A stretch of DNA of 64,000 nucleotides from Terriglobia bacterium. GTDB lineage: Bacteria > Acidobacteriota > Terriglobia > 20CM-2-55-15. Position numbers and translations under genes: made by a program. How positions within the stretch are numbered: position 1 is the stretch's first letter; each line of letters begins with the position of its first letter. The notes below the pieces were generated by a model. That model had not been told where the DNA came from, ran no database searches, and was given only the letters and a program-made list of their open reading frames with translations. The stretch covers positions 192,001 to 256,000 of the forward strand of contig CAXWPJ010000005.1 of the NCBI GenBank assembly GCA_963664115.2, read 5' to 3'. This document shows positions 1 through 64,000 of this stretch, one piece after another.

Positions 1-135
1 CCCAGGCCAATTCTCCGGGAAGCGTTTTGATCGCCGTGTCGTCCCCACGTTTCCTAACCCGCGCACGCCACAGGGCGCTCTTGCCGCCCTGAGTGAAAGG
101 ATGGTGTCGTGACCGAGTTTGGGGCCCGACGCCAT
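1..135 (-). pseudogene. Degenerate Ser/Thr kinase N-terminal stub, running off the window start
   Basis: The reverse complement reads MASGPKLGHDTILSL, then after a frameshift GGKSALWRARVRKRGDDTAIKTLPGELAW. It matches the 8327 stub and is preceded by the same leader (GCGACACACT..ATG). Confidence 0.7.
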
Positions 136-380
136 CGATCCAGTGTGTCGCTGACTGAAGCCTGAAAATCTGGCTCAATATACCTGCAGGTGGAAGTTAT
201 TCGCAAGAAAAGTCTCGAGTCCTGGCGAACGAATTGTTTTAAGTCGTAAAACGGCCCGAAGACAGCAATCGAGATATCGAGACATCGCGCAAGTGGGTAC
301 GGCAGGGCGCCATTGTTTGGGCGTGTCCTGGAATTCCCCCCACTGTTACCCAGAGCCTGACCCGGAACTCGATGGCAAAT

Positions 381-405
381 AAAAAGGCCGCAGGAATGCG
401 GCCTT
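381..405 (-). terminator. Rho-independent terminator downstream of 490..1347
   Basis: Hairpin AAGGCCGCA-ggaa-TGCGGCCTT followed by a U-tract on the minus strand. Confidence 0.7.
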
Positions 406-423
406 AAGTATCTGTTCTAAAAA

Positions 424-465
424 TCGGGTGGGGCGATTCGAACTCCCCGTCTCGGGCTCCCAAAT
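424..465 (-). other. Possible degenerate 3' half of tRNA-Pro(TGG)
   Basis: Minus strand TTTGGGA...GGGGAGTTCGAATCGCCCCACCCGA has an anticodon-loop-like segment and a T-loop. No D-arm or 5' acceptor strand is visible. Confidence 0.35.
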
Positions 466-489
466 GGGAGTGAGTAATCTCCAGAGATT

Positions 490-1347
490 TTAATTGCCGC
501 TGGTTCCGACATCAATGCCCTGGGCTTCGGGGCCGATCGCGGGTCTCAAAACCTGCTCGATATAGTCGAACGAGTCGGATGGTACGCAGAAGTACTCCCC
601 GATTTCGGTTCCGGGGCTCCGCAGGAGGTTTCCAGCGGTCACCCACGGCTGGGTGAAGGTCTTCGGATCGGTGATCGTCAGTGTCACTTCGATCGTGTTG
701 TAGTCCACACGTCTGTAGCGCTCCTCTGTACGCAACGCATCACTGTGCGTGTATCCGAATCGACGATCCTGTCTATTCTCGGTAAGCCAGGAACGCTCGT
801 CAAAACCGCTGGACTGGACGACGAACGTGTCCCCCTCCCACTGGCCGACCGAGTATCCCATCCACCGTGGATCCGGATCTTCGGGGAGTTCGCGACCATC
901 GGTCCAGATCGTCCGAAAGGTGTGGCCCCACTCAAGGAACTGGACCAGCCTGTCAGGCATCTCGGCGAACTCGAAACCGTAGTTGTACGTGAACATGCGA
1001 GGCCAGCCCATAGGATCACAGATCAGCATGCCGTCTTTCGAATTCGAAAGCGCCTGTCCGCCGGCGGTTTCGTCGGCCCTCGTGGCGTCGTACCTCGCCT
1101 GTCCGTCCGGTGTCATGGGAGGCGCATTGCGGTTGAGTTGAATTCGGTTTTGGCCCCATATCCCCGTCAGGTCACCGGGATTGAATGGCAGGTCCGCCGT
1201 CTCTGAGCGTAACTCCGTTCTATTGTCGTTCGTCTGGCAATTTGGGCAGGTCAACCACCCGGGATACAGATCCTGGGCGGTGGTGACTGCCGGTAAAACG
1301 ATGACGCCTACCAGTACAGCGATCAAACCTATGATGCAGTGTCGCAT
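490..1347 (-). CDS. Conserved exported hypothetical protein, usual partner of DUF6152 genes
   Basis: Signal peptide and motifs DLTGIW, C.P.G.PR, R.IWTDGR.LP, GYSVG.WEGDT, DPKTFT.PW. Confidence 0.75.
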   Translation of the reverse strand: MRHCIIGLIAVLVGVIVLPAVTTAQDLYPGWLTCPNCQTNDNRTELRSETADLPFNPGDLTGIWGQNRIQLNRNAPPMTPDGQARYDATRADETAGGQALSNSKDGMLICDPMGWPRMFTYNYGFEFAEMPDRLVQFLEWGHTFRTIWTDGRELPEDPDPRWMGYSVGQWEGDTFVVQSSGFDERSWLTENRQDRRFGYTHSDALRTEERYRRVDYNTIEVTLTITDPKTFTQPWVTAGNLLRSPGTEIGEYFCVPSDSFDYIEQVLRPAIGPEAQGIDVGTSGN

Positions 1348-1353
1348 TTCCTT

Positions 1354-1405
1354 TACTCCGTGATGCTACTCCGTGATGCTACTCCGTGATGTTACTTCGT
1401 GATGC
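1354..1405. repeat. Four copies of a 13-bp tandem repeat TACTCCGTGATGC
   Basis: Copies start at 1354, 1367, 1380 and 1393; the last two each carry one mismatch. Confidence 0.95.
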
Positions 1406-1430
1406 TAGGGTCCATCACTAACCTTAAATG

Positions 1431-1829
1431 CTAATCCCCTGGCTCCCGATCGACCAGGACGGTGCCATCCGTCAGCACCACCTTGATCAGTTCACCTTGA
1501 GGCGTCCCCGCGGTGGCTGGGATTATCGTGAACGTACCTTCCTGTCCGGCCTGGAAGGTTCTTCTACTCAGCCCCTCGCTCATCATCGAGGTGGTGGAAG
1601 ACATTTCGCCAGTCCACCCCACGACCTTACCCTGGTCGTCGGTGACATCCCAAACGAGGTAAGTATGCGGGTTGCGCCATCTCCATTCCGAAACAACCCC
1701 GTCCATCTCAATGCGCCTGTCGGTATCGTAGATCCCCGCACGGCCATGGTGCGCTGAAGCCAGACCGCCCAAAATGACGACCGACATCAACACAAGCACC
1801 GCCGTGGCCCAAACACGCTGAATTCTCAT
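1431..1829 (-). CDS. DUF6152 family exported protein
   Basis: Signal peptide ending AHH, W.NPH motif, RBS AGGAGG. Confidence 0.8.
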   Translation of the reverse strand: MRIQRVWATAVLVLMSVVILGGLASAHHGRAGIYDTDRRIEMDGVVSEWRWRNPHTYLVWDVTDDQGKVVGWTGEMSSTTSMMSEGLSRRTFQAGQEGTFTIIPATAGTPQGELIKVVLTDGTVLVDREPGD

Positions 1830-2214
1830 TGACGCCTCCTAGCGCACGAATATTTACGATGAAAAACTACAGCCATTCCACACCTAAGTCTAAGCGGTTG
1901 TCAAGTGATTGTCAGCCGGCTGTCGTTGTTTGAATGTGAACCGGCTTTCACAGGCATCGCCGCTCAAACGCGAACAGGACTACCGTCAGTTGAGGGTTGA
2001 GGGATCGCTCCGACCACCACGCTATTGTCTTCTCCGAAAGCTCCCGTAAGCACTTCGGGCACATTGCAGCCTCTGACAAAATGTCGTCCGACCTCAGCCT
2101 TTCCGCCATCCGAGCTTTCCCACGCTATACTCGCGACGGAAAGTCTGATCAGTTAAGCAAGATAAAGCTCCTTCCAGGCCCGACTGTGCTTCGCTACACC
2201 CAGTTCAAGGAGGG

Positions 2215-2634
2215 ATGATGCCAGACGAAATTCGCCATCACGGCATTTGCTACGTAAAGAACCCTGGCGACAAGTACAAGTACAAGCTCACCGAGGACTA
2301 TTCCCACTCAACCGGGATTACAGGTGGGGACGGCGGCAACGTGTACCTGAAAATTGACCTCGCGGGTGATCTTGAAATCCGCGCTTCCTACGCCTGGGAC
2401 GGTCCGAGCGGCCCTTCGATCGACACCCGGAGCTTCATGCGTGGCTCGCTCGTTCACGACGCTCTCTACCAGCTCATGCGCCTTCGAGTTCTCGATCACA
2501 AGCGCGACAGGAAGGCTGCAGACAAGATCCTTCGCGGGATCTGCAAGGCCGATGGCATGAACCGCTTCCGCCGGTGGTACGTCTACTGGGTCCTGCGCGC
2601 ATTCGGGGCAGGGTCTGCGCGACCACCCGACTAA
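2215..2634 (+). CDS. DUF1353-like protein
   Basis: Motifs WDGPS, SLVHDALYQ and R..AD; RBS AAGGAGG. Confidence 0.7.
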   Translation: MMPDEIRHHGICYVKNPGDKYKYKLTEDYSHSTGITGGDGGNVYLKIDLAGDLEIRASYAWDGPSGPSIDTRSFMRGSLVHDALYQLMRLRVLDHKRDRKAADKILRGICKADGMNRFRRWYVYWVLRAFGAGSARPPD

Positions 2635-2802
2635 GCATTGCAGTGACCCCGTGCGCAGTGATGCCACCCCGGGCTGTCCTCAAGTGAGACTCTGCTTGTT
2701 TAAAAATCCTAGCTATATTTGAATAGGCAGGACGTCCATATTTCGAGAGTAAGTAATTTGAGTCCCGTTTTCTTCGGGCATACCCGACGATATGAGCAGG
2801 AG

Positions 2803-3189
2803 ATGAAGATGCGATTAAAGATCAGATTGTCCTTCATTATCGCCCTTGCGCTCGTGGCTCTGACCTCGTGCGCGGAGACAGTGGAGACGGAGTCACCCGA
2901 TGGCGCCGACCCTCGGGCCCAACGAGAAGCGATCGGTACCTGGCTCGAAGACGGTCCCGCCGGTAGCAGGATCACGATATATTGGGAAGACGGCCTCGTA
3001 TTTATGGAAGTCACGGACGGGGACGGCAGTTCCGAAACGGCCGAAATGATCGAAACCTCATTACCGCGTAACACACGATTCGACTACGAGGACGAACGTG
3101 GCGGTGGTTACTATCTGATCGCCACGAACGGAGATTTGAGAGGCTGGACTCCCGATGGCCCCTTCCTTACTGCACGACCCATAGAGTGA
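2803..3189 (+). CDS. Hypothetical lipoprotein
   Basis: AGGAG before ATG 2803; lipobox LTSC. Confidence 0.65.
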   Translation: MKMRLKIRLSFIIALALVALTSCAETVETESPDGADPRAQREAIGTWLEDGPAGSRITIYWEDGLVFMEVTDGDGSSETAEMIETSLPRNTRFDYEDERGGGYYLIATNGDLRGWTPDGPFLTARPIE

Positions 3190-3199
3190 ACACCATGAG

Positions 3200-3314
3200 C
3201 TGGGAAACGGATGGTGGTCGATTCATATTGACCGGACTGACTGGACTCACAGGCCGCTCGGCGCCAGCCGGGAGATAGCGCCGCGTTCGCCTGATCGAAC
3301 TCGTCGGGGAACAA
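3200..3314 (-). pseudogene. PD40/TolB-repeat fragment of the kinase family
   Basis: EFDQANAALSPGWRRAACESSQSGQYESTTIRFP resembles the recalled kinase-TolB segment FNE.NA.LSPDGRWLAY.S.ESG.YEVYVRPFP. Confidence 0.6.
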
Positions 3315-3317
3315 GCA

Positions 3318-4763
3318 TTAGAGATAGTTGATAAAAGCCACCTTGTGTTCGGTAAAAAATTCGATACCGGTTTTGCCCGACTCGGGGATCCCGTGACCCG
3401 ACGACTTCACCCCGCCAAAGGACAACTGCGGCTCGCGATAGGCCGTCATCATGTTCACGTGCGTCAAGCCCACCTCGCTCTGGTCCAGAAACTGAAACGC
3501 GCGCGATATATCTCTGGTGAAAATCGATGACGTCAGCCCAAACTCCACCTGGTTGGCTATCTCCAGTGCTTCATCAAAATTCCGCGCCGCCATCACGCTC
3601 AACACCGGCCCGAAGATCTCCTCCTGTGCGATCCGCATCTCCGATTTGACTCCGGCGAAAACCGTCGGCGCGACAAAACACCCCCGGTCCAGGCCACTGT
3701 CGGTCAGCCGCTGTCCCCCCTCGACCAGCTCGGCCCCCTCGCCCTGCCCGATGTCGATATAGCCCATAATCGTCTCCAGTTGGTCCGAACCGCACACCGG
3801 CCCCATATCGACATCCCCGCGACCGTCACCCACCCGGATCGCCCGCACCCGCTCCAGCACCTTTTTGGTAAAGACCTCCGCCACCTCCTCGATCACGATC
3901 GCCCGGCTCGTCGACGTGCACCACTGCCCGGCGCAGGCATAGGCCGCTGTGACCACTGCATCCGCCGCCTTGTCGAGGTCGGCGTCTTCTAATATCACCG
4001 CCGGATTTTTGCCGCCCATCTCCAGCTGGGTGCGGATCAGCGTCTGGGCCACGCTCTGCTGTATCCCCTTGCCGACTCCCGTCGATCCCGTAAAGGACAC
4101 CGACTGCACCAGCGGATGGGTGATCATCTCGTCCCCGACCGTACTGCCCCCGCCGCAGACGAAATTCAGCACCCCTGGCGGCAGGCCGGCTTCGACAAAT
4201 ACATCGACAAAGGCTTTGCCCGCGCCTGGTGTCAGGCTGGCGGGCTTAAAGACGATGGTATTGCCGCTGATCAGCGCGGGTGTGCACTTGCGGCCCGGCA
4301 CGTTAAACGGAAAATTCCACGGGCTGATAATCGACGCCACCCCCAAGGGCCGCCGCAGGCTATAGGCGAAGACCCCCTTCTGCGCCGAGGGCACGGTCTC
4401 GCCGCACATCGTCACTCCCTGAGCGATCTGATACTCCATCTCGCGCACCGCCGACCGCACCTCGGTCAGCGCCTCGGCCAGGGACTTGCCATTTTCCGCC
4501 GTCAGCGTCGCCGCGATTGCCTCCGTCCTGCCCTTCAGCACCGCCACCGCCCGCGACAGATACTCCGCCCTCTGGAAAACACCGATCCCGGCCCATTCGG
4601 GGAAAGCCGCGTGCGCAGACTCGATCGCCTTCCTGGCGTCATCGCGGGTGCCCTTGGGCCAGATTCCGGTCACCTGTCCGAGGTCGGCCGGATTGCGCTG
4701 CTCGAAGGTCTGCCCATCCGCTGCGGGGACCCAGGCGCCGTCGATGTAGTTCTGCTGTTCCAT
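3318..4763 (-). CDS. NAD(P)-dependent aldehyde dehydrogenase (alpha-KGSA dehydrogenase-like)
   Basis: Motifs PWNFP, FTGS, LEMGGKNP, GQWCT, EEIFGP and FGG.K.SG. Confidence 0.93.
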   Translation of the reverse strand: MEQQNYIDGAWVPAADGQTFEQRNPADLGQVTGIWPKGTRDDARKAIESAHAAFPEWAGIGVFQRAEYLSRAVAVLKGRTEAIAATLTAENGKSLAEALTEVRSAVREMEYQIAQGVTMCGETVPSAQKGVFAYSLRRPLGVASIISPWNFPFNVPGRKCTPALISGNTIVFKPASLTPGAGKAFVDVFVEAGLPPGVLNFVCGGGSTVGDEMITHPLVQSVSFTGSTGVGKGIQQSVAQTLIRTQLEMGGKNPAVILEDADLDKAADAVVTAAYACAGQWCTSTSRAIVIEEVAEVFTKKVLERVRAIRVGDGRGDVDMGPVCGSDQLETIMGYIDIGQGEGAELVEGGQRLTDSGLDRGCFVAPTVFAGVKSEMRIAQEEIFGPVLSVMAARNFDEALEIANQVEFGLTSSIFTRDISRAFQFLDQSEVGLTHVNMMTAYREPQLSFGGVKSSGHGIPESGKTGIEFFTEHKVAFINYL

Positions 4764-4809
4764 CGTGTTGCTCTCCAGTGTTGTTTTCGGTCCTAGGGCG
4801 AACCCTTGA

Positions 4810-4962
4810 CGCGGTCGCGCTCGATAGAGCGGCGGGTCACGTCGACGTCCCGACGCAGCTGCTGGGTCCCTCCTTTGCCCCTCCTTTGCCGCGGAGGACG
4901 AGCCCTACTTTGCCAGGGAGGACGAGGACTTCGTAGTGGCCGACTCTGGAGCCGGTTTCCAT
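4810..4962 (-). pseudogene. Degenerate Ser/Thr kinase N-terminal stub
   Basis: METGSRVGHYEVLVL...GKGG followed by QLRRDVDV after a frameshift; the upstream leader is homologous to 8260-8326. Confidence 0.75.
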
Positions 4963-5258
4963 CGTTATAGCGGGTTCCTAACTGAACCGTGAAATTCTGG
5001 CAAGATATAACGACAGGTGGGATTTCGGGTCACTGAAACTCTAATTCGATTGCGTCCTTAGGGTGTGTGTGGCCAAACTTCAACTTCCGACACGATGGGT
5101 GATCTCAGTTTCCATCGGAAGCCGACTTCTGGGTCCCTGGATGCTTTTGACCATTTTGAACGCCAGGCGACGACTCGTTACCGGTCTGGTGCTGACATCC
5201 GTTGGTTGCGGCTTACCTGATGTCTTTCAGCGATCAGTGGCTGCGATAGCGGACACAC

Positions 5259-5642
5259 CTACTGGCTGCCGTAGAGGAGCAGTTCTCTCCCGTCGGGCGT
5301 CATGACTCTTTCCAACCTCAGAATCATGGACCCATCCGTGAAGCGAAATCCGATGCCCGTGATGACGTCTCCTGCCTTCAAGGTATCCCTGTCCCAGCCG
5401 TTCGCCGCCATCCGATTAATACTGGGACCTCCGACTTGCCAGCCCTCGACCCTGCCGTCGTCGGACTGTACGTCGAGCCCGATCATCACGTGCGGATTGC
5501 CCCACGCGTAGGCCGTCACTGTCCCCTGCACCGTGACTTCTGTCGAACGATTGACCGGCCATCGGTGATGCGCAAACAATGGGCTGGCGGCCACGAGGAT
5601 CCCGATCGCTCCAAGTGCGAACACTCCCATCTTGTTCATCAT
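5259..5642 (-). CDS. DUF6152 family exported protein
   Basis: Signal peptide ending AHH; motifs WGNPH and LK.GD.IT. Confidence 0.8.
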   Translation of the reverse strand: MMNKMGVFALGAIGILVAASPLFAHHRWPVNRSTEVTVQGTVTAYAWGNPHVMIGLDVQSDDGRVEGWQVGGPSINRMAANGWDRDTLKAGDVITGIGFRFTDGSMILRLERVMTPDGRELLLYGSQ

Positions 5643-5770
5643 GTCCAACCTCCAGACCCGATTATACTGGATCGCCTGCGGGGCCGCACCGAGCATCGGG
5701 AGACCCGTCCAGGTTTAACTCGACGACCACTCCCGATAAACGTCGCAGCGTTGATCCGTTCTTCCAGACT

Positions 5771-6400
5771 CTATGTGTGGCAACGGGAAGTCATCCACTC
5801 ACGAATCTCTGGTAGTTCTCGTTCGACATCAATCGTATGTGTCTTCGTGAATTCCCGGTAATCCACGCTGAAACCCCCGGCATTGAGTTGCTGGATCTGT
5901 GCCCTCGTTCTCTCGACGGGTAGTATCTCATCTTCAATTCCGTGCGTTATGAGCCAGTCTCCTTGATTTACTTCAGGGTTGAGTTCTCGCAGCAGAGCTT
6001 CAGGATCGTAGGCGTAACCACTGATTCCGATATATTCCCCCAGTCGACGGGTGTGCCGCGCTCCAAATTCGAGAGTCATGAGACAGCCTTGCGAAAATCC
6101 AAACAGGAATGTTTGCTCGGGTGCATAGCCGTTGCGTTCGGTCTCCGACAGCACCTCGCCGAGCAGAGTTTGGGATTCAATAATCCCGGGTAGTTGATCC
6201 GGTGGCAGGTCGTACCAGCTATAGCCTATCCCGTAGGGAGTGGGTGCGGTGAGCAGGAGAAAATCTAGAGAGTCGATGGTCAGTGCCTTCTGCAACCAGA
6301 GAAAGCCTTCTGCCAAATCACCACGTCCATGGAGAACTATCACGAGTTGATTCGAGGGCAGGCGTGCCGGTTGCCATACGTGTCTGAGCGGTAGATCCAT
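5771..6400 (-). CDS. Phospholipase/carboxylesterase (alpha/beta hydrolase)
   Basis: LHGRG, nucleophile elbow GFSQG, HG.ED and a catalytic His. Confidence 0.88.
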   Translation of the reverse strand: MDLPLRHVWQPARLPSNQLVIVLHGRGDLAEGFLWLQKALTIDSLDFLLLTAPTPYGIGYSWYDLPPDQLPGIIESQTLLGEVLSETERNGYAPEQTFLFGFSQGCLMTLEFGARHTRRLGEYIGISGYAYDPEALLRELNPEVNQGDWLITHGIEDEILPVERTRAQIQQLNAGGFSVDYREFTKTHTIDVERELPEIREWMTSRCHT

Positions 6401-6558
6401 TAAATTAACGGAGGTATCCGGTCTCCATAGGGTGGACGTTCAGGCTTTCTACACGAGCGATTAAAGTCTATAGCTTCCGGAATTTCTGCGTCTTGGAAAA
6501 GTGCCGGATGTCTCGCTTCCGATTACGATCGAGTTATGGACTAAAATTGTCAGCTCTT

Positions 6559-7053
6559 ATGGGTTTCGAGATAGTTCTGTGGTTTTTGGCTTTCGTGTTG
6601 ACGGTTGCGGGCTTTGCGGGCCTGGTGCTGCCGTTGCTGCCTGGTGCCGTCCTTCTCTTTGCCGGCCTGTTTGCCGCGGCATGGGCTGAGAATTTTGCAT
6701 ACGTCGGGTGGGGCACCTTGATCTTGCTCGGTCTGCTGGCAATGTCCACTTACCTTCTGGACTTTGCGGCGACCGCCCTCGGAACGGACCAGTTCGGCGG
6801 TTCTAAAAGAGCTATCGCTGGGGCGTCAATCGGTGCTGTCGTGGGCCTCTTCTTCGGCATTCTTGGCATACTCTTGGGGCCGTTCGTCGGTGCCGTCATT
6901 GGTGAATTAACTGCACAGCGCGATCCACTGGCGGCAGGCCGTGCGGGCGTAGGGGCGGCTCTCGGCCTTGTGGCCGGTGCCGTGGCGAAGCTCGCTGTCG
7001 CCGTTTCAATGGTGGGGATTTTTGTTCTGGTTCGGTTCCTGGGAGGAAACTGA
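6559..7053 (+). CDS. DUF456 family membrane protein
   Basis: G..LP.LPG, GGS..A..GA..G and GPF.GA..GE. Confidence 0.85.
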   Translation: MGFEIVLWFLAFVLTVAGFAGLVLPLLPGAVLLFAGLFAAAWAENFAYVGWGTLILLGLLAMSTYLLDFAATALGTDQFGGSKRAIAGASIGAVVGLFFGILGILLGPFVGAVIGELTAQRDPLAAGRAGVGAALGLVAGAVAKLAVAVSMVGIFVLVRFLGGN

Positions 7054-8210
7054 CTGAATCGAAACACCTCAGAAACTGCCATATTCCGAAACACCACCGA
7101 GAGAAGAGGACAGGCTTCTGACTGCCCCGATCTATTTGGAGCCGTCCAATTCTTTAGGGGTTTGGCTCAATATATGAGACGGCATTGATTATCTCTGGCA
7201 AGGTCTCCCCCGTGGGGCAAGCGCCGCCATCCTCGTGGGGTTTCAAGCGGCCCACAGCCTTAGACGGAAGTTCATTTGTAGACGCTAATCAGTACACATT
7301 CCTGCAATGTTCTGCCCTTTGTGTCAGTCAGCATATCGTGATGGCTTTACAGCGTGCAGCGACTGCGAAGTGGGCCTCCTCGATTCGTTCAAGGACCTAG
7401 AGTTCTCCTCAGTAAGACCTTGGAAGGGAGAGCGACAAACTGTGTTCAACTTGATGCTCAGGGGATTCCGTCACACCTGAAAGAAATTCCAAATCTTGAA
7501 CCGAGAGAAGGGCGTTGGTGGATAGGGTGGCTTCCGATCTCTCCTAAGCTCGAATACGAAGTGTGGGTGCTCCGTTCCGATCTATGGGTGGTCGATTCCT
7601 CCTGTCGAAAGCGCCACGTCACCCTCAGGTGTGAATTCTCGCTCACAATCGGGCGAATGCCCCGCGCTACAACGACACAGCGCAAAACTTTTACGCATCA
7701 CAAGAATCGAAACCGGCAGCATACAAGACGAGACTCTCCTGGTTCTGCTGGCAAGTTTGCAGCGACTTTTGAAACCCGAGGACAGAACCTTAAAAGTCAA
7801 AAATTGAACTGCGGTAGGCGGCTTTGGCATTTCGAAAGCAATTTCTCATCTATCAAAACTTCATCGCCATTCCTGAAACGTATTTGCGAATCCGACTCAC
7901 TCAAATCAGACGTTTCGAAACTTAAATCAGCATGCCTCAAGGTTGCTCCCAGATCTTGAAAGGTGGCAACACCATTCTGAAACCGTAAAGCGTTCCCGAA
8001 ATACAACAAACCATCCGCTCACAAGCGGAAGATAAGATTTTTCACCCAGCTTCGAAGCATGAGTATCTCAATGAGACAACGGGAGGTCTAAGATGATCAT
8101 CTGGGCCCTGAAGAGCACCTTGATCGTGGTCGAATCCCTTTAAAATATACATTGCAAAAGGATTCTAGAAGCCACCAGGTGGTTAGAACGTGACTTGCGA
8201 GGCCGACTAA

Positions 8211-8249
8211 TTCTCACTGTCCGACAAGGTCGTTTCTCAGGACCTGACC
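8211..8249. repeat. Upstream inverted repeat of a kinase-shell unit
   Basis: Its reverse complement matches 10421-10459 at 30/39 positions without gaps. Confidence 0.85.
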
Positions 8250-8255
8250 TTCTGA

Positions 8256-8284
8256 TTGCTTACAACTCCCACCTCTAGTATCGT
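8256..8284 (+). promoter_or_regulatory. Sigma70-like promoter conserved across units
   Basis: TTGCTT-17-TATCGT; homologous positions at 19306-19334 (TAGCGC-17-TATCTT) and 22559-22587 (TTGCGT-17-TATCTT). Confidence 0.6.
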
Positions 8285-8326
8285 TTGCCGAGTTTTTCAC
8301 GGTTCGTTTCGACGCACACTAAAACG

Positions 8327-8482
8327 ATGGAATCAACCACACAACTCGGCCACTACGAGATCTCAACGCTCTTGGGTAAGGGTGGAATGGGAGAAGTTTG
8401 GCGTACGAGAGATACGAAGCTGGGACGTGAAGTTGCCATCAAGACGGTGTCTGAAGAGTTTGCGAGAGACGCCGACCGATGA
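8327..8482 (+). pseudogene. Ser/Thr kinase N-terminal stub (subdomains I-II, 51 aa)
   Basis: [51 protein letters not shown]; the stop overlaps the next ATG (ATGA). Confidence 0.9.
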
Positions 8483-10179
8483 AGCTTTTCAACAGCCAAT
8501 TCTCGCATGTCTTCAGCAAAGGCGAGATGCGCCGGAACCTCTTGACCTTACTCCGCTACCTCGCCTTTCTCTTCGCTATCGTTCTTACCTACGCCCTGAT
8601 CTTTCAGCTGATTATGATTGGCGTGGAGGACCAGTCACACTCCTGGATGACGGGCATCTACTGGACGCTCGTCACCATGACGACCCTCGGATTTGGTGAC
8701 ATTACATTCGCCACTGATATTGGCCGCCTTTTCAGCGTCTTCGTCTTACTGTCAGGCGTCGTCCTGCTCCTCGTTGTACTCCCCTTCACCTTCATCCGCT
8801 TCTTCTATGCGCCATGGCTCGAAGCCCAGGTGAGACTCAGAGCACCGAGGCGGCTTCGACCTTCGGTAAGAGAGCACGTGATCATCAGTCGTCACGACGA
8901 AATCGCCGCCGGTTTGATTGAGCGGCTGCGCCCCGAGGCGATTCCGTACTGCGTGATCGAGCCGGATCCAACCGTTGCGGCGCAGATGCTCAGCCAGGGT
9001 ATCTCCGTCGTCACGGGCGACATCGACAACCGGCTAACCTACGAAGGGGTCAATGTTCAGCAGGCCCGGCTGGTGCTTGCTAACCGAGAGGACACGACCA
9101 ACACGAACCTCACCCTAACTGTACGTGAGGTCACCACGGATGTCCCGGTCGTCGCGTTCGTCGAGAATCAGGACTCAATCGACATTTTGGAGCTCAGTGG
9201 TGCCACGCATGTGCTTGCTCTGAAACAGCGTCTGGGTGAATACCTCGCCAATCGCATCAGTGGCGGACAGGGCCACGCGGACGTAATCGGGGAGTTCAAG
9301 GGACTGCAGATCGCCGAGTTCCCAGCGCACAATACCCAGCTCGCCGGACGGAACGTGCGCGAGACGCGAATGCGAGAGACGATGGGCTTGAACATCGTCG
9401 GCGTCTGGCAGCGCGGCCGGCTACGACCGGCGTTTCCCGATACCCAGATCGTCGATCAGAGTGTCGTCGTCGTGGTCGGCGTGCCGGAGCAGATCGGCGA
9501 GTTGAATGGCCTCCTCCACCGCCCCGATGTGCGCGATGAGCCAGTTTTGGTCATTGGCGGTGGCAAGGTGGGACGCGCTGCGACGCGTGCCCTCAAGCGG
9601 AAAGGTGTTCCCGTGCACGTGCTCGAACGCGACGATCGGGCACACGACAAACTCGCGGGCATCTGCGATCAGCATTTCGTGGGTGACGCTGCTGATCGGG
9701 AGGCCCTGATGAGGGCGGGCCTGCAGAACGCTCCCTCAGTGCTGCTGACCACGAATGATGACGCCATGAACGTGTACCTAGCCGTGTACTGCAGGCGACT
9801 CAAGCCAGATCTACGGATCGTCAGCCGGATTACGCACGAGAGAAACCTCGAAGCGATCCATCGGGCGGGCGCAGATTTCGTGTTGAGCTACTCGACGCTG
9901 GGAGTGGAAGCTGTCTTTTCGGTGCTGCAAGGCCATGAGCTCGTCATCTTGGGGGAAGGTGTCGACCTATTTACGGTGGACCTCCCCCCTTCTCTGCAGG
10001 GCAAGATGCTTGCGGAAACTGGCATCGGCTCGCGAACTGGGCTGAGCGTGGTCGCGGTTGGCCAGAATGCGCAGCTGGTGACGAAGCTTCACTCTTCGAT
10101 GCGACTGGAGCCGGGCGCAAAGTTGATCATGCTGGGGAGCGTCAAGCAGCGGCAGGCGTTTGCCGACGCGTTTGGGTAG
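8479..10179 (+). CDS. Potassium channel protein with tandem RCK (TrkA-N/C) domains
   Basis: Two TM helices, filter [15 protein letters not shown], and two TrkA-N/TrkA-C pairs. Confidence 0.9.
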
Positions 10180-10380
10180 GCCCGCGGTTTCTCGGCCAAG
10201 GTATCTGCTAACCGATCCAAAATCTCCCGCAGCCACCTTCAGTTCGGGTGGCGGAAGGGGTCATCTGCGCTTCTCCCGAGTGTACCGGCACGATCGACAA
10301 CCGCGATCGTAACGACAACCAGCACACCGTTACGCCTGCAAGATTCGATCACACTGTCAACAACGGCCATCGCCTGCGCC

Positions 10381-10413
10381 ACCGAACTGAAGGAACGCGT
10401 GCCGGTTCCCTGA
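10381..10413 (+). pseudogene. Kinase C-terminal stub
   Basis: Reads TELKERVPVP*. Confidence 0.8.
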
Positions 10414-10420
10414 TTTGCGA

Positions 10421-10459
10421 GGTCAAGTCCTGATAAATCATCTTCGCGGACGTTGAGAA
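10421..10459. repeat. Downstream inverted repeat of a kinase-shell unit
   Basis: GGTCAAGTCCTGATAAATCATCTTCGCGGACGTTGAGAA, with homologs at 12532, 19201 and 22467. Confidence 0.85.
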
Positions 10460-10693
10460 ATTCTGCGAACCGTTCCACATTGTTTAGCGGCACTGATATT
10501 TCGATAGCTTCCGTGTACATTAATTAATATTCTCTATGAAGCTTTTATCCGCCACGCCTGATGAGCAAACGGAGGCGTGGACGAACTTCTGTCGAGTAAG
10601 CCACGACGAGAGATCCGAGGACGCGGAGGCCTGCCTGAAGCATCGAAGCAATGGCATGCCCATACCCGCAAACACCCTATGGGGGATTTCCAG

Positions 10694-11161
10694 ATGTCCA
10701 TTTCAAGACGGTCACTTTTAAAGCGAGGTCTCGCTGTCGGAGCGCTCCTGGGTCTGCGGCTTCAGACTGCTCTGTCACAAGAACCCAAGCCGGTCATTGC
10801 CGTCTTCAAGTCGCCTAGCTGAGGTTGTTGTGGTGCGTGGGTCACGCATCTGACGAACTATGGTTTTCCAGTGCGAGTTCAGGATGTGGCAAACCTTCAA
10901 ACCATAAAGGAACGCAACGGTGTGACTCCTGTACTGGCAGGATGCCACACGGCGTTTGTTGAAGGTTATGTCATTGAAGGACATGTACCAGCCGACGTGA
11001 TCGACCGTCTACTAAGTGAGCGTCCGCAAATTGCAGGCCTTGCGGTGCCTGGCATGCCCGTGGGCTCACCCGGCATGGAAGTCCCTGGCCGACCAGCGGT
11101 GCCCTATGATGTGATCGCTTTCGATGTGAGTGGGAGGACGCGTGTCTTTGCCACTCGATAA
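10694..11161 (+). CDS. DUF411 (CopG-like) metal-binding protein with an in-frame UGA at 10820 (candidate Sec, or pseudogene)
   Basis: Tat motif SRRSLLK; KSPS*GCCGAWVTH; GCHTA.VEGYVIEGHVPA; AVPGMPVGSPGME. The two ORF-track pieces are in the same frame. Confidence 0.85.
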
Positions 11162-11316
11162 CGAGGTGGTGAGCCACCCAGACACCAGGCTCGAAGCCCG
11201 ATAGGCCAGTCAGGAAACGTTGACCTGATCCAGGTTTCGATCCTGAATCGACTCGTCGCCATCTTAAGTGAACCCCTAACAGCCGGTGATCGGAAGCGGC
11301 GCCGGAGAAAGGAAAT

Positions 11317-11772
11317 GTGATGAAGCAACTATTACTGTCAGCGCTCATGCTGGGGATGCTCACAAGCATCGCGGAGTCCCGGCAGGCTGAGGGACCCTCT
11401 GCATCGGCAACCTCCTCCAATCTCATCCAACAATTTTTGATGGCCTACAACAGCCAGGACACAGCCTATTTCGACAGAACGCTGGCAAACGATGCCGTCG
11501 TTCTCGATGAGGACGGACACACGCTGACCGGCAAACCCCTGTTGATGCGCATTCTGGGCGGACGACTCTCGGCTACCCCTGCACCGCGTCTCGTTGCTTC
11601 AGACATTACAGGGTCGAATGCCGGGGACGTAGCGTGGGGCTCGCTGAACTACACTTTCGAGCAGGGTGACGAAACAAGAATGGGTTTCATGACTCTGGTC
11701 TTCCAAAGGTCCGGTAACAATTGGGAGATCGCGCACTGGCAGTTTTCCATCCATACGGTGCCTGAAGGCTAA
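11317..11772 (+). CDS. Exported NTF2/SnoaL-like (DUF4440) protein
   Basis: Signal peptide; C-terminal TLVFQR....W.I.H.QFS. Confidence 0.75.
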   Translation: MMKQLLLSALMLGMLTSIAESRQAEGPSASATSSNLIQQFLMAYNSQDTAYFDRTLANDAVVLDEDGHTLTGKPLLMRILGGRLSATPAPRLVASDITGSNAGDVAWGSLNYTFEQGDETRMGFMTLVFQRSGNNWEIAHWQFSIHTVPEG

Positions 11773-11832
11773 GCCTCGCCGGTTACACTGATGCTCACTG
11801 GAATCCGGACGATGACTGAGGTCCGGATTAAT

Positions 11833-11907
11833 TCGGCACGTCCGAACGAAACCAACATCGTCCTCAATTGGTTTGAAGAACTGAAGGAACGGGTGCCGGT
11901 TCCTTGA
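11833..11907 (+). pseudogene. Kinase C-terminal stub
   Basis: Reads SARPNETNIVLNWFEELKERVPVP*. Confidence 0.88.
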
Positions 11908-11986
11908 GGGCAAGGCTGTCGCACATTGCGAGGTCACCAAAAAGCTCGGCTAGCGCGTGCGGGGACGCTTCCGAGGGAGGTCTGTA

Positions 11987-12424
11987 ATGGGGTATTTGAG
12001 GCTCTGCGCGGCCATCGTCGGGATACTTCTGTTGTTGGGTTGTTCGAGTTCTGAGGAGGGTCGTTCCGTTAACCTGAACGCCGATCAATTGGCTGAAGGG
12101 GCGTTGGGAGAGATGCGATCGGAAGGCGAGGCATCGGCTGTGACTGTCCTGAGAATCCTGAATACGGCTGCAGTGACGTACTTTGTTAGGAACCGGCGCT
12201 ACCCAAGCGTCGAAGAATTAACCGAGGCGGGGTTGGTGAACATTGAGGATGCTGCAAATTCACAGGGACCGTATCGTTACCACATCTCTGAAACGGAGAC
12301 CGGATATGAGATAGTTGCCCGCCCGGAGGAGGAGTCTTGGGCCCACTTTTATTATGACGAGACGGGCCTCATCCGTTCCGAAATCGGGCGGCCTGCCAAT
12401 GCGGAGAGTGCTCCAGTGAATTAG
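11987..12424 (+). CDS. Hypothetical lipoprotein with a pilin-like globular domain
   Basis: GGAGG RBS; lipobox LLGC; E.SA...LR.LNTA..TY and Y.I.ARP...FY.DETG.IR. Confidence 0.6.
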   Translation: MGYLRLCAAIVGILLLLGCSSSEEGRSVNLNADQLAEGALGEMRSEGEASAVTVLRILNTAAVTYFVRNRRYPSVEELTEAGLVNIEDAANSQGPYRYHISETETGYEIVARPEEESWAHFYYDETGLIRSEIGRPANAESAPVN

Positions 12425-12475
12425 TGGGTCACGGCGTAGGCGACTCGTGACATTTTTCTGCCTAATTCGCTTTAG

Positions 12476-12570
12476 AGGTTCGAGGAACTGAAAGAATGAG
12501 TGCCAGTCCCCTAAATGAGCGTGAAAATGATTCTCAAGTCCTGACAAATCATCTTCTCGGACATTGAGAA
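12476..12570 (+). pseudogene. Kinase C-terminal stub plus downstream inverted repeat
   Basis: RFEELKE*VPVP* at 12476-12514, then TCTCAAGTCCTGACAAATCATCTTCTCGGACATTGAGAA at 12532-12570. Confidence 0.82.
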
Positions 12571-12815
12571 TTCGTTGATTCCAACCATTGCTTCCAACCC
12601 ACTCGTTCCAAAACTAGAACTGGTTGCCAGAAGCCGCCTTCTGGGGCGTTGAATTTGGATCGGTAAACGCTACAGCGTTACTGAGGAGTAATCGTTGCGA
12701 TGATGAGGCTTGAACTGTTGGGGCCTTGGATACGATTCACATTTCCGCATACGCGATTATACGGCCAGGTGACTCTTCGATTGCTATTAAACCCAACATG
12801 TAGTTTGATTTACAA

Positions 12816-12972
12816 ATGATAGAGCCGGACAGGACACCCGCACGCCACGAGATTCTTTCCATCCTCGAAAAAGGCGTCATGGGTCAGGTCTGGCGATAGC
12901 GACGCGAACATAGGACCTGAAACTGCGATCCGGACACTACCGGAAGAGCTCGTGAAAGACACCGACCGATGA
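12816..12972 (+). pseudogene. Degenerate kinase N-terminal stub
   Basis: MIEPDRTPARHEILSILEKGVMGQVWR, frameshift, DANIGPETAIRTLPEELVKDTDR*. Confidence 0.8.
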
Positions 12973-13015
12973 ACGAACCGGTCCCGATATCCTACTTTCT
13001 TTCGAGGTCATACGA

Positions 13016-14080
13016 CTGTCTCTAGACGATTTCGGCTTCTCACCGTTTTTCGCAAGAGCGCTCGGAGGCTTAGCCCCTGAGCTCGAGCCGGCACGCGTTA
13101 TCGTGTCGCGCGGGGCATTTCAGCGGGTCGTTACCGAACACGGCGAATCGGATACCTCGGTCTCGGGGACGCTGCGCCACAAAGCGTCCCCTGCCGGGCT
13201 CCCAACGATTGGCGACTGGGTCGCTGTTCGGGAGGGCCGGATCGAGAACGTCCTTCCCCGTCTCACCAAGCTGTCACGCAAAGTCTCCGGTAAACGGACG
13301 CGGGAACAGGTTGTAGCGGCGAACGTCGATACGGTTATCGTCGTGATGGGACTGGACCGGGACTTCAGCAAATCGAGACTCGAACGCTATCTGTCCACTG
13401 TGCGGGCCAGCGGGGCGAAGCCGGCGGTCGTCCTCAACAAAGTGGACGTCGAACCCGGTTTCGAAGCGCGGCGAAACGAGATCGAAACCCTCATGATGGG
13501 CGGCCCTGTCGTCGCAGCGAGTTGTCTGGAAGGTTTCGGACTCGATGAAGTTCGCGCACTGCTCCGCCCCCGACACACGGCCGTTCTGGTGGGCTCGTCT
13601 GGCGTCGGCAAATCGACGCTGATCAACTTAATGCTGGGTGAAGCCCGGCAGACGACGCGCAGCGTCGGCTCACACAACGACCGGGGACAGCACACCACGA
13701 CCCATCGGGAGCTATTCCAGATTCCAGGGGGAGCATTGCTCATTGACAGCCCGGGTATACGAGAACTCCAGCTCTGGGCAAACGATGACGGGCTCAGCCA
13801 GGACTTCGACGATATTACGCGGCTGGCGATTGCTTGCCGGTATCGTGACTGCGCCCATGACGATGAACCCGGCTGTGCCGTCACCGGAGCCATTGCGGCT
13901 GGCCGGCTCGACGCCGGACGACTCGACAGTCTCCGCACGATGCGAAAAGAACTCGAAACGCTTCGCAAGCGCAAGGATGATGCGAGGGATCGGATTGAAG
14001 AACGGAAGTGGCGAAGCACTCAACGAGAGATACGCCGATCGGGCGGCATTGAGGAACCGGATGGAGAGGAACCCGATTGA
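13016..14080 (+). CDS. rsgA: Ribosome small subunit-dependent GTPase A; start uncertain (CTG 13016 or GTG 13103)
   Basis: GDWV, AANVD, NKVD, GSSGVGKST, HTTT, DSPG and zinc finger C.Y.DC.H..EPGC. Confidence 0.92.
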   Translation: MSLDDFGFSPFFARALGGLAPELEPARVIVSRGAFQRVVTEHGESDTSVSGTLRHKASPAGLPTIGDWVAVREGRIENVLPRLTKLSRKVSGKRTREQVVAANVDTVIVVMGLDRDFSKSRLERYLSTVRASGAKPAVVLNKVDVEPGFEARRNEIETLMMGGPVVAASCLEGFGLDEVRALLRPRHTAVLVGSSGVGKSTLINLMLGEARQTTRSVGSHNDRGQHTTTHRELFQIPGGALLIDSPGIRELQLWANDDGLSQDFDDITRLAIACRYRDCAHDDEPGCAVTGAIAAGRLDAGRLDSLRTMRKELETLRKRKDDARDRIEERKWRSTQREIRRSGGIEEPDGEEPD

Positions 14081-14083
14081 CCC

Positions 14084-14148
14084 CGGCCCGGGATCAACGT
14101 GGTGCCGAACTGGATCGAACAATGGACAGAACGGTGTCGGCGGCCTGA
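14084..14148 (+). pseudogene. Degenerate kinase C-terminal stub
   Basis: RPGINVVPNWIEQWTER immediately after the rsgA stop. Confidence 0.7.
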
Positions 14149-14589
14149 AGCCAACCTGTCAAACCTGGGATGATCAATCCAACTATCTGTAACGATTTTC
14201 GAATGCCTTGTCCGCAACGCACGCGGGGGAGGACGTCATCTGCGATCCAAGAATCGACTGACATGTGGCTGCCGGACGCCCAATTTCCCTGAAACTCCCA
14301 AATAGTCCGGTGCTGGGCATCTGGGTCGATTTTAAATGCTTGGTAAGTCGCCTATACGGAAAAGTGCATTCAGAATGAGGCAGCGGATTACTCCTCCCTT
14401 GTCGCCTAGCGTTTAGGAATGGGCATTAACGACCCAAAAGTCGGCTTCGGGGAAGTCGGCGGAGACAGAGATGACGGCTCAAGTCCTGTATCTGGACTCC
14501 TCTGTCAAGTAGGCGCAGCTCTCCCGTCAGCTTTCTTCGGCAAAATGCATTCAGCAGGACTGACTAGAAGTTACGAGATGAGTAGCTAG

Positions 14590-16420
14590 TCCCTGAACAA
14601 GCGTGATTGACGAGGAAATGATAGTGCAATAAGAGCGGAAGTACCCGAAATGCCCCTCTCCGTGCGAAAAAAACCTTGGACAGATTCTTCGGAAAAGGAG
14701 GCATTTCAGATGAACGATTATACGCGCAAGAACATGAGGAACCGCAAGCGGCGAATCGAACGTCGGCTTGGGGACCGGCATTGGACGGATCAGGTAGAGC
14801 CGATGTTTTCGGCGAGCAACATTCAGTACGAGATGGGAGAGCGGACGCGGGGCACATCGGTTGGTGGTATCGGGACGATGCAACTGGTGGCGCGGCGGAC
14901 CGGGCTGATCGAAGCCATCGACAAGGGCGTGCATGTGTTGAAGCGGCACCTGCCGTATCACGAGTCGGATCACGTGCTGAACATCGCCTACAACGCCTTG
15001 AGCGGAGGAACGTGCCTGGAAGACATCGAACTGCGGCGCAACGATGCGGTGTATCTGGATGCGCTGGGAGCGCAACGGATTCCGGATCCGACGACGGCGG
15101 GAGACTTCTGCCGGAGATTCGAGGCCGACGACGTGGAGTGTCTGATGGAGGCAACCAATCAAGTCCGGCTCGGAGTCTGGCGACAGCAACCGGCGGCGTT
15201 TTTCGAAGAAGCGGTGTTGGACGCGGACGGGACACTGGCCGAAACCACGGGGGAATGCAAGCAAGGGATGGACGTGGCCTACGACGGGACGTGGGGATAT
15301 CACCCGCTGATGATCTCGCTGGCCAACACCGCCGAACCGCTGTATCTGGTCAATCGTAGCGGCAACCGGCCGTCGCATGAAGGAGCCGCGGTCCGGTTCG
15401 ACCAAGCCATCGCATTGTGCCGGCATGCGGGGTTTCGCCAGATCCTGCTGCGCGGGGACACGGACTTCAGCCAGACCCGGCATCTGGACGGATGGGACGA
15501 CCAGCAGGTGGGTTTCATATTCGGGATTGACGCGATGGCGAACCTGAAGGCCCGGGCCGATGAACTGGAGCCGCGCCAGTGGAAGCGCCTGGAACGGCCC
15601 GCGAAATACGACGTGGCGACCGAACCGCGCCAACGTCCCGACAACGTGAAGGAAGAGATCGTTCGGCAGCGCGGTTTCGACAATATCCGCTTGCAGGGTG
15701 AGGATGTGGCCGAGTTTCGGTATCGACCCGGAGCCTGCGATCGGGACTACCGTGTCGTCGTGGTGCGGAAGAATCTGTCGGTGGCCAAAGGAGAGCAGGT
15801 GTTGTTTGACGAATCCGGTACTTGGCTACATTACCAACCGTTCGGATCCGGCCGATCAGATTGTGATGCGTGCCAATCAACGGTGCAATCAGGAGAACTC
15901 ATTGAGCAGTTGAAGAACGGCGTTCAGGCGTTGCGGATGCCGGTCGGAGATCAGACCAGCAACTGGGCCTACATGGTGATCGCGTCACTGGCCTGGACAC
16001 TGAAAGCGTGGTTTGCATTGCTGCTTCCCGAAACCGGACGTTGGGGCCAAAAATATCAGGCTGAGAAGCAAACCGTGCTGCGCATGGAGTTCAAAACCTT
16101 CTTGAACGCTTTCATGCTTGTGCCGTGCCAACTCGTGCGCACCGGGCGGCGCATTCTGTTCCGGATCCTGGCCTGGAACCGGTGGTTGCCGGTCTTGTTC
16201 CGCGGGGTGGATGTGTTGCGTCGCCTCTGCGATGTTGACCCGATCATGACTTGAGCCCGGGCGATCGAGGTCCCGGTTTCTGTCAACCGTCCAACACCAG
16301 CGAGGCTGAACTGAAACAGATTCAACAGAAACTCGATACCTGGAACAGGCCATCCGGGAACGGGATTCTATGCCTCGAATTCTTCGGCGAACTGGGCCTC
16401 GGCGGACTGGTTATGCGCTT
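14590..16420 (+). mobile_element. IS1380-family copy 1, frameshifted and lacking the right end
   Basis: Near-identical to 16436-18284 but with several small indels and without the last ~9 bp. Confidence 0.9.
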
Positions 16421-16435
16421 GAGATGAGTAGCTAG

Positions 16436-18284
16436 TCCCTGAACAAGCGTGATTGACGAGGAAATGATAGTGCAATAAGAGCGGAAGTACCCGAAATGCC
16501 CCCTCTCCGTGCGAAAAAAACCTTGAACAGATTCTTCGGAAAAGGAGGCATTTCAGATGAACGATTATACGCGCAAGAACATGAGGAACCGCAAGCGGCG
16601 AATCGAACGTCGGCTTGGGGACCGGCATTGGACGGATCAGGTAGAGCCGATGTTTTCGGCGAGCAACATTCAGTACGAGATGGGAGAGCGGACGCGGGGC
16701 ACATCGGTTGGTGGTATCGGGACGATGCAACTGGTGGCGCGGCGGACCGGGCTGATCGAAGCCATCGACAAGGGCGTGCATGTGTTGAAGCGGCACCTGC
16801 CGTATCACGAGTCGGATCACGTGCTGAACATCGCCTACAACGCCTTGAGCGGAGGAACGTGCCTGGAAGACATCGAACTGCGGCGCAACGATGCGGTGTA
16901 TCTGGATGCGCTGGGAGCGCAACGGATTCCGGATCCGACGACGGCGGGAGACTTCTGCCGGAGATTCGAGGCCGACGACGTGGAGTGTCTGATGGAGGCA
17001 ACCAATCAAGTCCGGCTCGGAGTCTGGCGACAGCAACCGGCGGCGTTTTTCGAAGAAGCGGTGTTGGACGCGGACGGGACACTGGCCGAAACCACGGGGG
17101 AATGCAAGCAAGGGATGGACGTGGCCTACGACGGGACGTGGGGATATCACCCGCTGATGATCTCGCTGGCCAACACCGCCGAACCGCTGTATCTGGTCAA
17201 TCGTAGCGGCAACCGGCCGTCGCATGAAGGAGCCGCGGTCCGGTTCGACCAAGCCATCGCATTGTGCCGGCATGCGGGGTTTCGCCAGATCCTGCTGCGC
17301 GGGGACACGGACTTCAGCCAGACCCGGCATCTGGACGGATGGGACGACCAGCAGGTGGGTTTCATATTCGGGATTGACGCGATGGCGAACCTGAAGGCCC
17401 GGGCCGATGAACTGGAGCCGCGCCAGTGGAAGCGCCTGGAACGGCCCGCGAAATACGACGTGGCGACCGAACCGCGCCAACGTCCCGACAACGTGAAGGA
17501 AGAGATCGTTCGGCAGCGCGGTTTCGACAATATCCGCTTGCAGGGTGAGGATGTGGCCGAGTTTCGGTATCGACCCGGAGCCTGCGATCGGGACTACCGT
17601 GTCGTCGTGGTGCGGAAGAATCTGTCGGTGGCCAAAGGAGAGCAGGTGTTGTTTGACGACATCCGGTACTTCTTCTACATTACCAACCGTTCGGATCCGG
17701 CCGACCAGATTGTGATGCGTGCCAATCAACGGTGCAATCAGGAGAATCTCATTGAGCAGTTGAAGAACGGCGTTCAGGCGTTGCGGATGCCGGTCGGAGA
17801 TCAGACCAGCAACTGGGCCTACATGGTGATCGCGTCACTGGCCTGGACACTGAAAGCGTGGTTTGCATTGCTGCTTCCCGAAACCGGACGTTGGGGCCAA
17901 AAATATCAGGCTGAGAAGCAAACCGTGCTGCGCATGGAGTTCAAAACCTTCTTGAACGCTTTCATGCTTGTGCCGTGCCAACTCGTGCGCACCGGGCGGC
18001 GCATTCTGTTCCGGATCCTGGCCTGGAACCGGTGGTTGCCGGTCTTGTTCCGCGGGGTGGATGTGTTGCGTCAGCCTCTGCGATGTTGACCCGATCATGA
18101 CTCTGAGCCCGGGCGATCGAGGTCCCGGTTTCTGTCAACCGTCCAACACCAGCGAGGCTGAACTGAAACAGATTCAACAGAAACTCGATACCTGGAACAG
18201 GCCATCCGGGAACGGGATTCTATGCCTCGAATTCTATCGGCGCGAACTGGGCCTCGGCGGACTGGTTATGCGCTTGTTTTGGGA
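16436..18284 (+). mobile_element. IS1380-family element copy 2
   Basis: Ends CCCTGAACAAGCG and CGCTTGTTTTGGG, flanked by CTAG on both sides. Confidence 0.92.
16557..18089 (+). CDS. IS1380-family DDE transposase
   Basis: LDADGT, GYHPL, RSGN, LRGDTDF and R...EN.I..LK. Confidence 0.92.
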   Translation: MNDYTRKNMRNRKRRIERRLGDRHWTDQVEPMFSASNIQYEMGERTRGTSVGGIGTMQLVARRTGLIEAIDKGVHVLKRHLPYHESDHVLNIAYNALSGGTCLEDIELRRNDAVYLDALGAQRIPDPTTAGDFCRRFEADDVECLMEATNQVRLGVWRQQPAAFFEEAVLDADGTLAETTGECKQGMDVAYDGTWGYHPLMISLANTAEPLYLVNRSGNRPSHEGAAVRFDQAIALCRHAGFRQILLRGDTDFSQTRHLDGWDDQQVGFIFGIDAMANLKARADELEPRQWKRLERPAKYDVATEPRQRPDNVKEEIVRQRGFDNIRLQGEDVAEFRYRPGACDRDYRVVVVRKNLSVAKGEQVLFDDIRYFFYITNRSDPADQIVMRANQRCNQENLIEQLKNGVQALRMPVGDQTSNWAYMVIASLAWTLKAWFALLLPETGRWGQKYQAEKQTVLRMEFKTFLNAFMLVPCQLVRTGRRILFRILAWNRWLPVLFRGVDVLRQPLRC

Positions 18285-18591
18285 CTAGTATAGCTGTGCT
18301 TCAGGTCTCTCACAATTGGGCGCCAGACGAAAGAAGATCACGTCTGACCAATCAGTGACAGGGAGAAACGAGCTGTCCCAGCCGAACCGGTCGCGCCGGA
18401 AGGCGAAGGGAAGGGGATGCTAAACAATGCATTATCGGGTACGAAATGTCCTGCCGCAGTCCGGTTGGAGGCTAGTTTCCAGGTAAGGAACCGGGAAGCC
18501 GTCACGGACCGGCCTCAGGTCTCGGCAGATCCGGGTAAAAGCTATCGCGTGTAATCGAATGGTGAGCGATTCATTGCGATACGTGAAGAAC

Positions 18592-18705
18592 TAGCCGAGA
18601 CGCCGGAAGGCGGCATCGAACCGCCCAGTCGCGAGGCAATAACAAATGTAGCCGAGACGCCGGAAGGCGGCATCGAACCGCCCAGTCGCGAGGCAATAAC
18701 AAATG
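18592..18705. repeat. Perfect 57-bp tandem duplication
   Basis: TAGCCGAGACGCC...AATAACAAATG occurs at 18592 and 18649. Confidence 0.95.
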
Positions 18706-18817
18706 TCCCATATGGACCCCGGATAGTGAACGCATGACTTTTGCTTCAAACAGAGACGGGACGTGGGGTATTTATTGGCAACGCGCAGATGGAAGCGGTG
18801 TTGGCTAACTCCTTACG
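18692..18817 (+). pseudogene. PD40/TolB-repeat fragment of the kinase family
   Basis: GNNKCPIWTPDSERMTFASNRDGTWGIYWQRADGSGVG*LLT. Confidence 0.8.
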
Positions 18818-18935
18818 ATGCTGGACGAGATGAAAACACGACGATCTCCGGGCATGAGGCGCCGACTTCCGTCAGAAATTGTGACCCAATCAGGTTAAGT
18901 TGACCCTACCTTCCGGTAGTTCCGCGAGCAAGGAA

Positions 18936-19067
18936 TCAAGGCTTTGCGCAGCACACACATGTGCAGTGGCACCGGGATGGTTCGCCCTCACATGTGCAGG
19001 AACAACCTTCCGGTCCACAGTCGCAATTTTCGCAGCATTTGCATTGGCACTGATGTTCGGTGGGCAT
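18936..19067 (-). CDS. Metallothionein-like Cys-rich small protein (43 aa, 14 Cys)
   Basis: MPTEHQCQCKCCENCDCGPEGCSCTCEGEPSRCHCTCVCCAKP*; AAGGAGGT RBS; TATAAT at 19092-19097; downstream CTACC-GGAA-GGTAG hairpin. Confidence 0.8.
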   Translation of the reverse strand: MPTEHQCQCKCCENCDCGPEGCSCTCEGEPSRCHCTCVCCAKP

Positions 19068-19175
19068 GTCAAACCTCCTTCTTCACTCGCAATTATAGCC
19101 GACGGACTGTCCCTTTCGCAGGGAGGCGGGGCAGCGCCACGAACGACCGGCTGATGGTCGCAGACGTCGATGGCG

Positions 19176-19299
19176 CGGGTCCCGGTGCCCTGATTTGCGA
19201 TCTCAAGTCTTGAAAAATTCCCTTCTCGGACATTGAGAATCGGGCAAATTTCTGGGGATTTTCAACGTCATCAAGAAGGTCGTTTGCCAGGACCTGAGA
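19176..19299 (+). repeat. C-stub (RVPVP*) plus a complete ~99-bp imperfect palindrome at a unit junction
   Basis: TCTCAAGTCTTGAAAAA...CCTTCT..GACATTGAGAATC pairs with GATTTTCAACGTC..AGAAGG...TTTGCCAGGACCTGAGA (19201-19299). Confidence 0.85.
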
Positions 19300-19376
19300 A
19301 TTTGATAGCGCCTAAATTACTCCTCTAGTATCTTTTACCGAGAATTTAACTGTTCATTTAGCGACACACTTCGAAC

Positions 19377-19409
19377 ATGGAATCTGGCACCAAACTCGAC
19401 CATTACGAA
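19377..19409 (+). pseudogene. Short kinase N-terminal stub, in frame with the amidohydrolase
   Basis: MESGTKLDHYE after the conserved leader. Confidence 0.8.
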
Positions 19410-19439
19410 CAATCGCTCGATTTTTTAAGGAGAGGTACT

Positions 19440-21104
19440 GTGAAACATTTGAACTGGAAAACGACAGTGGCTCTTGTTCTGTTCGCAAGTTCCGTTGCTG
19501 CATCAATGGCTCATGCACAGGATCAGGCTCCGGATCTGGTTCTGTCCAACGGAAAGGTCGTTACTGTAGATGACCGCTTCACGATCGCAGAAGCGGTGGC
19601 TATCGGGGGCGAACGTATCGTGGGAGTCGGCACGAATCAGGAAGTCGCGCGACTGGCCGGGCCCAATACCCGAACGATCGATCTCGGAGGGCGTACCGTT
19701 ATTCCCGGCCTGATCGATAACCATGCTCACATCATGGAAGAAGGTCCGATCTGGCAGTTGGAACTGCGTCTGGATGGGGTGGAATCGCGGACCGAAGCGC
19801 TCGAGATGATACGCGGGCGGGCAATCGATCTGGGTCCGGGCGAATGGGTTTTCACACTGGGCGGTTGGGCGACGGATCAATTCACAGACGACGTGAGTCA
19901 TTTCACACGCGACGAGTTGGACCGGGTTGCTCCCGACAACCCGGTACTGTTGCAGTACACACGCTCCCACACTTATCTCAACAGCCGCGCTATAGAGGCC
20001 ATCGGGTTGAATGAGATGAACGCTCCATGGATCGTGCGCGATGATGGCGGAAGACCGACAGGCGTGATCGAAGCTGAGGGCATCAACCAAGTCGGACGAG
20101 CGCGTCCCGCGCCGCCAGAAGAATTGTTCGAATCCAGCAGCCTGGCAATGATCCGCGATATGAACCGAGCGGGTCTTACCACGGCCGGCGGTCCCTGCCC
20201 CGCGAACCTCATAGACAGGTTCCGGCAATTTGCAGATGAGGGTCGGCTCAATATGCGGTTCTTCTGTTTTCTGCCGACGGGAGCGTCCGGCACCCCAGCC
20301 CAGGTGGATCGCCTTCTGCCGCAGATCGCCGAGTTGAAACCGTTCCAGGGCGACAACTGGGTGGATCTGACCGCCTACGGAGAAAGCGTATACCGCCCGC
20401 TGCACGACAGCATGCTGGCACGCACAACCAATCCAACACCCGAGCAGCTTTTCCAGTGGCGACGCGTCGCGACTGAAGTTGCCCGTGCTGGATTACCGCT
20501 GCACGTACACGCCACGATCGAGAACACGATTACCGGATTTCTCGACCAGATCGAGCTGATTAACCAAGAGTACCCCATACGGAATCTGCGCTGGGCTTTG
20601 GCTCATGTTGACCAGGTGAACGCCTCACACATCGAGCGCATGAAGGATCTCGGGATGTACCTCGCGGTACATACGCGGCCGACCGTCATGGGCCAGATCT
20701 TCAACCGTGCGCATGGCGACCGTTCCTACGATATGCCGCCGCTGGCGCTCATCGAGAACAGCGGGATCGTGTGGGGCCTGGGAAGCGACACGTTCGAGGT
20801 GAATCAGTACCGGCCGTTCACGACCCTCTGGTGGGCTGTGACCGGGAAGATGGTAGGCGGCACCGAGGTCCTCAGGCAGACAATCGGCCGCGAAGAAGCC
20901 TTGATCGCCCACACGCGCGAAAATGCCTACCTGGTGTTTCAGGAAAACAATCTGGGTTCAATCCAACCCGGCAAGCTGGCGGATCTGCTAGTTCTGGACC
21001 GCGATTACCTGACGATTCCAGCCGACGAGATCAAGGACATCCAACCCCTGATGACGATTGTAGGAGGACGCATCGTCTACGACGCCGACGCTGATCAGGA
21101 CTGA
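19440..21104 (+). CDS. Exported amidohydrolase (Amidohydro_3/YtcJ-like)
   Basis: Own RBS and GTG start; signal peptide; IDLGGRTVIPGLIDNHAH; GSD; GSIQPGKLADL. Confidence 0.88.
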   Translation: MKHLNWKTTVALVLFASSVAASMAHAQDQAPDLVLSNGKVVTVDDRFTIAEAVAIGGERIVGVGTNQEVARLAGPNTRTIDLGGRTVIPGLIDNHAHIMEEGPIWQLELRLDGVESRTEALEMIRGRAIDLGPGEWVFTLGGWATDQFTDDVSHFTRDELDRVAPDNPVLLQYTRSHTYLNSRAIEAIGLNEMNAPWIVRDDGGRPTGVIEAEGINQVGRARPAPPEELFESSSLAMIRDMNRAGLTTAGGPCPANLIDRFRQFADEGRLNMRFFCFLPTGASGTPAQVDRLLPQIAELKPFQGDNWVDLTAYGESVYRPLHDSMLARTTNPTPEQLFQWRRVATEVARAGLPLHVHATIENTITGFLDQIELINQEYPIRNLRWALAHVDQVNASHIERMKDLGMYLAVHTRPTVMGQIFNRAHGDRSYDMPPLALIENSGIVWGLGSDTFEVNQYRPFTTLWWAVTGKMVGGTEVLRQTIGREEALIAHTRENAYLVFQENNLGSIQPGKLADLLVLDRDYLTIPADEIKDIQPLMTIVGGRIVYDADADQD

Positions 21105-21140
21105 TCGACCCAGGACCCGCCAATTGCAGAAAGGAAGCTC

Positions 21141-21197
21141 GTCACATCGCTCCTGAACTGGTTTGAAGAACTGAAGGAAGGTGTGCCCTTTCCGTGA
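21141..21197 (+). pseudogene. Kinase C-terminal stub
   Basis: Reads VTSLLNWFEELKEGVPFP*. Confidence 0.88.
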
Positions 21198-21321
21198 TTT
21201 CGAGTTCAAGGTGACAACGAATCATATTGTCGGTGGTTGAACATTGGATCGTTGATGGCAGAGTCAGCGGTTGATCCAGCCCTGGATCATTGTAATCAAG
21301 CAGACGACACGAGAGGTGGAG

Positions 21322-22341
21322 ATGAACATCAAGATTTGTCGCACCGCGGTTGCGCTCAACCTGCTCTGGCTGGCCACCATGGGATGTCAGGTGGAGGATC
21401 AAGCAGATGGAGCGGCTGGTTCGGATGCAGCGCGCACCACGGCCGTTCTGGCCGCAGGGCCTAACGCCGCCCTGTCACAGTTCGCTTTGCCCGACATCGA
21501 GATCCGTTCTGATCTTGAGTTGGGAACGTTGCCCGAGGGCTGGAGAACCGGCGGACCAGACTGCACCGACATGCCCCGCTGGCAGGTACACGCGTACAAC
21601 CCTGACTTCTATATCCTCCGACAGTCCGGCTGCATCCACTATGAGAAGCCCTTCCTGTACCTGATATTTGGTGAGGAGCGGGCCTTGCTTGAGGACACCG
21701 GTGCCGGTGATGCGGATACCGCGGCCCTCGTCCTGCCGCTCGTGGAGCAATGGTCTGAACGAAACGGCAAGGACAGCCCGATTCCCCTGACCGTCGTTCA
21801 CTCGCACTCTCACGGCGATCATGTGGCCGGTGATCGGGGGTTCGACAACCTTCCTGGTGTCGCAGTCGTGGCCGCTGCTGTCGGCGATATCCAAGTTGCC
21901 TTTGGAATTGAGAACTGGCCGTCGGATACGGGTCAGATTGATCTTGGCGACCGCGTGCTGGACGTGATTCCCATTCCGGGACACGACGGGGCGAGTATCG
22001 CGCTGTATGACCGGGCGACGGGGGTGCTCCTGACCGGAGACAGCCTCTACCCGGGCCGGCTCTACGTGGGCTACAACAACTTCCGCGCCTTCGTCGAGAG
22101 CAACCAGCGGCTCGTAGATTTCACCCGGGACCGACCCGTTGCCCACATCCTGGGCACGCACATCGAGCAGACTCGGACTCCTTTCGTTGACTATCCGCGG
22201 GGCACTCGATACCAGCCTGACGAACACACGCTCGAGATGTCGCGGGGATTGCTTCTCGAGTTGAACGGCGCACTCATTGACCTCAACGGAACGCCGGAAG
22301 AGGTCGCGTTGCGCGACCTCACGTTGTTCCCGATTCGGTAA
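21322..22341 (+). CDS. MBL-fold metallo-hydrolase, probable lipoprotein
   Basis: HSHGDH, PGH, TGD and lipobox-like MGC. Confidence 0.85.
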   Translation: MNIKICRTAVALNLLWLATMGCQVEDQADGAAGSDAARTTAVLAAGPNAALSQFALPDIEIRSDLELGTLPEGWRTGGPDCTDMPRWQVHAYNPDFYILRQSGCIHYEKPFLYLIFGEERALLEDTGAGDADTAALVLPLVEQWSERNGKDSPIPLTVVHSHSHGDHVAGDRGFDNLPGVAVVAAAVGDIQVAFGIENWPSDTGQIDLGDRVLDVIPIPGHDGASIALYDRATGVLLTGDSLYPGRLYVGYNNFRAFVESNQRLVDFTRDRPVAHILGTHIEQTRTPFVDYPRGTRYQPDEHTLEMSRGLLLELNGALIDLNGTPEEVALRDLTLFPIR

Positions 22342-22466
22342 GAGGCCTTGACCATCGTTGGGCCGATAGGCGTACACCTCTATTCCGGCGCCATGCAGTC
22401 CTAGGGTTCAGCCACGAGCCTCTAGCTGAGCGAATCAAGAAGACCGGATCCAGAACGAAAGCCATG

Positions 22467-22551
22467 CTCAAACCCTGACAAATCTTGTTGAGAATGGCTT
22501 GAAATACGGGGGTTTCCGAGTGTCCGGTTAGATCTTTTGCCAGGACTTGAG
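22467..22551. repeat. Junction palindrome of the kinase-shell family
   Basis: CTCAAACCCTGACAAA ... TTTGCCAGGACTTGAG, followed by the conserved promoter and leader. Confidence 0.8.
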
Positions 22552-22636
22552 AGTTTGGTTGCGTCTGACCCTCTCGTTTAATATCTTTTACGAAGATTTT
22601 TCACTGTTCGATACGCTACACATAGAGGTGACTCCG

Positions 22637-23617
22637 ATGAAAAGAGCTATGACATATGTGACGTTGGGGGCGGTGTGCGCTCTTCTGTCCTGCAGCGCCG
22701 CCCTTCCCCAGGAAGTGATTCCGACTGGAGGTCCGATTCCCGACATACGCGGATTCAACAGCCGGGTCAACGATCCCGAGGCGGTGGCGGCGATCGAGGT
22801 AATCGTCCGCCATGTTGCCGGCCAGGTGTACGTGATTGCCGGAGCAGGTGGAAACATGACGGTCATGGCGGGCGACGATGGGATATTCATCGTCGACACG
22901 AATTTCCCCGTCTTATACGACGAGATCATGACCTTGATCCGGCGAATCTCGGATGGACCCATCCGCTTCGTGGTCAATACGCACTCTCACGTGGACCACG
23001 CCGGCAACAACGAAAACTTTGCCCGGGAGGGCGCGGTGATCGTCACCCAGCCCAACCTGCGCAGGGCACTGATCGGAGACAGCAGCGGATCGGATCTTCC
23101 GGGCGGACTGCCTGTGATCACATCGACGGAACCGATGTCGTTTCACTTCAACGGAGAGGAAATCCTCTTCGTGCCCTTATTGCCCTCGCACACGGACGGC
23201 GATGCGGCCGTTTACTTCAGCGGATCCGACGTGTGGTCCTTTGGTGACGTGTATCGGACAGACTATCCGTCCCTGAATCCCGCCGTTGGCGGGACGATCG
23301 AGAATTTCAAAGATATTTACAGCATGGCGCTCGATATGACCACCCCAGAAACTATTTTCGTTCCCGGCCACGGCCAGCTCTCGCCCAGAGAGGAACTGAG
23401 CGGAGTACTGGAGGCCATAAATACGATTCACGAGCGTTTCCGCGACATGATAGCCCGGGGCATGACGCTCGAGGAGATCACCGAGGCGCGTCCGTCAAGA
23501 GAGTTCGATGCGCGTTTCTCCAGCGAATCCAAGTCGCCCACCACGGGCAATACGGTAGAGCGCGTTTACAGCCGTTTGTACGATGACGTTTCAAGGGAGC
23601 TGGCAGAACAACAGTAG
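22637..23617 (+). CDS. MBL-fold metallo-hydrolase (cyclase-like)
   Basis: NTHSHVDH.GNN, HTDGD and VPGHG. Confidence 0.87.
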   Translation: MKRAMTYVTLGAVCALLSCSAALPQEVIPTGGPIPDIRGFNSRVNDPEAVAAIEVIVRHVAGQVYVIAGAGGNMTVMAGDDGIFIVDTNFPVLYDEIMTLIRRISDGPIRFVVNTHSHVDHAGNNENFAREGAVIVTQPNLRRALIGDSSGSDLPGGLPVITSTEPMSFHFNGEEILFVPLLPSHTDGDAAVYFSGSDVWSFGDVYRTDYPSLNPAVGGTIENFKDIYSMALDMTTPETIFVPGHGQLSPREELSGVLEAINTIHERFRDMIARGMTLEEITEARPSREFDARFSSESKSPTTGNTVERVYSRLYDDVSRELAEQQ

Positions 23618-23643
23618 AAGAACAGCAAGGGACTGCGCCCTAG

Positions 23644-25111
23644 TACTACTGTGTTATAAACGGAGTGGCCCACAGAACGGACAGCACGGGAGCTGCTGGA
23701 TGAGGAATCGTGCGATGCGAACGCGAAGTGTGGCAATCGAGCACGGATTATGTCGCTCGGGCCGGATCCGGGGCTCCGCGGGGTTTGAAGTGTCTGGGGA
23801 GTTGGGGGACGGATAGTCCAACATGCGTGACAAATGCAGAGGGGGAAAAACGGTTCCGCTCAGCGACCAGGAACCCATAAGCTGCGATGCATAAAGCGCC
23901 ATGGTGGTGAAATCCACGCCAGCCGCGACCTTCGTAATGGCCCAGTCCGAGTTCCTGCTTGAGTTCCTGATAGTCGCGTTCGATGATCCAGCGATGCTTG
24001 GCCCGATAGACCAGATTTGAAAGAGAGGTATTGGTCCCGAGACTGGAGAGCCAGTATTGAACCGGTTCGGATTCGGTCTTGGGCCATTCGATCAACAACC
24101 ATTCTTCCGGATGGGGCTCGTGGCGCTCATGATCGCGATGAGCCGTGCGAATCCGGATTGCGGCGAAGCGGGAGCGCAACGTGTCGGCCGTGCCTTCGCG
24201 CCAGGACACGTTCTTCCATTTTTGTCGAGGCAAGGAGAGAGCCAGTTGTTTGACCGAAACAGGACGATGCTTCTTGTGACGCCTCAACAGCGTCGGCGGG
24301 CGCCCCTGGCCGGTCCACGACTTCTTGGGCAGGGGTTGCCGACCGGGCTCCCAGACCGAGGTCGAGGATTGGATGCCAACCACATAAGGCAGCCCCAGTG
24401 CGGTAATCGTCGCGCGAAACTTACTGTCGTTGCCGTAGGCGGCATCGGCCAACACGGGAGCCGTCCCCACACCGTCCGCAATCGCCTGTCGGATTTGGTC
24501 CAGAGCAATCGCAATCTTGGTCTGGAATCCAACCGCGTCGGGGACACCGGTCTTCTTGCGGCGTTCGGCATCGTTCGCCCAAAGCTTCGGCAGGTACAGC
24601 CGCCATGCCACGGGCAGACTCGATTTCGCCGTCGCTACCGACAGACTGACCGCCACCCGGCAGTTCTCCTGCTTGCCGACCTGTCCACAGTATTGCCGGG
24701 CCACACCTACCGAGTGGGTCCCCTTCTTCACGAATCCGGTGTCGTCGACAATCCACGATTCAATCGGACCGTGCGCTTCCATCCCCGGCAACGTCGACTC
24801 CCGGACTTGTCGCAATATGGCCGCATCCTCCCAGGGGGCATCCGCCACCAGGTGATGCAACGACTGATGCATTCGGCGCACATTATCCGGAGCCAATCGC
24901 GCCGCCATCGGCTCCACGCTCTTGCGCTTGATTGGCAGCAGCAATCCCTTGCAGTACCACTTCAGCGGTTCATGACGGTCGGCGTGTCCGGCGGCCGACG
25001 CCAGGCGTTCCATATAGGCCGCAAAACGTTCTTCCTGAGTGCCTGGCGCCTTCGTTTTGGCGCTCATGTGCAAATGCTAACACAAGCTCGTCATTTTGTA
25101 ACACAGTAGTA
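23644..25111 (-). mobile_element. IS701-family element copy A
   Basis: Inverted repeats TACTACTGTGTTAYAAA with a CTAG duplication. Confidence 0.93.
23748..25073 (-). CDS. IS701-family transposase
   Basis: RKSVEPMA, VDDTGF.KKG.HSVGV.RQY.G..GK..NC, ADAAYG and RW.IE..Y.ELK.ELGL. Confidence 0.95.
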   Translation of the reverse strand: MHMSAKTKAPGTQEERFAAYMERLASAAGHADRHEPLKWYCKGLLLPIKRKSVEPMAARLAPDNVRRMHQSLHHLVADAPWEDAAILRQVRESTLPGMEAHGPIESWIVDDTGFVKKGTHSVGVARQYCGQVGKQENCRVAVSLSVATAKSSLPVAWRLYLPKLWANDAERRKKTGVPDAVGFQTKIAIALDQIRQAIADGVGTAPVLADAAYGNDSKFRATITALGLPYVVGIQSSTSVWEPGRQPLPKKSWTGQGRPPTLLRRHKKHRPVSVKQLALSLPRQKWKNVSWREGTADTLRSRFAAIRIRTAHRDHERHEPHPEEWLLIEWPKTESEPVQYWLSSLGTNTSLSNLVYRAKHRWIIERDYQELKQELGLGHYEGRGWRGFHHHGALCIAAYGFLVAERNRFSPSAFVTHVGLSVPQLPRHFKPRGAPDPARAT

Positions 25112-25157
25112 CTAGCAGCCCGTGGCAGAAGTCTCGAGGACCGAGCACGCAGCCGGC

Positions 25158-25550
25158 TCAGTAACTCGAAGTCCCTGAGAGTTCCTCCAGCCGGCTGCGA
25201 AAGCGACCCGACCGCATCGTCCTCAGTCCAAGAGACTGCAGACGGTCGCTTAATTCCCTGTCTGAAGTGACGGCAAGTACTTGTTCGGGTTCAGTCACAT
25301 CCTGTGCCAACTCGACAATGCGTTCATCCGCATCCGATCCGGGACGCGCGAAGTAAACTTTGACGCCGTCCACCTCACCCCCGTCACGGATCCCGTCCAG
25401 GGGTTTACCATCAAACACAACCGTCACGACCATGCCCTGCTGCCGGGTCATTGCAGCAAGCTCCAGAAGTAGCCGTCGCTGGGCCGCCGGTTTGTCGCGG
25501 TGCCAACCGACACGCTGGCCCATTACGTTGTTGCCGTCTACCAGGACCAT
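25158..25550 (-). CDS. NYN/YacP-like PIN-fold nuclease
   Basis: VDGNN, VFDG, ADE.I and VTSDREL. Confidence 0.85.
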   Translation of the reverse strand: MVLVDGNNVMGQRVGWHRDKPAAQRRLLLELAAMTRQQGMVVTVVFDGKPLDGIRDGGEVDGVKVYFARPGSDADERIVELAQDVTEPEQVLAVTSDRELSDRLQSLGLRTMRSGRFRSRLEELSGTSSY

Positions 25551-25739
25551 GCGGCGATTGTACGCTGGAACAGCGTGTCCCAGGGAGTTCCGGATGACCT
25601 AACATGTTCACTGCACAGCAGAATATTATTGATCGATCCATGGATTAAAGAAGAGAGAACTCCTCGGTTGTAAGCGCTGACCTGTAAATTGAACTATCAT
25701 AATTCACGACTTCGCCTTCAGCGCTCGCATCCAAATAAA

Positions 25740-26990
25740 ATGGCAAAACTGAAAAACAGATGGCTCATCGCTGCTTCGGCAGTTGGCATTCACATATCCA
25801 TTGGTTCTGTTTACGCGTATAGCGTAATGACCAATCCCATCAACGCGCTTCTGGGCTGGGAACCGAGTGATGTGACGACCGCTTTCAGCGTGGCCATTTT
25901 ATTTTTGGGTCTGTCGGCCGCCTTTCTGGGTTTCTTAGTCGAGACCAGAGGGCCTCGATGGTCAGGACGCATGGCAGCGTGTTGCTATGGCCTGGGAATT
26001 ATAGGCACAGGTGTCGCCATCCACCTTGCATCTCTGTGGATGTTTATCTTCTCTTACGGCGCTTTAGGAGGCATTGGTCTGGGGATTGGCTATATCACTC
26101 CCGTTTCTACACTTGTGAAATGGTTTCCCTATCGCCGCGGTCTGGCTACGGGGATGGCCATCATGGGGTTCGGCTTTGCCTCGTTGATTTTTGGTCCCTT
26201 GATGGCCTATTTATTTGATCTTATCGGGCTTTCGAACACCTTCTATGTATTGGGTTGTGTGTATTTTGCAATCATGTTTTCTTCGGCGAGCTATCTCGAA
26301 GCCCCACCGGAGGATTGGGACCCCGCACCTCCTGTTGATAAGGAAAACAAAGCGGCCGCCCGACGCAATAAACCCCAGGATCTGGCGCAACTCACAGCCC
26401 GGGAAGCACTCTTTACGATTCGCTTTTACTTCATGTGGCTGATGTTATTTATCAATGTGACCTGTGGGATCGCCTTGATTTCGGTTGCCTCGCCAATGGC
26501 GCAGGACGTAGCGGGCATGACCGCCCTGGGGGCGGCTTCGATGGTCGGATTGATGGGCTTGTTCAATGGCTTAGGTCGAATCGGATGGGCATCCTTCTCG
26601 GACATCATCGGACGGCCGATTACATATTCCTTGTTCTTCGTTATTCAAATTGTCGCCTTCGTAGTCCTGGCACAAACGACCAACGCGGGCGTCTTTCAAC
26701 TTATGGTTTATGTCATTTTGCTCTGTTACGGCGGTGGTTTTGCCACGGTTCCCGCTTATCTGGGTGACATGTTTAGCGCCAAAGAATTGAGTGCCGTTCA
26801 TGGCAATACCCTGACCGCATGGGCCGCGGCCGGCCTGGCGGGTCCGATGATTGTTTCCCGTGTGCGGGAAGCGACAGGCAGCTATTCCGGCACGCTTTAT
26901 TTCTTCTCTGTCTTGTTTGCAGTCGCACTCATCGTTTCTATTCTCGCCAAAATGAACATCTCTAAACTAAGCGCCTTGAAATCGACTTGA
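25740..26990 (+). CDS. Oxalate/formate antiporter (OFA) family MFS transporter
   Basis: IGSVYA.S, GYITPVSTLVKWFP.RRGLATG.AIMGFG and YGGGF. Confidence 0.88.
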   Translation: MAKLKNRWLIAASAVGIHISIGSVYAYSVMTNPINALLGWEPSDVTTAFSVAILFLGLSAAFLGFLVETRGPRWSGRMAACCYGLGIIGTGVAIHLASLWMFIFSYGALGGIGLGIGYITPVSTLVKWFPYRRGLATGMAIMGFGFASLIFGPLMAYLFDLIGLSNTFYVLGCVYFAIMFSSASYLEAPPEDWDPAPPVDKENKAAARRNKPQDLAQLTAREALFTIRFYFMWLMLFINVTCGIALISVASPMAQDVAGMTALGAASMVGLMGLFNGLGRIGWASFSDIIGRPITYSLFFVIQIVAFVVLAQTTNAGVFQLMVYVILLCYGGGFATVPAYLGDMFSAKELSAVHGNTLTAWAAAGLAGPMIVSRVREATGSYSGTLYFFSVLFAVALIVSILAKMNISKLSALKST

Positions 26991-27193
26991 GGTCAAACGA
27001 GATCAAAAGGACTGCACGCATCAAATCAGCCGGTACTGTCGACTCCGGGGCCACGGGCTGCTAGGGCCAGGCAGTTTCCGAATCGCCCTCCGTGGGTTAG
27101 AATTGGAGTTTCGCCCTGATGGGTCCCGGCCTCGCCGGGGCGGTCGGGAACGCATAACTACAACATCGTTAGAACGATAAGAAGAGGATAGTC

Positions 27194-28441
27194 ATGGGAA
27201 AAGCTCTGGAGGGTGTTCGGATCCTGGATATGACACACGTGCAGTCGGGACCGACCTGCACCCAGATTCTGGCGTGGTTCGGTGCCGACGTCATCAAGAT
27301 CGAGCGGCCGGGTGCGGGCGATGCCACGCGCGGCCAGCTGAGGGACATTCCTGACGTCGACAGCCTCTACTTCACGATGCTGAACGCCAACAAGCGCAGC
27401 GTGACGCTGAACCCCAAGACCGAAGCAGGCAACAAGATATTCGCGAAGCTGATCGAAAAATGCGACGTGATGGTGGAAAACTTCGCACCGGGAGCCATCG
27501 ATCGTATGGGCTTTCCGTGGGAGAAAATCCAGGAAATCAATCCCCGTATGATCTACGCATCCGTAAAGGGATTCGGTCCCGGGCCATTCGAGGATTGCAA
27601 GGTGTACGAAAACGTCGCCCAGTGCACGGGTGGGGCGGCGTCGACAACCGGCGAGATCGACCGTGTGCCCTTGGTCACCGGTGCACAGATCGGCGACTCG
27701 GGTACGGGCATACATCTGGTCGCGGGCATTCTGGCCGCCCTGCTGCATCGCGAGAAGAGCGGGCGCGGCCAACGCGTGGTCTGCGCCATGCAGGATGCGG
27801 TGCTGAACCTCTGCCGGGTGAAACTGCGCGACCAGCAGCGGCTGAAGCACGGACCCTTGAAGGAATACCCGCAATACCCCAACGGCACGTTCGGAGACGC
27901 GGTACCGCGCGCGGGAAACGCATCCGGTGGAGGCCACCCGGGCTGGGTCGTCAAGTGCAAGGGCTGGGAGACCGATCCGGACGCCTACACCTACGTGATC
28001 ACGCAGGCACAGGCCTTCCCGGCACTAGCCAAGGTGATCGGTCATGAGAACTGGCTGGAGGATCCGGACTTCAACACGCCTGAGGCACGCACCCCAAGAA
28101 TGGACCACGTGTTCGCGGAAATCGAAAAGTGGACCATGACCATGGATAAGATGGAGGTGATGTCCACCCTCAATGCCCTGAATGTGCCCTGTGGCCCTAT
28201 CCTTTCAATGGAAGAACTGGCCGTGGAGCCGGCCTTGCGGGCCACCGGCACGGTTGTGGAAGTGGACCATCCGGAGCGCGGCAAGTATCTCACCGTCGGC
28301 AGCCCGATCAAGCTGTCGGATTCACCCGCCGATGTCCAGCGCGCACCTTTGCTGGGCGAACACACCGACGAAGTCCTCAGGACCGTCCTGGACCTGGACG
28401 ACAAAGACATCGAAGCCGCTCGCGAGCAGGGCGCGATCTAA
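27194..28441 (+). CDS. frc: Formyl-CoA:oxalate CoA-transferase
   Basis: [41 protein letters not shown] and GNASGGG.PG. Confidence 0.93.
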
Positions 28442-28459
28442 ACCGGGGAGACTCTAGTT

Positions 28460-29521
28460 TTGAAATACAAGGTACTTATTCTGGGCGCCTCCTACGGCTC
28501 ACTGTTCAGCACCAAGCTGTTGATGGCGGGTCACAGTGCGACCCTGGTCTGCACCAAACCCACTGCCGAGTTGATCAACAACGAAGGGACCGTAGTGCGT
28601 TTCCCTGTTCGTGGGCGGGATTCACTGGTTGAGGTTTCATCGAACGGGCTGGGGGGCACACTTTCCGCGACCCCGCCCGATGGCGTCGACCCGGGCCAAT
28701 TCGACCTGGTCGTTCTGGGGATGCAGGAAGCCCAGTATGGATCCACGGGCGTCAAGGAACTGATGGTCCGTGTGGCGGCGGCGCGCGTGCCGGCTCTGGC
28801 GATCATGAACATGCCGCCACTGCCCTATCTGGAACGGATTCCCGGACTTTCGACCGAGACACTCAAGTCATGCTACGCGGACCCCTCCGTCTGGGAAGGA
28901 TTCGAGCCCGGCCTGACCTCGCTGGCGAGTCCCGATCCCCAGGCGTTTCGCCCTCCGAACGAGCCAAAGAATGTACTCCAGGTGGGTCTGCCCACCAACT
29001 TCAAGGCCGCCCGCTTTGGGGACGAAGCACCCACCGACATTCTTCGGAACCTGGAAACCGATATCGCAGCTGCGCGCTTCGATCCGGGTGATGGCGCAAT
29101 CGAAATTCCTGTGAAGCTCAAGGTGCACGAATCCATCTTCGTGCCGCTGGCCAAGTGGCCCATGTTGGTCGCCGGCAACTACCGTTGCATCAAGGCCGAA
29201 GAAATGATCCCGATCCGGGACGCGGTGCACGGGAGCGTGGACAAGTCGAGAGAGGTTTACAGCTGGGTGTGGAAACTCTGTACCGGCTTGGGAGCCGGGG
29301 ACGGAGACCTCGTGCCTTTCGAGAAATACGCCAAGGCGGCCGAAGGCCTGGCCAGTCCGTCTTCCGCGGCACGCGCGCTGTTTGGCGGAGCGGAACACAT
29401 CGAACGCGTCGACTGCCTGGTTCGACGGATTGCCCAAGGGCAGGGACAGCAGTCGGACACGCTGGATGAGATCGTTCGGTTGGTGGACGCCCGGCTTGGA
29501 AAGAATCGCGCGGCAGGCTGA
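28460..29521 (+). CDS. Rossmann-fold protein, distantly ketopantoate-reductase-like, function unknown
   Basis: N-terminal ILGASYG; lies 18 bp after frc. Confidence 0.7.
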   Translation: MKYKVLILGASYGSLFSTKLLMAGHSATLVCTKPTAELINNEGTVVRFPVRGRDSLVEVSSNGLGGTLSATPPDGVDPGQFDLVVLGMQEAQYGSTGVKELMVRVAAARVPALAIMNMPPLPYLERIPGLSTETLKSCYADPSVWEGFEPGLTSLASPDPQAFRPPNEPKNVLQVGLPTNFKAARFGDEAPTDILRNLETDIAAARFDPGDGAIEIPVKLKVHESIFVPLAKWPMLVAGNYRCIKAEEMIPIRDAVHGSVDKSREVYSWVWKLCTGLGAGDGDLVPFEKYAKAAEGLASPSSAARALFGGAEHIERVDCLVRRIAQGQGQQSDTLDEIVRLVDARLGKNRAAG

Positions 29522-29681
29522 AGGCGCCAGCTTACCGGCCCTCGAACTCGAACGTGTCGGAGTAGAGACCCCGTATACGCGTGCGGTTTACGCTACGGCG
29601 AAACTACTCGTCCAACGAAGACAGTGAATTGGAATCTCATCCCCGGTTTCGGCAAACCATCTGTTAAAATCCGCAAAGAAA

Positions 29682-31157
29682 ATGCCCGAAAACGATCCGT
29701 TTGAAAAGCTGCCTCTCCCGAGCACATCGATCCGGGGACTATTGAAGCACTTCGGCCCCGGGATGATTCTGATGATGACCGGGATCGGAACCAGCCACCT
29801 GATCACGGCGCCGGCTGCGGGGGGCCGCTTTGGCTACGCCCTGCTCTGGTGTATTCCCGTCGCCTACATCTTTAAGTATTACGGGTTTGAAATGGCGTTC
29901 CGCTTCACACACGCGACCGGCCGCAGCATGCTGGACGCCTATTCGACGGCCTGGAAGAAATGGCCCCTCTGGTACGTTCTCCTGACGACATTGATCCAGT
30001 GCGTCATCGGCCAGGCGGGGCGACTCGTCGCAGCCGCCGCGGTGTTGTTTTACTTTTTCTCGGAATACCTGGGGCTGGTATTTCCGATTTCGGTATTCGC
30101 GTTCGGCCTTGGAATCGTGTCCATCGCTGTTCTGTTGACCGGGCGCTACCAGGCTTTAGAAATTGTGTCGAAAGTTTTCGCCGGGATGCTGGTTCTGGCC
30201 AGCGTCGGCGTATATCTGGTGGAACCGGCCCCCCTGTCGGCGATGGGGAATTTCTTTGTCGTTCAGATTCCGGGGGGTTCCTGGCTCGTCATCGCCGCGT
30301 TCCTGGGCTTGCTGCCCACCGGTATCGACGTATCTCTCCAGGCCTCGGAATGGGGCAAGGCGAAGCGTGTCGGCATGGGAGCCATCCGGGAGACTCTGGA
30401 AAAAGAAGGCAAGGTGCCCACCTTCGACCCCTTCGTTTCGTCGAAGGAGGACCTCACCGTGGACACCGGAGTGCTCTCTCCCCACGCCCTGGAATACTGT
30501 CGCCGGTGGTTTCGCATCGGCCTGTGGGACTTCCGCGCCGGGCACGTCATCTCGTTCTTCCTCGCGTGTATCTTCCTCCTGCTTGCCGCGGTGTGGCTCT
30601 ATCCCAACCCCGTGGAGGGGAACGCCGTCATCGGCGAGATCGGACGGGTCTTCAGCGACAGCGTCGGCCCATCCATGATGGTCGTGTTCATGATCGGAGC
30701 ATTCGCGGCGACCTTCTCGACTGCTCTCAACTACTTCGACGGGTGGCCGAGGGTCGTCGGGGCCTGTTGCCGCAACCTCTTCCGGTCAACGGCCGGACTC
30801 CAGGGGGTTTCAGGTGAAGCACTGGGGCCGGAGCACCGGCGGCGATGGTATTCCGAATACAACATCTATCGGATCACGATGTTCTTTTCACTGATTGCCG
30901 CGAGTTCCCTGATCGCGGGAGTGCCACGACCCGTCTGGCTTGTCCTCGTCGCTTCGGCCCTGGCGTTCTTTGTCGCGCCCGTCATTTTCTTCCTCAACCT
31001 TTATTACTGCTTCGCCGTCATACCCAAGAAAGACCGTGTTTTCTATCCATCGACTTTCGCAACCTGGTTCAGTTGGATCAGCATGGCCGTGTTCGCTGCT
31101 ATGAGCTTCATTCTCATCATGGCCCGGGTATTCGGGATAACGTTGTTCGGCGCCTGA
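29682..31157 (+). CDS. Nramp-family divalent metal transporter-like protein
   Basis: GPG.....GIG.SH, AG.RFGY.LLW and AATFST; many TM helices. Confidence 0.82.
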   Translation: MPENDPFEKLPLPSTSIRGLLKHFGPGMILMMTGIGTSHLITAPAAGGRFGYALLWCIPVAYIFKYYGFEMAFRFTHATGRSMLDAYSTAWKKWPLWYVLLTTLIQCVIGQAGRLVAAAAVLFYFFSEYLGLVFPISVFAFGLGIVSIAVLLTGRYQALEIVSKVFAGMLVLASVGVYLVEPAPLSAMGNFFVVQIPGGSWLVIAAFLGLLPTGIDVSLQASEWGKAKRVGMGAIRETLEKEGKVPTFDPFVSSKEDLTVDTGVLSPHALEYCRRWFRIGLWDFRAGHVISFFLACIFLLLAAVWLYPNPVEGNAVIGEIGRVFSDSVGPSMMVVFMIGAFAATFSTALNYFDGWPRVVGACCRNLFRSTAGLQGVSGEALGPEHRRRWYSEYNIYRITMFFSLIAASSLIAGVPRPVWLVLVASALAFFVAPVIFFLNLYYCFAVIPKKDRVFYPSTFATWFSWISMAVFAAMSFILIMARVFGITLFGA

Positions 31158-31160
31158 AAC

Positions 31161-33053
31161 CTATGAAACATCGAAGTCGAGGTTGCGCGTGATGCGCTCG
31201 CCCGTGGAGCGAAACGCGTCGATGTACATGGAGATGCGCTTCTTCGCGGTTTCGAGGTCGTGGTTGTCCAGGTTGATGTTCAGCAGGTCGACGTACCAGG
31301 GCGTCTTGATCGCATCGCTTACGTAGGTTTCCACCGTCGCCCGTGCAATCGGAAGCGTCGTGCCTTTCGAATCGTCGTGGACGTTGCGGGTGCTCGCGCC
31401 GCGCAACTTTTCGTACTCCTCATTCAAAATCCGACGGAATAGATCCTCCGTGAAGGTATCTCCCGCCTGAACACCTGTTTCGCTGTCGTCTTCAGTGAGG
31501 CGGGCCCCCTTGTGGAGCCACTCCCAGAGGATGCTGAGCCGGATTTCGCCCGTGGCCATATCTTCCATCAGGTAAAGGACGTCATCGTTCTCAAAGAAGT
31601 CGGCCGGCTTGAGTGCTGCCGCCTGAAAACCCCGGCCGAAAGCGTTGCCGTACTGCAGCCCCACACTGATCAGGTCCCGTGTCCCGCGAATGGTCCGCGG
31701 CGCCGGTTCGAGCATGAACAGGCCTTCCGCGTCCTCTTCGGTGTAAGTCAGAGGCGGAAACTGGCGGTCCGTCTGGTTCAGCTTCCCCACTTTTCCCCAT
31801 ACCGGTCTGACGATGTGGACCATCTTCCAGTGGGCGACCCACTTGCCGCTCGCCCCTTCCCTTTCTTCGCGTTCTGCACCGGCAACGGCCTTCTTCATGC
31901 TGGCTTCGACGCCCGCTTCAGTCCCGACCGGAATGTTCGGCTCCATCCCGCCCTGCCACAGGGCATGACGACCGTTGCGGTCGGGGGTGGCGACAGCGCG
32001 GCGGACACGATCCTCGTAGATCCGCATGTAGCCATAGGTCATGACGATCGCATCGATGTTCGGGTTGAGGAAGTCGGGCGACCACTCCATGGCGTCGGAG
32101 ACGCTGTTGATGTAGTCCCATCGACCCGTGTTGTAACCGATGAAGTGAGTGCCCAGAGCCGCACGGATCTCCATCAACTGAAAGCAGGCTTCGACCTGCT
32201 CGACTAGGACATAGACCTTGATGGCCCCGACCCCCAGGCCCAGGTGTTGTTCGAGCCGGGTCAGCAGGCTGTTCCAGACGGCGGCCTCTGCGGCAGTTTG
32301 AATCTTCGGCAGATACAGAACGATAGTCGCTCCAGCCTGACGAAGGCGTTCGTGGTTGTTCACCACGTAGAGCACGGTGTCGACGATGGAAGCCGAGAAT
32401 CCGGTTCCGTCCCCGCAGCATACATGGCGGTCGTCGAGGTGGAGGCCCCGTGCCCGGAAGATCTTCGTAGTCAAATCGAGCTGCTTCTCCCAGCTGTCGA
32501 TGATAGTGCGGCCGAAGAACTCACGGGCCCAGTCGTTCATGCTTCGAGCGACCTGCTCGGCCGCATCGAGAAAGATAGTGTCCCTGGCAAAGGCCAACTT
32601 GAGATTCCTTTGGTTGTCGAGCGACATGGTCGAGACCTGCCCGAGGGCATCCTCGCCGTCGAACATCCATCCGTCCGCACCGGAGAGGAGGGCATAGGCG
32701 ACATTGCGGATGCTGCTTTCTATCGCTGCGCGTGGCTTGGCCGCCGGCCCGGTGCCCTGTATCCACTGCCGAGCGAGGTCGTCCGGGATCTCGGACCCCT
32801 CGAAATTTCCCTCGCGTGCGTTCTGCACTGTCAAATCGCTGCCCCCGACCATCGATTGGGGGTCCAGGAAGCCTATGTGCTCGTGATCGCGAGCCCTTCT
32901 CTGCCGCCGCTCAATGCGCGCAGTCATGACGTCCAGACGCTGCCGGTTCACATCAGCCAGCGCCGACAGGGCGTCCAGTGCCACCGGTGTATAGACATCG
33001 GAGTAGGACTCCCTAAGGTTTTCGCGGATCTTTAAGTCGTTCGTACCGGCCAT
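31161..33053 (-). CDS. Malate synthase (divergent type)
   Basis: DGED, YLPK, LVE, NTGRWDYI, GGM, G.WVAH and LMEDMATGEI. Confidence 0.88.
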   Translation of the reverse strand: MAGTNDLKIRENLRESYSDVYTPVALDALSALADVNRQRLDVMTARIERRQRRARDHEHIGFLDPQSMVGGSDLTVQNAREGNFEGSEIPDDLARQWIQGTGPAAKPRAAIESSIRNVAYALLSGADGWMFDGEDALGQVSTMSLDNQRNLKLAFARDTIFLDAAEQVARSMNDWAREFFGRTIIDSWEKQLDLTTKIFRARGLHLDDRHVCCGDGTGFSASIVDTVLYVVNNHERLRQAGATIVLYLPKIQTAAEAAVWNSLLTRLEQHLGLGVGAIKVYVLVEQVEACFQLMEIRAALGTHFIGYNTGRWDYINSVSDAMEWSPDFLNPNIDAIVMTYGYMRIYEDRVRRAVATPDRNGRHALWQGGMEPNIPVGTEAGVEASMKKAVAGAEREEREGASGKWVAHWKMVHIVRPVWGKVGKLNQTDRQFPPLTYTEEDAEGLFMLEPAPRTIRGTRDLISVGLQYGNAFGRGFQAAALKPADFFENDDVLYLMEDMATGEIRLSILWEWLHKGARLTEDDSETGVQAGDTFTEDLFRRILNEEYEKLRGASTRNVHDDSKGTTLPIARATVETYVSDAIKTPWYVDLLNINLDNHDLETAKKRISMYIDAFRSTGERITRNLDFDVS

Positions 33054-33239
33054 CGATACTCCCCCCCTTGGGTTTCATTCTGTTGTTCGTCGAGCAATCA
33101 GGTTACAAACCGGAAAGTGGACGAGGTGAGGTGACCCGAATCTGGGAACACACAATCTGGGAACACACTTGGAGCGTTCATTTTTGCCCCCTATGTTTTT
33201 AACTGTACTCCCGTCATTGTCAACCTAAACCTCGAAAGG

Positions 33240-33268
33240 TTGACATGAACGGGGCTTGGAAATACAGT
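33240..33268 (+). promoter_or_regulatory. Sigma70-like promoter for the B3 MBL gene
   Basis: TTGACA-17-TACAGT. Confidence 0.6.
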
Positions 33269-33332
33269 CGTCGCACTGAATTCGACTGCCACGCGATCTC
33301 AGGCAGCCGGGAATTATGAAGGGAGATGTCCA

Positions 33333-34292
33333 ATGAGGTCCAGGTGGTACCCGGCTCGTAAGCGGCGTGTTGTTTCTTTGGTTTCAAAACTGACCGTCAT
33401 GCTGGCCGCTGCCATGGTGCTCCTGGTGCTGCCGGGGGCGCTTGCCGCGGCGCAAGGACCGCCAGGCCCCAATTCCCGTGCTATCCCGACCCAGCCGTTT
33501 CATGTCATCGGCAACATCTACTTCGTCGGGCCCGTTTCTGAGAGCGGAACGGATCGTTCCGATGCGACTTCCTTTCTGATTACGACACCGGAAGGCCACA
33601 TCCTGATCGACAGCGTATTCGAGGATAGCGTTCCACGTATTCGTGACAACGTGGAGGCGCTGGGATTCCGCGTCGAGGACATCAAGATATTGCTCAACAG
33701 CCACGCCCACACCGACCATATGGCCGGCCACAAGCTGATGAAGGAGCTGACCGGGGCCGAAGTCTATATGTCGGAGGAAGGCGCAGCGGTGATGGCGGAC
33801 GGGGGACGGAGCGATTTCCGGAGTGACGGCCGCCAGTTGTGGGATCCGCTTGAGGCGGACCACATCCTCGAAGATGGCGACTCAGTCACTCTCGGCGGCG
33901 TCACCCTGACGGCACACCTAACGCCCGGTCATACAAAAGGTTGCACCACCTGGACCATGGTCACCGAAGACGGTGGCCTGGGCTACAACGTCGTGATTGC
34001 CGGCGGCGTGCGACCCAACCCGAATGAAACCCTGGTCGGAAACCCGGCATACCCGCAGATTTCCGAGGACTTTCGCAAAGCCTTCCGCACTTTGAAGAGC
34101 CTGTCCGCCGATGTGTTCCTGGCAGTACACGGAAGTTGGTTCCGTCTACCCGAGAAGGCCATCGCCAGGGCAAAAGGCCTCAGTGCCAATCCGTTTATCG
34201 ACCCGCAGGGATACCGGGACTACGTCCGGACATTTGAGCAACAATACCTCGATAAGCTGGAAGCGGATCGCGCCTCTGCGACTGGACGGTAG
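33333..34292 (+). CDS. Subclass B3 metallo-beta-lactamase-like protein
   Basis: PF.VIGNIY.VG, SHAHTDH, TPGHTKGCTTW, D.FL..H and NPFIDP.GY. Confidence 0.88.
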   Translation: MRSRWYPARKRRVVSLVSKLTVMLAAAMVLLVLPGALAAAQGPPGPNSRAIPTQPFHVIGNIYFVGPVSESGTDRSDATSFLITTPEGHILIDSVFEDSVPRIRDNVEALGFRVEDIKILLNSHAHTDHMAGHKLMKELTGAEVYMSEEGAAVMADGGRSDFRSDGRQLWDPLEADHILEDGDSVTLGGVTLTAHLTPGHTKGCTTWTMVTEDGGLGYNVVIAGGVRPNPNETLVGNPAYPQISEDFRKAFRTLKSLSADVFLAVHGSWFRLPEKAIARAKGLSANPFIDPQGYRDYVRTFEQQYLDKLEADRASATGR

Positions 34293-34371
34293 AATCTACA
34301 CTCATTGACGCATCCGCTTAGAATCGCCTTGGCCGGATCCAGTGCATACCGTAGGTGAAAAAGTGATTGGC

Positions 34372-34404
34372 CTAGCATCCTCTCCTTCAATTCTTCGAAA
34401 CACT
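34372..34404 (-). pseudogene. Isolated kinase C-terminal stub
   Basis: The minus strand reads CFEELKERML. Confidence 0.55.
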
Positions 34405-34492
34405 GCTCGTTCATTGGGAGGAATCGACAGCAACGAAGACCGCTCTGTTTCGCCGTAACGCGGCCCTTGAGACTTCTGCCACGGGCTGCTAG

Positions 34493-35960
34493 TACTACTG
34501 TGTTACAAACGAAGCGGCCCACAGAGCGGACAGCACGGGAGCTGCTGGATGAGGAATCGTGCGATGCGAACGCGAAGTGTGGCAATCGAGCACGGATTAT
34601 GTCGCTCGGGCCGGATCCGGGGCTCCGCGGGGTTTGAAGTGTCTGGGGAGTTGGGGGACGGATAGTCCAACATGCGTGACAAATGCAGAGGGGGAAAAAC
34701 GGTTCCGCTCAGCGACCAGGAACCCATAAGCTGCGATGCATAAAGCGCCATGGTGGTGAAATCCACGCCAGCCGCGACCTTCGTAATGGCCCAGTCCGAG
34801 TTCCTGCTTGAGTTCCTGATAGTCGCGTTCGATGATCCAGCGATGCTTGGCCCGATAGACCAGATTTGAAAGAGAGGTATTGGTCTCGAGACTGGAGAGC
34901 CAGTATTGAACCGGTTCGGATTCGGTCTTGGGCCATTCGATCAACAACCATTCTTCCGGATGGGGCTCGTGGCGCTCATGATCGCGATGAGCCGTGCGAA
35001 TCCGGATTGCGGCGAAGCGGGAGCGCAACGTGTCGGCCGTGCCTTCGCGCCAGGACACGTTCTTCCATTTTTGTCGAGGCAAGGAGAGAGCCAGTTGTTT
35101 GACCGAAACAGGACGATGCTTCTTGTGACGCCTCAACAGCGTCGGCGGGCGCCCCTGGCCGGTCCACGACTTCTTGGGCAGGGGTTGCCGACCGGGCTCC
35201 CAGACCGAGGTCGAGGATTGGATGCCAACCACATAAGGCAGCCCCAGTGCGGTAATCGTCGCGCGAAACTTACTGTCGTTGCCGTAGGCGGCATCGGCCA
35301 ACACGGGAGCCGTCCCCACACCGTCCGCAATCGCCTGTCGGATTTGGTCCAGAGCAATCGCGATTTTGGTCTGGAATCCAACCGCGTCGGGGACACCGGT
35401 CTTCTTGCGGCGTTCGGCATCGTTCGCCCAAAGCTTCGGCAGGTACAGCCGCCATGCCACGGGCAGACTCGATTTCGCCGTCGCTACCGACAGACTGACC
35501 GCCACCCGGCAGTTCTCCTGCTTGCCGACCTGTCCACAGTATTGCCGGGCCACACCTACCGAGTGGGTCCCCTTCTTCACGAATCCGGTGTCGTCGACAA
35601 TCCACGATTCAATCGGACCGTGCGCTTCCATCCCCGGCAACGTCGACTCCCGGACTTGTCGCAATATGGCCGCATCCTCCCAGGGGGCATCCGCCACCAG
35701 GTGATGCAACGACTGATGCATTCGGCGCACATTATCCGGAGCCAATCGCGCCGCCATCGGCTCCACGCTCTTGCGCTTGATTGGCAGCAGCAATCCCTTG
35801 CAGTACCACTTCAGCGGTTCATGACGGTCGGCGTGTCCGGCGGCCGACGCCAGGCGTTCCATATAGGCCGCAAAACGTTCTTCCTGAGTGCCTGGCGCCT
35901 TCGTTTTGGCGCTCATGTGCCAATGCTAACACAAGCTCGTCATTTTGTAACACAGTAGTA
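34493..35960 (-). mobile_element. IS701-family element copy B (transposase 34597..35916)
   Basis: Near-identical to copy A, same orientation, CTAG duplication. Confidence 0.93.
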
Positions 35961-36295
35961 CTAGGGATCTTCGAGTTGCAGACGCGAACTGAGGAGCGGA
36001 GCGATGTCTTTTCATCGTGACCGACGAGGGACAAAGCCTGAGGCCCGAACCCCCTGCGCGGCTCTCGAGACTTCTGCCACGGACTGCTACGCTAAACCTA
36101 AGGCGTTCGGAAGACGCTGTATTCTTTGAATTGATAGAATGCAATGCCGGATTCGAACCCGACTACGGGCGACTGCCCGTAACTGCCAATGACGCGTGCA
36201 CACGTTCACCCGTCGAGGGCGAAGCAGCTGTGTACTGCACGACCGACTATCCAACCGACGAACCATAGTGGACACGAGAGAGTGAAGTCACACCG

Positions 36296-37546
36296 ATGAA
36301 CGACAATCCCCTCCCCAGGCCCGGAGCTCCGCTTCGTTCTCTAGCCATGACGGTCTACGCGCCGACCTTCCTGTTCGCCGTCGGGCAGGGCGCCGTGATT
36401 CCCATCCTGGCGCTGGCGGCACGCGATGTGGGCGCCTCGATACCGGCGGCCGCCGTAATCGTGGCGATGCGCGGGATCGGTGCCATGGCTTCGGACATTC
36501 CCGCAGGCATGATCATCGGTCGGCTGGGAGTACGGCGCGCCATGTCCATGGGGACCGGAGTGCTCATCCTGTCTCTCCTCGGCGCGGTGTGGAGCCCCAA
36601 CACTATCGCATTCGGCGTTTTCATATTTCTGATGGGCAGCGGCTGGTCGGTCTGGCTGCTGGCCCGACTCGCCTACGTCACCGATGTCATGCCACTCCAT
36701 TTGCGAGGGCGCGCGCTATCGACGATGGGTGGCATGAACCGGATCGGAAACTTCATAGGACCCTTCCTTGGCGCTATCTTGATCGCAGTTGTCGGCATTA
36801 ACGGAACGTTCTACCTGCATATGGTGTTTGCCGTCGCTGGCTGGCTGGTCCTGCTGCTGGTGCCCGATCCCCACTCCGTCCCGCACATGCCGGAAGAGGT
36901 TCCGGTGCGTTTCCGGGCCATACTGTCGGAACATGCAAGCGTGTTCGCCACCGCCGGTGCGGCGGCACTCTCGGTCGGCATGCTGCGATCGGCGCGTGAG
37001 GCAGCACTCCCGCTCTGGGGCGAATACATCGGCCTGGATGCCGCTTTGGTGGCGGTGATCTTCGGCATCTCCTCAGGGATCGATATGCTTCTGTTCTACC
37101 CGGCCGGGTCGGCATCCGATCGCTTCGGCCGGAAGTTCGTGGCCATCCCGTGCATATCCATCATGGCCGCCGGATTCATCCTTCTCCCGATGACCTCGAG
37201 CTTCCTCGCCATGGCGCTGGTTGGACTGGTGCTGGGGTTCGGCAACGGCCTGGGCAGTGGAATCATCATGACACTTGGTGCCGATTTTTCGCCATCCCGT
37301 GGCCGCGCCGAATTTCTTGGTGTCTGGCGAACCCTGGGAGATGTCGGCAACGCAATCGGTCCGGCAATCGTTTCGGCGGATACGGCTCTGGCTTCCCTGG
37401 CTGCCGGATCGCTTGTCATCGGAGGGATGGGACTGCTGGGCGCAGGACTCGTGTTTTTCCGGATGCCCGAACCACTCAAGGAACACCTCGAGTCAGTCAG
37501 GGAGCGGCGACAACGGGGGAGAAAGGGGACAGGCACTTCAAACTAA
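36296..37546 (+). CDS. MFS transporter
   Basis: About 12 TM helices; G...GRLG.RR and G..SDRFGRK. Confidence 0.88.
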   Translation: MNDNPLPRPGAPLRSLAMTVYAPTFLFAVGQGAVIPILALAARDVGASIPAAAVIVAMRGIGAMASDIPAGMIIGRLGVRRAMSMGTGVLILSLLGAVWSPNTIAFGVFIFLMGSGWSVWLLARLAYVTDVMPLHLRGRALSTMGGMNRIGNFIGPFLGAILIAVVGINGTFYLHMVFAVAGWLVLLLVPDPHSVPHMPEEVPVRFRAILSEHASVFATAGAAALSVGMLRSAREAALPLWGEYIGLDAALVAVIFGISSGIDMLLFYPAGSASDRFGRKFVAIPCISIMAAGFILLPMTSSFLAMALVGLVLGFGNGLGSGIIMTLGADFSPSRGRAEFLGVWRTLGDVGNAIGPAIVSADTALASLAAGSLVIGGMGLLGAGLVFFRMPEPLKEHLESVRERRQRGRKGTGTSN

Positions 37547-37591
37547 ATACACTCGCCGAGCCACGACGTTGTATGAAGTGTCCGTCCCCTT
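37523..37591. repeat. REP-like inverted repeat
   Basis: AAGGGGACAGGCACTTCA ... TGAAGTGTCCGTCCCCTT. Confidence 0.7.
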
Positions 37592-37593
37592 AG

Positions 37594-39078
37594 CAGCCCG
37601 TGGTGAAAGTCAGTTTCATAGTATTTAGAAGAAGGACCGGATGCGACCATATCGCGAGGAACATTGAGGTAAGGAGACCGCGCTATGGGAATGGGACGAA
37701 GAAAGGACCGACAGGAGACGTTGTGGGTGGCGACGGCGGAGTTGCCGCGAACCGCGGGCCACGTGTTCTATGAACGGGTGAACCGAATCCTGAATGAGAC
37801 GAATTTCGACCGGTTCGTCGAGGATGCCTGCGAGAAGTTCTACGCCGCAGTGATGGGTCGGCCGAGCCTGGCACCGGGCAGGTATTTTCGGATGCTGCTG
37901 GTCGGCTACTTTGAAGGGATCGATTCGGAGCGGGGAATCGCATGGCGGTGTGCCGATTCTCTGAGCTTGCGGGAATTTCTGGGATTGGGACTGAGCGACG
38001 CGGTGGCGGATCATTCGACGGTGTCGCGAACCCGACGGCTGATCGATCTGGAAACGCATGGAAAGGTTTTTTCGTGGATGTTGGGCGTGTTGGCCAGTGA
38101 GGGCCTGATCGATGGGAAGACGGTGGGCGTGGATGCATCGACGCTGGAGGCGAATGCGGCGATGCGAACGATCGTGAGACGGGATACCGGAGAAGCCTAC
38201 AACGAGTTCCTGACACGGCTGGCGCAGGCGTCGGGCATTGAGACTCCGACCCAGGCCGAGCGGGCCCGGCTGGACCGAAAGCGCACGAAGAAGGGATCGA
38301 ACAAAGAGTGGGAACATCCCCACGACCCGGACGCGCGAATCACGAAGATGAAGGACGGCCGGACTGATCTGGCGCACAAGGTCGCACATGCCGCCGACAT
38401 GAAGACCGGGGCCATCCTGGCAGTCACCGTGCAGGGCACCGACCAGGGCGACACGACGACGATCAAAGAGACGATGATCGAAGCGGCTCGTCAGATGGAG
38501 ACACTGGCGGCCGATCCTGAATCGAAGTTGCGGGATGATTGCCTCTCCGAAATCGTGGCCGATAAGGGATATCACAGTAACGATACGCTGACCGGTTTCA
38601 GGGACCTCAATATGCGCAGCTACATCTCGGAGCCGGACCGGGGCCGGCGCAACTGGAAAGGCAAGCCCGACGAACAAAAGGCCGTCTATGCGAACCGGCG
38701 GCGGATCCGGGGTGAGCGGGGCAAGCGGTTACTCCGACAGCGGGGACTGATGTTGGAACAACCGTTTGCGCACACGCTGGAAACTGGCGCAATGCGTCGG
38801 GTTCACCTGCGACATCGCGACAACATTCTCAAGCGTGTTCTGATTCAGTACGCTGCGTTGAATCTGAGCCTGATTCTTCGGAACAATTTCGGGAATGGCA
38901 CACCGCGAGGCCTTCAGGGCCAGCATGTCACTGCCTTGTTCACCCTGATACTGCTCTGGAGCCACTATGCAACGCTCTCTTTCGATCGTCACCGCTCCCG
39001 AAACGATTTCGCAGCCGATCCTTCCCGGAACACTCCTGTGAATTCCGGCTCAAAATATGCCACTTCTGCCACGGGCTG
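37594..39078 (+). mobile_element. IS1182/IS5-like element
   Basis: Ends CAGCCCGTGGTGAAAGT and ACTTCTGCCACGGGCTG with a TTAG duplication; the transposase stop lies in the right TTAG. Confidence 0.88.
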
Positions 39079-39082
39079 TTAG
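37685..39082 (+). CDS. IS1182/IS5-type DDE transposase
   Basis: GRPS..P, GIDSER, DHSTVSR.R, VDAST..ANA, DPDAR and ADKGY. Confidence 0.9.
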   Translation: MGMGRRKDRQETLWVATAELPRTAGHVFYERVNRILNETNFDRFVEDACEKFYAAVMGRPSLAPGRYFRMLLVGYFEGIDSERGIAWRCADSLSLREFLGLGLSDAVADHSTVSRTRRLIDLETHGKVFSWMLGVLASEGLIDGKTVGVDASTLEANAAMRTIVRRDTGEAYNEFLTRLAQASGIETPTQAERARLDRKRTKKGSNKEWEHPHDPDARITKMKDGRTDLAHKVAHAADMKTGAILAVTVQGTDQGDTTTIKETMIEAARQMETLAADPESKLRDDCLSEIVADKGYHSNDTLTGFRDLNMRSYISEPDRGRRNWKGKPDEQKAVYANRRRIRGERGKRLLRQRGLMLEQPFAHTLETGAMRRVHLRHRDNILKRVLIQYAALNLSLILRNNFGNGTPRGLQGQHVTALFTLILLWSHYATLSFDRHRSRNDFAADPSRNTPVNSGSKYATSATGC

Positions 39083-39107
39083 AGGAGGCGTCAAGGGTTC
39101 ACACGGT

Positions 39108-40598
39108 TTAACGGTTCAGACTGTAGAGCCCGACTTCCGGGTTACCCCCGCCACTGCAGCCGGTCGCCCCATAGCGCAGGAACTTCTGGATTCGCTGTCC
39201 GGAGTCGACTTCGCCCGTGTAAACGTTCCCCGCCGAATCGACGGCCAGGGCGTGTATCCAATGGAACTCACCGATCTGCCGTCCGGATCGGCCGATCCTA
39301 TCCAACTCGGTGAGGTTCTCCCGGTCGATGACGTAAAATGTGCCGTTGGCCAGATCTCCAACGTAAAGGCAGGTCTGTCCTGGATCGGTGGAGAGCGCGG
39401 CTGAAACCGCTGTACCACTCGCCGTGTGTGGCGCGATCGGAATCTCTCCCACGAAACCGCACTGTCCGGGTTCTGCATCGGGGTTGCTGCACTCTCCTCC
39501 GACTGCGTTTACGTCGAAGATCTGAATGCGGTTGTTACCGCGGTCGCAGGCATACAACAGTCCATCCACACTGAGGCTCGTACAGTGCAGGGGGCTTCTG
39601 AAAAACAGGGGGGTCAGGTCGCCCGCCTGATAGTCAGCGGCCCAGGGGCCGGCGTCATAGGGATCAATATCGGTACCGTCCGGGTCGTCCACCGGGTTCT
39701 GTCCGTAGGCGCCGAAGTGACCGACGTACTGCCCCGTCCCGGCATCCACGATCAGAATGCGCCGGTTTCCATAGCCGTCGGCGATGTACAAACGGTTGGT
39801 CTCCGGATCCACGCTCATGTCCGCCACCAGATAGGGCTGCGGCGTTTGATTGGGGCCGCCGTCGATGTCCTCGCTGTCGGGACCTTCCATGCCGGCGTAT
39901 CCGATCTGGTAGATGAACTCCCCGTCTGCGGTGAACTTCAGGATGTGCGAATCATCCCCGTAGGTGGCCGCCCACGGAAACTGTCCAGTGAAGTTCTGTC
40001 CGTTCCCGGAGATATAGACGAAGTCGTTGTGGTCGACGAAGATTCCGTGCTCGCGACCCGGCCAGAAGCAGCCGTCTGCTTCCCGGCAGTTCTCCTCGAG
40101 AAAGCCGGGATCCGAAGGACCGCCCCAGGCATCGAGCAGATTGCCTGCCTGGTCGAACTTCAGGACTGATGGCGCTGGAACGCAACAGCCCGAAGTCTGT
40201 TCGGCGAAAACCCTGGGATTGCCCAGCCCGTCCACGCTCACACCAGCGTCGTTTGTCCCGGCCACGCCCAGTCCGGCGGCGGCGCTGGACTCCAGTGCCC
40301 GGGGCCGGTGATAGACCCAGATGTTGTCGTTGCCGTCGACTGCGATTCCACCCACCTGGCTGATACGCCAGTTGTTGGGCAGAGGTTTCGGCCAGCCTGG
40401 ATCGACGACGAAACTCGGAGCCGCACTGCCCGAAGGCACCCGGAGCCCGGAACGTTCAACGAGCCGGTCGATGGCACCGGCCTGGTCGAGAAGTATGGCC
40501 CCTTCCCCCTGTTCGCCCTCGGGCGCCGGTCCTTCACATGCGGCGATACCCAGGACCCCCAAGAAAGCGGCGAAAACGATGCGTTGTACCCTTATCAT
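39108..40598 (-). CDS. NHL-repeat beta-propeller lipoprotein
   Basis: Lipobox IAAC; VDPGWPKPLPNNW, ADGYGNRR and CDR.NNRIQ.F. Confidence 0.8.
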   Translation of the reverse strand: MIRVQRIVFAAFLGVLGIAACEGPAPEGEQGEGAILLDQAGAIDRLVERSGLRVPSGSAAPSFVVDPGWPKPLPNNWRISQVGGIAVDGNDNIWVYHRPRALESSAAAGLGVAGTNDAGVSVDGLGNPRVFAEQTSGCCVPAPSVLKFDQAGNLLDAWGGPSDPGFLEENCREADGCFWPGREHGIFVDHNDFVYISGNGQNFTGQFPWAATYGDDSHILKFTADGEFIYQIGYAGMEGPDSEDIDGGPNQTPQPYLVADMSVDPETNRLYIADGYGNRRILIVDAGTGQYVGHFGAYGQNPVDDPDGTDIDPYDAGPWAADYQAGDLTPLFFRSPLHCTSLSVDGLLYACDRGNNRIQIFDVNAVGGECSNPDAEPGQCGFVGEIPIAPHTASGTAVSAALSTDPGQTCLYVGDLANGTFYVIDRENLTELDRIGRSGRQIGEFHWIHALAVDSAGNVYTGEVDSGQRIQKFLRYGATGCSGGGNPEVGLYSLNR

Positions 40599-40822
40599 AG
40601 TCTCTATCCTCCCCGACGTTGGACCCCTTCAACCAAGCTTTCGACATGTACGCTGATGGGGACAGCGACAGTGTAGAACGCCGGCGGAGCATTGGCAATA
40701 TCGAGCAACGCAACATTTACGGTCAACGTGATGAAGCTTGATCTCATAGTGAAAACCTGATAATTCGTGGCACGGGAACCGTATACAGTTTTCCTCAGTA
40801 AACGTTTTCAAAGGAGATCACC

Positions 40823-41923
40823 ATGCCGCGCGTATTTCGAGTGGTTTTGCTTCTGGTAGTCGGCTCCATCGCACTGGGTGTGATCGGGGGGAGTCAAATC
40901 CAAGCCCAGTCGACTACAAACCCATACCGCGTCACCTTCGATTGGGCGCAACTTCCCGATGGCAGAGAAATGGGGACGGTGAGCGGCGTCTTTCCCGATC
41001 CCGATGGCCAGCACCTGTGGATACTCGACCGCTGCGGCGCGAACCAGTGTGCCGGAACCGATCTGAATCCGATAATGAAGTTCGATCTTGAGGGGAACCT
41101 CGTCGACAGCTTCGGAGCCGGGCTCTTCGCCTTCCCCCACGGCTTCTTCCTCGACCATGAGGGTTTCCTCTGGGTGACCGAGGGGGGGTCTCATGGGGAC
41201 GACCGGGCCACGCTGGGCGAGAGCATGGGCATCGGGCATCAGGTTCTCAAGCTCAATCAGCAGGGCGAGGTCGTCATGCGATTGGGCGAGGCCGGAGTCT
41301 GGGGCGATGGCCCCGACCATTTCAACGGGCCCTCCGGAGTCGTAGTGGCGCCCAACGGAGACATCTGGGTGGCCGACGGACACCGCGGCGGTAACAACCG
41401 CATCGTCCGGTTCAACAGCGACGGGGCTTTTCTCGTCGCAGTCGGCGGGGGCGTCGGCTCCGAGAGCAAGGAGGCGGCCCGTTTCAGCGATCCGCATGAC
41501 ATCAAAATGGATTCCCAGGGCCGGGTCTATGTCGCCGATCGCGGTAACAGCCGTATCCAGGTGTTCGACCCGGAGGGCACGCTCCTTTATATATGGACAC
41601 ATTTTGGCAAGCCCAGCGGTCTGTTCATCGATCGCAACGACATCCTCTACGCGGGCGATGGCCTGTCCGGTAGCGTCCGCACGGGCCCCCCGGACAACTG
41701 GCGGAGCAACCTGGGGTGGGAGAAAGGCGTACGGATCGGAGACCTCAAGACAGCGCAGGCCTGGGTGACGCATTTCATTCCGCAGCACGACGAAGACGTG
41801 GGAGCCGGGATCGAGTTTCTTGGGGTGGATTTCGACGGCAACATCTATGCCGGTGAGGTCGCACGCCGGCGTCTGGTGAAGTACATCCCCTATAGACCAC
41901 CCGAGGTGAGAGGTGCGCCGTAA
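40823..41923 (+). CDS. NHL-repeat protein (peptidyl-alpha-hydroxyglycine lyase-like)
   Basis: Signal peptide; FPHG, FNGP, ADGH, PH.I..D and ADRGNSRIQ. Confidence 0.82.
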   Translation: MPRVFRVVLLLVVGSIALGVIGGSQIQAQSTTNPYRVTFDWAQLPDGREMGTVSGVFPDPDGQHLWILDRCGANQCAGTDLNPIMKFDLEGNLVDSFGAGLFAFPHGFFLDHEGFLWVTEGGSHGDDRATLGESMGIGHQVLKLNQQGEVVMRLGEAGVWGDGPDHFNGPSGVVVAPNGDIWVADGHRGGNNRIVRFNSDGAFLVAVGGGVGSESKEAARFSDPHDIKMDSQGRVYVADRGNSRIQVFDPEGTLLYIWTHFGKPSGLFIDRNDILYAGDGLSGSVRTGPPDNWRSNLGWEKGVRIGDLKTAQAWVTHFIPQHDEDVGAGIEFLGVDFDGNIYAGEVARRRLVKYIPYRPPEVRGAP

Positions 41924-41996
41924 TCAATGACTGCCCGAAAGGGCTAATCCGGAGAGTCCGGGTAGGCGCGTTCTGCCCCTACCCTGTTCTCTTTCG

Positions 41997-43412
41997 CTAA
42001 TAACCGGGATCGCTGATCGATTTCGTGTCCAGGATCGGCGCGTACTTCCGAACTACGGAATCGACGTCCGAAGCTTTTCCAACGAGAACGAAAACGAGAT
42101 CGTCTAAAGGAAAATATTGCTGAACGACCCTGCGTACGTCCTCCATCGATACCGCGTCAACCTCGGCGTAGTAGTTGTCGATGTCGGCCGCATCGAGCCC
42201 GTAAAATTCCAGTTGCGCAATGGTTGATGCAAGCCGGTCCGAGGTCTCGATGCGGGTCGGGAACTGCCCCTTGATGTAGGTCTTCACCGACTCGAGTTCG
42301 ATGGGGGGGATGCCCTCTTCGTGAAGCTCCTCCAACACTCGAAGCGCCATGTCGATTGCTTCTTCCGTGGTGTCGTTCCTTGTATACGAGGAAATCAGGA
42401 AGGGCCCCGCTTCCTGGAGCAACTCAAAGCGGGAGCCTGCGCCGTAAGTCAATCCGGACTCCACACGCAAGGCTGTATTAAGACGCGAGGTGAAGCGGCC
42501 GCCGAAGAACGTATTGACGACTCCGATCGGGACACGATCGGGATGCGTACGGTTCACACCCAGATTGCCGATGTAAAAATACGTCTGCGTGGAATCCGGT
42601 TTGTCGACAAGAAGCACACGGGCCTCCGTCACCGGGCGCGGCGCATCGATCGCAACAACGGGCGTCGTACGCCGGGGCCAAGTTGCAAAATGCTCCTCGA
42701 CCAATTCCTGCATTTCGGCCATTGAAAAATCACCGACCGCAGCCAGGATTGTGTTTTCTGGAGTGAAATAGCTTTCGTGGAAGGTCTGAACGTCGTCACG
42801 GGAAATAGATCCAATCGAATCTTCATCGCCGGCCACAGGCCGGCCGTAAGGATGATTTCCGAACAAATATGCCTTGAAATAGGATCCGATGACCCGGTTC
42901 GCACGGTCCTTCACAGACCGCAGCCCGTCCCGATGCTGCGCTATCAGCTTGTCGACCTCTTCGGGCACAAACGTTGGATTGCGGACCATGTCGGCCAGCA
43001 ATTCGATGCCTTTCGTCAGGTCCTTCGTGAGAAACTCCGCGCTTCCCGACGTATAGTCGAGGCCCGCACTGACATTGAACCGCGCCCCGATGAAATCGAG
43101 CTGAGTCGAAATCTGATCAGAAGAGCGCGACAACGTACCCTTCCGCAACAGATCTCCGACAAGCGTGGCCACGCCTTCTTTACCGACTGGATCGGCAACC
43201 GATCCCGTCTTCACGATAAAACTCAAGCTGACAATCGGAAGCTCATGGTGTTCCATCAACAGGAGCGTCATGCCGTTGTCCAGTTCCACGGTGTTGTAGG
43301 GCGGAAGCGCCAGGGTATCCGGACTTTGGGCGTAGACGATTGCACCGACGTTCAGAACCTTCAGGGCCAGGAACATGGCAACGGTCGGGAATGCGAGTCG
43401 CGCGGACCTCAT
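41997..43412 (-). CDS. M16 peptidase, non-catalytic subunit
   Basis: L.NG, HPYG and F.SRL...LR...GLTY; no HxxEH motif. Confidence 0.88.
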   Translation of the reverse strand: MRSARLAFPTVAMFLALKVLNVGAIVYAQSPDTLALPPYNTVELDNGMTLLLMEHHELPIVSLSFIVKTGSVADPVGKEGVATLVGDLLRKGTLSRSSDQISTQLDFIGARFNVSAGLDYTSGSAEFLTKDLTKGIELLADMVRNPTFVPEEVDKLIAQHRDGLRSVKDRANRVIGSYFKAYLFGNHPYGRPVAGDEDSIGSISRDDVQTFHESYFTPENTILAAVGDFSMAEMQELVEEHFATWPRRTTPVVAIDAPRPVTEARVLLVDKPDSTQTYFYIGNLGVNRTHPDRVPIGVVNTFFGGRFTSRLNTALRVESGLTYGAGSRFELLQEAGPFLISSYTRNDTTEEAIDMALRVLEELHEEGIPPIELESVKTYIKGQFPTRIETSDRLASTIAQLEFYGLDAADIDNYYAEVDAVSMEDVRRVVQQYFPLDDLVFVLVGKASDVDSVVRKYAPILDTKSISDPGY

Positions 43413-44779
43413 TCTTCGGCCTCCGGAATCAATGTGGCCACGGTCCGATTGGCCTGGGTGAAATACTCGCGTGCGACACGTCTGAGGTCCTCTGCGCTCA
43501 CCCCGGAGTAATCCTCAGGAGTTCGAAACAAGCGGCGGTAGTCCCCGAAAAACACATCGTAGTTGCCCAGGGCGTTGGCCTTGCCGTTGAGGGTTTTCAA
43601 GCCACGGTAGAAGCTCGCCAGGCGTATGTTTCTGGCCTTTTCAAGCTCTTCGTCCGCCACGAGAACGTCCTTCAAACGATTCAACTCTTCATAGATCGCA
43701 CTTTCCACGGCCTCAGGCGAGACACCTTCTCTGGGCATCGCTTCGATTCGAAACAACGTTGGATCGAGTGCAAGGCCGTATGAAGCGTCGACTGAGAGTG
43801 CCAGTTGATCCGCATCCACGATCCGCCGATACATCCGCGAGCTCTCGCCATCGAAGAGAATCGTCTCGAGCATCTGGAGCGGATAGTAGTCCGCGTGTCT
43901 CGATTCGGGCACGTGGAATCCCATCATTAGCAACGGCAGTCGTGCCGGCTTGGTCACAACGACACGGCGCTCTCCCCTCTGCTCGGGTTCACGCGTGGTC
44001 ACAGGTGGCGGCAAGCCCCGCGAGGATATGGATCCGACACTATTTTCGGCCAGTTCGATGAACCGAGCTGCATCGACGTCCCCCACCACCACCATCGTCG
44101 CGTTCGCCGGGGAATAACCGATCTCGAAATGCTTCGCCAGATCTTCCATCGTCCAGTTTTCTATGTCGACCATCCAACCGACAACGGGCCACTGGTAGGG
44201 ATGCGCTGTAAAGGCTGCCGCCATGAGTTGTTCCCTCAGGATTGATCTATTGTTCGCCTCCACGGACGTCCGGCGCTCAGAGGCCACGACACCCCGTTCG
44301 GATGCAACCATCCGCTCGTTAATACTCAGGTTCTGTATACGGTCCACTTCCAATCGGAAGACGGTTTCGAGCGCGGAAGGCGGAAACCTGTCCTGGTACA
44401 CCGTGACATCCCGTGAGGTGTACGCATTATTCGAACCACCGGCTGCCTCCATGATTTCGTCGAACATGCCGGGACCGAAATTTTCAGAGCCATTGAACAT
44501 CATGTGTTCGAAAAAGTGTGACAGGCCTGTGGTTCCCGGCCGCTCGTTACGGGACCCAATCGTGTAGAAAATATAGAGGGCGACGCTGGGGATGGAATGA
44601 TCTTCCTGGACAATGATCCTCATCCCATTGTCCAAACGGTGAGTCTCAACACCGAAGTCGGGGTTCGTTTGAGCCCCGGCCATGGAGACGCACCCCAGGC
44701 TCAGGACCCCACAGAGCCCAACTCTGAAAATTGCTGTCGGCTTCAAAACGGAAAACCTCGAGAATGAGTTGCTAACCAC
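43409..44779 (-). CDS. M16 peptidase, catalytic subunit; start approximate
   Basis: HFFEH, NAYTS and ER.VV.SERR. Confidence 0.9.
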   Translation of the reverse strand: MVSNSFSRFSVLKPTAIFRVGLCGVLSLGCVSMAGAQTNPDFGVETHRLDNGMRIIVQEDHSIPSVALYIFYTIGSRNERPGTTGLSHFFEHMMFNGSENFGPGMFDEIMEAAGGSNNAYTSRDVTVYQDRFPPSALETVFRLEVDRIQNLSINERMVASERGVVASERRTSVEANNRSILREQLMAAAFTAHPYQWPVVGWMVDIENWTMEDLAKHFEIGYSPANATMVVVGDVDAARFIELAENSVGSISSRGLPPPVTTREPEQRGERRVVVTKPARLPLLMMGFHVPESRHADYYPLQMLETILFDGESSRMYRRIVDADQLALSVDASYGLALDPTLFRIEAMPREGVSPEAVESAIYEELNRLKDVLVADEELEKARNIRLASFYRGLKTLNGKANALGNYDVFFGDYRRLFRTPEDYSGVSAEDLRRVAREYFTQANRTVATLIPEAEE

Positions 44780-46115
44780 CCAACGATCGTGCGAAATCGG
44801 CTTTGGTCTCCTGAAGGATCTCAAGGATCGCCCTGCGGTCGGCCTGAGACAGGTGAGTAAAGGCCTCACTTTCGTCCTCACCCTGGAGCACCGCCGCAAG
44901 CCGCTGGTACACATACTCTTTGACCATGACGGGCAGACCGTCGAAAGCGTCGGAGTAGATGACGTAGCTGAGAGGATATCGGAACATACGGTCGTTGAGA
45001 TCCAGCTGACGTAAAGAACGTCCTTTGCTGTCGGGGGGTCCCCGGTTGGAGAACTGCTCGGCAAACCCCGAGGTTCCAGCGATAGATCCGTCCAAAGGTG
45101 CTTCCGCAACCATTAACAATGCACCGACGAGCGGTTCCGTCCAATCCTGAACAAGCGCCCGGGTCTCGGCAGAAATAAAATCTCGCTCCCGTCCCAATTG
45201 AGCGTTTCGTTCGTCTTCGTTACCAAGCGCTTTTCGAGTTTCGAAATTCACACGGACGATCACGCTCTGCACGCTGGCCTGATGTTCGAGCACCAACAGA
45301 GCGACGATGTCGCTGCCTTCGCCCAGGTACGGCCCGGTGTCAAGCCATTCACCGAGGTCGGACACGTTGGCACCCCGTTCCAGATCGAATTCCGCCGGGT
45401 CGGCGGCGTTGTTCACGATGATGTTGCCCATGTGACGCTGGGCGCCATGCGTCCCGGTAACGTACCACCCGCCCCAGCGCTCTTCGATCGGACTTTGATA
45501 GGTCGTCAGATGCCAACCCTCGTGGGAAGCGAATCCTCCGTACTGATCCGTAAAACCGGAGCCCACCAGATGACGGGGGACACCACCCCCTGAGAGGGAA
45601 TAGGTGTCATGGCAGCGCAGGCACAGAGCGGTCTGGCGTTGGAACCGAGGCGTGGTGTCCCCGGCCTGATCTAATGTATAGAAAACGATACCGAGATCAG
45701 GATCCATCGCAGAAATTTCCATCACGTCCCCGTTCTGCAACCATCCGACATAGACGCTATCGTTGAAGTAGAGCGCACGCGGTGTTTCCGGAGCGATACG
45801 ATCGACTTGAAAACTGGTCTTTGAAAATACAAGCATCTGGGAGGAGACATCGATGTCCAGTTGGTCCAGCAGTGAGACCAGATAACCGTTCTCCGCGTCA
45901 AAGGTAAGCTTCGCCTCTCCGGCATCGATTTCCCGTTGAAGCCGAGCGATGGCATTGGACGGCTGTCGCGTCGCATATTCGATGACCGGATATTCGCTTT
46001 CGTAGGGCAGCTGCCCCAGAGCCCCTCCGACAACGGGGACAAAGACGACCAGTACGACGAACCCGAAAACGAATTTTCGAGCCGTCCGATCCTTCCTGTG
46101 CGAAAGTTCCTTCAT
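44772..46115 (-). CDS. Conserved exported hypothetical protein with a CxxCH motif
   Basis: SSQ.LVFSKTS.Q, PRALYFND, CLRCH and RWGGWYVTG. Confidence 0.75.
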   Translation of the reverse strand: MKELSHRKDRTARKFVFGFVVLVVFVPVVGGALGQLPYESEYPVIEYATRQPSNAIARLQREIDAGEAKLTFDAENGYLVSLLDQLDIDVSSQMLVFSKTSFQVDRIAPETPRALYFNDSVYVGWLQNGDVMEISAMDPDLGIVFYTLDQAGDTTPRFQRQTALCLRCHDTYSLSGGGVPRHLVGSGFTDQYGGFASHEGWHLTTYQSPIEERWGGWYVTGTHGAQRHMGNIIVNNAADPAEFDLERGANVSDLGEWLDTGPYLGEGSDIVALLVLEHQASVQSVIVRVNFETRKALGNEDERNAQLGRERDFISAETRALVQDWTEPLVGALLMVAEAPLDGSIAGTSGFAEQFSNRGPPDSKGRSLRQLDLNDRMFRYPLSYVIYSDAFDGLPVMVKEYVYQRLAAVLQGEDESEAFTHLSQADRRAILEILQETKADFARSLGG

Positions 46116-46123
46116 ATCTTTGA

Positions 46124-46203
46124 AAAATGGGGTCAGAGCCCTATATTCCCTATTTAAAATTCCGAGTCTATTAATTCGGTAAATAGGGCTCTGACCCCAT
46201 TTT
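46124..46203. repeat. REPIN-like element with 21-bp perfect inverted repeats
   Basis: AAAATGGGGTCAGAGCCCTAT ... ATAGGGCTCTGACCCCATTTT around an AT-rich spacer. Confidence 0.85.
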
Positions 46204-46204
46204 A

Positions 46205-46633
46205 CTAGTGGGGATCAGTGACCTGGCGGCGGTCCCGGAAGGGACGGGGCCAGGTGACAGAATCGACCCGGCCCATCATCTGCTGCACCTGGTCTAAATC
46301 GAAGGGTTTGGCCAGAAACAAATCTTCCTGCCGGACCCTGTTCAGAGCGGCGGGATCCCCCGACATCAGGACGAACTTCAGAGTCGGTGCCTCACGGAAC
46401 CCGCATCGCGCAAGCTGAGCACCGCTCATTTCATCCATGTGATAGTCGCTAATGAGGACATCGATAGCCTTCGTCGTGTCCCCCAGGATTGTCATCGCTT
46501 CCATCGGGTCTTCGGATCCGATCACGGAATACCCCATGCCAGAAAGCATCTCTGAGAGCAGCCAAACGATCGCCGCATCGTCGTCGACGACCAGTACCGT
46601 CGACATTGACAATGTCACTGTGAAGTTCTCCAT
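46205..46633 (-). CDS. Single-domain response regulator
   Basis: LVVDDD, D..M, MSG and KPF. Confidence 0.88.
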   Translation of the reverse strand: MENFTVTLSMSTVLVVDDDAAIVWLLSEMLSGMGYSVIGSEDPMEAMTILGDTTKAIDVLISDYHMDEMSGAQLARCGFREAPTLKFVLMSGDPAALNRVRQEDLFLAKPFDLDQVQQMMGRVDSVTWPRPFRDRRQVTDPH

Positions 46634-46813
46634 TCAGGTTCTTGTTAAAGCGTTCCCCAACGGACTAACAAGACGTGAGAGCCCACGCATTTCTACCACA
46701 TTTTGGAAGGAAACTTCGACGCTTTTTACCGGTCCGGGCTCTGACGGTGATCGTGAGCGAAGCCGTAATGGATAAAGTCACATGAATCGAAAGTTTGGTA
46801 GAATTCGTGGACC

Positions 46814-47944
46814 ATGACTCTCAGCAATTCGAGGCCGGCGCTCATCCCCCTCCGCACAATCACGACACTCGCCCTCTGGGTCCTTCTGGCTATGCCCGCA
46901 TCAGCGGGGCCGACACAGCCGGGTCAAACGACGGCTGCAATATCGTTTGACGAGGTTCTTGATGCAGCCGCCAGCCTACCCCGCTTGCACAGTCTCCTGA
47001 TCAACTGGAATGGAGAGTTGCTCGTCGAACAGTATTTCAACAGCACGCGACCTACAAACCTCACGAACATCAAGTCCGCATCGAAGAGCGTGGTGTCTGC
47101 TTTGGTCGGCATCGCTCTCGACCGGGGAATCATCAAAGACGTGACACAGCCTATCGGCGGTTACTTCCCGGATTTACTCGCCGGCGAAGACAACCGACGA
47201 AAGCGCGCGATCACGATCGAAGATCTCCTGACCATGCGGTCCGGACTGGAAACGACGAGCAACCGCAACTACGGAGCCTGGGTCCTGAGCTCGAACTGGG
47301 TACGATTCGCGCTCAACCAGACGCTCATCCGCACACCGGGCACGCGGATGGACTACAGCACCGGCAATACGCATCTGCTGTCTGCGATCCTGACACGGTT
47401 GACAGGCACGAGTACCTGGCAGTTCGCACGCGACTTTCTCGCAAAACCCATGGGTTTTTCCCTGGCCCAGTGGCCACGCGACCCCCAGGGTATTTATTTT
47501 GGCGGCAATGATATGACGATGACGCCGAAGCAGCTGATGACTTTCGGACGGATGTATCTGAACGGAGGCCGGGCTAACGGCCGTCAGGTGGTGTCCGAGC
47601 AATGGGTGGAGGCTTCCTTCGTCGCGCGCACGCCGTCTCCGCGCGAGAGAGGCCGGTTCTACGGCTATGGCTGGTGGATTCGTCAGATGGCAGGTCACGC
47701 AACCTTCTACGCCTGGGGTTATGGTGGACAGTTTGTTTTTCTCGTGCCGGATCTGGACCTGGTTGTCGTCACGACCTCGTCCAGCAATCCGGGGGAAGGC
47801 CGGGGCCGCCACCTCCGGGACATTTACAGAATCGTAGAGGATCATATTGTCCGCCGGATCATCTCGCACGATACTGATCGAGCGGGGGTTCAAGAAGGTG
47901 ATCCCGTCGGCCCTCACGCGGCGGTCGAGACCGCTCTCCGCTAG
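46814..47944 (+). CDS. Serine hydrolase (AmpC/beta-lactamase-like)
   Basis: SASK, LLTM.SG, Y.T and YGYGWW. Confidence 0.88.
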   Translation: MTLSNSRPALIPLRTITTLALWVLLAMPASAGPTQPGQTTAAISFDEVLDAAASLPRLHSLLINWNGELLVEQYFNSTRPTNLTNIKSASKSVVSALVGIALDRGIIKDVTQPIGGYFPDLLAGEDNRRKRAITIEDLLTMRSGLETTSNRNYGAWVLSSNWVRFALNQTLIRTPGTRMDYSTGNTHLLSAILTRLTGTSTWQFARDFLAKPMGFSLAQWPRDPQGIYFGGNDMTMTPKQLMTFGRMYLNGGRANGRQVVSEQWVEASFVARTPSPRERGRFYGYGWWIRQMAGHATFYAWGYGGQFVFLVPDLDLVVVTTSSSNPGEGRGRHLRDIYRIVEDHIVRRIISHDTDRAGVQEGDPVGPHAAVETALR

Positions 47945-48051
47945 ACGACGCGTTCACGAAATTCTGTTTCAAGGTTCAGACGGGTCGGCTCTGCCCAGCC
48001 TTGACGTCACCGCAGACCGGCACTATTCTCGGTTCGGTCGAACGCAATTCA

Positions 48052-50298
48052 ATGTCATCGAAACACTCCAGCACCGATCAGGACCGTGTCCGCACGCTTG
48101 AACAACAGTTAGCGCGCAAGGATCTGCGGATTGCCGAACAGGAAGGAGTGCTCGACGGCATTCTCCGCTCTCGCTCTTGGAGATGGACCCAATCACTGCG
48201 TTCGATCGCGTCCCGAATCCGCCATCTTGCCCGAGGCGAGGGTGGAGGGCCGCCCAACCGGATCTCGAAGATCAATGCCCCAGCGTCAAAGTCAGCCGGT
48301 GGCGGCGTGGACTTCAAGAAGGGATTCGCGCAGTCCTCGAACATCGTTCTGGAGGAGTTTCTGGCCTCAGGGTCAAGGTTAGTCATCCCGACGACCGAAG
48401 AACCGCGTGTCTCCGTCATCCTGGTCGTCTGCAATCGAGCGGAATTAACGCTTCCCTGCCTTCGTTCTCTGGCCGAACGAGCCCAAATCGGATTTGAACT
48501 CATCGTCATCGATAACGGGTCGACGGATCGAACCACTGCACTGTTTGACAGAGTCGATGGCGCTCGATTCTATCGGAACGACGAGAACCTCTATTTCATA
48601 CATGCAGTCAATCAAGGCGCCGCCCGGGCCCGCGGGTCCCATCTATTGCTTTTGAACAACGACGCAATCTTATTACCGGGAGCGATCGACACCTTGGCGG
48701 CCACGATTGAAAGTTCGCCTGACATCGGAGCCGTCGGAGGAAAGATCGTCTTCCTGGACGGAAAACTTCAGGAAGCGGGGAGCATCATTTGGAACAACGG
48801 TGCCTGCTTCGGCTACGGCCGGGGAGACGATCCTCTGGCCCCTCCGTATATGTTCCGGAGAGACGTCGACTACTGTTCCGGTGCGTTGTTACTCATGCGA
48901 AAAGATCTCTTCGACAAACTTGAAGGCTTCGACGACGTATTCAGCCCGGCGTATTACGAAGAAACAGACTACTGCGTGCGACTTTGGGATGCAGGCTATC
49001 GCGTGGTCTTCGAACCGGGCGCCTCGATTCTTCATTACGAATTCGCATCGCGCAGTCCGGACGAAGCATCCCAACTTCAGACGCAGCATCGCCAATTATT
49101 TGTCGAGAGGAATCAGGCTCGGGTTGACACATTCCGTTCCGAAAGTGACGCGAACGTTCTGTATGCGAGAACCGCAGGAAAGCCCAAGCAACGGATCTTG
49201 GTAATCGACGATCGCGTACCCCACCCCTACCTTGGATCCGGATTTCCCCGGGCACACCGAATGCTCACGCGCCTCGTTGAATGGAGTCATTTCGTGACGA
49301 TGTATCCGACCGCGGTCATCGATGAGGATTGGGATCAGGCTTACCGAGATGTGCCTCGTGAAGTGGAGATCATGCTGCACAGTGGTGAAGGGGGCCTTCA
49401 AGGGTTTCTGGAGGGACGTCGTAATTTCTACGACGTCATCCTTGTGAGCCGTCCCCACAACATGGAAAAACTGGCATTGCATCTGGAACAACACCCGGAG
49501 TGGTTTTCCAAAACACGGCTTGTCTATGATGCAGAGGCTATCTTTGCCGCACGTGAAGTGCGAAAACACGAAATCCCGGGAAACTCCGAAGAAGTCCGGA
49601 AACACCAGGAGCTGGTCGTTAAGGAAATCAAACTGGCACAGTCAGCGCAAACTGTCGTTTCTGTATCGGAAGCCGAGGCACGCGCCTTTCGCGGCGATGG
49701 GGTTCGGCATGTCCATGTTCTGGGTCACGCACTCGACGTCGACCCCACACCGGAACGGTTTAGCGAAAGGTCCGGCATTCTGTTTGTCGGCGCCGTTCAC
49801 ACGGATGCGAGCCCGAATGGGGATGCGGTGATCTGGCTCGGTGAAGAAATTCTACCCAAAATCCGCCTCGTCTTGGAAGACGTGTCGCTCACAGTCGTCG
49901 GCATCAATGAATCCGATCGCATTTGGTCCATGGCGTCCGACGCATTTCAAATCATGGGTCCCCGCAAGGAACTTCGTTCTCTATACGCGGACAAGCGGAT
50001 ATTCATTGCGCCGACGCGTTTTTCAGCCGGTGTCCCGCATAAAATACATGAAGCCGCGGCCCACGGAATTCCCGTCGTCGCAACTCCGTTGCTTGCCCAG
50101 CAACTGGGTTGGACCGATGGCGAGGAATTACTGGTCGGCGACACGGCCGAGCACCTCGCCGAACGCTCAATCGAGTTGTACACGAACCCGGCTCTCTGGG
50201 AAAAAATACGAGGCCAGGCCCTGGAACGTGTTGTCCGGGATTGTTCTCCCGATCAGTTTGATCGAACTCTCCGTGAAGTGATCGGGGGCGGATCGTAG
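48052..50298 (+). CDS. Glycosyltransferase, GT2 plus GT4-like fusion
   Basis: DNGSTD, LLNND, YYEETD and a C-terminal GT-B domain (AG...K..EA). Confidence 0.9.
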   Translation: MSSKHSSTDQDRVRTLEQQLARKDLRIAEQEGVLDGILRSRSWRWTQSLRSIASRIRHLARGEGGGPPNRISKINAPASKSAGGGVDFKKGFAQSSNIVLEEFLASGSRLVIPTTEEPRVSVILVVCNRAELTLPCLRSLAERAQIGFELIVIDNGSTDRTTALFDRVDGARFYRNDENLYFIHAVNQGAARARGSHLLLLNNDAILLPGAIDTLAATIESSPDIGAVGGKIVFLDGKLQEAGSIIWNNGACFGYGRGDDPLAPPYMFRRDVDYCSGALLLMRKDLFDKLEGFDDVFSPAYYEETDYCVRLWDAGYRVVFEPGASILHYEFASRSPDEASQLQTQHRQLFVERNQARVDTFRSESDANVLYARTAGKPKQRILVIDDRVPHPYLGSGFPRAHRMLTRLVEWSHFVTMYPTAVIDEDWDQAYRDVPREVEIMLHSGEGGLQGFLEGRRNFYDVILVSRPHNMEKLALHLEQHPEWFSKTRLVYDAEAIFAAREVRKHEIPGNSEEVRKHQELVVKEIKLAQSAQTVVSVSEAEARAFRGDGVRHVHVLGHALDVDPTPERFSERSGILFVGAVHTDASPNGDAVIWLGEEILPKIRLVLEDVSLTVVGINESDRIWSMASDAFQIMGPRKELRSLYADKRIFIAPTRFSAGVPHKIHEAAAHGIPVVATPLLAQQLGWTDGEELLVGDTAEHLAERSIELYTNPALWEKIRGQALERVVRDCSPDQFDRTLREVIGGGS

Positions 50299-50302
50299 CT
50301 AG

Positions 50303-52151
50303 ACCCAAAACAAGCGCATAACCAGTCCGCCGAGGCCCAGTTCGCGCCGATAGAATTCGAGGCATAGAATCCCGTTCCCGGATGGCCTGTTCCAGGTATC
50401 GAGTTTCTGTTGAATCTGTTTCAGTTCAGCCTCGCTGGTGTTGGACGGTTGACAGAAACCGGGACCTCGATCGCCCGGGCTCAGAGTCATGATCGGGTCA
50501 ACATCGCAGAGGCTGACGCAACACATCCACCCCGCGGAACAAGACCGGCAACCACCGGTTCCAGGCCAGGATCCGGAACAGAATGCGCCGCCCGGTGCGC
50601 ACGAGTTGGCACGGCACAAGCATGAAAGCGTTCAAGAAGGTTTTGAACTCCATGCGCAGCACGGTTTGCTTCTCAGCCTGATATTTTTGGCCCCAACGTC
50701 CGGTTTCGGGAAGCAGCAATGCAAACCACGCTTTCAGTGTCCAGGCCAGTGACGCGATCACCATGTAGGCCCAGTTGCTGGTCTGATCTCCGACCGGCAT
50801 CCGCAACGCCTGAACGCCGTTCTTCAACTGCTCAATGAGATTCTCCTGATTGCACCGTTGATTGGCACGCATCACAATCTGGTCGGCCGGATCCGAACGG
50901 TTGGTAATGTAGAAGAAGTACCGGATGTCGTCAAACAACACCTGCTCTCCTTTGGCCACCGACAGATTCTTCCGCACCACGACGACACGGTAGTCCCGAT
51001 CGCAGGCTCCGGGTCGATACCGAAACTCGGCCACATCCTCACCCTGCAAGCGGATATTGTCGAAACCGCGCTGCCGAACGATCTCTTCCTTCACGTTGTC
51101 GGGACGTTGGCGCGGTTCGGTCGCCACGTCGTATTTCGCGGGCCGTTCCAGGCGCTTCCACTGGCGCGGCTCCAGTTCATCGGCCCGGGCCTTCAGGTTC
51201 GCCATCGCGTCAATCCCGAATATGAAACCCACCTGCTGGTCGTCCCATCCGTCCAGATGCCGGGTCTGGCTGAAGTCCGTGTCCCCGCGCAGCAGGATCT
51301 GGCGAAACCCCGCATGCCGGCACAATGCGATGGCTTGGTCGAACCGGACCGCGGCTCCTTCATGCGACGGCCGGTTGCCGCTACGATTGACCAGATACAG
51401 CGGTTCGGCGGTGTTGGCCAGCGAGATCATCAGCGGGTGATATCCCCACGTCCCGTCGTAGGCCACGTCCATCCCTTGCTTGCATTCCCCCGTGGTTTCG
51501 GCCAGTGTCCCGTCCGCGTCCAACACCGCTTCTTCGAAAAACGCCGCCGGTTGCTGTCGCCAGACTCCGAGCCGGACTTGATTGGTTGCCTCCATCAGAC
51601 ACTCCACGTCGTCGGCCTCGAATCTCCGGCAGAAGTCTCCCGCCGTCGTCGGATCCGGAATCCGTTGCGCTCCCAGCGCATCCAGATACACCGCATCGTT
51701 GCGCCGCAGTTCGATGTCTTCCAGGCACGTTCCTCCGCTCAAGGCGTTGTAGGCGATGTTCAGCACGTGATCCGACTCGTGATACGGCAGGTGCCGCTTC
51801 AACACATGCACGCCCTTGTCGATGGCTTCGATCAGCCCGGTCCGCCGCGCCACCAGTTGCATCGTCCCGATACCACCAACCGATGTGCCCCGCGTCCGCT
51901 CTCCCATCTCGTACTGAATGTTGCTCGCCGAAAACATCGGCTCTACCTGATCCGTCCAATGCCGGTCCCCAAGCCGACGTTCGATTCGCCGCTTGCGGTT
52001 CCTCATGTTCTTGCGCGTATAATCGTTCATCTGAAATGCCTCCTTTTCCGAAGAATCTGTTCAAGGTTTTTTTCGCACGGAGAGGGGGCATTTCGGGTAC
52101 TTCCGCTCTTATTGCACTATCATTTCCTCGTCAATCACGCTTGTTCAGGGG
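50303..52151 (-). mobile_element. IS1380-family copy 3 (transposase 50498..52030)
   Basis: Same 510-aa transposase as copy 2; CTAG on both flanks. Confidence 0.93.
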
Positions 52152-52592
52152 CTAGAGTTGGGAGTTCGCCACATAGGATGTCGTCGGAACTCGGAGATAA
52201 TATTCTTACTCTGAACGCCTCGGCTACCGCCTCGTTGTTCACCCGCACCGTCGGACCGGTGCGGGTTTGATTAAAGAACTGCATCAACAATTCTTAATCC
52301 CCAATACGCCTCTCCATCAGGATGATGGAGAGGGTCGCCGGTCGTTCGGCCCAACGCGCTCGGCGCGACAGAGATGGCCGGCCGTTTGAACGACCGAGCG
52401 AAATCTTATGTGAGGAACTTCCAATTCAGGACACCAGTCCACTCGTAGCACAGAGTTCCCCACACCGTTGTACTCACCACTCATATGTCACACAGCCGTC
52501 GTATGAATGACACTAATCCTTGCCGAGACTAAACCTTTCCGTGTCGCATCCTGTCTAACCGAAAAACCGTACCAATGTGTGCGGTTCAACTC

Positions 52593-54449
52593 ATGAAGAC
52601 GAATCGAACTACCCGGCCCAGGCTGTCTCTGTCATTCGTCCTGATTGGCGTGTTGTGCCTTCTCCTTCCGGTATTGGCCTTTCTTCAATACCGGTGGATT
52701 GGTCAGGTGAGCGCGGCCGAGCGCGAGCGGCTGGAGGAGGGTCTGGGCAATGCAGCGCGCCGCTTCGTTGAAGACATTTTCCGGGAATTCTCCGACGTCG
52801 CCTCGAATTTCCAGCTTCAGGCCACTACGGAAACTGACCCCTTGGAAGCGCAGCTTTCCCGAAGCCTGGAACACTGGAATAGCACCGCCGCCTACCCCGA
52901 CATCGTACGGTCGGTCTTTATTTCCGAATTGAACTCGGCAGGCGAACTGGTCCTCGGTCGATTTGATCCGGAGATCGGGTCCCTGGACACGACGGAGTGG
53001 CCGAAGTCGATGGATGGCCTGAAGCTTCGTCTCGATCGAATCACGGACTTTCAGCGCGCGGATTCTTCTGGAACGCCATTTGATTCCCGACCGAACGCGT
53101 TTCGTGACCTGGCTTCTGTTTCCGGTGACAGTGATTCGGTCTGGGTCCTGGTGCCACTCGTCAGGGCAGCCGATTTATTGATCGGGAACATTCAGCGGAC
53201 GCTCGCGGGCTGGACCTTGATTGAAATCGACAGCGATGTCCTCGCAGCCGAGTTGCTCCCAGCCACAGTGGTCACACACTTCGATGCACGGGATTACAAA
53301 GTCGTCGTGTTCGAATCGGACCGATCTGACCGGGTCGTATTCCGATCCGAAGAAACGTTATCCCGAAACGGAATGGCCTCGCCCGACCTGGCCGTCACCG
53401 CGTTCGCTTCCGAACCGCTCGGACCCGGTGGCCTGGCGACCCTGGCCCCCCAACGGGGCCGAGGTCGCAGGATTCCACCCGGACGCCTCACGAATCGCGA
53501 TCCAAGGTCCGAGGGCCGGGGCCCGGGCCGGCGCCTCGGTCCTCAGGCAATTCCCTTTACCCTGTTCGGAGCTTCATGGCAGTTGGTCGCTCAGCATCAG
53601 GCGGGTTCACTCGAGAGTGCCGTATCGACTCTTCGACGGCGCAACCTGTTTGTTGGACTTGGAATCCTGGCACTGCTCGGCGTGTCGGCGATCATGACAA
53701 TCGTGTGGGCTGAACGGCTCCGTTCCATCGGCCGACTCCAAATGGAATTCGCGGCAGGAATATCTCACGAAATAAGAACTCCGCTTACCACGATACGCAC
53801 GGCGGCACACAACATCGCGTCCGGCGTCGTGAGCAAACCTGAAGAAATCCGCGAATACGCAATGATGGTGAAGGACGAGGGCAGACGACTCTCTCAGATG
53901 GTGGACCAGACCATAGAGTTTGCTCAGACCGAATCGGGCCGTCGCCACTACGAACTGCGTCGGGTGGACATCGGCCGGGTGATCGAGCGAACGCTCGGCG
54001 TCACGTTTGCGTCATCGGACGCGGCGCAGCAGAAAGTCTCGATCGATATTGCTCCGACGCTGCCCTGTGTCCTTGCTGATGAGACCGCTCTGACGCACTC
54101 ACTGGGAAATCTCATCGTGAATGCACTCAAGTACGGAGCCGGGGATGGGACTGTCGTAATCGAGGCGCATCCAGACACCCGGACGAATCGAGTGCAGCTC
54201 AGCGTGAGCAACTCAGGAACAACGATCGATTCCTCCGACATCCAGCACATATTCGAACCTTTTTATCGCGGCCGACAGATCGGTCAAACACCCGGAAGCG
54301 GTCTGGGGCTGAGTTTGGTTCGAAAAATGATCGAGGGCCAGAACGGCAAAGTCACGGTATCGAGTCAAGCGGGCAAGACGCGGTTTACGCTGCACATACC
54401 TGTGGCGCCACCGATCGAAAATGCGATTTCGACAGGAGCAGTGCTTTGA
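52593..54449 (+). CDS. Sensor histidine kinase
   Basis: Two TM helices; SHEIRTPL, NA.KY, F.PFYR and GSGLGL. Confidence 0.92.
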   Translation: MKTNRTTRPRLSLSFVLIGVLCLLLPVLAFLQYRWIGQVSAAERERLEEGLGNAARRFVEDIFREFSDVASNFQLQATTETDPLEAQLSRSLEHWNSTAAYPDIVRSVFISELNSAGELVLGRFDPEIGSLDTTEWPKSMDGLKLRLDRITDFQRADSSGTPFDSRPNAFRDLASVSGDSDSVWVLVPLVRAADLLIGNIQRTLAGWTLIEIDSDVLAAELLPATVVTHFDARDYKVVVFESDRSDRVVFRSEETLSRNGMASPDLAVTAFASEPLGPGGLATLAPQRGRGRRIPPGRLTNRDPRSEGRGPGRRLGPQAIPFTLFGASWQLVAQHQAGSLESAVSTLRRRNLFVGLGILALLGVSAIMTIVWAERLRSIGRLQMEFAAGISHEIRTPLTTIRTAAHNIASGVVSKPEEIREYAMMVKDEGRRLSQMVDQTIEFAQTESGRRHYELRRVDIGRVIERTLGVTFASSDAAQQKVSIDIAPTLPCVLADETALTHSLGNLIVNALKYGAGDGTVVIEAHPDTRTNRVQLSVSNSGTTIDSSDIQHIFEPFYRGRQIGQTPGSGLGLSLVRKMIEGQNGKVTVSSQAGKTRFTLHIPVAPPIENAISTGAVL

Positions 54450-55153
54450 ATGCCGTAGTAGCCGACCCACGACGACGCGTTCTCCTGGTCGAAGACGAAG
54501 CAGCTCTGGCACGCACCCTGGTGGACCTGCTGCACGCGGAGGGATATCAAGTCGAAACTCGCGCCGATGGTGCTCTTGCGCTGGATGCTGCTTGCAAGGA
54601 AGCCCACGATCTCATAGTGCTGGACGTGATGCTCCCGTCCATGGACGGATTCGAAATTTCGGACACGCTTCGCAAGCGGGGAATCAACACTCCCATCATC
54701 ATGTTGACAGCCCGCGATGAACTTGGAGACAAAGTGGAGGGGCTCCGATCCGGCGCCGACGACTACCTGACCAAGCCTTTCGAAGCGGAAGAGCTTCTTG
54801 CCAGAATCGAAGCTCTATTGCGCCGCACCTGCAAAGATACCGGTAGTGACCTGATGTCCTATGAATTCGGGGAAGTTCAAATCGACTTCGCCAGGAATCG
54901 ATTGATCGGCAGCGCGACAGCAACCAACCTGACGGAACAGGAATCCCGACTGCTGCGCTATCTGGTGCGTCATCGGGGCGAGGTCGTTTCTCGGGAAGCG
55001 CTGCTGACGGAAGTTTGGGGTTACCGATCGATACCCTTCACGAGAACAGTTGACGTGCATATTGCTTGGCTGAGACAAAAGATTGAGCCGAACCCGAAAT
55101 CACCACGCTACATCACAACCGTTCGGGGACAAGGTTACCGCTTTGACGGCTGA
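54446..55153 (+). CDS. OmpR/PhoB-family response regulator
   Basis: LDVMLP, GADDY.TKPF and RTVDVHI..LR.K. Confidence 0.94.
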   Translation: MNAVVADPRRRVLLVEDEAALARTLVDLLHAEGYQVETRADGALALDAACKEAHDLIVLDVMLPSMDGFEISDTLRKRGINTPIIMLTARDELGDKVEGLRSGADDYLTKPFEAEELLARIEALLRRTCKDTGSDLMSYEFGEVQIDFARNRLIGSATATNLTEQESRLLRYLVRHRGEVVSREALLTEVWGYRSIPFTRTVDVHIAWLRQKIEPNPKSPRYITTVRGQGYRFDG

Positions 55154-55247
55154 GAAGCAGAGTGACACACCGATTCCTGAAACGATGCTGCGACACAACC
55201 GTAGACATTCCGGGGTGGACGCGCCACCCCGAAACTGTCCGTAGTAT

Positions 55248-55790
55248 TTACCGGCCGGGGCGAGGCCTCGGGGAATCGCCACCCCGACCGCCGCGGGGAC
55301 CATCGCCGCGACCTGAGCCGTCGCCACGACCCGAAGCGCCGCCACGGAACGCCTCGATGCTGTCGAGTTTTTCCTGCTGGTTCAAGGTCAGCAAGCTCCG
55401 GAACTCAGCCATGAATTCCTCATTGATCGCACGTAGCTGCTCCTGCAGTTCGCGATGAGCCAGAACCGCATTTCCGATGACCGTCGGATCTCCGCTATCG
55501 GTGGCCGCCCGAAGGGCTTCGCGAGCCGAGTTTATCTGGACCTGAAATGCCTCCTGTGTGGCCTGACGCTGTTCGAACAAGGCCTCGGCGCTCGCCACCT
55601 GCGATGGAGTTAATTCCAGAGCCGTTGTGAGTCTTTCGAGAGGATTCCGTTCTCCCCCTCCCCTCCGCTCGCCATCACTCACACCCTCAGGAGGGTCAAA
55701 GTCACCTCGGCGTCCTCGAGGTCCCTGTGCAAGGACGGGCAAAGCCAGAGCAAAACACAAAGTCGTTAGTCCTATAATTTTAAAATTCAT
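55248..55790 (-). CDS. Spy/CpxP-like periplasmic protein
   Basis: Signal peptide; LT..Q motifs (LELTPSQ, LTLNQQ); Gly/Arg-rich tails. Confidence 0.75.
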   Translation of the reverse strand: MNFKIIGLTTLCFALALPVLAQGPRGRRGDFDPPEGVSDGERRGGGERNPLERLTTALELTPSQVASAEALFEQRQATQEAFQVQINSAREALRAATDSGDPTVIGNAVLAHRELQEQLRAINEEFMAEFRSLLTLNQQEKLDSIEAFRGGASGRGDGSGRGDGPRGGRGGDSPRPRPGR

Positions 55791-56008
55791 CACTGAGTCT
55801 CCTTCTAAATCGTGTTGTCCAGGTTCGGATTCATGGACTGACTGCATCCTGCAATTCAGCCCTCGCAAGTGAGGGTCAGCACCCGCATTGGGGTCTCAGT
55901 ACGGGTGGGGCCTGTCACTTCTCAATTGGACAAACGATTCAAAGAAAGGGTGTGTTAAACGATGTTAAAGAGGATTTCTTGACTTAAAGGAATAGGAAGA
56001 ATCGTCGG

Positions 56009-56611
56009 TCACTGGCCGCTCTCGATCATGCGTTCGGTCTGGTGCGTCCGCAGCAATTCGGCGCCGATCCGCTTGCTCAGGTACAGTTTGGATTCCCGAT
56101 GGTCGTCCAGGTCCGGCTGCAGTTTGACCACGTTGAATTGCAAATGATCCAGGGTCGACCGCAGCGGGTAGAACTTGTTTTTCGTCTTGACGACAAACTC
56201 GTGATAGCCGTGCTGGTGCGCCCATTCCTCCTGCTGTTCGGTGAGCGCGCGGTAGTGCCCCTGACCCCGCCAGTCCTTTCGCGTGCCGCCAATCCAGCTG
56301 TAAAAAATTTTTCGATCGGGAAACTGCACGCATCCGGAAATCTGACTGACCAAATCGACGAGTTTGGCCTGGGTTTCAAACTCGCGAAGTTCGTGGCCGA
56401 CCTTGAACGCGACAGGAATCAGCTCATCGTCGTCTTCCGATAGCCGAGCCATGGAAAGCAGTATCAGACATTCCCTGTCGGAGAGGCGCTCCATGATTTC
56501 GTCTACAGTTTTTTTGTTTCTGAATTCCGGAAAATTTTCTTCAATGTACTGCACCTCCAAAGCACCTTGTTCGACGTCGTACTGCCGGACCACATGCTTC
56601 ATGCCGACCAC
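56009..56611 (-). CDS. GNAT-family acetyltransferase-like protein
   Basis: YSWIGG...WRGQG and VKT.N.F. Confidence 0.75.
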   Translation of the reverse strand: MVGMKHVVRQYDVEQGALEVQYIEENFPEFRNKKTVDEIMERLSDRECLILLSMARLSEDDDELIPVAFKVGHELREFETQAKLVDLVSQISGCVQFPDRKIFYSWIGGTRKDWRGQGHYRALTEQQEEWAHQHGYHEFVVKTKNKFYPLRSTLDHLQFNVVKLQPDLDDHRESKLYLSKRIGAELLRTHQTERMIESGQ

Positions 56612-56665
56612 GATAACACGTTTCGAAACCCCTCATAAGCGTCGATAAATCGGATTACTACACGC

Positions 56666-56694
56666 AAAAAGGCGCACCTGCCAGAGTGCGCCTT
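56666..56694 (-). terminator. Rho-independent terminator after the FKBP gene
   Basis: AAGGCGCAC/GTGCGCCTT stem followed by a U-tract. Confidence 0.7.
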
Positions 56695-56716
56695 ACCATG
56701 AGACTTGTGCTGATCG

Positions 56717-57136
56717 TTAGAGGATGCCGAACAGCTCGACTTCGAAGTTCAGAGTCGCGTTCGGCGGTATCACGCCCCCCGCACCCCGACTGCCGTAACC
56801 GAGATCGGGCGGGATAATCAGCTCGCGTTTTCCACCGATCTTCATGCCGACGACACCTTCGTCCCAGCCACCGATCACGCTACCCGCTCCGAGTCTGAAC
56901 TCGAAGGGCTGGCCGCGGTCCACGGAACTGTCGAACTTGGCCGCGCGGGCGCCATCCACCCAAAGCCAGCCGGTGTAATGAACCTGGACCGTGACGCCGG
57001 CAACAGCCTCGGTGCCGTCACCCACTGTGTGATCAATATATTGGAGTCCTGAGTCAGTCGTAGTCATATTGGATTGTGCGACGGCATAGGCGGCCACACT
57101 TAGAATCAGGCTCAAAAACACCATTGATTTTTTCAT
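56717..57136 (-). CDS. FKBP-type peptidyl-prolyl isomerase
   Basis: VHYTG, FDSS, VI.GWDEG and IPPNATL.FEVEL. Confidence 0.95.
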
Positions 57137-57203
57137 GCCGTAGTGGCTCCTCTCGCTTGAACAATTTTAGTCATATCGCCTTTGAGTACACGATTAATGT
57201 TGC

Positions 57204-58997
57204 TTAGGGGACGGATGGAATGAGTTGGGGTTGAATTTGCGACTGGCTGGCTTGTTCGATCTCGATGCGCTCACCAAAGTCTTCGTAAAGGTCGACAAAG
57301 CCCGGGTCCTGGAACGCACCAGCGGGGGCGTCTTCCCAAGCGAAGACGCGGTAATTTCCAGGAGCAATACCGGTCAAAGTAAACCGTCCATATTGGTCAG
57401 CGCTGGCAACTTTATAAAGATCGTTCCGTTCCGGGTCTTCCGGGATCAAAACGACTTGAGCCCCCGTATATGTCTGGTCGGATCGGATCCGAACGGTCCC
57501 GTCCAGCGTCCCCCCGGCTCCGCTGACCCAGAATTCAATCGGCCCAAGATCGGCTGTGACTTGAATACCCTCGCCCAGGACGTCGCGTCCGCCGATAACC
57601 GCCGCGGCGAGGTAAGCGCCATCGGGTAAGCCGGTGAGCGACACCCTGTGGTTAGTCTGACTCACGTTGTCGATGGCGAAAGTTCCGTCATCGGCCACCC
57701 TCCCATTCGGTGATCCTACGGGGAGGTTCTCGGTGGCCCGCAGACGTACCCGCATACGGGAAACGTTAATCTCGCTGGCGCTCTGGTCCACAAGAACGCG
57801 TCCGGTCACCGGGACATTCTGACGAACAGGAATGATGAGTCCCCGAACATCATCAGCACCCACTTCGATATCCAGAAAACCTGCCATTCGAACGCCGCCG
57901 CCCCCGCGACCACGGTCCTGGCGCGAACGCACCATGGCAACCAATGTGTAAGAACCCGGAACAACACCCGCAAGCTCGAACGTGCCATCAGAATTCACGC
58001 CCCCACCGCCGCGTCCCCCACGCCCGCCACCACGAAACGCAAAACGGCCTGCCGCAACGGCACTGTTCCTTTGGGCGATCGTGACGGTCGGGACCAGACT
58101 CTCCTGTTCGGAGAACGGTCCGACCACAGCCCCACTGAGGACAACGGCGCGCGTCGGCAGAACCGTAAAATCTACGGCGCGCACTTCCGATGCAGGCGTA
58201 ACTGTCAGCGGTGACGCAGTCACAGGATCATGGGTGCCGGGGTAATAGGTATCGACGTAAATTTCCTCCATGGGGTCCGACGCGGCCAGGTCCACCAGGA
58301 GGCCTTCTCGCAGCTCCAGCGCCGGCGGCCGTCCTGCCAGAAAGGATTCCCGCAACCTCGAGGCGGCCCGGAAGCGGGCCTCGAACGTCGCGCTGATGTA
58401 GTATTCGCCTAGCGTCAGCCAATAGAGCCGGTATTCCCCCAGATCATTGGTCTGAGTCTGGCGCACAGGAGAAAGAACTCTCCCCTCTGCGCCATATTCG
58501 TAGCGGAACGCACGCACGCTCGCACCGACGATCGGCTCCCCATCCTCGTCAAACACACGTCCTGAAATCGTTCCCGTTGGAATCAGACTGACAAGGACAT
58601 CCTGAACCTGCTGACCGGGGACAAGAACCAATACCGTTCCCGGACGATTGGTACTGACCTGACCATACTCCTGGTCGACATACCCGTCACGCTCGATGTG
58701 CAGCCGGTAACTTCCCGCCTGGATGTTGGTGAGCAGGAACCCGCCACCGGCATCGGTCACCGCACCGAAGACCGGTTCACGGCCCTCGATGGAACGCAAC
58801 ACGATGCGCGCCTTGGAGAGTGGCTCTCCGGTACCGCTCTTAACAACGTAGCCTTCAATGCGGGCCGGATCAGGATCTTCTTGATTGGAGTTTGAGACTG
58901 GCGTCTGGGCACAAACCAGCGAAGCGGACAGGAGTCCGGTCAGGATCAGAAAACCTGGGCGTCTCAACATTATTGAGTGCGTCTGGAACAAAATCAC
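57204..58997 (-). CDS. Carboxypeptidase regulatory-like domain exported protein
   Basis: Repeated ISGRV.D..G.P, TND.GEYR, TYYPG and G.APG.Y. Confidence 0.8.
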   Translation of the reverse strand: MILFQTHSIMLRRPGFLILTGLLSASLVCAQTPVSNSNQEDPDPARIEGYVVKSGTGEPLSKARIVLRSIEGREPVFGAVTDAGGGFLLTNIQAGSYRLHIERDGYVDQEYGQVSTNRPGTVLVLVPGQQVQDVLVSLIPTGTISGRVFDEDGEPIVGASVRAFRYEYGAEGRVLSPVRQTQTNDLGEYRLYWLTLGEYYISATFEARFRAASRLRESFLAGRPPALELREGLLVDLAASDPMEEIYVDTYYPGTHDPVTASPLTVTPASEVRAVDFTVLPTRAVVLSGAVVGPFSEQESLVPTVTIAQRNSAVAAGRFAFRGGGRGGRGGGGVNSDGTFELAGVVPGSYTLVAMVRSRQDRGRGGGGVRMAGFLDIEVGADDVRGLIIPVRQNVPVTGRVLVDQSASEINVSRMRVRLRATENLPVGSPNGRVADDGTFAIDNVSQTNHRVSLTGLPDGAYLAAAVIGGRDVLGEGIQVTADLGPIEFWVSGAGGTLDGTVRIRSDQTYTGAQVVLIPEDPERNDLYKVASADQYGRFTLTGIAPGNYRVFAWEDAPAGAFQDPGFVDLYEDFGERIEIEQASQSQIQPQLIPSVP

Positions 58998-59210
58998 CTC
59001 GCTCGGTTATCGAGCAACCTGACAGTCATTTTATCACTATCATTCCGACAACCTACCAACTGCAAAGCCCATAGTATTCATTCGGACACCAAGAATATGA
59101 TTTCGTTTCAGGATTTGTGTTCACGCAGGACATTCACAGAGAAGGAAAATATTCGCATGTGCAAATCATTCCCCCGTTCCGGCCCCTGCCTTGTGTAACT
59201 ATTTCCACTG

Positions 59211-60455
59211 ATGACGCCGCAATCCTCTCTGATTCAGGTCTTCCGGAACCGGAAAATGGGCTTCCTGCTCCTCCTGAGCTTTTCCTCAGGCATGCCCTTT
59301 TATCTCACCAGGGGGCCGCTGCAGGCCTGGTTGACACTGGAGGGCGTCCCCCTGACGACGGTCGGACTACTGAGCCTTGTCGGCTTGCCGTATGCAGTGA
59401 AGTTCCTGTGGTCGCCCATATTGGACCGCTTTACGTTTTCAGGTCTTGGACGCCGGCGCGGATGGATGGCCCTGTCCCAGCTTCTGCTGTTGGGGGCCAT
59501 CGCATCAATGGCCTTCGGACGGCCCGGGACCAGCATCTCTTTCATAGCCATTCTAGCCCTCATCATCGCGTTTCTGAGTGCCACACAGGACATCGCAGTC
59601 GACGCCTACCGGACCGACGTCCTTGATCCCCACGAAATGGGCGCCGGCGCGGGCATCACGGCGCTGGGATACCGCATTGCCCTTATTCTTACCGGTGGCG
59701 GTGCTTTTATCCTCGCCGACTACACATCATGGCCTCGTGTTTACCTCATCATGGCCGCTTTCATGCTCGTCGGCCTGATGGCTTCCCTCCGTGCTCCCGA
59801 ACCCGAGAACCCGGGCCAGCCACCGGCCTCTCTCAGCGAAGCGGTCCGCGCACCGTTCTCCGAATTCTGGAAACGATTCGGCGCCGGCCCCGCTGTCCTC
59901 GTGTTGTCGTTTATCGCGCTCTATAAACTGGGAGACGCCCTGATCACGAACATGACGACGCCCTTCTTGCTCCAAACAGGTTTCACGCAGACTGAAATCG
60001 GGTTGGTTCAGGGAGTGGTCGGCTTAAGCGCCTCCATCGTCGGAGCCCTGGCTGGCGGGGCACTGTTGAGCCGAATGGAAATCTTGCGCGCGCTCTGGAT
60101 TTTCGGCCTGCTTCAGGCAGGAACCAACCTTCTATATATGATCCTCGCCCAGGCAGGACACCACTACCCGCTGATGATCCTCACGATCACTGTTGAAAAT
60201 TTCTGTTCCGGTCTCGGCACCGCAGCATTCCTGGCCTTCCTGATGCGTCTCTGCAACCACAATTTCTCAGCGACTCAGTATGCCCTGCTGTCCTCGCTGT
60301 GGGCGTTTACCCGAGACGTCGGTGCGGCTCCGGCAGGTGGGATGGCCGAAATAATGGGCTGGCCTTTTTTCTTTCTGACAACCTTCTTCGTTGCTCTGCC
60401 GGCCCTGGTTTTATTAAGGGTTCTGGTTCGCAATACGCTCCCGGATACCGTCTGA
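59211..60455 (+). CDS. ampG: AmpG muropeptide MFS permease
   Basis: KFLWSP..DR, GRRRGW, SATQDIAVDAYR and ATQYALLSS. Confidence 0.9.
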   Translation: MTPQSSLIQVFRNRKMGFLLLLSFSSGMPFYLTRGPLQAWLTLEGVPLTTVGLLSLVGLPYAVKFLWSPILDRFTFSGLGRRRGWMALSQLLLLGAIASMAFGRPGTSISFIAILALIIAFLSATQDIAVDAYRTDVLDPHEMGAGAGITALGYRIALILTGGGAFILADYTSWPRVYLIMAAFMLVGLMASLRAPEPENPGQPPASLSEAVRAPFSEFWKRFGAGPAVLVLSFIALYKLGDALITNMTTPFLLQTGFTQTEIGLVQGVVGLSASIVGALAGGALLSRMEILRALWIFGLLQAGTNLLYMILAQAGHHYPLMILTITVENFCSGLGTAAFLAFLMRLCNHNFSATQYALLSSLWAFTRDVGAAPAGGMAEIMGWPFFFLTTFFVALPALVLLRVLVRNTLPDTV

Positions 60456-60746
60456 AACGAGCCCGTCCAGCCAGTTTCAATTTCGGAAGGGATGTGGTAC
60501 GGTCGAGCCCTTATTTTGAAGATGCTGTGATTTAGTGGGGGCCGGACCCCAAAAACACTTCACGATCTTAAAACCAGACGACGGCGGTCTCGATCTGCGA
60601 TTCGCACGGGCAACCCGCATGGCCGGCTTCGAAACGGTGGCACCGAGTGCAACCCATCGAAATCTGATCAGGCGCCTGGTTGGCAAATCAGGTCGCACAG
60701 CCCACAGATTGGAGTCCGTCACGAGTACTGAACCAGAGGAGGGACG

Positions 60747-61526
60747 ATGAGCGGATTGGAGGCAATTTTCCGATGGATGCATGTCTTCGTAGGAATCATC
60801 TGGATTGGGCACCTCTACTTCTTCAACTGGGTCAACGGCCCGATGGCGGCCAAGCTTGACGGCCCGACCAAGAAAGCTGTCGTTCCCGAACTGATGCCAC
60901 GGGCACTGTACTGGTTCCGCTGGGGAGCGGCATGGACGTGGATCACTGGCGTGCTCCTGCTGGGTCTGGTCTATTACATGGGCGAACAGACGCTGGCCAC
61001 AGGCGCGACCTGGTCGGCCGGCCCGATCATCATGATCGCGGTCTCCTTCCTCGCCGTCTTCGTATACGACGGTCTCTGGAAAACAAGTATCGCTGGCAAC
61101 GTGCGGGCCGCGGTGATAGTGACCTTTCTGCTGCTCTCCGTCGTGGTCGCGCTGTTCGTCTATCTCGGCGAATTCAGCTTCCGTGGGACCTTGATTCATA
61201 CCGGAGTCGTGTTTGGCACGGCGATGGCGTTCAACGTCTGGGTCCGTATCTGGCCGGCGCAGCAAAAAATCATACGCGCGATCAAGAACGGCGAAGCGCC
61301 AGACGGTGATCTGGTCAAACTTGCCGGACTACGGTCCAAGCACAATACCTACATGTCGCTGCCGCTGCTGTGGGCCATGCTCGGGCAACACACGACCTTT
61401 TTCGCGGGAGGAAATCTGGGAATTCCCTCCGACCTCTACTGGGTGTTCTGGCTGTTCATGATTGCGCTGGGATGGCACATCGTATTCCACTGCTACAAGA
61501 AGGCCGGGAAGGTCCCGGGCTTCTAA
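60747..61526 (+). CDS. Urate hydroxylase PuuD-like membrane protein (no cytochrome c domain seen)
   Basis: RW.H...GI.WIG..YFF, WFRW.A..TWITG, NVW..IWP.Q and RS.HN.Y. Confidence 0.82.
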   Translation: MSGLEAIFRWMHVFVGIIWIGHLYFFNWVNGPMAAKLDGPTKKAVVPELMPRALYWFRWGAAWTWITGVLLLGLVYYMGEQTLATGATWSAGPIIMIAVSFLAVFVYDGLWKTSIAGNVRAAVIVTFLLLSVVVALFVYLGEFSFRGTLIHTGVVFGTAMAFNVWVRIWPAQQKIIRAIKNGEAPDGDLVKLAGLRSKHNTYMSLPLLWAMLGQHTTFFAGGNLGIPSDLYWVFWLFMIALGWHIVFHCYKKAGKVPGF

Positions 61527-61537
61527 AAGAAATTGGG

Positions 61538-61578
61538 AACGGAGCCCGAACCCGCGTTCTGCGGATTCCGGCTCCGTC
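61538..61578. terminator. Stem-loop after the PuuD-like gene
   Basis: ACGGAGCC...GGCTCCGT hairpin with no clear U-tract. Confidence 0.45.
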
Positions 61579-61678
61579 ACCGTTTCACCCTCTCCACCTC
61601 GAAAGCTCCCACCATGTCGGAACCACTCGCGTCGTATAATTGTTGGACGACAAGGTTGCCGTCCCCACCCTCGAGCTT

Positions 61679-63136
61679 ATGAAACTAGCCGACTCTAAAA
61701 GCGAAGCCAGAATCCTGATCGTTGGAGCCGGGACCACTGGGCGGGAGCTGCTGCGTCGTCTGGCCCCGGTCTGGCCCGTTGCTATCGTTGATATCGATCC
61801 AGAAAAACTGGAACGTCTTGCGGACGACGTCGATTCCGAGCAGGTTCACACGACGGTCGGAGACGGGACGAGCCGCCTCGTACTGGAACAGGCCGGCATT
61901 ACCCAGGTCGATTACGTCGTCGCAGTAACCGACCGCGACCCGACCAACCTGGAAGTCTGCCGCCTGGCTCGAGAGGACTTCGACAAATCCAACTTGTACG
62001 CGGCTGTCGTCAGCTTTGCCGAACGGGACCGATACGGGCAGGCCGGGATTGATTTTGTGACGCCATCCTATGCCGCGGCCGTCAGCCTGGAGCACCAGGT
62101 ACTGCATGGAGTCGGTACGTCCCTCACTGCGGCGGAAGCGCGCGGTGAAGTGGTCGAGGTGAGCGTCCTTCCCTCCTCTCCGATGATAGGGCGGCCGCTG
62201 TCTTCTGTCCGCTCACGGCGATGGCATGTCGGTGCGATCTACCGAAACGACTTACTGGTGGTTCCCACGGGATCGACACGAATCGAGGCCGAGGATCGCG
62301 TGGTTCTGATCGGTGAAAAGGAAATCCTGCCGTCGATCGGGCAGTTCTTCAGACTCGGCGAGCCGGAGTTTCCCCTGGAGTTCGGTTCCAACGTCATGGT
62401 GCTCACCGAAAGTGCCCTGGACTTCGGGCACATCGTCGGTGAACTGGGCTATGTGCTGGGCCACAGCCGGGCACGCGGCGTCGAAGTCCTGTTTTGGCCC
62501 CATGAACCGGGTCTCGAAGAAGCGTTGGAGCGAACGCTTCAGGAACACGGCATCGAGTCGTCAACGCTGGCAGTCTTTGGCGACTACGGCAGCGTTGCCG
62601 CAAAGCATGTCGTCACGCATGACTGTGGATTTCTCGTCGTTCCTGACGAACGATTTCGATTCCTGGAACGCCTGGGTCTGCGCCGGACTGCACTGGCGTC
62701 CATTTTCAAGCAGATGGACTCTCCAATGGCAATCCTGCGCGGCAGTGATCCTTATCGCAAGATCCTGCTTCCGATAACCGAAGCCGAAGCATCAATGGAC
62801 GTAGCGCGGCTTGCGTTCGATCTGGCCCGAATCTACGAAGCAAGCGTCACGATCGCCACGGTAACGGCTCCCAGATTCGTCGTCGGCGGACGCGCGATCG
62901 AAGACCAAAAGGCAGCCCTGGAAAAGATCACGCATCTTGCGAACCTCTATCGTCTGGAAGTTGAGCAGCTGCATCGTGAAGGTAACCCGGTAGAGGAAAT
63001 CGTCAACATTTCGAACGATTTCAACCTGTTGGTACTGGCTCATGGGAAAGAACGGAAGCCATCGTTCTTCAATCCCGACGTGAGCCAGCATCTGTTGCGC
63101 CGGGCACCGATCACAACCATCGTGCTTCCAACCTGA
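61679..63136 (+). CDS. TrkA-N/TrkA-C plus universal-stress-domain protein
   Basis: GAG..G, GDGT, a TrkA-C domain and a C-terminal USP-like domain. Confidence 0.85.
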   Translation: MKLADSKSEARILIVGAGTTGRELLRRLAPVWPVAIVDIDPEKLERLADDVDSEQVHTTVGDGTSRLVLEQAGITQVDYVVAVTDRDPTNLEVCRLAREDFDKSNLYAAVVSFAERDRYGQAGIDFVTPSYAAAVSLEHQVLHGVGTSLTAAEARGEVVEVSVLPSSPMIGRPLSSVRSRRWHVGAIYRNDLLVVPTGSTRIEAEDRVVLIGEKEILPSIGQFFRLGEPEFPLEFGSNVMVLTESALDFGHIVGELGYVLGHSRARGVEVLFWPHEPGLEEALERTLQEHGIESSTLAVFGDYGSVAAKHVVTHDCGFLVVPDERFRFLERLGLRRTALASIFKQMDSPMAILRGSDPYRKILLPITEAEASMDVARLAFDLARIYEASVTIATVTAPRFVVGGRAIEDQKAALEKITHLANLYRLEVEQLHREGNPVEEIVNISNDFNLLVLAHGKERKPSFFNPDVSQHLLRRAPITTIVLPT

Positions 63137-63146
63137 ATCGATCCGC

Positions 63147-64000
63147 ATGGACATCACTCAAGCCATCACCCTGCTGGTTATTTCGCTTGGAGCCTTCGTG
63201 GTCCCGCTGTTGAGCGGACGCGTGGGTGTGCCCGCTGCCGTTGGCGAAATTGCGTTCGGAATGTTGGTCGGTCCCTTTGTCCTGGGCGTGGTTGCTGAAA
63301 CAGAATTCTTTGGATTTCTCGCGGAGTTCGGCTTCGCTTTCCTGATGTTCCTGGCCGGACTGGAGTTGGATTTTGCGAACCTGGAGCGCAAGGGCGGGCG
63401 CGTACTCTGGCTGAGCCTCGGTGTTGCCTCCCTCACGATTGGACTGGCCTTTCTGGCCGCTGTCCGTATGGGCTGGTCCCCTTTTTGGGGAATCGTGCTC
63501 GGGGCAACCTCCATTGGCCTCGTCCTGGTAACGCTAAGGGAAACAGGCGCCGCACGATCCGATTTCGGTCAGACGGTTATCCTTGTCGGATCGATCGGCG
63601 AGTTCGGGACGATCATCATCGCAACGCTGTACAACATCGTATTCCGCTTCGGCTTCGGCTTCGCCTTCATCGGAGAGTTGATTCGCCTTATCGCGGTATT
63701 CGCCGTCGCCTATCTGGTCCTGAGGACGCTGCGCCTTTTGGTCTGGTGGTTCCCATCACAGTTCTCGAGAATGATCGATATCGAAGACCCTTCTGAAGTT
63801 GGCGTCCGCGCCGGCCTGGCGCTGATGATCGCGTTTGTCGCAGTATCAGAACTTCTCGGTGTGGAAGCAATCCTTGGGGCCTTTCTGGCCGGAGCGTTGT
63901 TCTCTTTCGTTTTTCGTGAGAAAGGGATTCTGGAAACCAAACTGGCTGGCGTCGGTCATGGTTTCTTTATCCCCGTATTTTTTATCTACGTCGGTGTTAG
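63147..64000 (+). CDS. Cation:proton antiporter (CPA2), truncated by the window end
   Basis: VP..VGEI..G...GP, FLMFLAGLE.D, ATS.G and GAFLAG. Confidence 0.88.
   Translation, partial: MDITQAITLLVISLGAFVVPLLSGRVGVPAAVGEIAFGMLVGPFVLGVVAETEFFGFLAEFGFAFLMFLAGLELDFANLERKGGRVLWLSLGVASLTIGLAFLAAVRMGWSPFWGIVLGATSIGLVLVTLRETGAARSDFGQTVILVGSIGEFGTIIIATLYNIVFRFGFGFAFIGELIRLIAVFAVAYLVLRTLRLLVWWFPSQFSRMIDIEDPSEVGVRAGLALMIAFVAVSELLGVEAILGAFLAGALFSFVFREKGILETKLAGVGHGFFIPVFFIYVGV

Follow-up and report, generated by a model that had tools for sequence, protein, structure and literature searches.

Gene content and layout of the locus

The window, a stretch of 64,000 nucleotides from an uncultured Terriglobia bacterium, carries unrelated accessory genes (cargo) set between leftover ends of a kinase-PD40 gene family (Table 1). 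N-terminal ends behind a kinase promoter are called N-stubs and C-terminal ends C-stubs. A preliminary description of this DNA had read the arrangement as hollowed kinase genes bounded by inverted repeats. All five N-stubs that it placed at 135(-), 4962(-), 8327, ~12816 and 19377 are present (profile E 2e-12 to 4e-59), and the four cargo genes that it assigned to shells (ALDH, TrkA/Ion_trans_2 channel, RsgA and Amidohydro_3 by Pfam) are each co-oriented with their own N-stub. Five of its seven C-stubs were recovered by profile (10384, 11833, 12477, 14073 and 21063), while those at 19176 (the last four codons) and 34372(-) are seen in translation only; one of its two PD40 fragments is strong and the other weak. 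The boundary elements exist, but they are palindromic sites with an orientation, for the most part repeated directly, and those around the rsgA shell belong to a second type. The 1-36 kb stretch annotated here indeed holds no intact kinase or recombinase, but the genome has four intact kinase-PD40 genes and a site-flanked tyrosine recombinase, a kind of enzyme that had been suggested as a target of search. The tandem pair of PF13701 insertion sequences is a later insertion and lies outside the system.

Table 1. Features annotated in the window, from left to right.
Position	Strand	Feature	Basis
4..213	-	Kinase promoter and N-stub (ATG 135), running off the left edge of the window	Profile E 7.5e-25
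3192..3302	-	PD40-like kinase fragment, weak	tblastn E 0.23
3318..4763	-	Cargo aldehyde dehydrogenase (ALDH); copies at 88-91% identity in G001-G004, in four other contexts	PF00171
4885..5039	-	Kinase promoter and N-stub (ATG 4962)	Profile search
5080..5107	-	Degenerate type-1 L site, then type-3 palindrome	E 0.022, window-only search; sequence
8210..8248	-	Type-1 L site, centre ACGACC	E 5.5e-10
8252..8479	+	Kinase promoter and 51-codon N-stub (ATG 8327)	86% amino-acid identity to intact kinase
8479..10179	+	Cargo K+ channel with TrkA domains (TrkA/Ion_trans_2); G001 has a copy at 93% identity in another kinase shell	Pfam
10384..10412	+	C-stub ELKERVPVP-stop	Profile
10421..10460	+	Type-1 R site, centre ATCATC	E 2.5e-13
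10871..11161	+	Cargo DUF411 piece; site and piece common to G002 at 92%	Pfam
11317..11772	+	Cargo SnoaL-like gene; gene and its C-stub common to G001 (94%) and G004 (96%)	Pfam
11833..11907	+	C-stub NWFEELKERVPVP-stop	Profile
11957..12424	+	Cargo ORF, 155 aa, without Pfam match	Pfam search
12477..12513	+	C-stub with internal stop	Profile
12532..12571	+	Type-1 R site	E 7.4e-14
12627..12644	+	Type-3 palindrome, centre GCCGCC	Sequence
12738..12771	+	Type-2 L site, left bound of rsgA shell	E 1.4e-7
12779..12973	+	Kinase promoter and frameshifted N-stub; terminal bases are those of the K+ channel junction	Profile
13103..14080	+	Cargo rsgA GTPase; rsgA shell differently flanked in one contig from run X13	Pfam RsgA
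14073..14146	+	Diverged C-stub	Profile
14333..14366	-	Type-2 R site, right bound of rsgA shell	E 2.8e-6
14433..14451	-	Type-3 palindrome, centre GCCGAC	Sequence
14475..14574	+	Left arm of type-1 site, split by left end of site-targeting IS110 element	
14575..18288	+	Tandem pair of PF13701 (DDE_Tnp_1_4) insertion sequences	
18656..18829	+	Internal kinase PD40 fragment	tblastn E 9e-13
19179..19193	+	Minimal C-stub VPVP-stop	Translation only
19201..19299	.	R site, 17-nt spacer and L site (recurrent tail-to-tail junction)	
19298..19409	+	Kinase promoter and 11-codon N-stub, in frame with amidohydrolase cargo	Profile, translation
19377..21104	+	Cargo amidohydrolase (Amidohydro_3); copy at 94% identity in a G003 array, where it ends at a site	Pfam
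21132..21241	+	C-stub and degenerate R site	Profile
21271..22341	+	Cargo metallo-beta-lactamase (MBL)-fold hydrolase	Pfam
22466..22623	+	Degenerate R-L junction and kinase-type promoter, 5' of second MBL-fold gene (ORF to 23617)	E 0.025 to 0.1, window-only search
34372..34402	-	Doubtful isolated C-stub CFEELKERM	Translation only, no profile match

The kinase-shell layout is real and genome-wide. The window holds one of 27 chromosomal arrays, in which varied accessory genes stand in long one-way series bounded by ~230 short palindromic sites and by kinase-family leftover ends.

An oriented palindromic site with two centre classes

The type-1 site is an oriented palindrome of fixed length (41 bp) with an 11-6-11 core whose positions are ~95% conserved. 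A genome profile search returned 243 copies at E<0.05 (231 once contig overlaps were dropped) and no match in the reversed-genome control; 208 of the 231 fall into 27 clusters that together cover ~523 kb, roughly a tenth of the genome. There are two classes: R sites lie 3' of kinase C-ends (centre ATCATC in 128), and L sites lie 5' of the kinase promoter (ACGACA or ACGACC in 19), with a ratio of R to L of ~6:1. The centre is fixed within each class and the site is better conserved than its flanks. Successive R sites are in direct repeat in 131 of 136 cases. Neighbouring pairs comprise 113 direct pairs, 33 shells and 29 tail-to-tail junctions (i.e., 62 inverted), and most cassettes run from R to R, not between inverted repeats. 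The R-L junction has a spacer of 13-17 nt and occurs in both orientations; a D-arm/D-arm junction is absent from the genome and the loci examined. Many array units carry no kinase stub at all and run site to site. Co-orientation of cargo is a tendency only: the first ORF is co-oriented in 36/45, and ORFs between direct R sites split 102 vs 61, which by these crude ORF calls equals the background of 64%.

Three insertion sequence families insert exclusively in the site (6/6, 6/6 and 5/5 copies), and the transposases found at sites lie within the site and split it in two. No transposase bounded by site ends was seen among 142 array proteins, nor any target duplication at the 24 L-R pairs inspected. 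At least two sequence types of site exist. Type 2, which bounds the rsgA shell and has no inner AA/TT, dominates in two sister species; strict type-1 sites number 61 in G002 and 38 in G003. Among G001-G004 the site type switches while dif is nearly unchanged.

Polar kinase stubs and their junctions

Stubs are placed close to sites: 80 of the 97 N-stubs and 124 of the 145 C-stubs lie ≤3 kb from one, against 15% of random positions, and the N-stub nucleotide profile had no match in the reversed genome. Of the 57 N-stubs with a C-stub ≤6 kb away, 56 share a strand with the next one, and the other 40 of the 97 have none in that range. Kinase-domain fragments mostly begin at the ATG (55/68) and their coverage drops from 55 fragments at nt 30 to 13 at nt 300, a 5'-anchored gradient that is not explained by simple decay. 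Silent-site identity among kinase paralogues is raised at both ends (0.51 over codons 1-50 and 0.76 over the last 16 vs 0.26 in the conserved core), and this homogenisation is also found in G017 and G013 loci without sites. Truncated N-stubs make up 12/27 in site-bearing loci vs 0/16 in site-free kinase loci, the latter having been chosen for intact kinases. Breakpoints within stubs are continuous, many stubs are frameshifted, and relatives hold intact kinase tandems.

Identical junctions recur across different genomes. One cargo gene is found in three states, namely free of stubs in G000 C8, with just a C-stub and site in L082, and flanked by both stubs in L084 and L072, and at the K+ channel junction of the window kinase and cargo leader share a match of ~10 nt at the joint. 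Capture into kinase ends thus looks stepwise and homology-anchored. The preliminary description had named three results that would point to decay, namely randomly placed stubs, cargo without polymorphism among relatives and cargo syntenic in relatives without stubs. None was cleanly observed, though the synteny test is weak because the compared genomes are rearranged.

Shared and reassorted units

Comparison of flank pairs among 183 R sites gave 15 pairs that match only in the upstream 100 nt, 16 that match only in the downstream 100 nt and none that match in both. Arm mismatches fit a central crossover in the upstream-sharing pairs (left arm 1.07 vs right arm 2.0) but not in the downstream-sharing pairs (1.25 vs 1.5). 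The genome has 246 multi-copy intervals, and site-to-site units are duplicated within it (e.g., C2:264297-265623 and C6:43763-45089, 99%). Fifty segments are common to sister species at 88-98% identity, compared with 77-87% for the xerC/xerD regions; of the 99 ends of these segments, 39 coincide with a site, stub or promoter (~6 expected) and 55 lie elsewhere, and alignments tend to run on through repeats. Many of the shared segments stop within a C-stub or in arbitrary DNA. Window cargo is found in other species in other contexts (92-96% identity), and complete shells, from L to R, reappear in other genomes. Neither circle reads nor empty-site reads were seen in the read data examined, and no recombination product was seen in the genome or reads; joints in the reads are explicable by paralogous stubs.

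A candidate recombinase

The best enzyme candidate is an orphan tyrosine recombinase of 320 aa (C5:52192-53154), ~139 kb outside the window, which lies between two inverted L sites and is divergent from a kinase promoter; its G007 homologue is likewise divergent from a kinase. A PF00589 domain (97 bits) places it in the tyrosine recombinase superfamily, and R-K-H-R-H-Y motifs, presumably the catalytic residues, are at 169, 196, 266-269, 292 and 301 (open-frame numbering). Against TIGR02224 and TIGR02225 (XerC/XerD) it scores 127/335 and 123/330 bits, below the cut-offs, and against the integron integrase model TIGR02249 60.7 bits (cut-off 265). Searches with the candidate as query did not find it in the site-bearing genomes G002, G003 and G004, and in G001 it is broken. 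Of 401 genomes of the class, 73 carry a member of the candidate's family, and the site system may therefore be widespread.

Similar sites flank recombinase homologues in other families of the class. With a score matrix trained on type-2 array sites alone and a cut at the 95th percentile of shuffles, 11/34 downstream flanks passed, all in one orientation, and 8/32 upstream flanks passed, all in the opposite orientation. Most homologue flanks, 21 of 34 on the downstream side, have no high-scoring site. Flanks of other recombinases score lower under a matrix of all site types (p 7e-4), in which the type-3 motif was defined after the homologue flanks had been seen. A type-1-only matrix scores in just 4/34 homologue flanks.

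Discussion

Because the same units recur at other positions and in other species, the arrangement is likely to represent a gene-shuffling system that resembles integrons but has not been described before, with a tyrosine recombinase as its probable enzyme; a literature search found no prior paper on kinase shells. The preliminary idea of a capture and shuffling platform holds in that stubs are ordered and oriented and units recur elsewhere, but it had missed the two-class 11-6-11 site, the R-to-R cassettes and the stub-free units. We consider it moderately probable that the oriented sites are recombined in trans by the orphan recombinase and that the kinase-PD40 ends serve as homology anchors and promoter for gene capture. 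More tentatively, the system may be a third gene-cassette platform beside integrons and dif modules, with an orphan tyrosine recombinase and two dif-like site classes, in which a kinase cassette was co-opted as a cassette factory whose ends capture genes stepwise, give the promoter and weld cargo to the sites.

Under the first of these two readings the kinase gene itself would once have been a cassette of L site, promoter, gene and R site. Foreign DNA would then replace the kinase middle, one end per event, through homologous pairing in a stub and an illegitimate or microhomology joint, so that each stub would keep a constant outer end while its inner end varied, and the cargo would come to lie behind the kinase promoter. 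Sites of like centre (R with R, L with L) would recombine to excise, insert and reorder units, which would afterwards spread by horizontal transfer. Genomes without the enzyme would keep their arrays, served by passing copies of a small site-recombinase-site element.

Integrons (IntI, attI, attC), including sedentary chromosomal integrons and CALINs, likewise have one-way arrays of accessory genes split by a repeated site in direct repeat (here, successive R sites), units common to different positions and species, enzyme-less arrays, and a promoter by a special site that adjoins a divergent tyrosine recombinase gene. IS1111 elements target attC, as IS110-family elements target the site here. 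Whereas attC is a variable hairpin, the site here is an 11-6-11 dyad of constant layout and centre; the system also differs in having 27 arrays, two site classes and no orientation bias of cargo between R sites. The sites do not behave as attC in length, centre or folding; of five folds, only the pair from both strands of a single site was good (z -2.8, -3.1), and the remaining three were not. No IntI by the TIGR02249 cut-off adjoins the array, and there is no such site within 3 kb of the genome's IntI-like gene (C9:714593). The origin of new gene cassettes is a long-open question for integrons. Here possible intermediates stand side by side (intact kinase cassettes, half- and fully captured cargo, reused shells) and point to a testable cassette-making route, homology-anchored replacement within a host gene; if true, capture at kinase ends would be the step whose origin is not known for integron cassettes. 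The site arrays should escape searches based on attC or dif, and a new recombinase whose two 6-bp centres are not interchangeable would also be of use as a genetic tool.

Acinetobacter pdif/dif modules (xrs cassettes, host XerC/XerD) also have 11-6-11 sites, partly in inverted pairs, around one or a few genes. They form multi-module islands, chromosomal ones included (PMC12907356), and their site is targeted by insertion sequences (bioRxiv 2022.12.17.520857), both of which are paralleled here. Unlike the alternating C|D and D|C sites of those modules, neighbouring sites here are mainly direct, number ~230 per genome, are of lineage-specific types under an unchanged dif, and are tied to the ends of one gene family. 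The sites could nonetheless be variant xrs/dif sites recombined by host XerC and XerD, as proposed for the Acinetobacter modules, with the orphan recombinase gene as one more module. The 11-6-11 layout with inner AA/TT, inverted L/R pairs that look like module ends, one site arm close to the acidobacterial dif XerC arm (PMC3025954) and XerC and XerD as the only PF00589 orthologues common to G000, G002 and G003, among hits compared, would fit. We judge this unlikely, since the genome's own dif is canonical and single, the site arms match it at just 7.1/11 and 5.1/11 positions (the XerD arm worst), dif stays almost constant as the site type changes, type-2 sites lack the inner AA/TT and orientation does not alternate. 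It is similarly improbable that no site-specific enzyme acts now, in which case stubs, promoters and sites would do no more than supply homology for RecA-type exchange and for homology-facilitated illegitimate recombination, the site being a relic or protein-binding operator. Such recombination and conserved-end variable loci such as orphan rhs/cdi tips have one fixed homologous anchor and one variable joint, and conserved gene ends are homogenised at silent sites there as here. Continuous breakpoints, segments that stop in C-stubs or arbitrary DNA, kinase ends homogenised even at site-free loci and the enzyme's absence from searches of several site-rich genomes agree with it; yet the site is better conserved than its flanks with a fixed centre per class, stub-free units extend site to site, the R-L spacer is kept in both orientations and similar sites stand beside the recombinase family elsewhere in the class. 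Moreover, the anchor here is fused to a site of recombination type, and the entire middle of the host gene has given way to unrelated genes.

Two further explanations are far less probable. Mobile insertion cassettes and MITE-bounded units carry cargo between inverted ends without an encoded enzyme, and the shells might be such non-autonomous transposons with L and R sites as terminal inverted repeats. The 33 inward-facing pairs around promoter and cargo, like the recurrence of complete shells in other genomes, would suit them, but this explanation is already weakened by the lack of target duplications at the inspected pairs, the excess of R over L, transposases that sit inside the site, with none between L/R ends among 142 array proteins, and ends that are shared array sites mostly in direct repeat. 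We give as little credence to simple decay of kinase tandems in a genome rich in insertion sequences, into which unrelated genes would have landed by chance, despite the multi-copy intervals, frameshifted and unpaired stubs, and intact tandems in relatives. Same-strand pairing, ATG anchoring and junctions recurring in different genomes refute its plain form, and truncated N-stubs are confined to site-bearing loci in the comparison with loci chosen for intact kinases. Decay still acts on top of the system.

Sites, Stubs and Shells

The arrays make up a genuine cassette system that extends through the genus and has what is probably an unusual means of capture. In kind they are probably tyrosine-recombinase cassette arrays, served by a candidate recombinase. 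The window occupies C5:192001-256000 of the source genome. In this study, profiles derived from kinases of this genome recovered all five N-stubs (leftover kinase gene starts) of the preliminary description, five of its seven C-stubs (leftover ends) and one of its two PD40 repeat pieces; the other two C-stubs are recognizable by translation only, and the other PD40 piece is weak. The cargo identities named there were borne out by Pfam. Across the source genome the profiles gave 109 promoter/N-stub and 153 C-stub matches, with none in the reversed genome. Excluding six near-identical contig overlaps of 9–28 kb at contig ends (C11, C12, C2, C5, C9) leaves 97 N-stubs and 145 C-stubs, alongside only four intact kinase-PD40 genes and a few broken full-length copies. 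The stubs are polar. Where an N-stub is followed by a C-stub within 6 kb, the nearest one shares its strand in 56 of 57 cases (40 of the 97 N-stubs have none inside that distance), and the first ORF of a shell, meaning the stubs and sites around a cargo, is co-oriented in 36 of 45. A sigma-70-like spacing (TTG-N16/17-TA..T) is kept in 64 of 84 full regions upstream of N-stubs. An open frame of at least 120 aa is begun by five of 58 N-stubs, with two clear long fusions, one of them in the window. The kinase-PD40 family is expanded throughout the class, and intact genes occur as head-to-tail operons in G017 (locus L101) and G013 (L105), with REP-like palindromes between them in G013.

The inverted repeats reported earlier are copies of one 41-bp site (type 1), and successive R copies are mostly direct. 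A threshold of E<0.05 gives 243 copies (231 once contig overlaps are removed; none in the reversed genome), and 27 clusters totaling 523 kb contain 208 of the 231. The core consists of two 11-base arms around a 6-base center, with AA and TT toward the center. R sites (center ATCATC, 128 copies) lie 3′ of kinase stops, and L sites (center ACGACA or ACGACC, 19 copies) are inverted and precede the kinase promoter. Successive R sites share an orientation in 131 of 136 cases; all neighboring pairs comprise 113 direct, 33 around a shell and 29 tail-to-tail. The tail-to-tail spacer is 13–17 nt in 15 pairs, 27 nt in one and 106 nt in five, and the short spacer is found in both orientations. The replication-strand bias of site orientation is weak, on contigs that are rearranged. 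We rejected attC-like single-strand folding of the sites because the folds were inconsistent, and no Rfam match was present in window positions 1–36000. The 106-nt spacer is conserved at five R-L junctions and is possibly a shrunken recombinase element. A conserved family of ~70 nt follows many R sites (18 in the source genome) and resembles integrative-element ends.

Exact type-1 matches in the genome collection come from Terriglobia records only. Strict counts are 113 in the source genome and 61, 38, 5 and 1 in the sister species G002, G003, G001 and G004, with a single match in one further genome among the 31 searched. In a type-2 site, TCCG is common to one arm and CAGG to the other. In G004, G007 and G013 these sites lie on either side of kinases with the L/R layout unchanged; they also bound the rsgA shell in the window, and 12 of 35 genomes have a match. 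Their strict counts (4 in the source genome, 5 in G002, 0 in G003, 31 in G001, 24 in G004, a few in three other genera) are complementary to those of type 1. Of the 26 matches to a third palindrome, counted on both strands in some cases, 21 have a type-1 site no more than 3 kb away. Viral sequences gave no type-1 match; the ideal symmetric core occurs at three viral loci, without a recognized recombinase inside 2.5 kb.

Locations of individual features (source genome unless another genome or a viral contig is named)
Feature	Location	Observation
tRNA-like remnant	window 400-480	Of a kind typical of integrative-element ends; Rfam gave nothing
DUF6152 gene with ~285-aa partner; second DUF6152 gene	window 490-1829; window 5259-5696	DUF6152 frequent in array cargo
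Tandem repeats, 13 bp and 57 bp	window 1354-1405; window 18592-18705	
7-1-7 dyad	window 12520-12540	Fur-box-like; overlapped by upstream flank of some R sites
Segment shared with a contig of sequencing run X13	window 12685-14356	Both flanks differ there
Half site	window 14475	Case of IS insertion into site
PF13701 insertion sequence	window 14575-18288 (tandem pair); window 50299-52155 (inverted third copy)	~71 genome copies; first has small indels
N-stub of long fusion	window 19377	
DDE_5 insertion sequence, two copies	window 23640-25115; window 34489-35964	21-bp inverted ends
Candidate recombinase	C5:52192-53154	
Host dif	C2:108118	
Extra dif-like sites besides main dif	G017:C1:1119429; G002:C1:478199, C2:3627227, C2:3801330	
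IS91-like units (examples)	C1:92926; C12:569265; C3:2939	GTT at both ends
106-nt R-L spacer (example)	C12:509760-509867	
~70-nt family (example)	C10:212437	
Apparent left half of attC, cut off	C6:39814	Inside one cassette
IntI-like integrase	C9:714593-715873	Far from all arrays
Two arrays with long common flanks	C6:27115; C11:55521	Cassettes between differ; one breakpoint is an R site
Single perfect palindrome of two C-type arms	viral contigs L112-L114, ~2500 or ~1550	Attachment-site-like

Probable Mobility of Cassettes

Sequences on the two sides of R sites have been reassorted: among pairs drawn from 183 R sites of the source genome and its relatives, a common stretch of 100 nt lies upstream alone in 15, downstream alone in 16 and on both sides in none. 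Units running from site to site have second copies at other array positions of the source genome, and window cargo recurs in the sister species: the K+ channel in G001 (93%), SnoaL plus C-stub in G001 (94%) and G004 (96%), a site plus DUF411 in G002 (92%), the amidohydrolase in a G003 array (94%, the match ending at a site) and the ALDH in four contexts (88–91%). Identity to the source genome is 88–98% for 50 non-IS segments in 20 loci selected for their sites or window cargo; it is 77–87% for xerC/xerD regions. The 99 ends of shared segments fall at a site in 17 cases (1.5 expected), a C-stub in 15 (1.7), a promoter/N-stub in 7 (2.5), IS ends in 5 and elsewhere in 55, counts that alignments through repeats inflate somewhat.

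The array is not an assembly artifact since contigs of several runs bridge its parts; none spans the whole array. The preliminary description proposed looking for circular junction reads; no circles or empty sites were seen. Read joints (e.g., 10470 back to 8210) were rejected as circle evidence because their sides are short and equal junctions exist elsewhere in the genome. No empty orthologous locus was found, synteny around the window being broken in G001, G002 and G004, each of which has different genes upstream of the CoA-transferase gene; in G004 the ALDH and its N-stub lie 5 kb away in kept order. The C6 and C11 arrays may represent either a duplication or two haplotypes of a single array. 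Linkage tests for crossover, made twice, gave mixed results that did not pin the crossover point.

Proposed Capture Into Kinase Ends

The outer ends of the stubs are fixed and the inner ends spread continuously. Kinase-domain fragments start at ATG in 55 of 68 cases, and their coverage, 55 at nt 30, has dropped to 13 by nt 300, with detection itself also declining past nt 450. Silent-site identity (four genes) is 0.51 and 0.76 at the kinase gene ends versus 0.26 in the equally conserved core, and such homogenization is also seen, less sharply, in G007, G013 and G017. Truncated N-ends make up 12 of 27 in site-bearing loci versus 0 of 16 in site-free loci; the choice of loci was not blind. One cargo gene is stub-free on C8 of the source genome, has a C-stub and site only in locus L082, and has both stubs in L084 and L072, which diverge directly after the site; a full L-to-R shell of this sort occurs in G007, another genus (L109). 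The K+ channel has a 150-codon N-stub in G001 versus 51 codons in the window, where a ~10-nt match forms the joint. At its end the rsgA N-stub repeats the channel's junction bases and the five bases that open the channel gene, a sign that a shell may have been reused.

Candidate Recombinase and Alternative Explanations

Among array ORFs (142 of 208 scanned), no recombinase was found except IS proteins. An orphan tyrosine recombinase on C5 sits between two inverted L sites, each opening outward to a kinase promoter. It scores below the XerC, XerD and IntI cut-offs and has only distant solved relatives. Homologues occur in 73 of 401 class genomes, plus 7 plasmids. With a matrix trained on type-2 sites, defined from arrays before the homologue flanks were seen, the score exceeded the 95th percentile of shuffles for 11 of 34 downstream flanks and 8 of 32 upstream ones, with the same arm toward the gene in all; the type-1-only matrix gave a weak signal (4 of 34). 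The G007 homologue belongs to a kinase cluster and diverges from a kinase; the matrix scored no sites there. The gene was not found in G002–G004 with this query and is broken in G001.

We consider it reasonably probable that like-centered sites recombine, R with R and L with L, through the candidate recombinase acting in trans, and that kinase-cassette ends anchor stepwise capture. The kinase middle would be replaced step by step by foreign DNA, which would thereby gain a promoter and flanking sites. Recombination by host XerCD has in its favor one type-1 arm, which resembles acidobacterial dif arms given in PMC3025954, and XerC and XerD being the only PF00589 matches, among those compared, common to the source genome, G002 and G003. 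XerCD was favored at first and demoted once the host dif had been located. That dif is canonical, the sites match it at only 7.1 and 5.1 of 11 arm positions, and it hardly varies across G001–G004, whereas site type does. We regard XerCD as unlikely and the C5 enzyme as the better candidate. Exchange by homology only, with no site-specific enzyme, appears similarly doubtful. That L and R sites are transposon ends is very improbable, as the 24 L-R pairs inspected show no target duplication, and simple decay of kinase arrays seems just as remote.

In its working the system resembles an integron and in its structure a dif module, yet it fails some defining tests of each; HFIR, MICs and orphan tips are further systems for comparison. 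No description of this site family or of kinase-bounded cassettes was found in the literature searched, with most subscription journals outside the search. Comparison literature comprises PMC3025954, PMC12907356, bioRxiv 10.1101/2022.12.17.520857, PMC9771954 and PMC8138268. The supplementary table of the bioRxiv article may list acidobacterial xrs, and the main text of PMC8138268 does not contain "acidobacter".

Insertion Sequences at the Sites

Serine resolvases gave three matches in the source genome, all positioned outside the site clusters. IS91-like units, which combine a Y2 transposase and a tyrosine recombinase, were rejected as the driver. All eight in the source genome lie within ~260 nt of a site, two of them inserted inside an L site; none was found in G003, and the G001 copies examined had no type-1 or type-2 match. 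In our view they parasitize the site. Insertion into the type-1 site accounts for every copy of one IS30 family and two IS110 families (6 of 6, 6 of 6 and 5 of 5; 17 in the source genome), two families entering the 6-bp center and one the left arm. These copies are ready cases for bridge-RNA target prediction.

Follow-up and report, generated by a model that had tools for sequence, protein, structure and literature searches.

The window analysed is a stretch of 64,000 nucleotides (coordinates 1-64,000, equivalent to G000:C5:192001-256000, with G000 denoting the host genome). Positions 8209-10461 hold a complete unit, in which an inverted site B, a predicted promoter, the N-terminal stub of a Ser/Thr kinase gene, a K+ channel gene as cargo, the C-terminal stub of the kinase and a site A follow one another. 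An orthologue of the K+ channel gene (93% identical) lies likewise inside a kinase shell in genome G001. The following features were located in the window:

93-219, minus strand: leader copy, TTGCGA (206-201)-18-TATATT (182-177), with a frameshifted stub from the ATG at 135; its cargo starts just beyond the window edge and has its own Shine-Dalgarno sequence (SD)
4925-5042, minus strand: degenerate fifth leader and stub, upstream of an aldehyde dehydrogenase gene (3318-4763)
8209-8251, minus strand: site B with an 11-6-11 dif-like core and spacer ACGACC, inverted relative to the cassette (PWM/nhmmer score 50.8); left boundary of the shell
8256-8284, plus strand: predicted sigma-70 promoter, TTGCTT (8256-8261)-17-TATCGT (8279-8284), predicted TSS near 8291
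8285-8326, plus strand: kinase 5' leader, no SD
8327-8482, plus strand: kinase N-terminal stub of 51 codons (Pkinase match, E 3e-4), its stop overlapping the cargo ATG
8479-10179, plus strand: K+ channel cargo (Ion_trans_2 and TrkA_N/C), no SD
10384-10413, plus strand: kinase C-terminal stub with stop codon
10419-10461, plus strand: site A with spacer ATCATC, closing the K+ channel shell on the right
11849-11907, plus strand: kinase C-stub, 3' of a SnoaL-like gene (11320-11772)
12476-12572, plus strand: kinase C-stub and site A, 3' of a gene at 11987-12424
12846-12972, plus strand: decayed kinase N-stub upstream of an RsgA-like GTPase gene, also ending in ATGA; no promoter detected
19199-19301: degenerate doublet of site A (19199-19241, plus strand) and site B (19258-19301, minus strand)
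19302-19334, plus strand: predicted promoter, TTGATA (19302)-18-TAGTAT (19326-19331), with the overlapping alternative register TAGCGC-17-TATCTT
19377-19408, plus strand: kinase N-stub of ~11 codons that shares the reading frame of the cargo, regarded as incidental
19440-21104, plus strand: amidohydrolase-3 cargo with its own SD (19427-19435), a GTG start and, by eye, a signal-peptide-like N-terminus
21148-21243, plus strand: kinase C-stub and decayed site A
22455-22553: A/B doublet preceding the third leader, decayed to a score under the HMM threshold and recognised by eye and from inverted repeat I10
22559-22587, plus strand: predicted promoter, TTGCGT-17-TATCTT (22582-22587), with kinase leader to ~22622 and no stub
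22637-23617, plus strand: MBL-fold hydrolase cargo with its own SD (22625-22630)

The leader at 8285 is one of 111 copies of the 5' region of a Ser/Thr kinase gene in the host genome, which also encodes four complete kinases of the same kind, each 877-902 aa long and including a PD40 propeller. The closest relatives of the kinase in the genome collection are from Terriglobia (Acidobacteriota). The arrays contain 111 leaders, 155 C-stubs and 219 A and 67 B site matches, in clusters that span ~625 kb with assembly overlaps counted. An intact cassette is composed of the promoter, a leader lacking an SD, the ~890-aa kinase with its propeller and site A, often with an inverted site B in front. A hollowed unit reads inverted B, promoter, kinase N-stub, cargo, kinase C-stub and A. 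Most arrays are polarised, with leaders, C-stubs and A sites in one direction and B sites in the opposite one; neighbouring sites are mostly direct A...A, and inverse B...A pairs occur in shells such as 8209-10461. A promoter region is present in 99 leaders; 73 of these have an A site, a B site or both immediately 5' of them, and 35 run to a C-stub and site A with nothing else between. The array proteins include 17 DUF6152 proteins (among 150 scanned of 173 listed), MBL-fold proteins, amidohydrolases, ribosomal protein S1 and a primary sigma factor; the housekeeping-type genes inside arrays are located at L001:7972-9402 (ribosomal protein S1), L004:491-2176 (primary sigma-70) and window positions 13103-14080 (RsgA GTPase). 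Cargo junctions are scattered: the extremes lie within the leader and 365 nt into the kinase. At two approximate positions, G000:C1:110669(+) and C9:1278830(-), the called cargo start codon coincides with the position of the kinase ATG, apparently as clean replacement of the ORF. Some kinase C-stubs in G001, G004 and G007 precede other, longer repeats instead of site A (L033:15598, L034:11340, L036:14579, L031, L032), which suggests further site families.

An earlier note on this DNA had claimed that the spacing between the -35 and -10 boxes was kept at 8256, 19306 and 22559, with an 18-bp variant on the minus strand. The spacing was confirmed at 8256 (17), at 22559 (17) and at 206-177 on the minus strand (18). 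At 19306 the proposed register, TAGCGC-17-TATCTT, is present with a poor -35 box and is surpassed by the match TTGATA-18-TAGTAT at 19302-19331. The 19302 promoter was the sole site to pass a 9-of-12 consensus scan of the plus strand from 19000 to 23000; the 8256 and 22559 promoters, taken singly, each missed it. A search of window positions 1-24000 against Rfam returned no match. Public DNA contigs cross the junctions at 19306 and at 22559, differing at 0-3 positions, and the 8256 junction was absent among the contig pieces listed. In Logan RNA contigs (X1, X2), coverage was confined to three parts of the K+ channel gene (9158-9318, 9628-9870 and 9767-9917) and left out the leaders. Joints recorded among the listed pieces have short sides and also fit further copies of the repeats, and they were set aside.

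Across 95 full-length leaders, the mean best sigma-70 hexamer score was 14.3, as compared with 10.8 for shuffled sequences, and 55% of the leaders were individually significant (P<0.05). The best match always fell in either of two registers (56/95 and 39/95). The subfamily in which the -35 box has decayed to TAGCGC carries an upstream TT(G/A)ATA-18-TAGTAT pair; native tRNA promoters of the genome use similar variants (e.g., TTGCCT-18-TATCAT), and G007, from another genus, has the near-consensus TTGACC-17-TATCAT in the register of 8256. The leader position 7 nt past the -10 box (alignment column 50) is a purine in 96% of copies. When leaders were compared with their nearest neighbours, 25 of 509 key promoter bases differed, versus 349 of 3670 bases in spacer and UTR (P=3.5e-4). 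Stub codon positions 1-2 are conserved like the promoter bases, and promoter scores are the same for co-oriented and opposite cargo (14.35 versus 14.33), so promoter conservation may be inherited from the intact kinases. The pattern may fit present selection or descent from intact kinases alike.

The orientation of the cargo was read from the nearest gene, kinase and IS genes excepted, that lay within 800 bp of each leader. Of 73 such genes in the host genome, 61 were co-oriented with the leader and pointed away from its promoter (60/72 after removal of one assembly-overlap duplicate) and 12 were opposite, as compared with 48 of 79 co-oriented genes at A sites without a leader (P=0.002). A replicate was performed by the same rules on 974 kb of G002 and G003 arrays, picked around known matches, and gave 49/58 versus 25/47 in the control (P=6e-4); replicate cargo less than 80% identical to any host gene was co-oriented in 28 of 34 cases. 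These P values are overstated, since kin copies are not independent. In the window, the distances from junction to cargo start are 0 (K+ channel), ~30 nt and ~15-20 nt, which leaves no room for a cargo-derived promoter. The kinase DNA left before co-oriented cargo is also shorter than that before opposite cargo (median 47 versus 76 nt, P=0.04). The closest homologues of the MBL gene (87-89%) have a TTGACA-17-TACAAT promoter of their own; at 22637 the kinase leader stands in its place, and a G002 copy with 82% protein identity has the same leader-MBL junction. Judged from these sequences, the MBL gene at 22637 is a lasting swap of predicted promoters.

A neutral origin of these arrangements was weighed against the same data. 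The arrays would then be insertion hot spots of decaying kinase pseudogenes, in which the leader is a passenger and the cargo relies for expression on promoters of its own or further upstream. The equal promoter scores for the two cargo orientations, the premature stops in many stubs (6 and 12 cases in two counts) and the insertion of three IS families into the sites are compatible with such debris. Moreover, read-through into the 22559 leader is possible, since the preceding gene points the same way and no plus-strand terminator was predicted. These points are opposed, however, by an orientation bias well over the leaderless-site control in two data sets, by kinase/cargo junctions no more than ~30 nt from the cargo start, by the shorter kinase remnants before co-oriented cargo and by the preservation of the leader-MBL junction between species, and the neutral account is considered unlikely. 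The donation of a predicted promoter from the kinase shell to its cargo is regarded as highly probable, in agreement with the earlier proposal that the shell supplies expression: the promoter is placed to drive the cargo, and the orientation bias was found twice.

Translational coupling was assessed with stub ORFs crossing the junction, the real frame being compared with the three possible frames; overlaps were called strict when the stop lay at -8 to +3 of the cargo start. Start codons were taken from a custom gene caller, which mis-called two starts in the window (19506 and 22559), so single coupling classes can be wrong. Strict overlaps were found in 10 of 32 cases in the host genome (6.0 expected, P=0.026), in 3 of 24 in the G002/G003 replicate (1.7 expected, P=0.19) and in 13 of 56 when pooled (7.7 expected, P=0.009). 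In-frame fusions of stub and cargo numbered 3 of 56, versus 6.7 expected. A coupling window of <=20 nt, chosen post hoc (14/32 versus 7.3), did not hold up in the replicate (5/24 versus 4.3) and was dropped. An SD-like motif is present in 2 of 81 leaders, and 41 of 61 cargo genes have an SD of their own.

At the K+ channel gene, the overlap of the stub stop with the cargo start described in the earlier note was read directly as ATGA at 8479-8482, and coupling is plausible at this junction, where an SD is absent. The orthologue in G001 is uncoupled, with a longer stub whose stop lies well upstream. The 11 bp before its ATG equal the kinase codons at the host junction, a match that is ambiguous between a microhomology deletion and the remnant of a shared older junction. 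The stub at 19377 is, as claimed, in frame with the amidohydrolase gene; a functional role is not supported, the gene having its own SD and GTG (19440). The fusion is regarded as incidental because the G003 orthologue (96% identical) lacks a stub but shares this SD and GTG. The MBL gene does follow its leader directly, without a stub, and likewise has its own SD.

A more far-reaching alternative would be a full expression platform, in which the promoter and a leader peptide are generally coupled or fused to the cargo in the manner of attI1 ORF-11. The pooled excess of strict overlaps, the lack of an SD at the K+ channel gene and the retention of the leader ATG in 97-99% of aligned copies (a figure biased by HMM coverage) argue for it. 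On the other side, 43 of the 56 translated stubs are uncoupled, the replicate alone is not significant, fusions fall below expectation and the G001 orthologue is uncoupled. A leader of the ORF-11 type would have an SD and a stop regularly at the cargo start, and the counts given above (2/81 and 13/56) show neither. General coupling of stub and cargo, and with it the full platform, is therefore deemed improbable; of the translational coupling put forward earlier, a minority feature with weak pooled support stands.

Sites A and B have an 11-6-11 core with AA and TT beside the spacer, within a repeat of ~40 bp. The 6-bp spacer and its AA/TT flanks are kept across the variants ATCATC, ACGACM and ATCCGG (the last in G004). 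A strict PWM returned 185 sites in the host genome and none in 1.1 Mb of shuffled DNA; by spacer, 155 of them were A (mostly ATCATC) and 28 were B (mostly ACGACA/ACGACC). The site A pattern was counted 121 times in G000, 76 in G002, 35 in G003, 8 in G001 and once in G007. The remaining 16 searched genomes lack it, and a reversed control pattern gave no match at all. Set against the GC skew, which is weak, site orientations split 64 versus 40 and carried no information. Two IS110 families insert at fixed positions in site A (one of them also in B) and one IS30 element in the spacer, so that three IS families share one 40-bp target (G000 loci C5:47850, C9:1234222, C10:234698, C10:425315, C11:41221 and C12:333885; C11:1468, C11:29339, C12:167990 and C10:417589).

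Mobility is indicated by two segments, of 1327 bp (99.3%) and 423 bp (95.5%), each found at two loci between flanks that diverge and each bounded by site A at both ends. A junction at C11:55480 joins the flanks of two C6 sites (C6:27114/39773) with the breakpoint inside site A. Large blocks are common to contigs C6 and C11 but differently arranged, and this rearrangement may be a population variant or haplotype, or an assembly artefact. Site-specific mobility of the units is considered probable from the sequence comparisons.

REP and REPIN elements with their RAYT enzymes are known as hundreds of short imperfect palindromes after stop codons, arranged in inverted doublets and targeted by IS110. 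Sites A and B resemble them: site A often lies ~6-16 nt past the kinase stop and folds weakly as RNA (mean MFE -12), A/B inverted doublets occur, IS110 elements insert, and RAYT-like Y1 genes are present in 5 of 5 genomes searched. The sites could accordingly be REP-like RNA hairpins or operators spread by RAYT or gene conversion, with flanks exchanged by homologous recombination, for which 40-bp repeats could also serve. Unlike in REP/RAYT systems, however, no RAYT gene was found flanked by the sites (among 10 Y1 loci examined of 18 returned, one had site A, on one side only), and one other Y1 subfamily is flanked by a different repeat. The two fixed spacer classes, the persistence of the 6-bp spacer with its AA/TT flanks across variants and the segments duplicated with both ends in the repeat likewise speak against this explanation, which is considered rather unlikely.

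For the preferred reading of A and B as recombination sites, candidate recombinases were compared. The dif site of the genome lies at C2:108118-108145; reversed site A matches its arms in 8/11 and 5/11 consensus positions (means 7.0 and 5.1; background frequency 9e-5). XerC and XerD were the only tyrosine recombinases found common to G000, G002 and G003 (the G002 list extends to E<=1e-25, and 7 of its 8 matches were compared); a phage-type integrase is common to G000 and G003 (70%). XerCD is put forward as the best candidate for the acting enzyme, although the assignment falls slightly short of probable. A 321-aa tyrosine recombinase (L018:16189-17154, i.e., C5:52189-53154) lies between two divergent units of site B, leader and stub, and a 61% homologue in G007 is also located beside a kinase leader; it was rejected as a dedicated enzyme, being absent at E<=1e-60 in G002, G003 and G004. 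A 293-aa integrase was likewise rejected, as it is part of an IS91-type pair and absent among the matches of G003. No large serine recombinase (PF07508) was found in the host genome; resolvases are present. The gene at C9:714590, which we take to be IntI-like from reading its sequence, lies 195 kb from the nearest site and was not among the top matches of any of the 13 tyrosine recombinase matches of G003; no integron integrase was found beside the arrays. The GTTRRRY core of attC pairs with its AAC complement. In the ~40-bp sites examined here, the G of the single GTT is conserved at 48%, and the partner is AAG in 86%.

The arrays were also compared with known cassette systems. The pdif sites of Acinetobacter have 28 bp, with two 11-bp arms around a 6-bp centre (PMC12907356; 10.1101/2022.12.17.520857). 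Like those of the XerCD-associated pdif/dif modules, the present sites are of the 11-6-11 type, occur in large numbers per replicon (including chromosomal islands), enclose varied gene cargo and are hit by insertion sequences. Unlike in the modules described there, the sites are mostly direct type A repeats with a minority of inverted type B, the units derive from a single kinase gene and retain its promoter and its two ends, and the IS110 (two families) and IS30 elements insert inside the site, whereas pdif IS elements lie 5-6 bp outside; the second arm is, in addition, far from the host dif (5/11).

As in sedentary chromosomal integrons (PMC8876359), the arrays are polarised and consist of units with one or a few genes, every unit ending in a repeated site; promoters lie inside cassettes, as with PcmlA, and a short upstream ORF is occasionally coupled to a gene without an SD, as with ORF-11 of attI1. 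The differences from integrons are the absence of an attC core and of an integron integrase at the arrays, the presence of ~100 paralogous promoters from one source gene in place of Pc with mostly promoterless cassettes, and a stub that, unlike ORF-11, lacks an SD and has no built-in coupling. The earlier analogy with integron Pc, a single platform promoter, is only partly right because each unit has its own promoter: ~100 promoters lie inside the units, 3' of a recombination-type site. As analogies, cassette-borne promoters and dif modules are better suited than Pc. No description of a kinase-shell system was found in the literature searched, in which few subscription papers were within reach.

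Overall, the data are best read as a multicopy kinase cassette with its body replaced, whose promoter would transcribe the cargo, whose units would move at dif-like repeats and in which coupling would be a minority feature; this combined reading is held to be fairly likely. The kinase cassette would have been multiplied through its end sites. Foreign DNA would then have entered by events that were not site-specific, as junctions fall anywhere from the leader interior to within the kinase, and deletions would have eroded the dead kinase towards both ends, leaving the promoter end and the site end. The orientation bias suggests that cassettes with cargo facing away from the kinase promoter were preferentially kept, which would make the promoter the donated part. 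Most cargo keeps its own SD, and cargo without one, such as the K+ channel gene, may gain from the ATGA overlap. Segments appear to be copied or re-joined at site A, as the products indicate, and the enzyme would most likely be the host XerC/XerD.

More tentatively, a genus of Acidobacteriota may have evolved a cassette-making system of its own, in which the kinase cassette is a chassis that gives a promoter and a Xer-type site to any gene landing in it. If so, ~13% of the genome would be a superintegron-like library of expressed, shufflable cassettes that does without an integron integrase, and a route for the birth of new cassettes would be visible. To our knowledge, the way in which ordinary genes turn into mobile cassettes has yet to be settled both for integrons and for dif modules. 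Here a single genome shows the intermediate stages together, from the intact kinase through long and short stubs to the promoter alone, and the occurrence of the same cargo at different stages in relatives makes capture and promoter take-over directly testable. Were XerCD the driving enzyme, a chromosome-segregation enzyme would have been co-opted for >100 chromosomal sites. The hollowed kinase is likely a reusable, and probably a mobile, ready-to-express gene cassette.

Some further elements were recorded. Two divergent copies of a Y1/RAYT-like gene (G000:C10:490081 and 492691), conserved across the genus (65-85%), lie without flanking A/B pairs. The 31-bp inverted repeat I12 at window positions 46124-46203 resembles the repeats on either side of a RAYT-like Y1 gene found in G003 (L206) and in G001 (L216) and is a probable REP of a separate RAYT system. 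Tandemly arranged copies of a DDE_Tnp_1_4 transposase element, 78-copy in all, occupy positions 14575-18288 and 50299-52155 of the window; small deletions and a different C-terminus set the first copy apart from the second.

Follow-up and report, generated by a model that had tools for sequence, protein, structure and literature searches.

A gene at positions 10694..11161 of the forward strand of the window (the whole 64,000-nt stretch of DNA that was analysed) was found to encode a 155-aa protein of the CopG/DUF411 family when its in-frame TGA codon was translated as selenocysteine (Sec), on the evidence of the reading frame, the PF04214 profile and a structure match. It is probable that the product is an exported Sec form of CopG, with a predicted copper cluster in which selenium is one of the ligands, and the UGA at codon 43 is, as judged from the sequence, almost certainly recoded as Sec. 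Such a Sec form is considered likely because the TGA sits at a key Cys and is retained in dozens of genomes. A broader proposal, in which our confidence falls a little short of even, is that of a widespread exported selenoprotein family whose encoded selenolate would ligate or bridge a four-copper cluster, with repeated Sec/Cys switches, a location apart from inducible copper-efflux operons and one Chloroflexota clade recoding UGA without the standard hairpin.

The frame extends from the ATG at 10694 to the TAA at 11159..11161 and contains a single internal TGA (10820..10822, +), which appears in the context S-U43-G-C-C. With this TGA taken as U, the 155-aa protein scored 94.4 bits against the PF04214 (DUF411) profile, for a cut-off of 27; the translation and this score confirmed the claim of the earlier note that the TGA occupies the first Cys of a CGCC motif and that the remainder of the gene is intact and in frame. 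A purine-rich run located 7 bases upstream of the ATG (10680..10686, +) is the likely ribosome-binding site, and only one copy of copG was present in the host genome.

Predicted protein and genomic surroundings

The AlphaFold model of the protein, obtained with Cys in place of Sec and a 72-row alignment, had a pLDDT of 89, with low values for residues 1–30. Its best fit found by Foldseek was 6WIS (TM 0.91, rmsd 1.6, E 2.5e−15), followed by thioredoxins as weak structural matches (E above 0.01). The sole solved relative is the CopG of P. aeruginosa (6WIS/6WJE), and the predicted Sec43 was aligned with Cys13 of the 6WIS chain, the first Cys of its CxCC motif, standing in the predicted model just before or at the start of helix 1. 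The CxCC motif and the two Met appear here as U43-G-C45-C46, M121 and M128, with the predicted Sec replacing the first Cys. The other candidate copper ligands (C45, C46, H52, C84, H85, H97, M121 and M128; 10826..11077, +) were invariant or nearly so in an alignment with 71 database homologs (alignment A1), among which C43 was invariant as well. Moreover, the motifs were largely retained in the TGA copies, namely xCC and CH (60/60 each), GHVP (57/60), GMPxGSPGM (52/60) and H52 (50/60). The suggestion that this is a metal or redox Sec-containing protein was supported by the Sec machinery, the TGA/Cys pairing in homologs and the contigs free of TGC or TGT, all described below, and it can be sharpened, DUF411 being the CopG family.

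An export leader was predicted for residues 1 to about 29 (10694..10780, +), a region of low pLDDT in which the twin-arginine motif S-R-R-S-L-L is accompanied by a hydrophobic stretch. The motif would fit the Tat export proposed in the earlier note, although the Pfam TAT_signal profile came only near its cut-off of 22.7, with 17.9 bits (E 0.003). A twin-arginine pattern was found in 19 of the 60 TGA copies, and many other selenocysteine copies presented, by inspection, leaders of Sec type or lipoprotein type.

In the proposed mechanism, the SelB–tRNA-Sec complex would, almost without doubt, be recruited by a hairpin whose loop begins 17 nt after the UGA and insert Sec43, and the twin-arginine leader would quite likely direct the folded protein to the periplasm. 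The thioredoxin-like CopG fold is predicted to hold Sec where thioredoxins have the first Cys of their CxxC. There, U43, C45, C46, His and the two Met would probably hold a multi-copper cluster, which may well interconvert Cu(I) and Cu(II) or pass copper on, as proposed for the CopG of P. aeruginosa. Selenolates are softer than thiolates and tolerate oxidation better, and, on general grounds, a selenolate ligand would tune the Cu(I) affinity and the redox potential of the cluster.

The window gene is flanked by genes for a TrkA-type K+ channel and a SnoaL-like protein, and no P1B ATPase, multicopper oxidase or RND pump was found beside it at the locus. Elsewhere in the host genome, a heavy-metal P1B ATPase and a multicopper oxidase appeared on contigs C9 and C6, respectively. 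Among the loci having 2.8 kb flanks, 4 of 24 with TGA had a neighbour of the copper type no more than about 3.5 kb away, compared to 28 of 68 with Cys (P-value of 0.045); in Methylomirabilota, the counts were 4 of 29 TGA loci and 6 of 8 Cys loci (P-value of 0.002, kinship ignored). A P1B ATPase, multicopper oxidase, RND pump or MerR gene was located by 7 of 62 TGA loci, and by 4 of the 29 TGA loci of Methylomirabilota. Furthermore, some genomes harboured both forms. In G609, G566 and G631 (L277/L290, L283/L291 and L270/L296, respectively), the Cys copy adjoined a P1B ATPase in all three cases, while none of the Sec copies had such a neighbour, an RND pump being present beside one of them and absent from the other two. 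Sec and Cys copies also co-occurred in G112 (L232/L233). No conserved operon was found around the Sec copies after clustering 4,100 neighbouring frames and scanning 120 of the 136 representatives with Pfam.

Because the Sec copies are mostly located away from copper genes, the function of the Sec form may have diverged. It is accordingly possible, though rather unlikely, that the gene encodes a true selenoprotein that departed from copper defence, working in the periplasm as a selenol/thiol oxidoreductase by way of U43-x-x-C46 or with another soft metal, while the Cys paralogs in copper operons would detoxify. The neighbour counts given above would agree with it, as would the P1B ATPases adjoining the Cys copy and not the Sec copy in the three dual-form genomes, the neighbours of Sec copies lacking a common theme, and UxxC in a thioredoxin fold being the commonest selenoprotein motif (PMC13188914). 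However, the retained His, Met and extra Cys would be needless for a plain oxidoreductase, and some Sec copies do appear beside multicopper oxidases or P1B ATPases. Moreover, Sec and Cys copies were interleaved on a tree of 217 rows (fast method, 123 columns, weakly resolved), with at least 14 Sec/Cys changes and without a separate subfamily. A Sec form of CopG with a predicted copper cluster is the reading preferred here. On the same tree, the copies of the host genus fell among Methylomirabilota-like Sec copies, apart from the Cys copies of the host's own family, which hints that the Sec form may have been gained horizontally by this genus. Judged by its tree neighbours, the host probably belongs to the phylum Acidobacteriota.

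Other elements were observed around the locus. A 93-aa frame without a family match (10239..10520, −) is divergent from the copG gene, and its end is reminiscent of the start of GlcG/HbpS-type haem proteins; the frame is perhaps a remnant. Two adjacent copies of a DDE_Tnp_1_4 insertion sequence, of roughly 1.86 kb, occupy 14430..18300, the first having a frameshifted end, and at least about 28 near-identical copies were found in the host genome. The segments 11847..11907 and 12523..12573 were matched by many unrelated contigs with loose ends, being likely a small dispersed repeat. Finally, pieces of the locus were found in the RNA libraries X17 and X19, from marine sediment (exact, 137 nt) and seawater (94–98% alike), hinting at a marine host.

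Selenocysteine machinery and the hairpin after the TGA

All the Sec machinery that the earlier note had proposed to look for was found in the host genome (97% complete) with scores above cut-off, namely selA (522.6 bits), selB (383.6 bits), selD (359.8 bits) and tRNA-Sec (71.6 bits). In addition, the host selD contains an in-frame TGA of its own, after which comes a 7-bp hairpin with the loop at +21. A formate dehydrogenase of the selenoprotein type (TIGR01591) had no match above cut-off in the host genome. Formate dehydrogenase-like matches were present on contigs C2, C9 and C10 (L244–L249), none with an internal TGA; therefore, the Sec machinery of this host may be there to serve other proteins, SelD and the Sec-form CopG among them.

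Regarding other genomes, selA or selB was detected in all 41 other TGA genomes examined, 34 of which had both (counting one partial selA); this count covers the host genus, the phylum sample and the named genomes, with 29 further Methylomirabilota genomes standing outside it. Within the host phylum and genus, selA or selB appeared in 27 of 27 TGA genomes, with both in 23 of them (including one partial selA). In the phylum set, comprising 61 genomes with one weak match left out, the single genome without selA and selB has TGC, this set being a weak control because nearly all its Cys genomes have the machinery too. For the named genomes, 50 of the 80 were considered (all 14 with TGA and the first 36 with Cys; genome completeness not given), and selA or selB was detected in every one of the 14 TGA genomes compared to 16 of the 36 Cys genomes (Fisher P-value of 2e−4, kinship ignored).

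A SECIS hairpin was predicted at 10827..10854 (+) from folding and the SECIS consensus. It consists of a lower stem (10827–10830/10851–10854; +5..+8/+29..+32 from the TGA), a bulged U (10831; +9), an upper stem (10832–10839/10843–10850; +10..+17/+21..+28) and a G-G-U loop (10840–10842; +18..+20), and it folded as described in the earlier note, with an energy of −12.9 kcal/mol. The limits for bacterial SECIS elements given in PMC13188914 include a loop of 3–9 nt, a stem of 4–16 bp, a spacing of 16–37 nt, a G in the first two loop places and a minimum free energy of −7.5 or lower, and the window hairpin was within all of these (3 nt loop, 8 bp, G first, 17 nt and −10.9 to −12.9 kcal/mol). The stability of the upper hairpin exceeded that of 98% of synonymous recodings (P-value of 0.018, 2,000 draws).

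In a set of 213 distinct sequences, 43 of 60 TGA copies compared to 12 of 153 Cys copies had an uninterrupted stem of at least 7 bp closing a G-led loop at +16..+24, and P-values of 0.05 or lower against synonymous recoding were obtained for 19/60 and 4/153, respectively. For Methylomirabilota, stems of at least 7 bp appeared in 28 of 29 TGA copies versus 3 of 8 Cys copies. Part of the stem is also formed in Cys copies by the conserved W-V-x-H-L codons, and 44 of the 153 Cys copies paired 7 of 10 positions in the commonest register, gaps being allowed. The stem register varied between lineages with slight covariation, and a tree-aware test of the hairpin against Sec, with only four supported pairs, was not significant.

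A group of TGA copies from a Chloroflexota clade (L049, L050, L059, L105, L107, L149, L153, L156, L158, L159, L171, L202 and L216) was observed to have lipoprotein-like leaders, often Tyr in place of His52, and no standard SECIS hairpin. A stem of at least 7 bp appeared in none of these 13 copies, a search of the 75 nt counted from the TGA gave no consensus hairpin for them, and inspection of their 3′ ends by eye revealed no common structure. A TGA-containing selD was found in the five genomes of this clade that were tested, with a clear hairpin at +18 in three. Exceptions to the SECIS consensus are known, since BSepDB gives canonical elements for 87.4% of its entries, and the copies of this clade possibly use a different recoding signal.

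The form present in protein databases is a truncated gene call of 96 aa, starting at an internal GTG (10871..11161, +) and having neither the leader nor the UxCC motif. Likewise, the closest database proteins are truncations of 96 to 102 aa, and U or X appeared in none of the 120 closest ones listed. As the Pfam model matches residues 81–128 only, these truncations are still named DUF411. The presence of only such short forms among the closest sequences, together with the Chloroflexota-clade copies without a clear SECIS, would fit a TGA decoded as Cys or Trp, or a 96-aa product made from the internal GTG, and yet we consider these readings very improbable. The tRNA-Sec is the sole tRNA with a UCA anticodon in the host genome (ARAGORN), and TGA serves these hosts as an ordinary stop, since 34 of the 60 TGA genes terminate in TGA as well. 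Moreover, the leader and the N-terminal strand before the TGA are conserved, and the truncated form would be devoid of the CxCC.

Codon 43 in homologs and independent contigs

The search for homologs with TGA/Cys pairing that had been suggested earlier gave many. A total of 220 homologous loci, drawn from relatives, the phylum sample, metagenomes and named genomes, presented 62 TGA, 133 TGC and 25 TGT codons at position 43 (62 TGA versus 158 Cys codons) and no other codon; these counts are not family-wide rates, because the two collection scans took the best 80 of 447 and the best 80 of 440 relatives. To these are added 29 further Methylomirabilota matches with one TGA, in all of which it was exactly at codon 43. 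Altogether, TGA occupied codon 43 in 71 species-level genomes, the host included. In the same genus, the gene was found in three of four genomes, all with TGA (71–94% identity), and seven family- and class-level relatives had TGC. The named TGA carriers belonged to Methylomirabilota/Rokubacteria (4), Chloroflexota (8), Gemmatimonadota (1) and a deltaproteobacterium (1).

In the Methylomirabilota sample (151 genomes), one TGA was found in 31 of the 39 matches spanning the site. For Pseudomonadota (301 genomes), none of the 150 matches listed out of 175 had TGA at codon 43, the single internal TGA among those listed being at position 73 (G918). The Chloroflexota sample yielded only 2 matches in 301 genomes, so that no frequency of the Sec form is given for this phylum.

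The TGA codon was unchanged in the contigs of the public runs X2 (which may be the source of the window), X4 and X6. The earlier note had named reads with TGC or TGT as evidence against Sec, and these contigs have no other letter at the codon. One contig variant differed at 35 positions in 350 nt, including the base just 5′ of the TGA, with the TGA intact. RNA-library contigs, which carry no strand or level information, overlapped parts of the gene and its flanks; one of them, X16 (10747..11025), crosses codon 43 with one differing letter, whose place in X16 is not shown. Downstream of the TGA, the frames of the homologs were full length (110–116 aa), and comparisons within the genus gave 8/5, 32/29 and 37/28 synonymous/other changes, the synonymous ones equalling or exceeding the others. 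A nonsense mutation (pseudogene) or a sequencing error is largely refuted and would be highly implausible: TGC or TGT becomes TGA by a single change and the host genome is rich in insertion sequences, but the same codon and stop type appear in those 71 genomes of several phyla, never as TAA or TAG and never at C45 or C46, with intact frames and the TGA confirmed by independent contigs, while a random stop in the CopG family fell elsewhere (position 73 in G918).

Catalogue status and comparison with known systems

The terms DUF411, CopG, PF04214 and COG3019 were absent from the 2026 catalogue of 119 selenoprotein families (PMC13188914). DUF411 and CopG did not appear in the text of deep-Sep nor, together with PF04214 and COG3019, in its four supplements, and neither of the two appeared in the BSepDB text, the BSepDB family list lying outside that search. 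NCBIfam 20.0 had no model for the protein, and full-text searches that excluded subscription papers, bioRxiv supplements and RefSeq found no literature on a DUF411/CopG selenoprotein. The Sec-form CopG is thus apparently uncatalogued as a selenoprotein family.

This would add to the bacterial selenoproteome a family that is common in abundant uncultured lineages and hidden as truncated DUF411 gene calls. We know of no natural Sec–copper cluster, and the natural Sec/Cys pairs, some of them within one genome, would provide a direct test of selenium as a copper ligand, the copper cluster of the Cys form being already solved. Furthermore, they are relevant to the long-standing question of why Sec is used rather than Cys, and selenium would serve as a spectroscopic handle on the poorly understood chemistry of CopG.

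The earlier note had likened the hairpin to the SECIS of E. coli fdhF. Both are in-frame hairpins with a G-G-U loop about 18–19 nt after the UGA, and the positions of GGTC were verified in the two of them (+18..+21 in the window and +19..+22 in fdhF). In contrast, the likeness of the bulged U did not hold, as the fdhF bulge is at +14/+15, 3–4 bp under the loop, while the window hairpin has an unbulged upper stem of 8 bp with the bulged U at +9, 8 bp below the loop. Since the bulge position differs and the close copies L024, L025 and L033 have GGCC instead of GGTC, the bulged U and GGTC are not conserved likenesses to fdhF. The hairpin of the host selD (7 bp stem, loop at +21) is nearer in geometry to that of the window than the hairpin of fdhF.

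Predicted metal-handling selenoproteins include an E1-E2 cation ATPase (UxxC), the SO_0444 Cu/Zn efflux transporter (UxC), CopZ-like 2Fe-2S proteins and a putative mercuric transport protein (PMC13188914, Table 1). These share with the window protein the presence of Sec in place of a metal-binding Cys, but they belong to other folds and families, and none is listed as a soluble periplasmic multi-copper cluster protein. The UxxC selenoproteins of the Trx, Grx, DsbA-like and DsbG-like groups have in common with it the thioredoxin-like fold, a Sec starting helix 1 and a Cys three residues on, whereas the window protein has an extra Cys, the His/Met ligands and the CopG C-terminal part.

The nearest known system is CopG, which has been described as a periplasmic thioredoxin-like protein with a four-copper cluster held through CxCC and two Met (PMC7558416, PMC8456105), aiding anaerobic copper resistance and proposed to act in Cu(I) oxidation and copper transfer (PMC7558416, PMC8456105, PMC9240420). 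For R. capsulatus, mutations of the CutG cysteines are reported to be without effect on CutO activity (PMC8456105). The window protein shares 42% identity with the CopG of P. aeruginosa (DUF411, PF04214; 6WIS, 6WJE), besides the structural match to 6WIS, and it has in common with this CopG and with CutG the CxCC frame, the two Met and an export leader, predicted in the present case. Unlike both, the first Cys codon is TGA and is followed by a SECIS-like hairpin, the gene is located outside any copper operon, and the hosts of the Sec form belong mostly to uncultured lineages and not to Pseudomonadota.

Follow-up and report, generated by a model that had tools for sequence, protein, structure and literature searches.

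A conserved 43-residue, cysteine-dense peptide of Terriglobia, probably a metallothionein of a new family

The window, a 64,000-nucleotide stretch of the genome of a Terriglobia bacterium, carries on its minus strand a short gene (P0002) for a small Cys-rich peptide, set among the remains of kinase-PD40 genes. The features at the locus are as follows.

18936..19067, minus strand: P0002, coding sequence (by translation, TGA stop included) of a 43-residue, 14-Cys metallothionein-like peptide
19073..19080, minus strand: Shine-Dalgarno sequence AAGGAGGT, 5 nt before the ATG
19092..19097, minus strand: TATAAT, predicted sigma-70 type -10 box with a poor -35, about 24-30 nt before the ATG
19105..19109, minus strand: short element C(A/T)GTC, separated by 7 nt from the -10 box downstream of it, present in the four closest copies
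18906..18919, minus strand: weak hairpin with a 5-bp stem past the stop, lacking a U tract
18912..19111, minus strand: homologous cassette (promoter box, ribosome-binding site, coding sequence and some 25 nt past its 3' end); its 200 nt are 87% identical to locus L014
18689..18829, plus strand: fragment of PD40 (TolB-like) type left from a Ser/Thr kinase-PD40 gene (Pfam PF07676, E 3.4e-9)
19176..19256, plus strand: C-stub, end of a kinase-PD40 gene (last five codons, 19176-19193) with its 3' flank; 121 BLAST matches genome-wide
19377..19409, plus strand: N-stub, the first codons of a kinase gene, in frame with a downstream amidohydrolase-3 gene

The Cys pattern of the peptide is CxCxCC-x2-CxC-x4-CxCxC-x6-CxCxCxCC. 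A sequence-only reading of this DNA had described a gene of 43 residues with 14 Cys, two His and no Phe, Trp or Tyr, preceded by a perfect ribosome-binding site and a TATAAT box and lying antisense between a PD40 fragment and a C-stub; translation of the frame and the features listed above agree with this description, the poor -35 notwithstanding. Within the genome, 22 of 142,616 candidate starts of short ORFs (25-90 aa) reach at least 20% Cys. The window ORF and a paralogue head the short ORFs genome-wide with 33% Cys each, the next following at 23%, and these two alone among the 22 have a Shine-Dalgarno match.

Codon-level comparison covered 12 intact copies and 40 codons, L035 being omitted for its one-residue shift. 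The window copy gave pN/pS values of 0.18-0.43 against the 11 others, and pN was below pS in 66 of 66 pairs of family copies, which are not independent of one another. Variable codon positions were mostly third positions (37, as compared with 22 first and 19 second), and both TGT and TGC were used in 12 of the 14 Cys columns. The other same-strand frames run into stops in several copies and codon-level selection acts on the P0002 frame only; overlapping frames of 60 and 84 aa were rejected as the real gene by the same comparison. The P0002 frame codes for a conserved protein that is under purifying selection and has a fixed Cys pattern.

TATAAT is retained in the four closest copies and in L035 (it lies upstream of L001, L014, L015 and L035). 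The arrangement TATAAT-N6-20-AAGGAG-N5-11-ATG occurs three times genome-wide, and C(A/T)GTC combined with the box at four sites, two of which are the two copies of the window gene. GGAG or GAGG lies within 20 nt of the start in all 13 intact copies of the family. A sigma-70 scan called no full promoter at the window gene because the -35 is poor, and a sigma-70 type promoter is predicted to drive the gene. Downstream, the 5-bp stem noted in the sequence-only reading does exist, but the terminator scan left the hairpin uncalled, the 63 nt after the coding sequence fold no better than shuffles (z -0.26, with 74 of 200 shuffles as good), and six aligned 3' flanks have a consensus of only four pairs. 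With its missing U tract, the hairpin was therefore rejected as a terminator. An Rfam scan of 17900-19600 gave no match.

Homologues were to be sought by tblastn, according to that same reading, and tblastn with genome searches yielded 13 intact copies on DNA. Eight of these, the paralogue in the window's own genome included, come from seven genomes of the class Terriglobia, and five from metagenome contigs. The peptide was run against 41 genomes, and an alignment against 401 genomes of the class and 14 of one family. Strong matches (E <1e-12) were obtained in eight genomes, the window's own among them; eight in 401 genomes of the class make the family patchy, and 400 further genomes from the phylum gave no match at E 0.001. 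The alignment search also found two entries in protein libraries; one of these carries the L034 peptide at its end. A word-seeded protein search with the single peptide gave no match, nor did plasmid and phage collections. Weak matches in G003, G010, G014, G019 and G026 (no full Cys pattern) and in G391 (no pattern match) were dropped as nonmembers, and G061 (E 0.005) was not counted. Insertion sequences split the copy in G002 (L027:7276-9734), which is surrounded by further transposases; read from the sequence, the insertion has an apparent duplicated 8-bp target and inverted ends. The family gene can thus be lost.

All 13 intact copies encode 41-43 aa with 14 Cys (33%), and 11 of them have identical spacing. 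The chains are rich in Lys, Gly, Thr, Glu and Gln, and Ile, Leu and Val together make up about 1%; each has zero to one aromatic residue, zero to two Ile/Leu/Val and zero to two His. One Tyr or Phe stands in 8 of 13 copies at the position of His5 of the window copy. The two His and the lack of aromatics, offered earlier as features of the gene, are therefore not family-wide, and His residues were rejected as conserved ligands. The paralogue on contig C9, found by tblastn of the window's own genome, is 86% identical and keeps all Cys. At L030, L032 and L033, a tRNA-Ala(GGC) gene stands tail to tail with the family gene, and an M50 peptidase gene is close by.

The history of the window copy differs from that of its paralogue. 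In the tree, the window copy groups with L014 and not with the paralogue (support 95/87, the bootstrap not being fully settled), and a recent duplication within the genome was rejected on this pairing. The 35 nt upstream of the window copy are likewise 94% identical to L014 as against 74% to the paralogue. The latter sits between a pair of NHL-repeat genes and TonB-dependent receptor/DUF5916 genes, a setting shared by L015 and, with remnants, by L014; it may mark the ancestral site. The window copy probably came as a cassette of about 200 nt from a relative, landing antisense in a decayed kinase-PD40 gene. The earlier suggestion of shell cargo with its own promoter thus suits the window copy, given the cassette with its -10 box and ribosome-binding site, but not the paralogue or the other copies. 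No C-stub was found within 30 kb of the paralogue or in the 13 other loci, and carriage in kinase shells was rejected as a family-wide trait.

The surroundings show further repeats. A kinase-PD40 gene end, a spacer of about 190 nt and the initial codons of the following kinase (19176-19409 in the window) recur together genome-wide. The kinase-start motif has 34 matches in the genome, only three of them followed by an open frame of about 880 aa; at two places, 19377 and G000:C2:764779-766512, an unrelated gene continues the kinase start in frame. The pattern resembles rows of decayed kinase shells in which cargo genes lodge. An exact tandem duplication of 57 nt (18592-18705) has its second copy ending inside the start of the PD40 fragment, and 14650-18289 holds two tandem IS1380-like transposase genes (PF13701), with an element end that is present near-identically many times genome-wide.

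In two genomes of one genus (L028 and L029), the family gene lies head to head with an ECF sigma factor whose linker holds a CxC and whose C-terminal domain is Cys-rich, the two traits that define CorE-like, metal-activated sigmas in the portion of PMC6851896 available to us. The tail spacing of these sigmas fits Cys 181/184/189/192/194 of CorE (available text of PMC3107203 and PMC4937300), a correspondence drawn by spacing and not by alignment. Mapped in the same way, they place Ala where CorE has Ala185, the copper-type residue; this position separates copper-sensing CorE from Cd/Zn-sensing CorE2 (PMC4937300, as far as available). Both loci also have TGTAAT-N17-CGTC in common, at 48-58 nt upstream of the small gene. 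The copies at L028 and L029 thus combine an adjacent sigma with a shared upstream motif, the two marks of a CorE-like (ECF238) regulon, and their transcription by the sigma is putative. Since the link is confined to L028 and L029 among the 13 copies, and these belong to a single genus, it amounts to about one independent event.

CorE-like sigmas were found in 26 of 301 genomes searched. The motif TGTAA-N17-19-CGTC, defined from L028 and L029, was tested on 26 other CorE-like loci (24 genomes) and occurred in 15 of them, against 0.054 expected per 3.5 kb in the window genome; the loci, being from related genomes, are not independent of one another. Eleven CorE-like loci are without the motif. 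A tighter motif, tuned after the first matches had been seen, occurred in 17 of 28 loci, as compared with a mean of 0.22 in 200 shuffles. At the 15 loci, the gene behind the motif encodes a CopA-like P1B ATPase in six cases (partial matches, cut by locus ends and below curated cut-offs), a peptide of 21-53 aa with 6-14 Cys in eight, and a 55-aa, 5-Cys peptide in one. Because the same motif precedes all of them, the family fills, in one genus, the slot of copper exporters and Cys-rich mini-genes. According to the available portion of the ECF reclassification supplement (PMC7826278), ECF238 has no conserved predicted promoter.

Beside CorE-like sigmas lie ten unrelated-looking Cys-rich mini-genes of about 21-53 aa (L044, L049, L051, L053, L055-L058, L060 and L063), eight of them directly behind TGTAA...CGTC. 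Their profile scores of at most 5.5 bits, against 48 for L035, set them outside the family, and none matched Pfam or NCBIfam (L057 lay outside the scan); they are candidates for further metallothioneins. The CopA-like ATPases behind the motif at L062, L067, L068 and L069 start with Met-Cys-Cys-Cys and have more Cys pairs before a YHS domain. Near another CorE-like sigma, L046:3231-3536 reads as a Cys-rich ORF resembling four-helix copper storage proteins.

The other 11 of 13 copies have neither the motif nor an adjoining sigma or transporter partner, and their neighbors are mixed, with no clear metal theme among the 80 flanking ORFs and six more that were scanned; the exceptions are a LarC nickel-insertion gene by L017 and, at L028, a non-P1B cation ATPase. 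The window genome holds no CorE-like sigma and the motif is absent upstream of both its copies, so the window copy has neither mark of the regulon. Its nearest relative of the CorE-like sigmas is a SigZ-type sigma by an ArsI/CadI gene on another contig. This sigma (L039, G000:C10:88014-91511) has a Cys pair near its C terminus and follows the ArsI/CadI-family gene; similar genes lie beside SigZ-type sigmas in three relatives (L040-L042). The window genome also has a copper ATPase, far from the window gene, and two MerR-family genes.

Scans of Pfam and NCBIfam with the peptide and 13 aligned members matched no family or precursor model, HMMER filters being liable to lose low-complexity Cys-rich matches. 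PDB sequences gave no significant match, the sole one being a disulfide-rich spider peptide (E 0.39). The predicted model, of low confidence (pLDDT 64), has a short two-strand hairpin, for which Foldseek and VIA-align found no fold match; this comparison is uninformative because such peptides fold around metal. Metallothioneins are described as chains of <100 aa with about 15-30% Cys or more in CxC and CC motifs (PMC7826182, portion available), and all 13 copies lie within these bounds of size and Cys content. A location inside the cell, as composition suggests, and the paucity of aromatic and aliphatic residues fit the description as well.

We consider it likely that the peptide is a cytoplasmic metallothionein of a new family, predicted to bind metal, as conservation, selection, composition and the metal-regulon context in two relatives suggest; the earlier designation as a metallothionein-like gene is thereby strengthened. 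The first Cys comes at residue 6-7, too early for a leader or signal peptide to precede it, and there is no signal peptide or hydrophobic stretch. The chain would stay in the cytoplasm, unstructured until metal binds; several soft metal ions, Cu(I) being the likeliest, would then be enclosed by its thiolates and so buffered or detoxified in Cys-thiolate clusters. The number of Cys predicts a load of about 4-5 Zn/Cd or 8-10 Cu(I) per chain. If the peptide is a metallothionein, a preference for copper is somewhat favored, with Zn/Cd or mixed binding retaining a substantial share of the probability. In one genus, the gene may be switched on by the neighboring copper-type CorE-like (ECF238) sigma, as the two relatives suggest; in the window genome, it would be read from the predicted sigma-70 type promoter, without a CorE-like sigma.

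Other roles for so many Cys have to be weighed against this reading. Instead of being a bulk sponge, a metal-binding peptide could buffer thiol redox state, chaperone metal, or act as a modulator that takes metal away from sensors such as the CorE-like sigma. The head-to-head placement with the sigma at L028 and L029 would suit a modulator, as would the many unrelated Cys-rich mini-genes in the same slot at CorE-like loci, and spacing kept in 11 of 13 copies suggests one defined fold. Nevertheless, 11 of 13 copies have no adjoining sigma or transporter partner, and 14 Cys in 43 residues exceed the need of a chaperone, CopZ-type proteins binding at one site (PMC7558416, in the part available). 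We regard such a different job as unlikely. A small structural zinc finger, zinc ribbon or Fe-S protein that adopts one fixed fold and works with a partner molecule would also account for the strong conservation of spacing and for the two-strand hairpin of the model. However, the chain has no hydrophobic core residues and one CxxC spacing only, and it matched nothing in Pfam, PDB sequences or, on the low-confidence model, known folds, which makes this explanation very improbable.

Cys-rich RiPP precursors exist, and the peptide might be one, its Cys being modified by an enzyme of the MNIO/DUF692 or radical SAM type encoded elsewhere. B12-type radical SAM genes do lie 0.9-1.9 kb away, in divergent orientation, at 2 of 13 loci (L030 and L032), but L033, which shares their tRNA-Ala/M50 side, has no radical SAM gene in 4.6 kb upstream. 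The 97%-complete window genome has no match to PF05114 (MNIO), and its only SPASM match is about 135 kb from the paralogue, beside a gene that reads as sugar-aminotransferase-like. With Cys from residue 6-7 there is no leader, and NCBIfam precursor models match 0 of 13 members. The sequence-only reading had named a RiPP precursor as an outcome that would overturn it; neither a leader nor a coencoded maturase was found, and we consider a RiPP quite unlikely. An exported disulfide-bonded peptide would agree with the even number of Cys and with the spider peptide as sole, nonsignificant PDB match, and is opposed by the want of any signal peptide or hydrophobic stretch. Both the RiPP and the disulfide readings are weak because there is no export signal, leader or conserved maturase neighbor. 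A chance open frame without product would agree with the fact that no transcript was seen, no RNA sequencing run being listed for the window; against it stand codon-level selection on this frame only and the stops in other same-strand frames of several copies. An exported peptide and a chance frame are, even taken together, the least credible of these alternatives. The reading as a cytoplasmic metallothionein thus remains the one we prefer.

To our knowledge, characterized types of bacterial metallothionein are few, namely SmtA/BmtA and MymT. Like SmtA/BmtA, the window family is small, Cys-rich, presumably cytosolic and easily missed by annotation, with predicted sequestration of metal in thiolate clusters (PMC3323870, portion available). 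It differs in having no PF02069 match (0 of 13) and no SmtB-type neighbor seen; PF02069 was also unmatched in the window genome and positive in a Synechococcus control. Its Cys content of 33% compares with about 16% for bacterial metallothioneins (PMC13578184 Table 1, as available), and the zinc-finger fold, conserved Tyr and His ligands described for BmtA in the accessible text of PMC3323870 have no counterpart, the fold being unmatched on a weak model and the conserved residues absent. The remark that the Cys pattern is unlike SmtA/BmtA is borne out by these differences. MymT of mycobacteria, as portrayed in the available part of a review (PMC7558416), is of similar size, was originally an unannotated ORF and shares the predicted Cu(I)-thiolate core. 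By library scans and description, the sole grounds of this comparison, no NCBIfam, Pfam or PDB match ties the family to it. MymT is controlled by a CsoR-family repressor, and this repressor type has no match in the window genome.

The sigma at L028 and L029 resembles CorE and CorE2 of Myxococcus xanthus (ECF44, now ECF238) in its CxC and Cys-rich tail, as far as the available text allows, and is of copper type at the specificity position. The known CorE/CorE2 regulons comprise a multicopper oxidase, ATPases and efflux genes, and the word metallothionein is absent from the portions of the CorE papers at hand. The literature covered, which largely left subscription papers aside, held no acidobacterial metallothionein and none under an ECF44/238 sigma. 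Prior descriptions of the family were likewise not found, the sequence sets of metagenomic metallothionein surveys (e.g., PMC11705764) lying outside the comparison. TGTAA...CGTC offers a candidate promoter on which acidobacterial CorE-like sigmas can be tested.

Animal metallothioneins resemble the family in composition, with a metazoan mean of 31.65% Cys (PMC11705764, portion available) and, in the accessible text of PMC7826182, CxC and CC motifs and a near absence of aliphatic and aromatic residues. The window family differs in placing 14 Cys in one 43-aa chain, and its spacing departs from each of the alpha, beta1, beta3 and gamma patterns given there. Pfam and PDB scans detected no homology to eukaryotic metallothionein families. 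The earlier view of the gene as closer to eukaryotic metallothioneins thus stands for composition and not for descent, and because no homology was detected we read the likeness as convergence, which appears more likely than transfer. Metallothioneins arise repeatedly, unannotated bacterial ones are to be expected, and the family is not categorically new as a kind. A bolder proposal, possible and on balance doubtful, would make it a third bacterial type: an independently evolved, animal-like, all-Cys Cu(I)-thionein, one of several unrelated thioneins of 21-53 residues that came repeatedly, in acidobacteria, to lie behind the promoter of the copper-sensing CorE-like sigma, carried between genomes in a self-contained 200-nt cassette. 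With 43 residues, 33% Cys and a spacing of its own, the family would give a major bacterial phylum a metallothionein type whose Cys density is like that of animals.

What the first reader, a model, noticed from the sequence alone, without database searches (positions are those of the whole stretch)
19201..19299. ~39-bp IR family that forms a ~85-100-bp imperfect palindrome at unit junctions (candidate recombination site)
Seen: full palindromes at 19201-19299 and 22467-22551. Half sites are at 8211-8249, 10421-10459, 12532-12570 and a partial one at ~213-232. The K+ channel unit is bracketed by halves matching at 30/39 in inverted orientation. Several mismatches at 19201 are G:U/T compatible, consistent with a conserved fold. 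The RYYYAAC/GTTRRRY boxes of attC are absent. Inference: a recombinase or transposase site, or a structured RNA/ssDNA element.
Basis: partly seen in the sequence, partly recalled or inferred. Interest (0 to 1): 0.8.

Follow-up and report, generated by a model that had tools for sequence, protein, structure and literature searches.

The report
Gene-cassette shuffling sites in Acidobacteria
This 39-base repeat occurs about 190 times in one acidobacterial genome, at the borders of small gene blocks that turn up in different orders, and it is likely the cut-and-rejoin site of a DNA recombinase that would drive a gene-shuffling system distinct from integrons and dif modules.

Summary
The repeat is real and far larger in scale than reported: 193 copies genome-wide, none in shuffled DNA. 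The unit is the 39-bp site itself: two ~16-bp inverted arms around a 6-bp core. Cores come in two classes. A (ATCATC) follows the 3' stub of a Ser/Thr-kinase gene and forms co-oriented arrays; B (ACGACA/C) is inverted and precedes a promoter and kinase start. The 85-100-bp palindromes are an A site, a short spacer and an inverted B site. There is no covariation, no significant fold of the long palindromes, no target duplication, and no attC, dif or Rfam match. Cassettes 99-100% identical sit between A sites with different neighbours, so blocks are reshuffled at the site. Related site families with other arms and cores mark the same kinase ends in other genera. Best reading: a double-stranded tyrosine-recombinase crossover site running a cassette platform. 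The candidate enzyme lies between two B sites 140 kb away and its relatives carry similar sites, but it was not found in five genomes that have sites, so the enzyme is unproven.

The parts
104..135 (-). decayed kinase start (N-terminal stub) read away from the site at 213
213..234 (+). B-type site, left arm and core (ACGAAT) only; right arm lost
   Evidence: (I17)
8211..8249 (-). B-type site, core ACGACC, 52 bits
8250..8482 (+). promoter-like leader (-10 TAGTAT at 8276) and kinase N-terminal stub starting at 8327
8479..10179 (+). cargo: K+ channel (Ion_trans_2 + TrkA domains)
10378..10413 (+). kinase 3' stub (last codons and stop)
   Evidence: (D8)
10421..10459 (+). A-type site, core ATCATC, 66 bits
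10460..12531 (+). A-to-A cassette: SnoaL-like gene 11317-11772, siteless kinase stub 11872-11907, ORF 11957-12424, kinase stub 12479-12514
12532..12570 (+). A-type site, core ATCATC, 69 bits (close to the consensus)
12736..12773 (-). family-2 site (other arms), core ATCGCG, 42 bits
14331..14368 (+). family-2 A-type site, core GTCGCC, 37 bits
14424..14462 (+). third site family ('type C'), core GTCGGC
14477..14488 (+). left arm of an A-type site, broken by an inserted element
19169..19200 (+). short decayed kinase 3' stub leading into the site
   Evidence: D7, 79% to 10389-10459
19201..19239 (+). A-type site with a mutated core (ATTCCC), 47 bits; left half of the reported palindrome
19240..19260 (.). 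21-bp spacer of the recurrent 17-21-bp A-B spacer family
19261..19299 (-). B-type site, core ACGACC, decayed right arm; right half of the reported palindrome
19302..19331 (+). sigma-70-like promoter (TTGATA, 18 nt, TAGTAT), conserved behind B sites
19377..21104 (+). first 11 kinase codons fused in frame to a cargo amidohydrolase
21162..21243 (+). kinase 3' stub (21162-21197) and decayed A-type site (21205-21243)
   Evidence: (D7, D8)
22467..22505 (+). decayed A-type site (core shortened)
22514..22552 (-). B-position site, core AAGATC, family-1 left arm with a family-2-like right arm; promoter-like -10 at 22579; cargo MBL gene follows

Best explanation
The 39-bp repeat marks the borders of gene blocks that occur in different orders in this genome, and it is likely a double-stranded crossover site that a tyrosine recombinase would cut at its 6-bp core to shuffle those blocks. 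Shown: 16-6-16 dyad anatomy; two core classes tied to different flanks; polar arrays; identical cassettes with different neighbours; kinase stubs at both block ends. Inferred: one recombinase monomer binds each arm; strand exchange needs matching cores, so A recombines with A (excision, insertion and reordering of A-to-A cassettes) and B with B (swapping of the promoter-bearing front end); a B...A block cannot delete or invert itself but can be exchanged by two events, like lox/lox511 cassette exchange (analogy recalled). The founding cassette was a promoter-kinase gene bounded by B and A; other genes were captured by illegitimate joins inside the kinase gene, leaving stubs and placing some cargo under its promoter. 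Most likely enzyme: the simple Xer-like recombinase family whose single intact gene lies between two inverted B sites at G000:C5:52189-53154 (about 45% given the site reading); it would be a transient module, absent from many genomes that keep the sites.
For: 193 copies, 0 in shuffle. Picked by arms alone, 130 of 174 sites have core ATCATC and 21 ACGACA/C; among 143 A-like sites the core deviates 2.2% per position against 9.1% for the arms (4.3% without the five polymorphic positions). Of 193 sites, 81 A have a kinase-end left flank and 23 B a promoter flank, with no A-promoter or B-kinase-end case. 81 of 121 neighbouring pairs within 9 kb are co-oriented A-A, 19 are B...A blocks, 15 head-to-head A-B, 4 inverted A-A. 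Whole cassettes at 99-100% identity with different neighbours: C2 264299-265588 = C6 43765-45054; C11 54768-55482 = C6 37667-39775 plus an insertion; C11 55482-55944 = C6 26654-27116; one cassette is shared with G001 at 90.5% with the same borders. 15 site pairs share one flank at 97% or more and not the other, with 0 core differences. No covariation. A second family with the same A/B grammar (cores GTCGCC and ACCGCC) follows the same kinase ends in G007, G013, G004 and G000. The candidate recombinase (PF00589; R-K-H-R-H-Y read by eye) is flanked by two inverted B sites; its 62%-identical relative in G007 has a family-2 B site upstream and a divergent kinase gene. In metagenomic relatives a combined site profile scores over 8 bits upstream of 9 of 52 genes against 22 of 798 control windows, mostly on the same strand at a similar distance; six of those nine fall in the clade (support 0.975) that holds the G000 and G007 genes.
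Against: No recombination was observed directly. The candidate enzyme was not found in G002 (2 contigs, 97% complete, 72 sites), G003, G004, G013 or G021. Only 3 of 82 relatives' loci have a kinase motif and 43 of 52 have no upstream site over 8 bits; those loci are kin, so the p of 0.003 overstates. Arm polymorphisms are not tied to their flank as a clean central crossover predicts: left-shared pairs differ at 7 left-arm and 10 right-arm positions, right-shared pairs at 21 and 9, and positions 14, 25, 26 and 32 are unlinked to either flank; this needs conversion in the arms or repeated events. One possible A-flank/B-core hybrid exists (C12 548433). Some duplicated blocks lie near contig ends and could be assembly duplicates.
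Confidence: 0.68

Rival explanations
1. Same site and cassette system, but the working enzyme is the integron-like tyrosine recombinase carried by IS91-type elements, by single-strand exchange at the AAC triplet where arm meets core.
For: Of 10 such element ends in G000, 3 abut an intact family-1 core plus right arm, and 4 of 6 rebuilt empty targets score over 12 bits as family-2 sites; 2 of 2 loci in G002 and 1 of 2 in G004 sit at the same junction, and 3 of 4 in G013 look so by eye. This enzyme family is present in G002, G004 and G013, which lack the first candidate. PMC/bioRxiv 10.1101/542381 (passages) places IS91 recombinases in the integron-like subgroup.
Against: Its own ends do not resemble the dyad; it inserts into cores of many sequences, which does not explain strict core conservation; 5 of 5 G001 loci, and the G007 and G017 loci, are not at sites; no strong match of this type was listed for G003. 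IS110-type elements and a group II intron also target the site, so targeting alone marks a parasite.
Confidence: 0.12
2. The repeat is a dispersed protein-binding or promoter-linked repeat, and blocks are shuffled by ordinary homologous recombination in it and in the adjoining kinase stubs (as recalled for T4 PeSL cassettes); no dedicated enzyme.
For: Arm variants are unlinked to flanks; no recombinase other than XerC/XerD is shared by all site-rich genomes examined; B sites adjoin a promoter.
Against: The core is the best-conserved part and comes in discrete classes in each site family, whereas operator spacers usually vary (general knowledge); most A sites lie behind gene ends; related sites flank recombinase genes in distant genomes; 39 bp is short for RecA.
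Confidence: 0.1
3. The sites are pdif-like and are recombined by the host XerC/XerD.
For: 6-bp core with AA/TT inner ends; the right arm matches the genome's XerC-side dif arm at 8 of 11 positions (by eye); XerC and XerD occur in all five relatives searched.
Against: The XerD-side arm matches at only 5-6 of 11; conservation runs to 14-16 bp from the core; a single canonical dif is conserved across G000, G002, G003, G004, G007 and G013 while the site family changes; sites are mostly co-oriented.
Confidence: 0.05
4. B and A are the left and right ends of a non-autonomous transposon or MITE, or the 39-mer is a REP/attC-like hairpin handled as single-stranded DNA.
For: B...A blocks are bracketed by inverted sites; a lone B...A block of about 1 kb occurs in G007; the best copy (12532) folds better than shuffles (z -2.3, -3.15); RAYT-like genes exist in the genome.
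Against: No target duplication; A outnumbers B about five to one; no transposase was seen bounded by B and A among 110 of 179 array ORFs scanned; no covariation; two other copies do not fold better than shuffles; family-2 arms do not pair in their inner parts.
Confidence: 0.05

Closest known systems
pdif/dif modules of Acinetobacter (XerC/XerD; PMC12907356, passages read)
   Same: Double-stranded dyad sites with a 6-bp central region bound gene modules that line up into islands, also on the chromosome; cargo is varied; IS elements accumulate there.
   Different: Arms are about 16 bp, not 11, and do not match the host dif; sites are mostly co-oriented; two fixed core classes with fixed roles; about 190 sites in 44 clusters; modules are built on a kinase gene; candidate enzyme is not XerC/XerD.
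Integrons and CALIN arrays (IntI, attI, attC)
   Same: Polar arrays of cassettes each ending in a site; reordering of whole cassettes; a recombinase gene divergent from a promoter with a special site (B) between them; sites hunted by IS110/IS1111 elements and group II introns (PMC11187229 passages; PMC3001079 abstract start only).
   Different: No attC boxes, no covariation, 39 bp; cassettes are larger (median 2.1 kb) with genes in either orientation (41 forward, 27 reverse of 81); many B sites; candidate enzyme scores 61 bits against a 265-bit IntI cut-off; a normal integron exists elsewhere in the genome.
Cre/lox and Flp/FRT with heterospecific cores (recalled, no call)
   Same: Inverted arms around an asymmetric core; two incompatible cores would allow cassette exchange.
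   Different: There it is an engineered use of single natural sites; here the two-core grammar is natural and genome-wide, and untested.
REP/REPIN elements with RAYT
   Same: Short multi-copy palindromes, sometimes in inverted pairs, targeted by IS110-family elements.
   Different: No covariation or GTAG/GGAG foot; fixed gene-block grammar; flanks are exchanged at the site.

Membership tests
Integron attC/cassette array | RYYYAAC and GTTRRRY boxes framing the site | tested here: not met
   Consensus ends do not fit; true attC-like sites were found only near the separate IntI gene (12-kb region scanned).
Integron attC/cassette array | Bottom-strand hairpin kept by compensatory changes | tested here: not met
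   Observed pairing equals expectation at all 15 pairs in 100 distinct A sites; pair 14:25 is 35 against 37.9; same in family 2.
Integron attC/cassette array | IntI-type integrase linked to the array | tested here: not met
   Candidate scores 60.8 against cut-off 265 on TIGR02249; the IntI-like gene at C9:714590 has no site within 3 kb.
Integron attC/cassette array | Co-oriented sites and whole-cassette reordering | tested here: met
   81 of 121 pairs co-oriented A-A; identical cassettes in new contexts.
pdif/dif modules | 28-bp site, 11-bp XerC and XerD arms like the host dif | tested here: not met
   Host dif found separately and conserved in six genomes; XerD-side match 5-6 of 11; conserved arm is longer.
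pdif/dif modules | 6-bp central region between inverted arms, sites bounding gene modules | tested here: met
pdif/dif modules | Recombination by XerC/XerD | not testable with these tools
   Needs binding and recombination assays.
Tyrosine-recombinase crossover site (general) | Dyad arms around a conserved asymmetric 6-8-bp core | tested here: met
Tyrosine-recombinase crossover site (general) | Exchange points confined to the core | tested here: inconclusive
   0 core differences in 15 one-sided pairs, but arms are only partly linked to their flanks (7/10 and 21/9).
Tyrosine-recombinase crossover site (general) | Cognate recombinase present and active | tested here: inconclusive
   Gene between two B sites in G000 and beside one in G007; not found in five site-bearing genomes; activity untested.
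IS/MITE terminal inverted repeats | Target-site duplication outside paired ends | tested here: not met
   20 B...A units: 13 with none, 7 with 3-4 bp that overlap the palindromic ends.
IS/MITE terminal inverted repeats | Match to ends of a catalogued IS | tested here: inconclusive
   ISfinder is not on hand; no match in 72,556 plasmids, 50,697 phages or the viral contigs.
Structured RNA | Rfam family or covarying fold | tested here: not met
   0 matches at E 0.5 in window 1-25000.

The most novel reading that the evidence does not exclude
A third natural gene-cassette platform beside integrons and dif modules: a small, mobile tyrosine recombinase acts on two incompatible double-stranded sites (A and B) that evolved around a Ser/Thr-kinase gene, turned that gene into a capture vehicle with its own promoter, and now reorders and exchanges hundreds of kilobases of accessory genes in a family of Acidobacteria, a natural form of recombinase-mediated cassette exchange with several co-existing site specificities.
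Probability: 0.42. Interest if true: 0.9.

Novelty: new variant of a known kind. Interest (0 to 1): 0.76.

Why it matters
About 13% of this genome lies within 3 kb of a site, so the system would organise much of its accessory gene pool, and tools that look for attC or dif sites would miss it. It offers an explanation for the large number of kinase genes and fragments in these bacteria (101 kinase-end motifs here, 15-90 in the four congeners). Site, core classes and a candidate enzyme are all defined, so a plasmid assay can test it at once. A recombinase family with several natural arm and core variants would also be a source of orthogonal genome-engineering tools.

Tried and rejected
Hairpin or RNA reading: rejected by covariation, folding and Rfam. 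Long palindrome as the unit: rejected, since only 15 of 121 neighbouring pairs are head-to-head and exchange points fall at single sites. XerC/XerD: separate dif. Classical integron: separate locus. HUH Y1 (2 matches) and serine resolvases (3 matches) in G000: none tied to the arrays by position, although one Y1 gene lies about 300 bp from a lone site at C10:489740. A profile search of all six-frame ORFs found no further intact tyrosine recombinase. Unseeded motif discovery on flanks of the recombinase relatives was swamped by the ribosome-binding site or gave a weak motif; the seeded scan was used instead. Exact-pattern scans: 8 loci in 3 Terriglobia assemblies among genome contigs, 0 in viral contigs. 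Joints in the laid contigs have short sides and come from paralogous sites, so they say nothing on excision; presence or absence of cassettes across more distant runs remains open. Literature: eight full-text searches returned no description of this system; subscription papers are mostly outside the library and no supplements were read. The scan's own index had nothing by sequence or words.

Full report
Observation. The reported repeats are present at the stated places, and contigs of four public runs span both long palindromes almost unchanged. A profile built from the window copies and iterated finds 193 non-overlapping copies above 16 bits in the 4.89-Mb genome, 174 above 25 bits, and none in a block-shuffled genome. 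They fall into 44 clusters of up to 14 sites; 13% of the genome lies within 3 kb of one. With up to 3 mismatches the site occurs in 5 of 41 genomes searched: 117 times here, 72, 36 and 8 times in three of four congeners, and once in another genus. Record titles of relatives give class Terriglobia.

Anatomy. The unit is 39 bp: a 16-bp left arm, a 6-bp core and a right arm that is an imperfect inverted copy of the left (best copy in the window: 12532-12570). Chosen by arms alone, 130 of 174 sites have core ATCATC (type A) and 21 have ACGACA or ACGACC (type B); among 143 A-like sites the core is the least variable part. Pairing across the dyad equals chance expectation at all 15 pairs in 100 distinct A sites. 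The long palindromes fold no better than shuffles; one of three single sites does. There is no Rfam match. The 85-100-bp palindromes are an A site, a 17-21-bp spacer and an inverted B site; a 108-bp spacer class also recurs.

Grammar. Of 193 sites, 81 A sites follow the last codons of a Ser/Thr-kinase gene and 23 B sites have, on their left side and reading away, a promoter-like leader and usually a kinase start; no A-promoter or B-kinase-end case was counted (one possible hybrid). The promoter at 19302-19331 fits sigma-70 at 9 of 12 positions. The full gene is a kinase with PD40 repeats (889 aa), and one copy is itself an A-to-A cassette (C10:248476-251193). Of 121 kinase 3' ends, 97 keep under 200 bp of detectable kinase sequence and 8 keep over 1 kb; 67 kinase starts were found, mostly short. 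At 19377 the first 11 kinase codons run in frame into an amidohydrolase. Among 121 neighbouring site pairs within 9 kb, 81 are co-oriented A-A (median 2.1 kb), 19 are B...A blocks, 15 head-to-head A-B, 4 inverted A-A and 2 B-B. Cargo, from 110 of 179 array ORFs scanned, is ordinary: hydrolases, dehydrogenases, transporters, repeat proteins and many insertion sequences; the longest ORF runs forward in 41 and backward in 27 of 81 cassettes (crude).

Shuffling. Whole cassettes recur between A sites with new neighbours: 1250 bp at 99.8% (C2 and C6), 675 bp (C11 and C6, the latter with an insertion), 423 bp at 100%, 350 bp at 96.8%, and one of 676 bp shared with G001 at 90.5%. Some other duplicates are whole runs near contig ends and may be assembly repeats. 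Fifteen site pairs share one 120-bp flank at 97% or more and not the other; none differs in the core. Against a clean central crossover, left-shared pairs differ at 7 left-arm and 10 right-arm positions, right-shared pairs at 21 and 9, and four polymorphic arm positions are unlinked to either flank. So blocks are exchanged at the site, but the exact point is not resolved; conversion in the near-identical arms or several rounds of exchange must be assumed. No target duplications were found in 20 B...A units.

Relatives. The kinase-end motif is amplified in G000 (101), G002 (90), G004 (47), G001 (35), G007 (27), G021 (18), G013 (17), G003 (15) and G030 (12), and is rare or absent in most others of 41. 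G004, which lacks the exact site, has a variant with core ATCCGG; G007, G013, G004 and G000 itself have a second family with different arms and the same two-class logic (GTCGCC behind kinase ends, ACCGCC inverted before the promoter), again without covariation (n 61; 17 hits in G000, 2 in a shuffle). Hybrids with one arm of each family exist. A third family with core GTCGGC was seen 12 times in G000 by a loose pattern.

Enzyme. The genome has 27 tyrosine-recombinase matches. XerC and XerD have their own single dif, conserved in five relatives, and an integron integrase with attC-like sites lies elsewhere. One simple recombinase (C5:52189-53154; PF00589; below all NCBIfam cut-offs) lies between two inverted, intact B sites, each leading out to a promoter and kinase start. 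Its relative in G007 (62%) has a family-2 B site upstream and a divergent kinase. Among 52 distinct upstream regions of related genes, 9 score over 8 bits with a combined site profile against 22 of 798 control windows; downstream 6 of 45; most strong hits are on the same strand at a similar distance from the start, and six of the nine are in the clade with the G000 and G007 genes. Against it: not found in G002, G003, G004, G013 or G021, and only 3 of 82 loci carry a kinase motif. A second candidate is the integron-like recombinase of IS91-type elements, which sit at the arm-core boundary of these sites in G000, G002 and G004 but not in G001. An IS110 element (7 copies at the core's left edge), further elements with IS110/IS1111-like ends inside the core, and three putative group II intron starts (5' end recognised from memory) also split sites. 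IS1111/IS110 elements are known to hunt attC sites, REPs and transposon ends (PMC11187229, passages), so these are read as parasites of a conserved multi-copy site.

Mechanism. Most likely (0.68) the site is bound as duplex DNA by a tyrosine recombinase, one monomer per arm, with exchange across the core. Like cores recombine and unlike cores do not, which accounts for polar A arrays, for B staying with the promoter, and for B...A blocks that persist. The kinase gene was the founding cassette; deletions and illegitimate joins inside it captured other genes and left stubs. The anatomy, grammar and reordering are shown; binding, catalysis, core dependence, the capture route and the identity of the enzyme are inferred.

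Comparison and novelty. It works like pdif modules (PMC12907356, passages: 28-bp sites, 11-bp arms, 6-bp centre, module islands) and is arranged like an integron array, but fails the defining tests of both. The recombinase classification of PMC8138268 (passages) does not mention Acidobacteria in its main text. Eight literature searches found no description, nor did plasmid, phage or viral searches give a match. I file it as a new variant of a known kind, with a 0.42 chance that it is a separate cassette platform. Interest 0.76.

Noticed in passing
G000:C1:92883-95358 and nine other element ends; L061, L065, L060, L338-L340: IS91-type elements carrying an integron-like tyrosine recombinase have a TAAC/AAAC at both ends and are inserted at the arm-core boundary of the sites, with no IS91-type target tetranucleotide at the far end; they look integrated by their recombinase rather than by the HUH transposase.
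   Followed up: partly
G000:C12:333881 and six more; also window 14477-14600: Several distinct IS110/IS1111-like elements insert at fixed positions of the site (core edge, after base 3-4 of the core, or within the left arm); one type hits both site families, a ready set of natural bridge-RNA targets.
   Followed up: partly
G000:C12:17035, 20172, 564490; C5:39662: Sequences starting GTGTG or GTGCG, likely group II introns, are inserted in the right arm (3 copies) or left arm (1) of A sites.
   Followed up: no
G000:C9:711000-715900: A conventional integron integrase gene with at least one 92-bp attC-like hairpin nearby, unlinked to the site arrays.
   Followed up: partly
L247-L326 (metagenome loci): The candidate recombinase family often occurs as a lone gene with dyad sites close to both ends, suggesting recombinase-only mobile elements widespread in Acidobacteria.
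   Followed up: partly
window 18592-18705: Exact 57-bp tandem duplication; contigs of all four runs laid carry a single copy, so it may be strain-specific, collapsed in those contigs, or an assembly error.
   Followed up: no
window 14575-18288 and 50299-52155: IS1380-like element (DDE_Tnp_1_4) in tandem, the first copy frameshifted, with a third copy inverted at 50 kb; very high depth in the runs.
   Followed up: no
L155:2970-4511 (G000:C2:256969-258510): A multi-S1-domain protein, like ribosomal protein S1, lies between two A sites as apparent cargo.
   Followed up: no
L243 (G017:C1:4718000-4737999): Run of intact-looking kinase genes head to tail without sites between them, a possible state before or without the site system.
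   Followed up: no
window 1431-1829 and 5259-5696: Two DUF6152 genes, each in a region that begins at a decayed kinase start on the minus strand.
   Followed up: no
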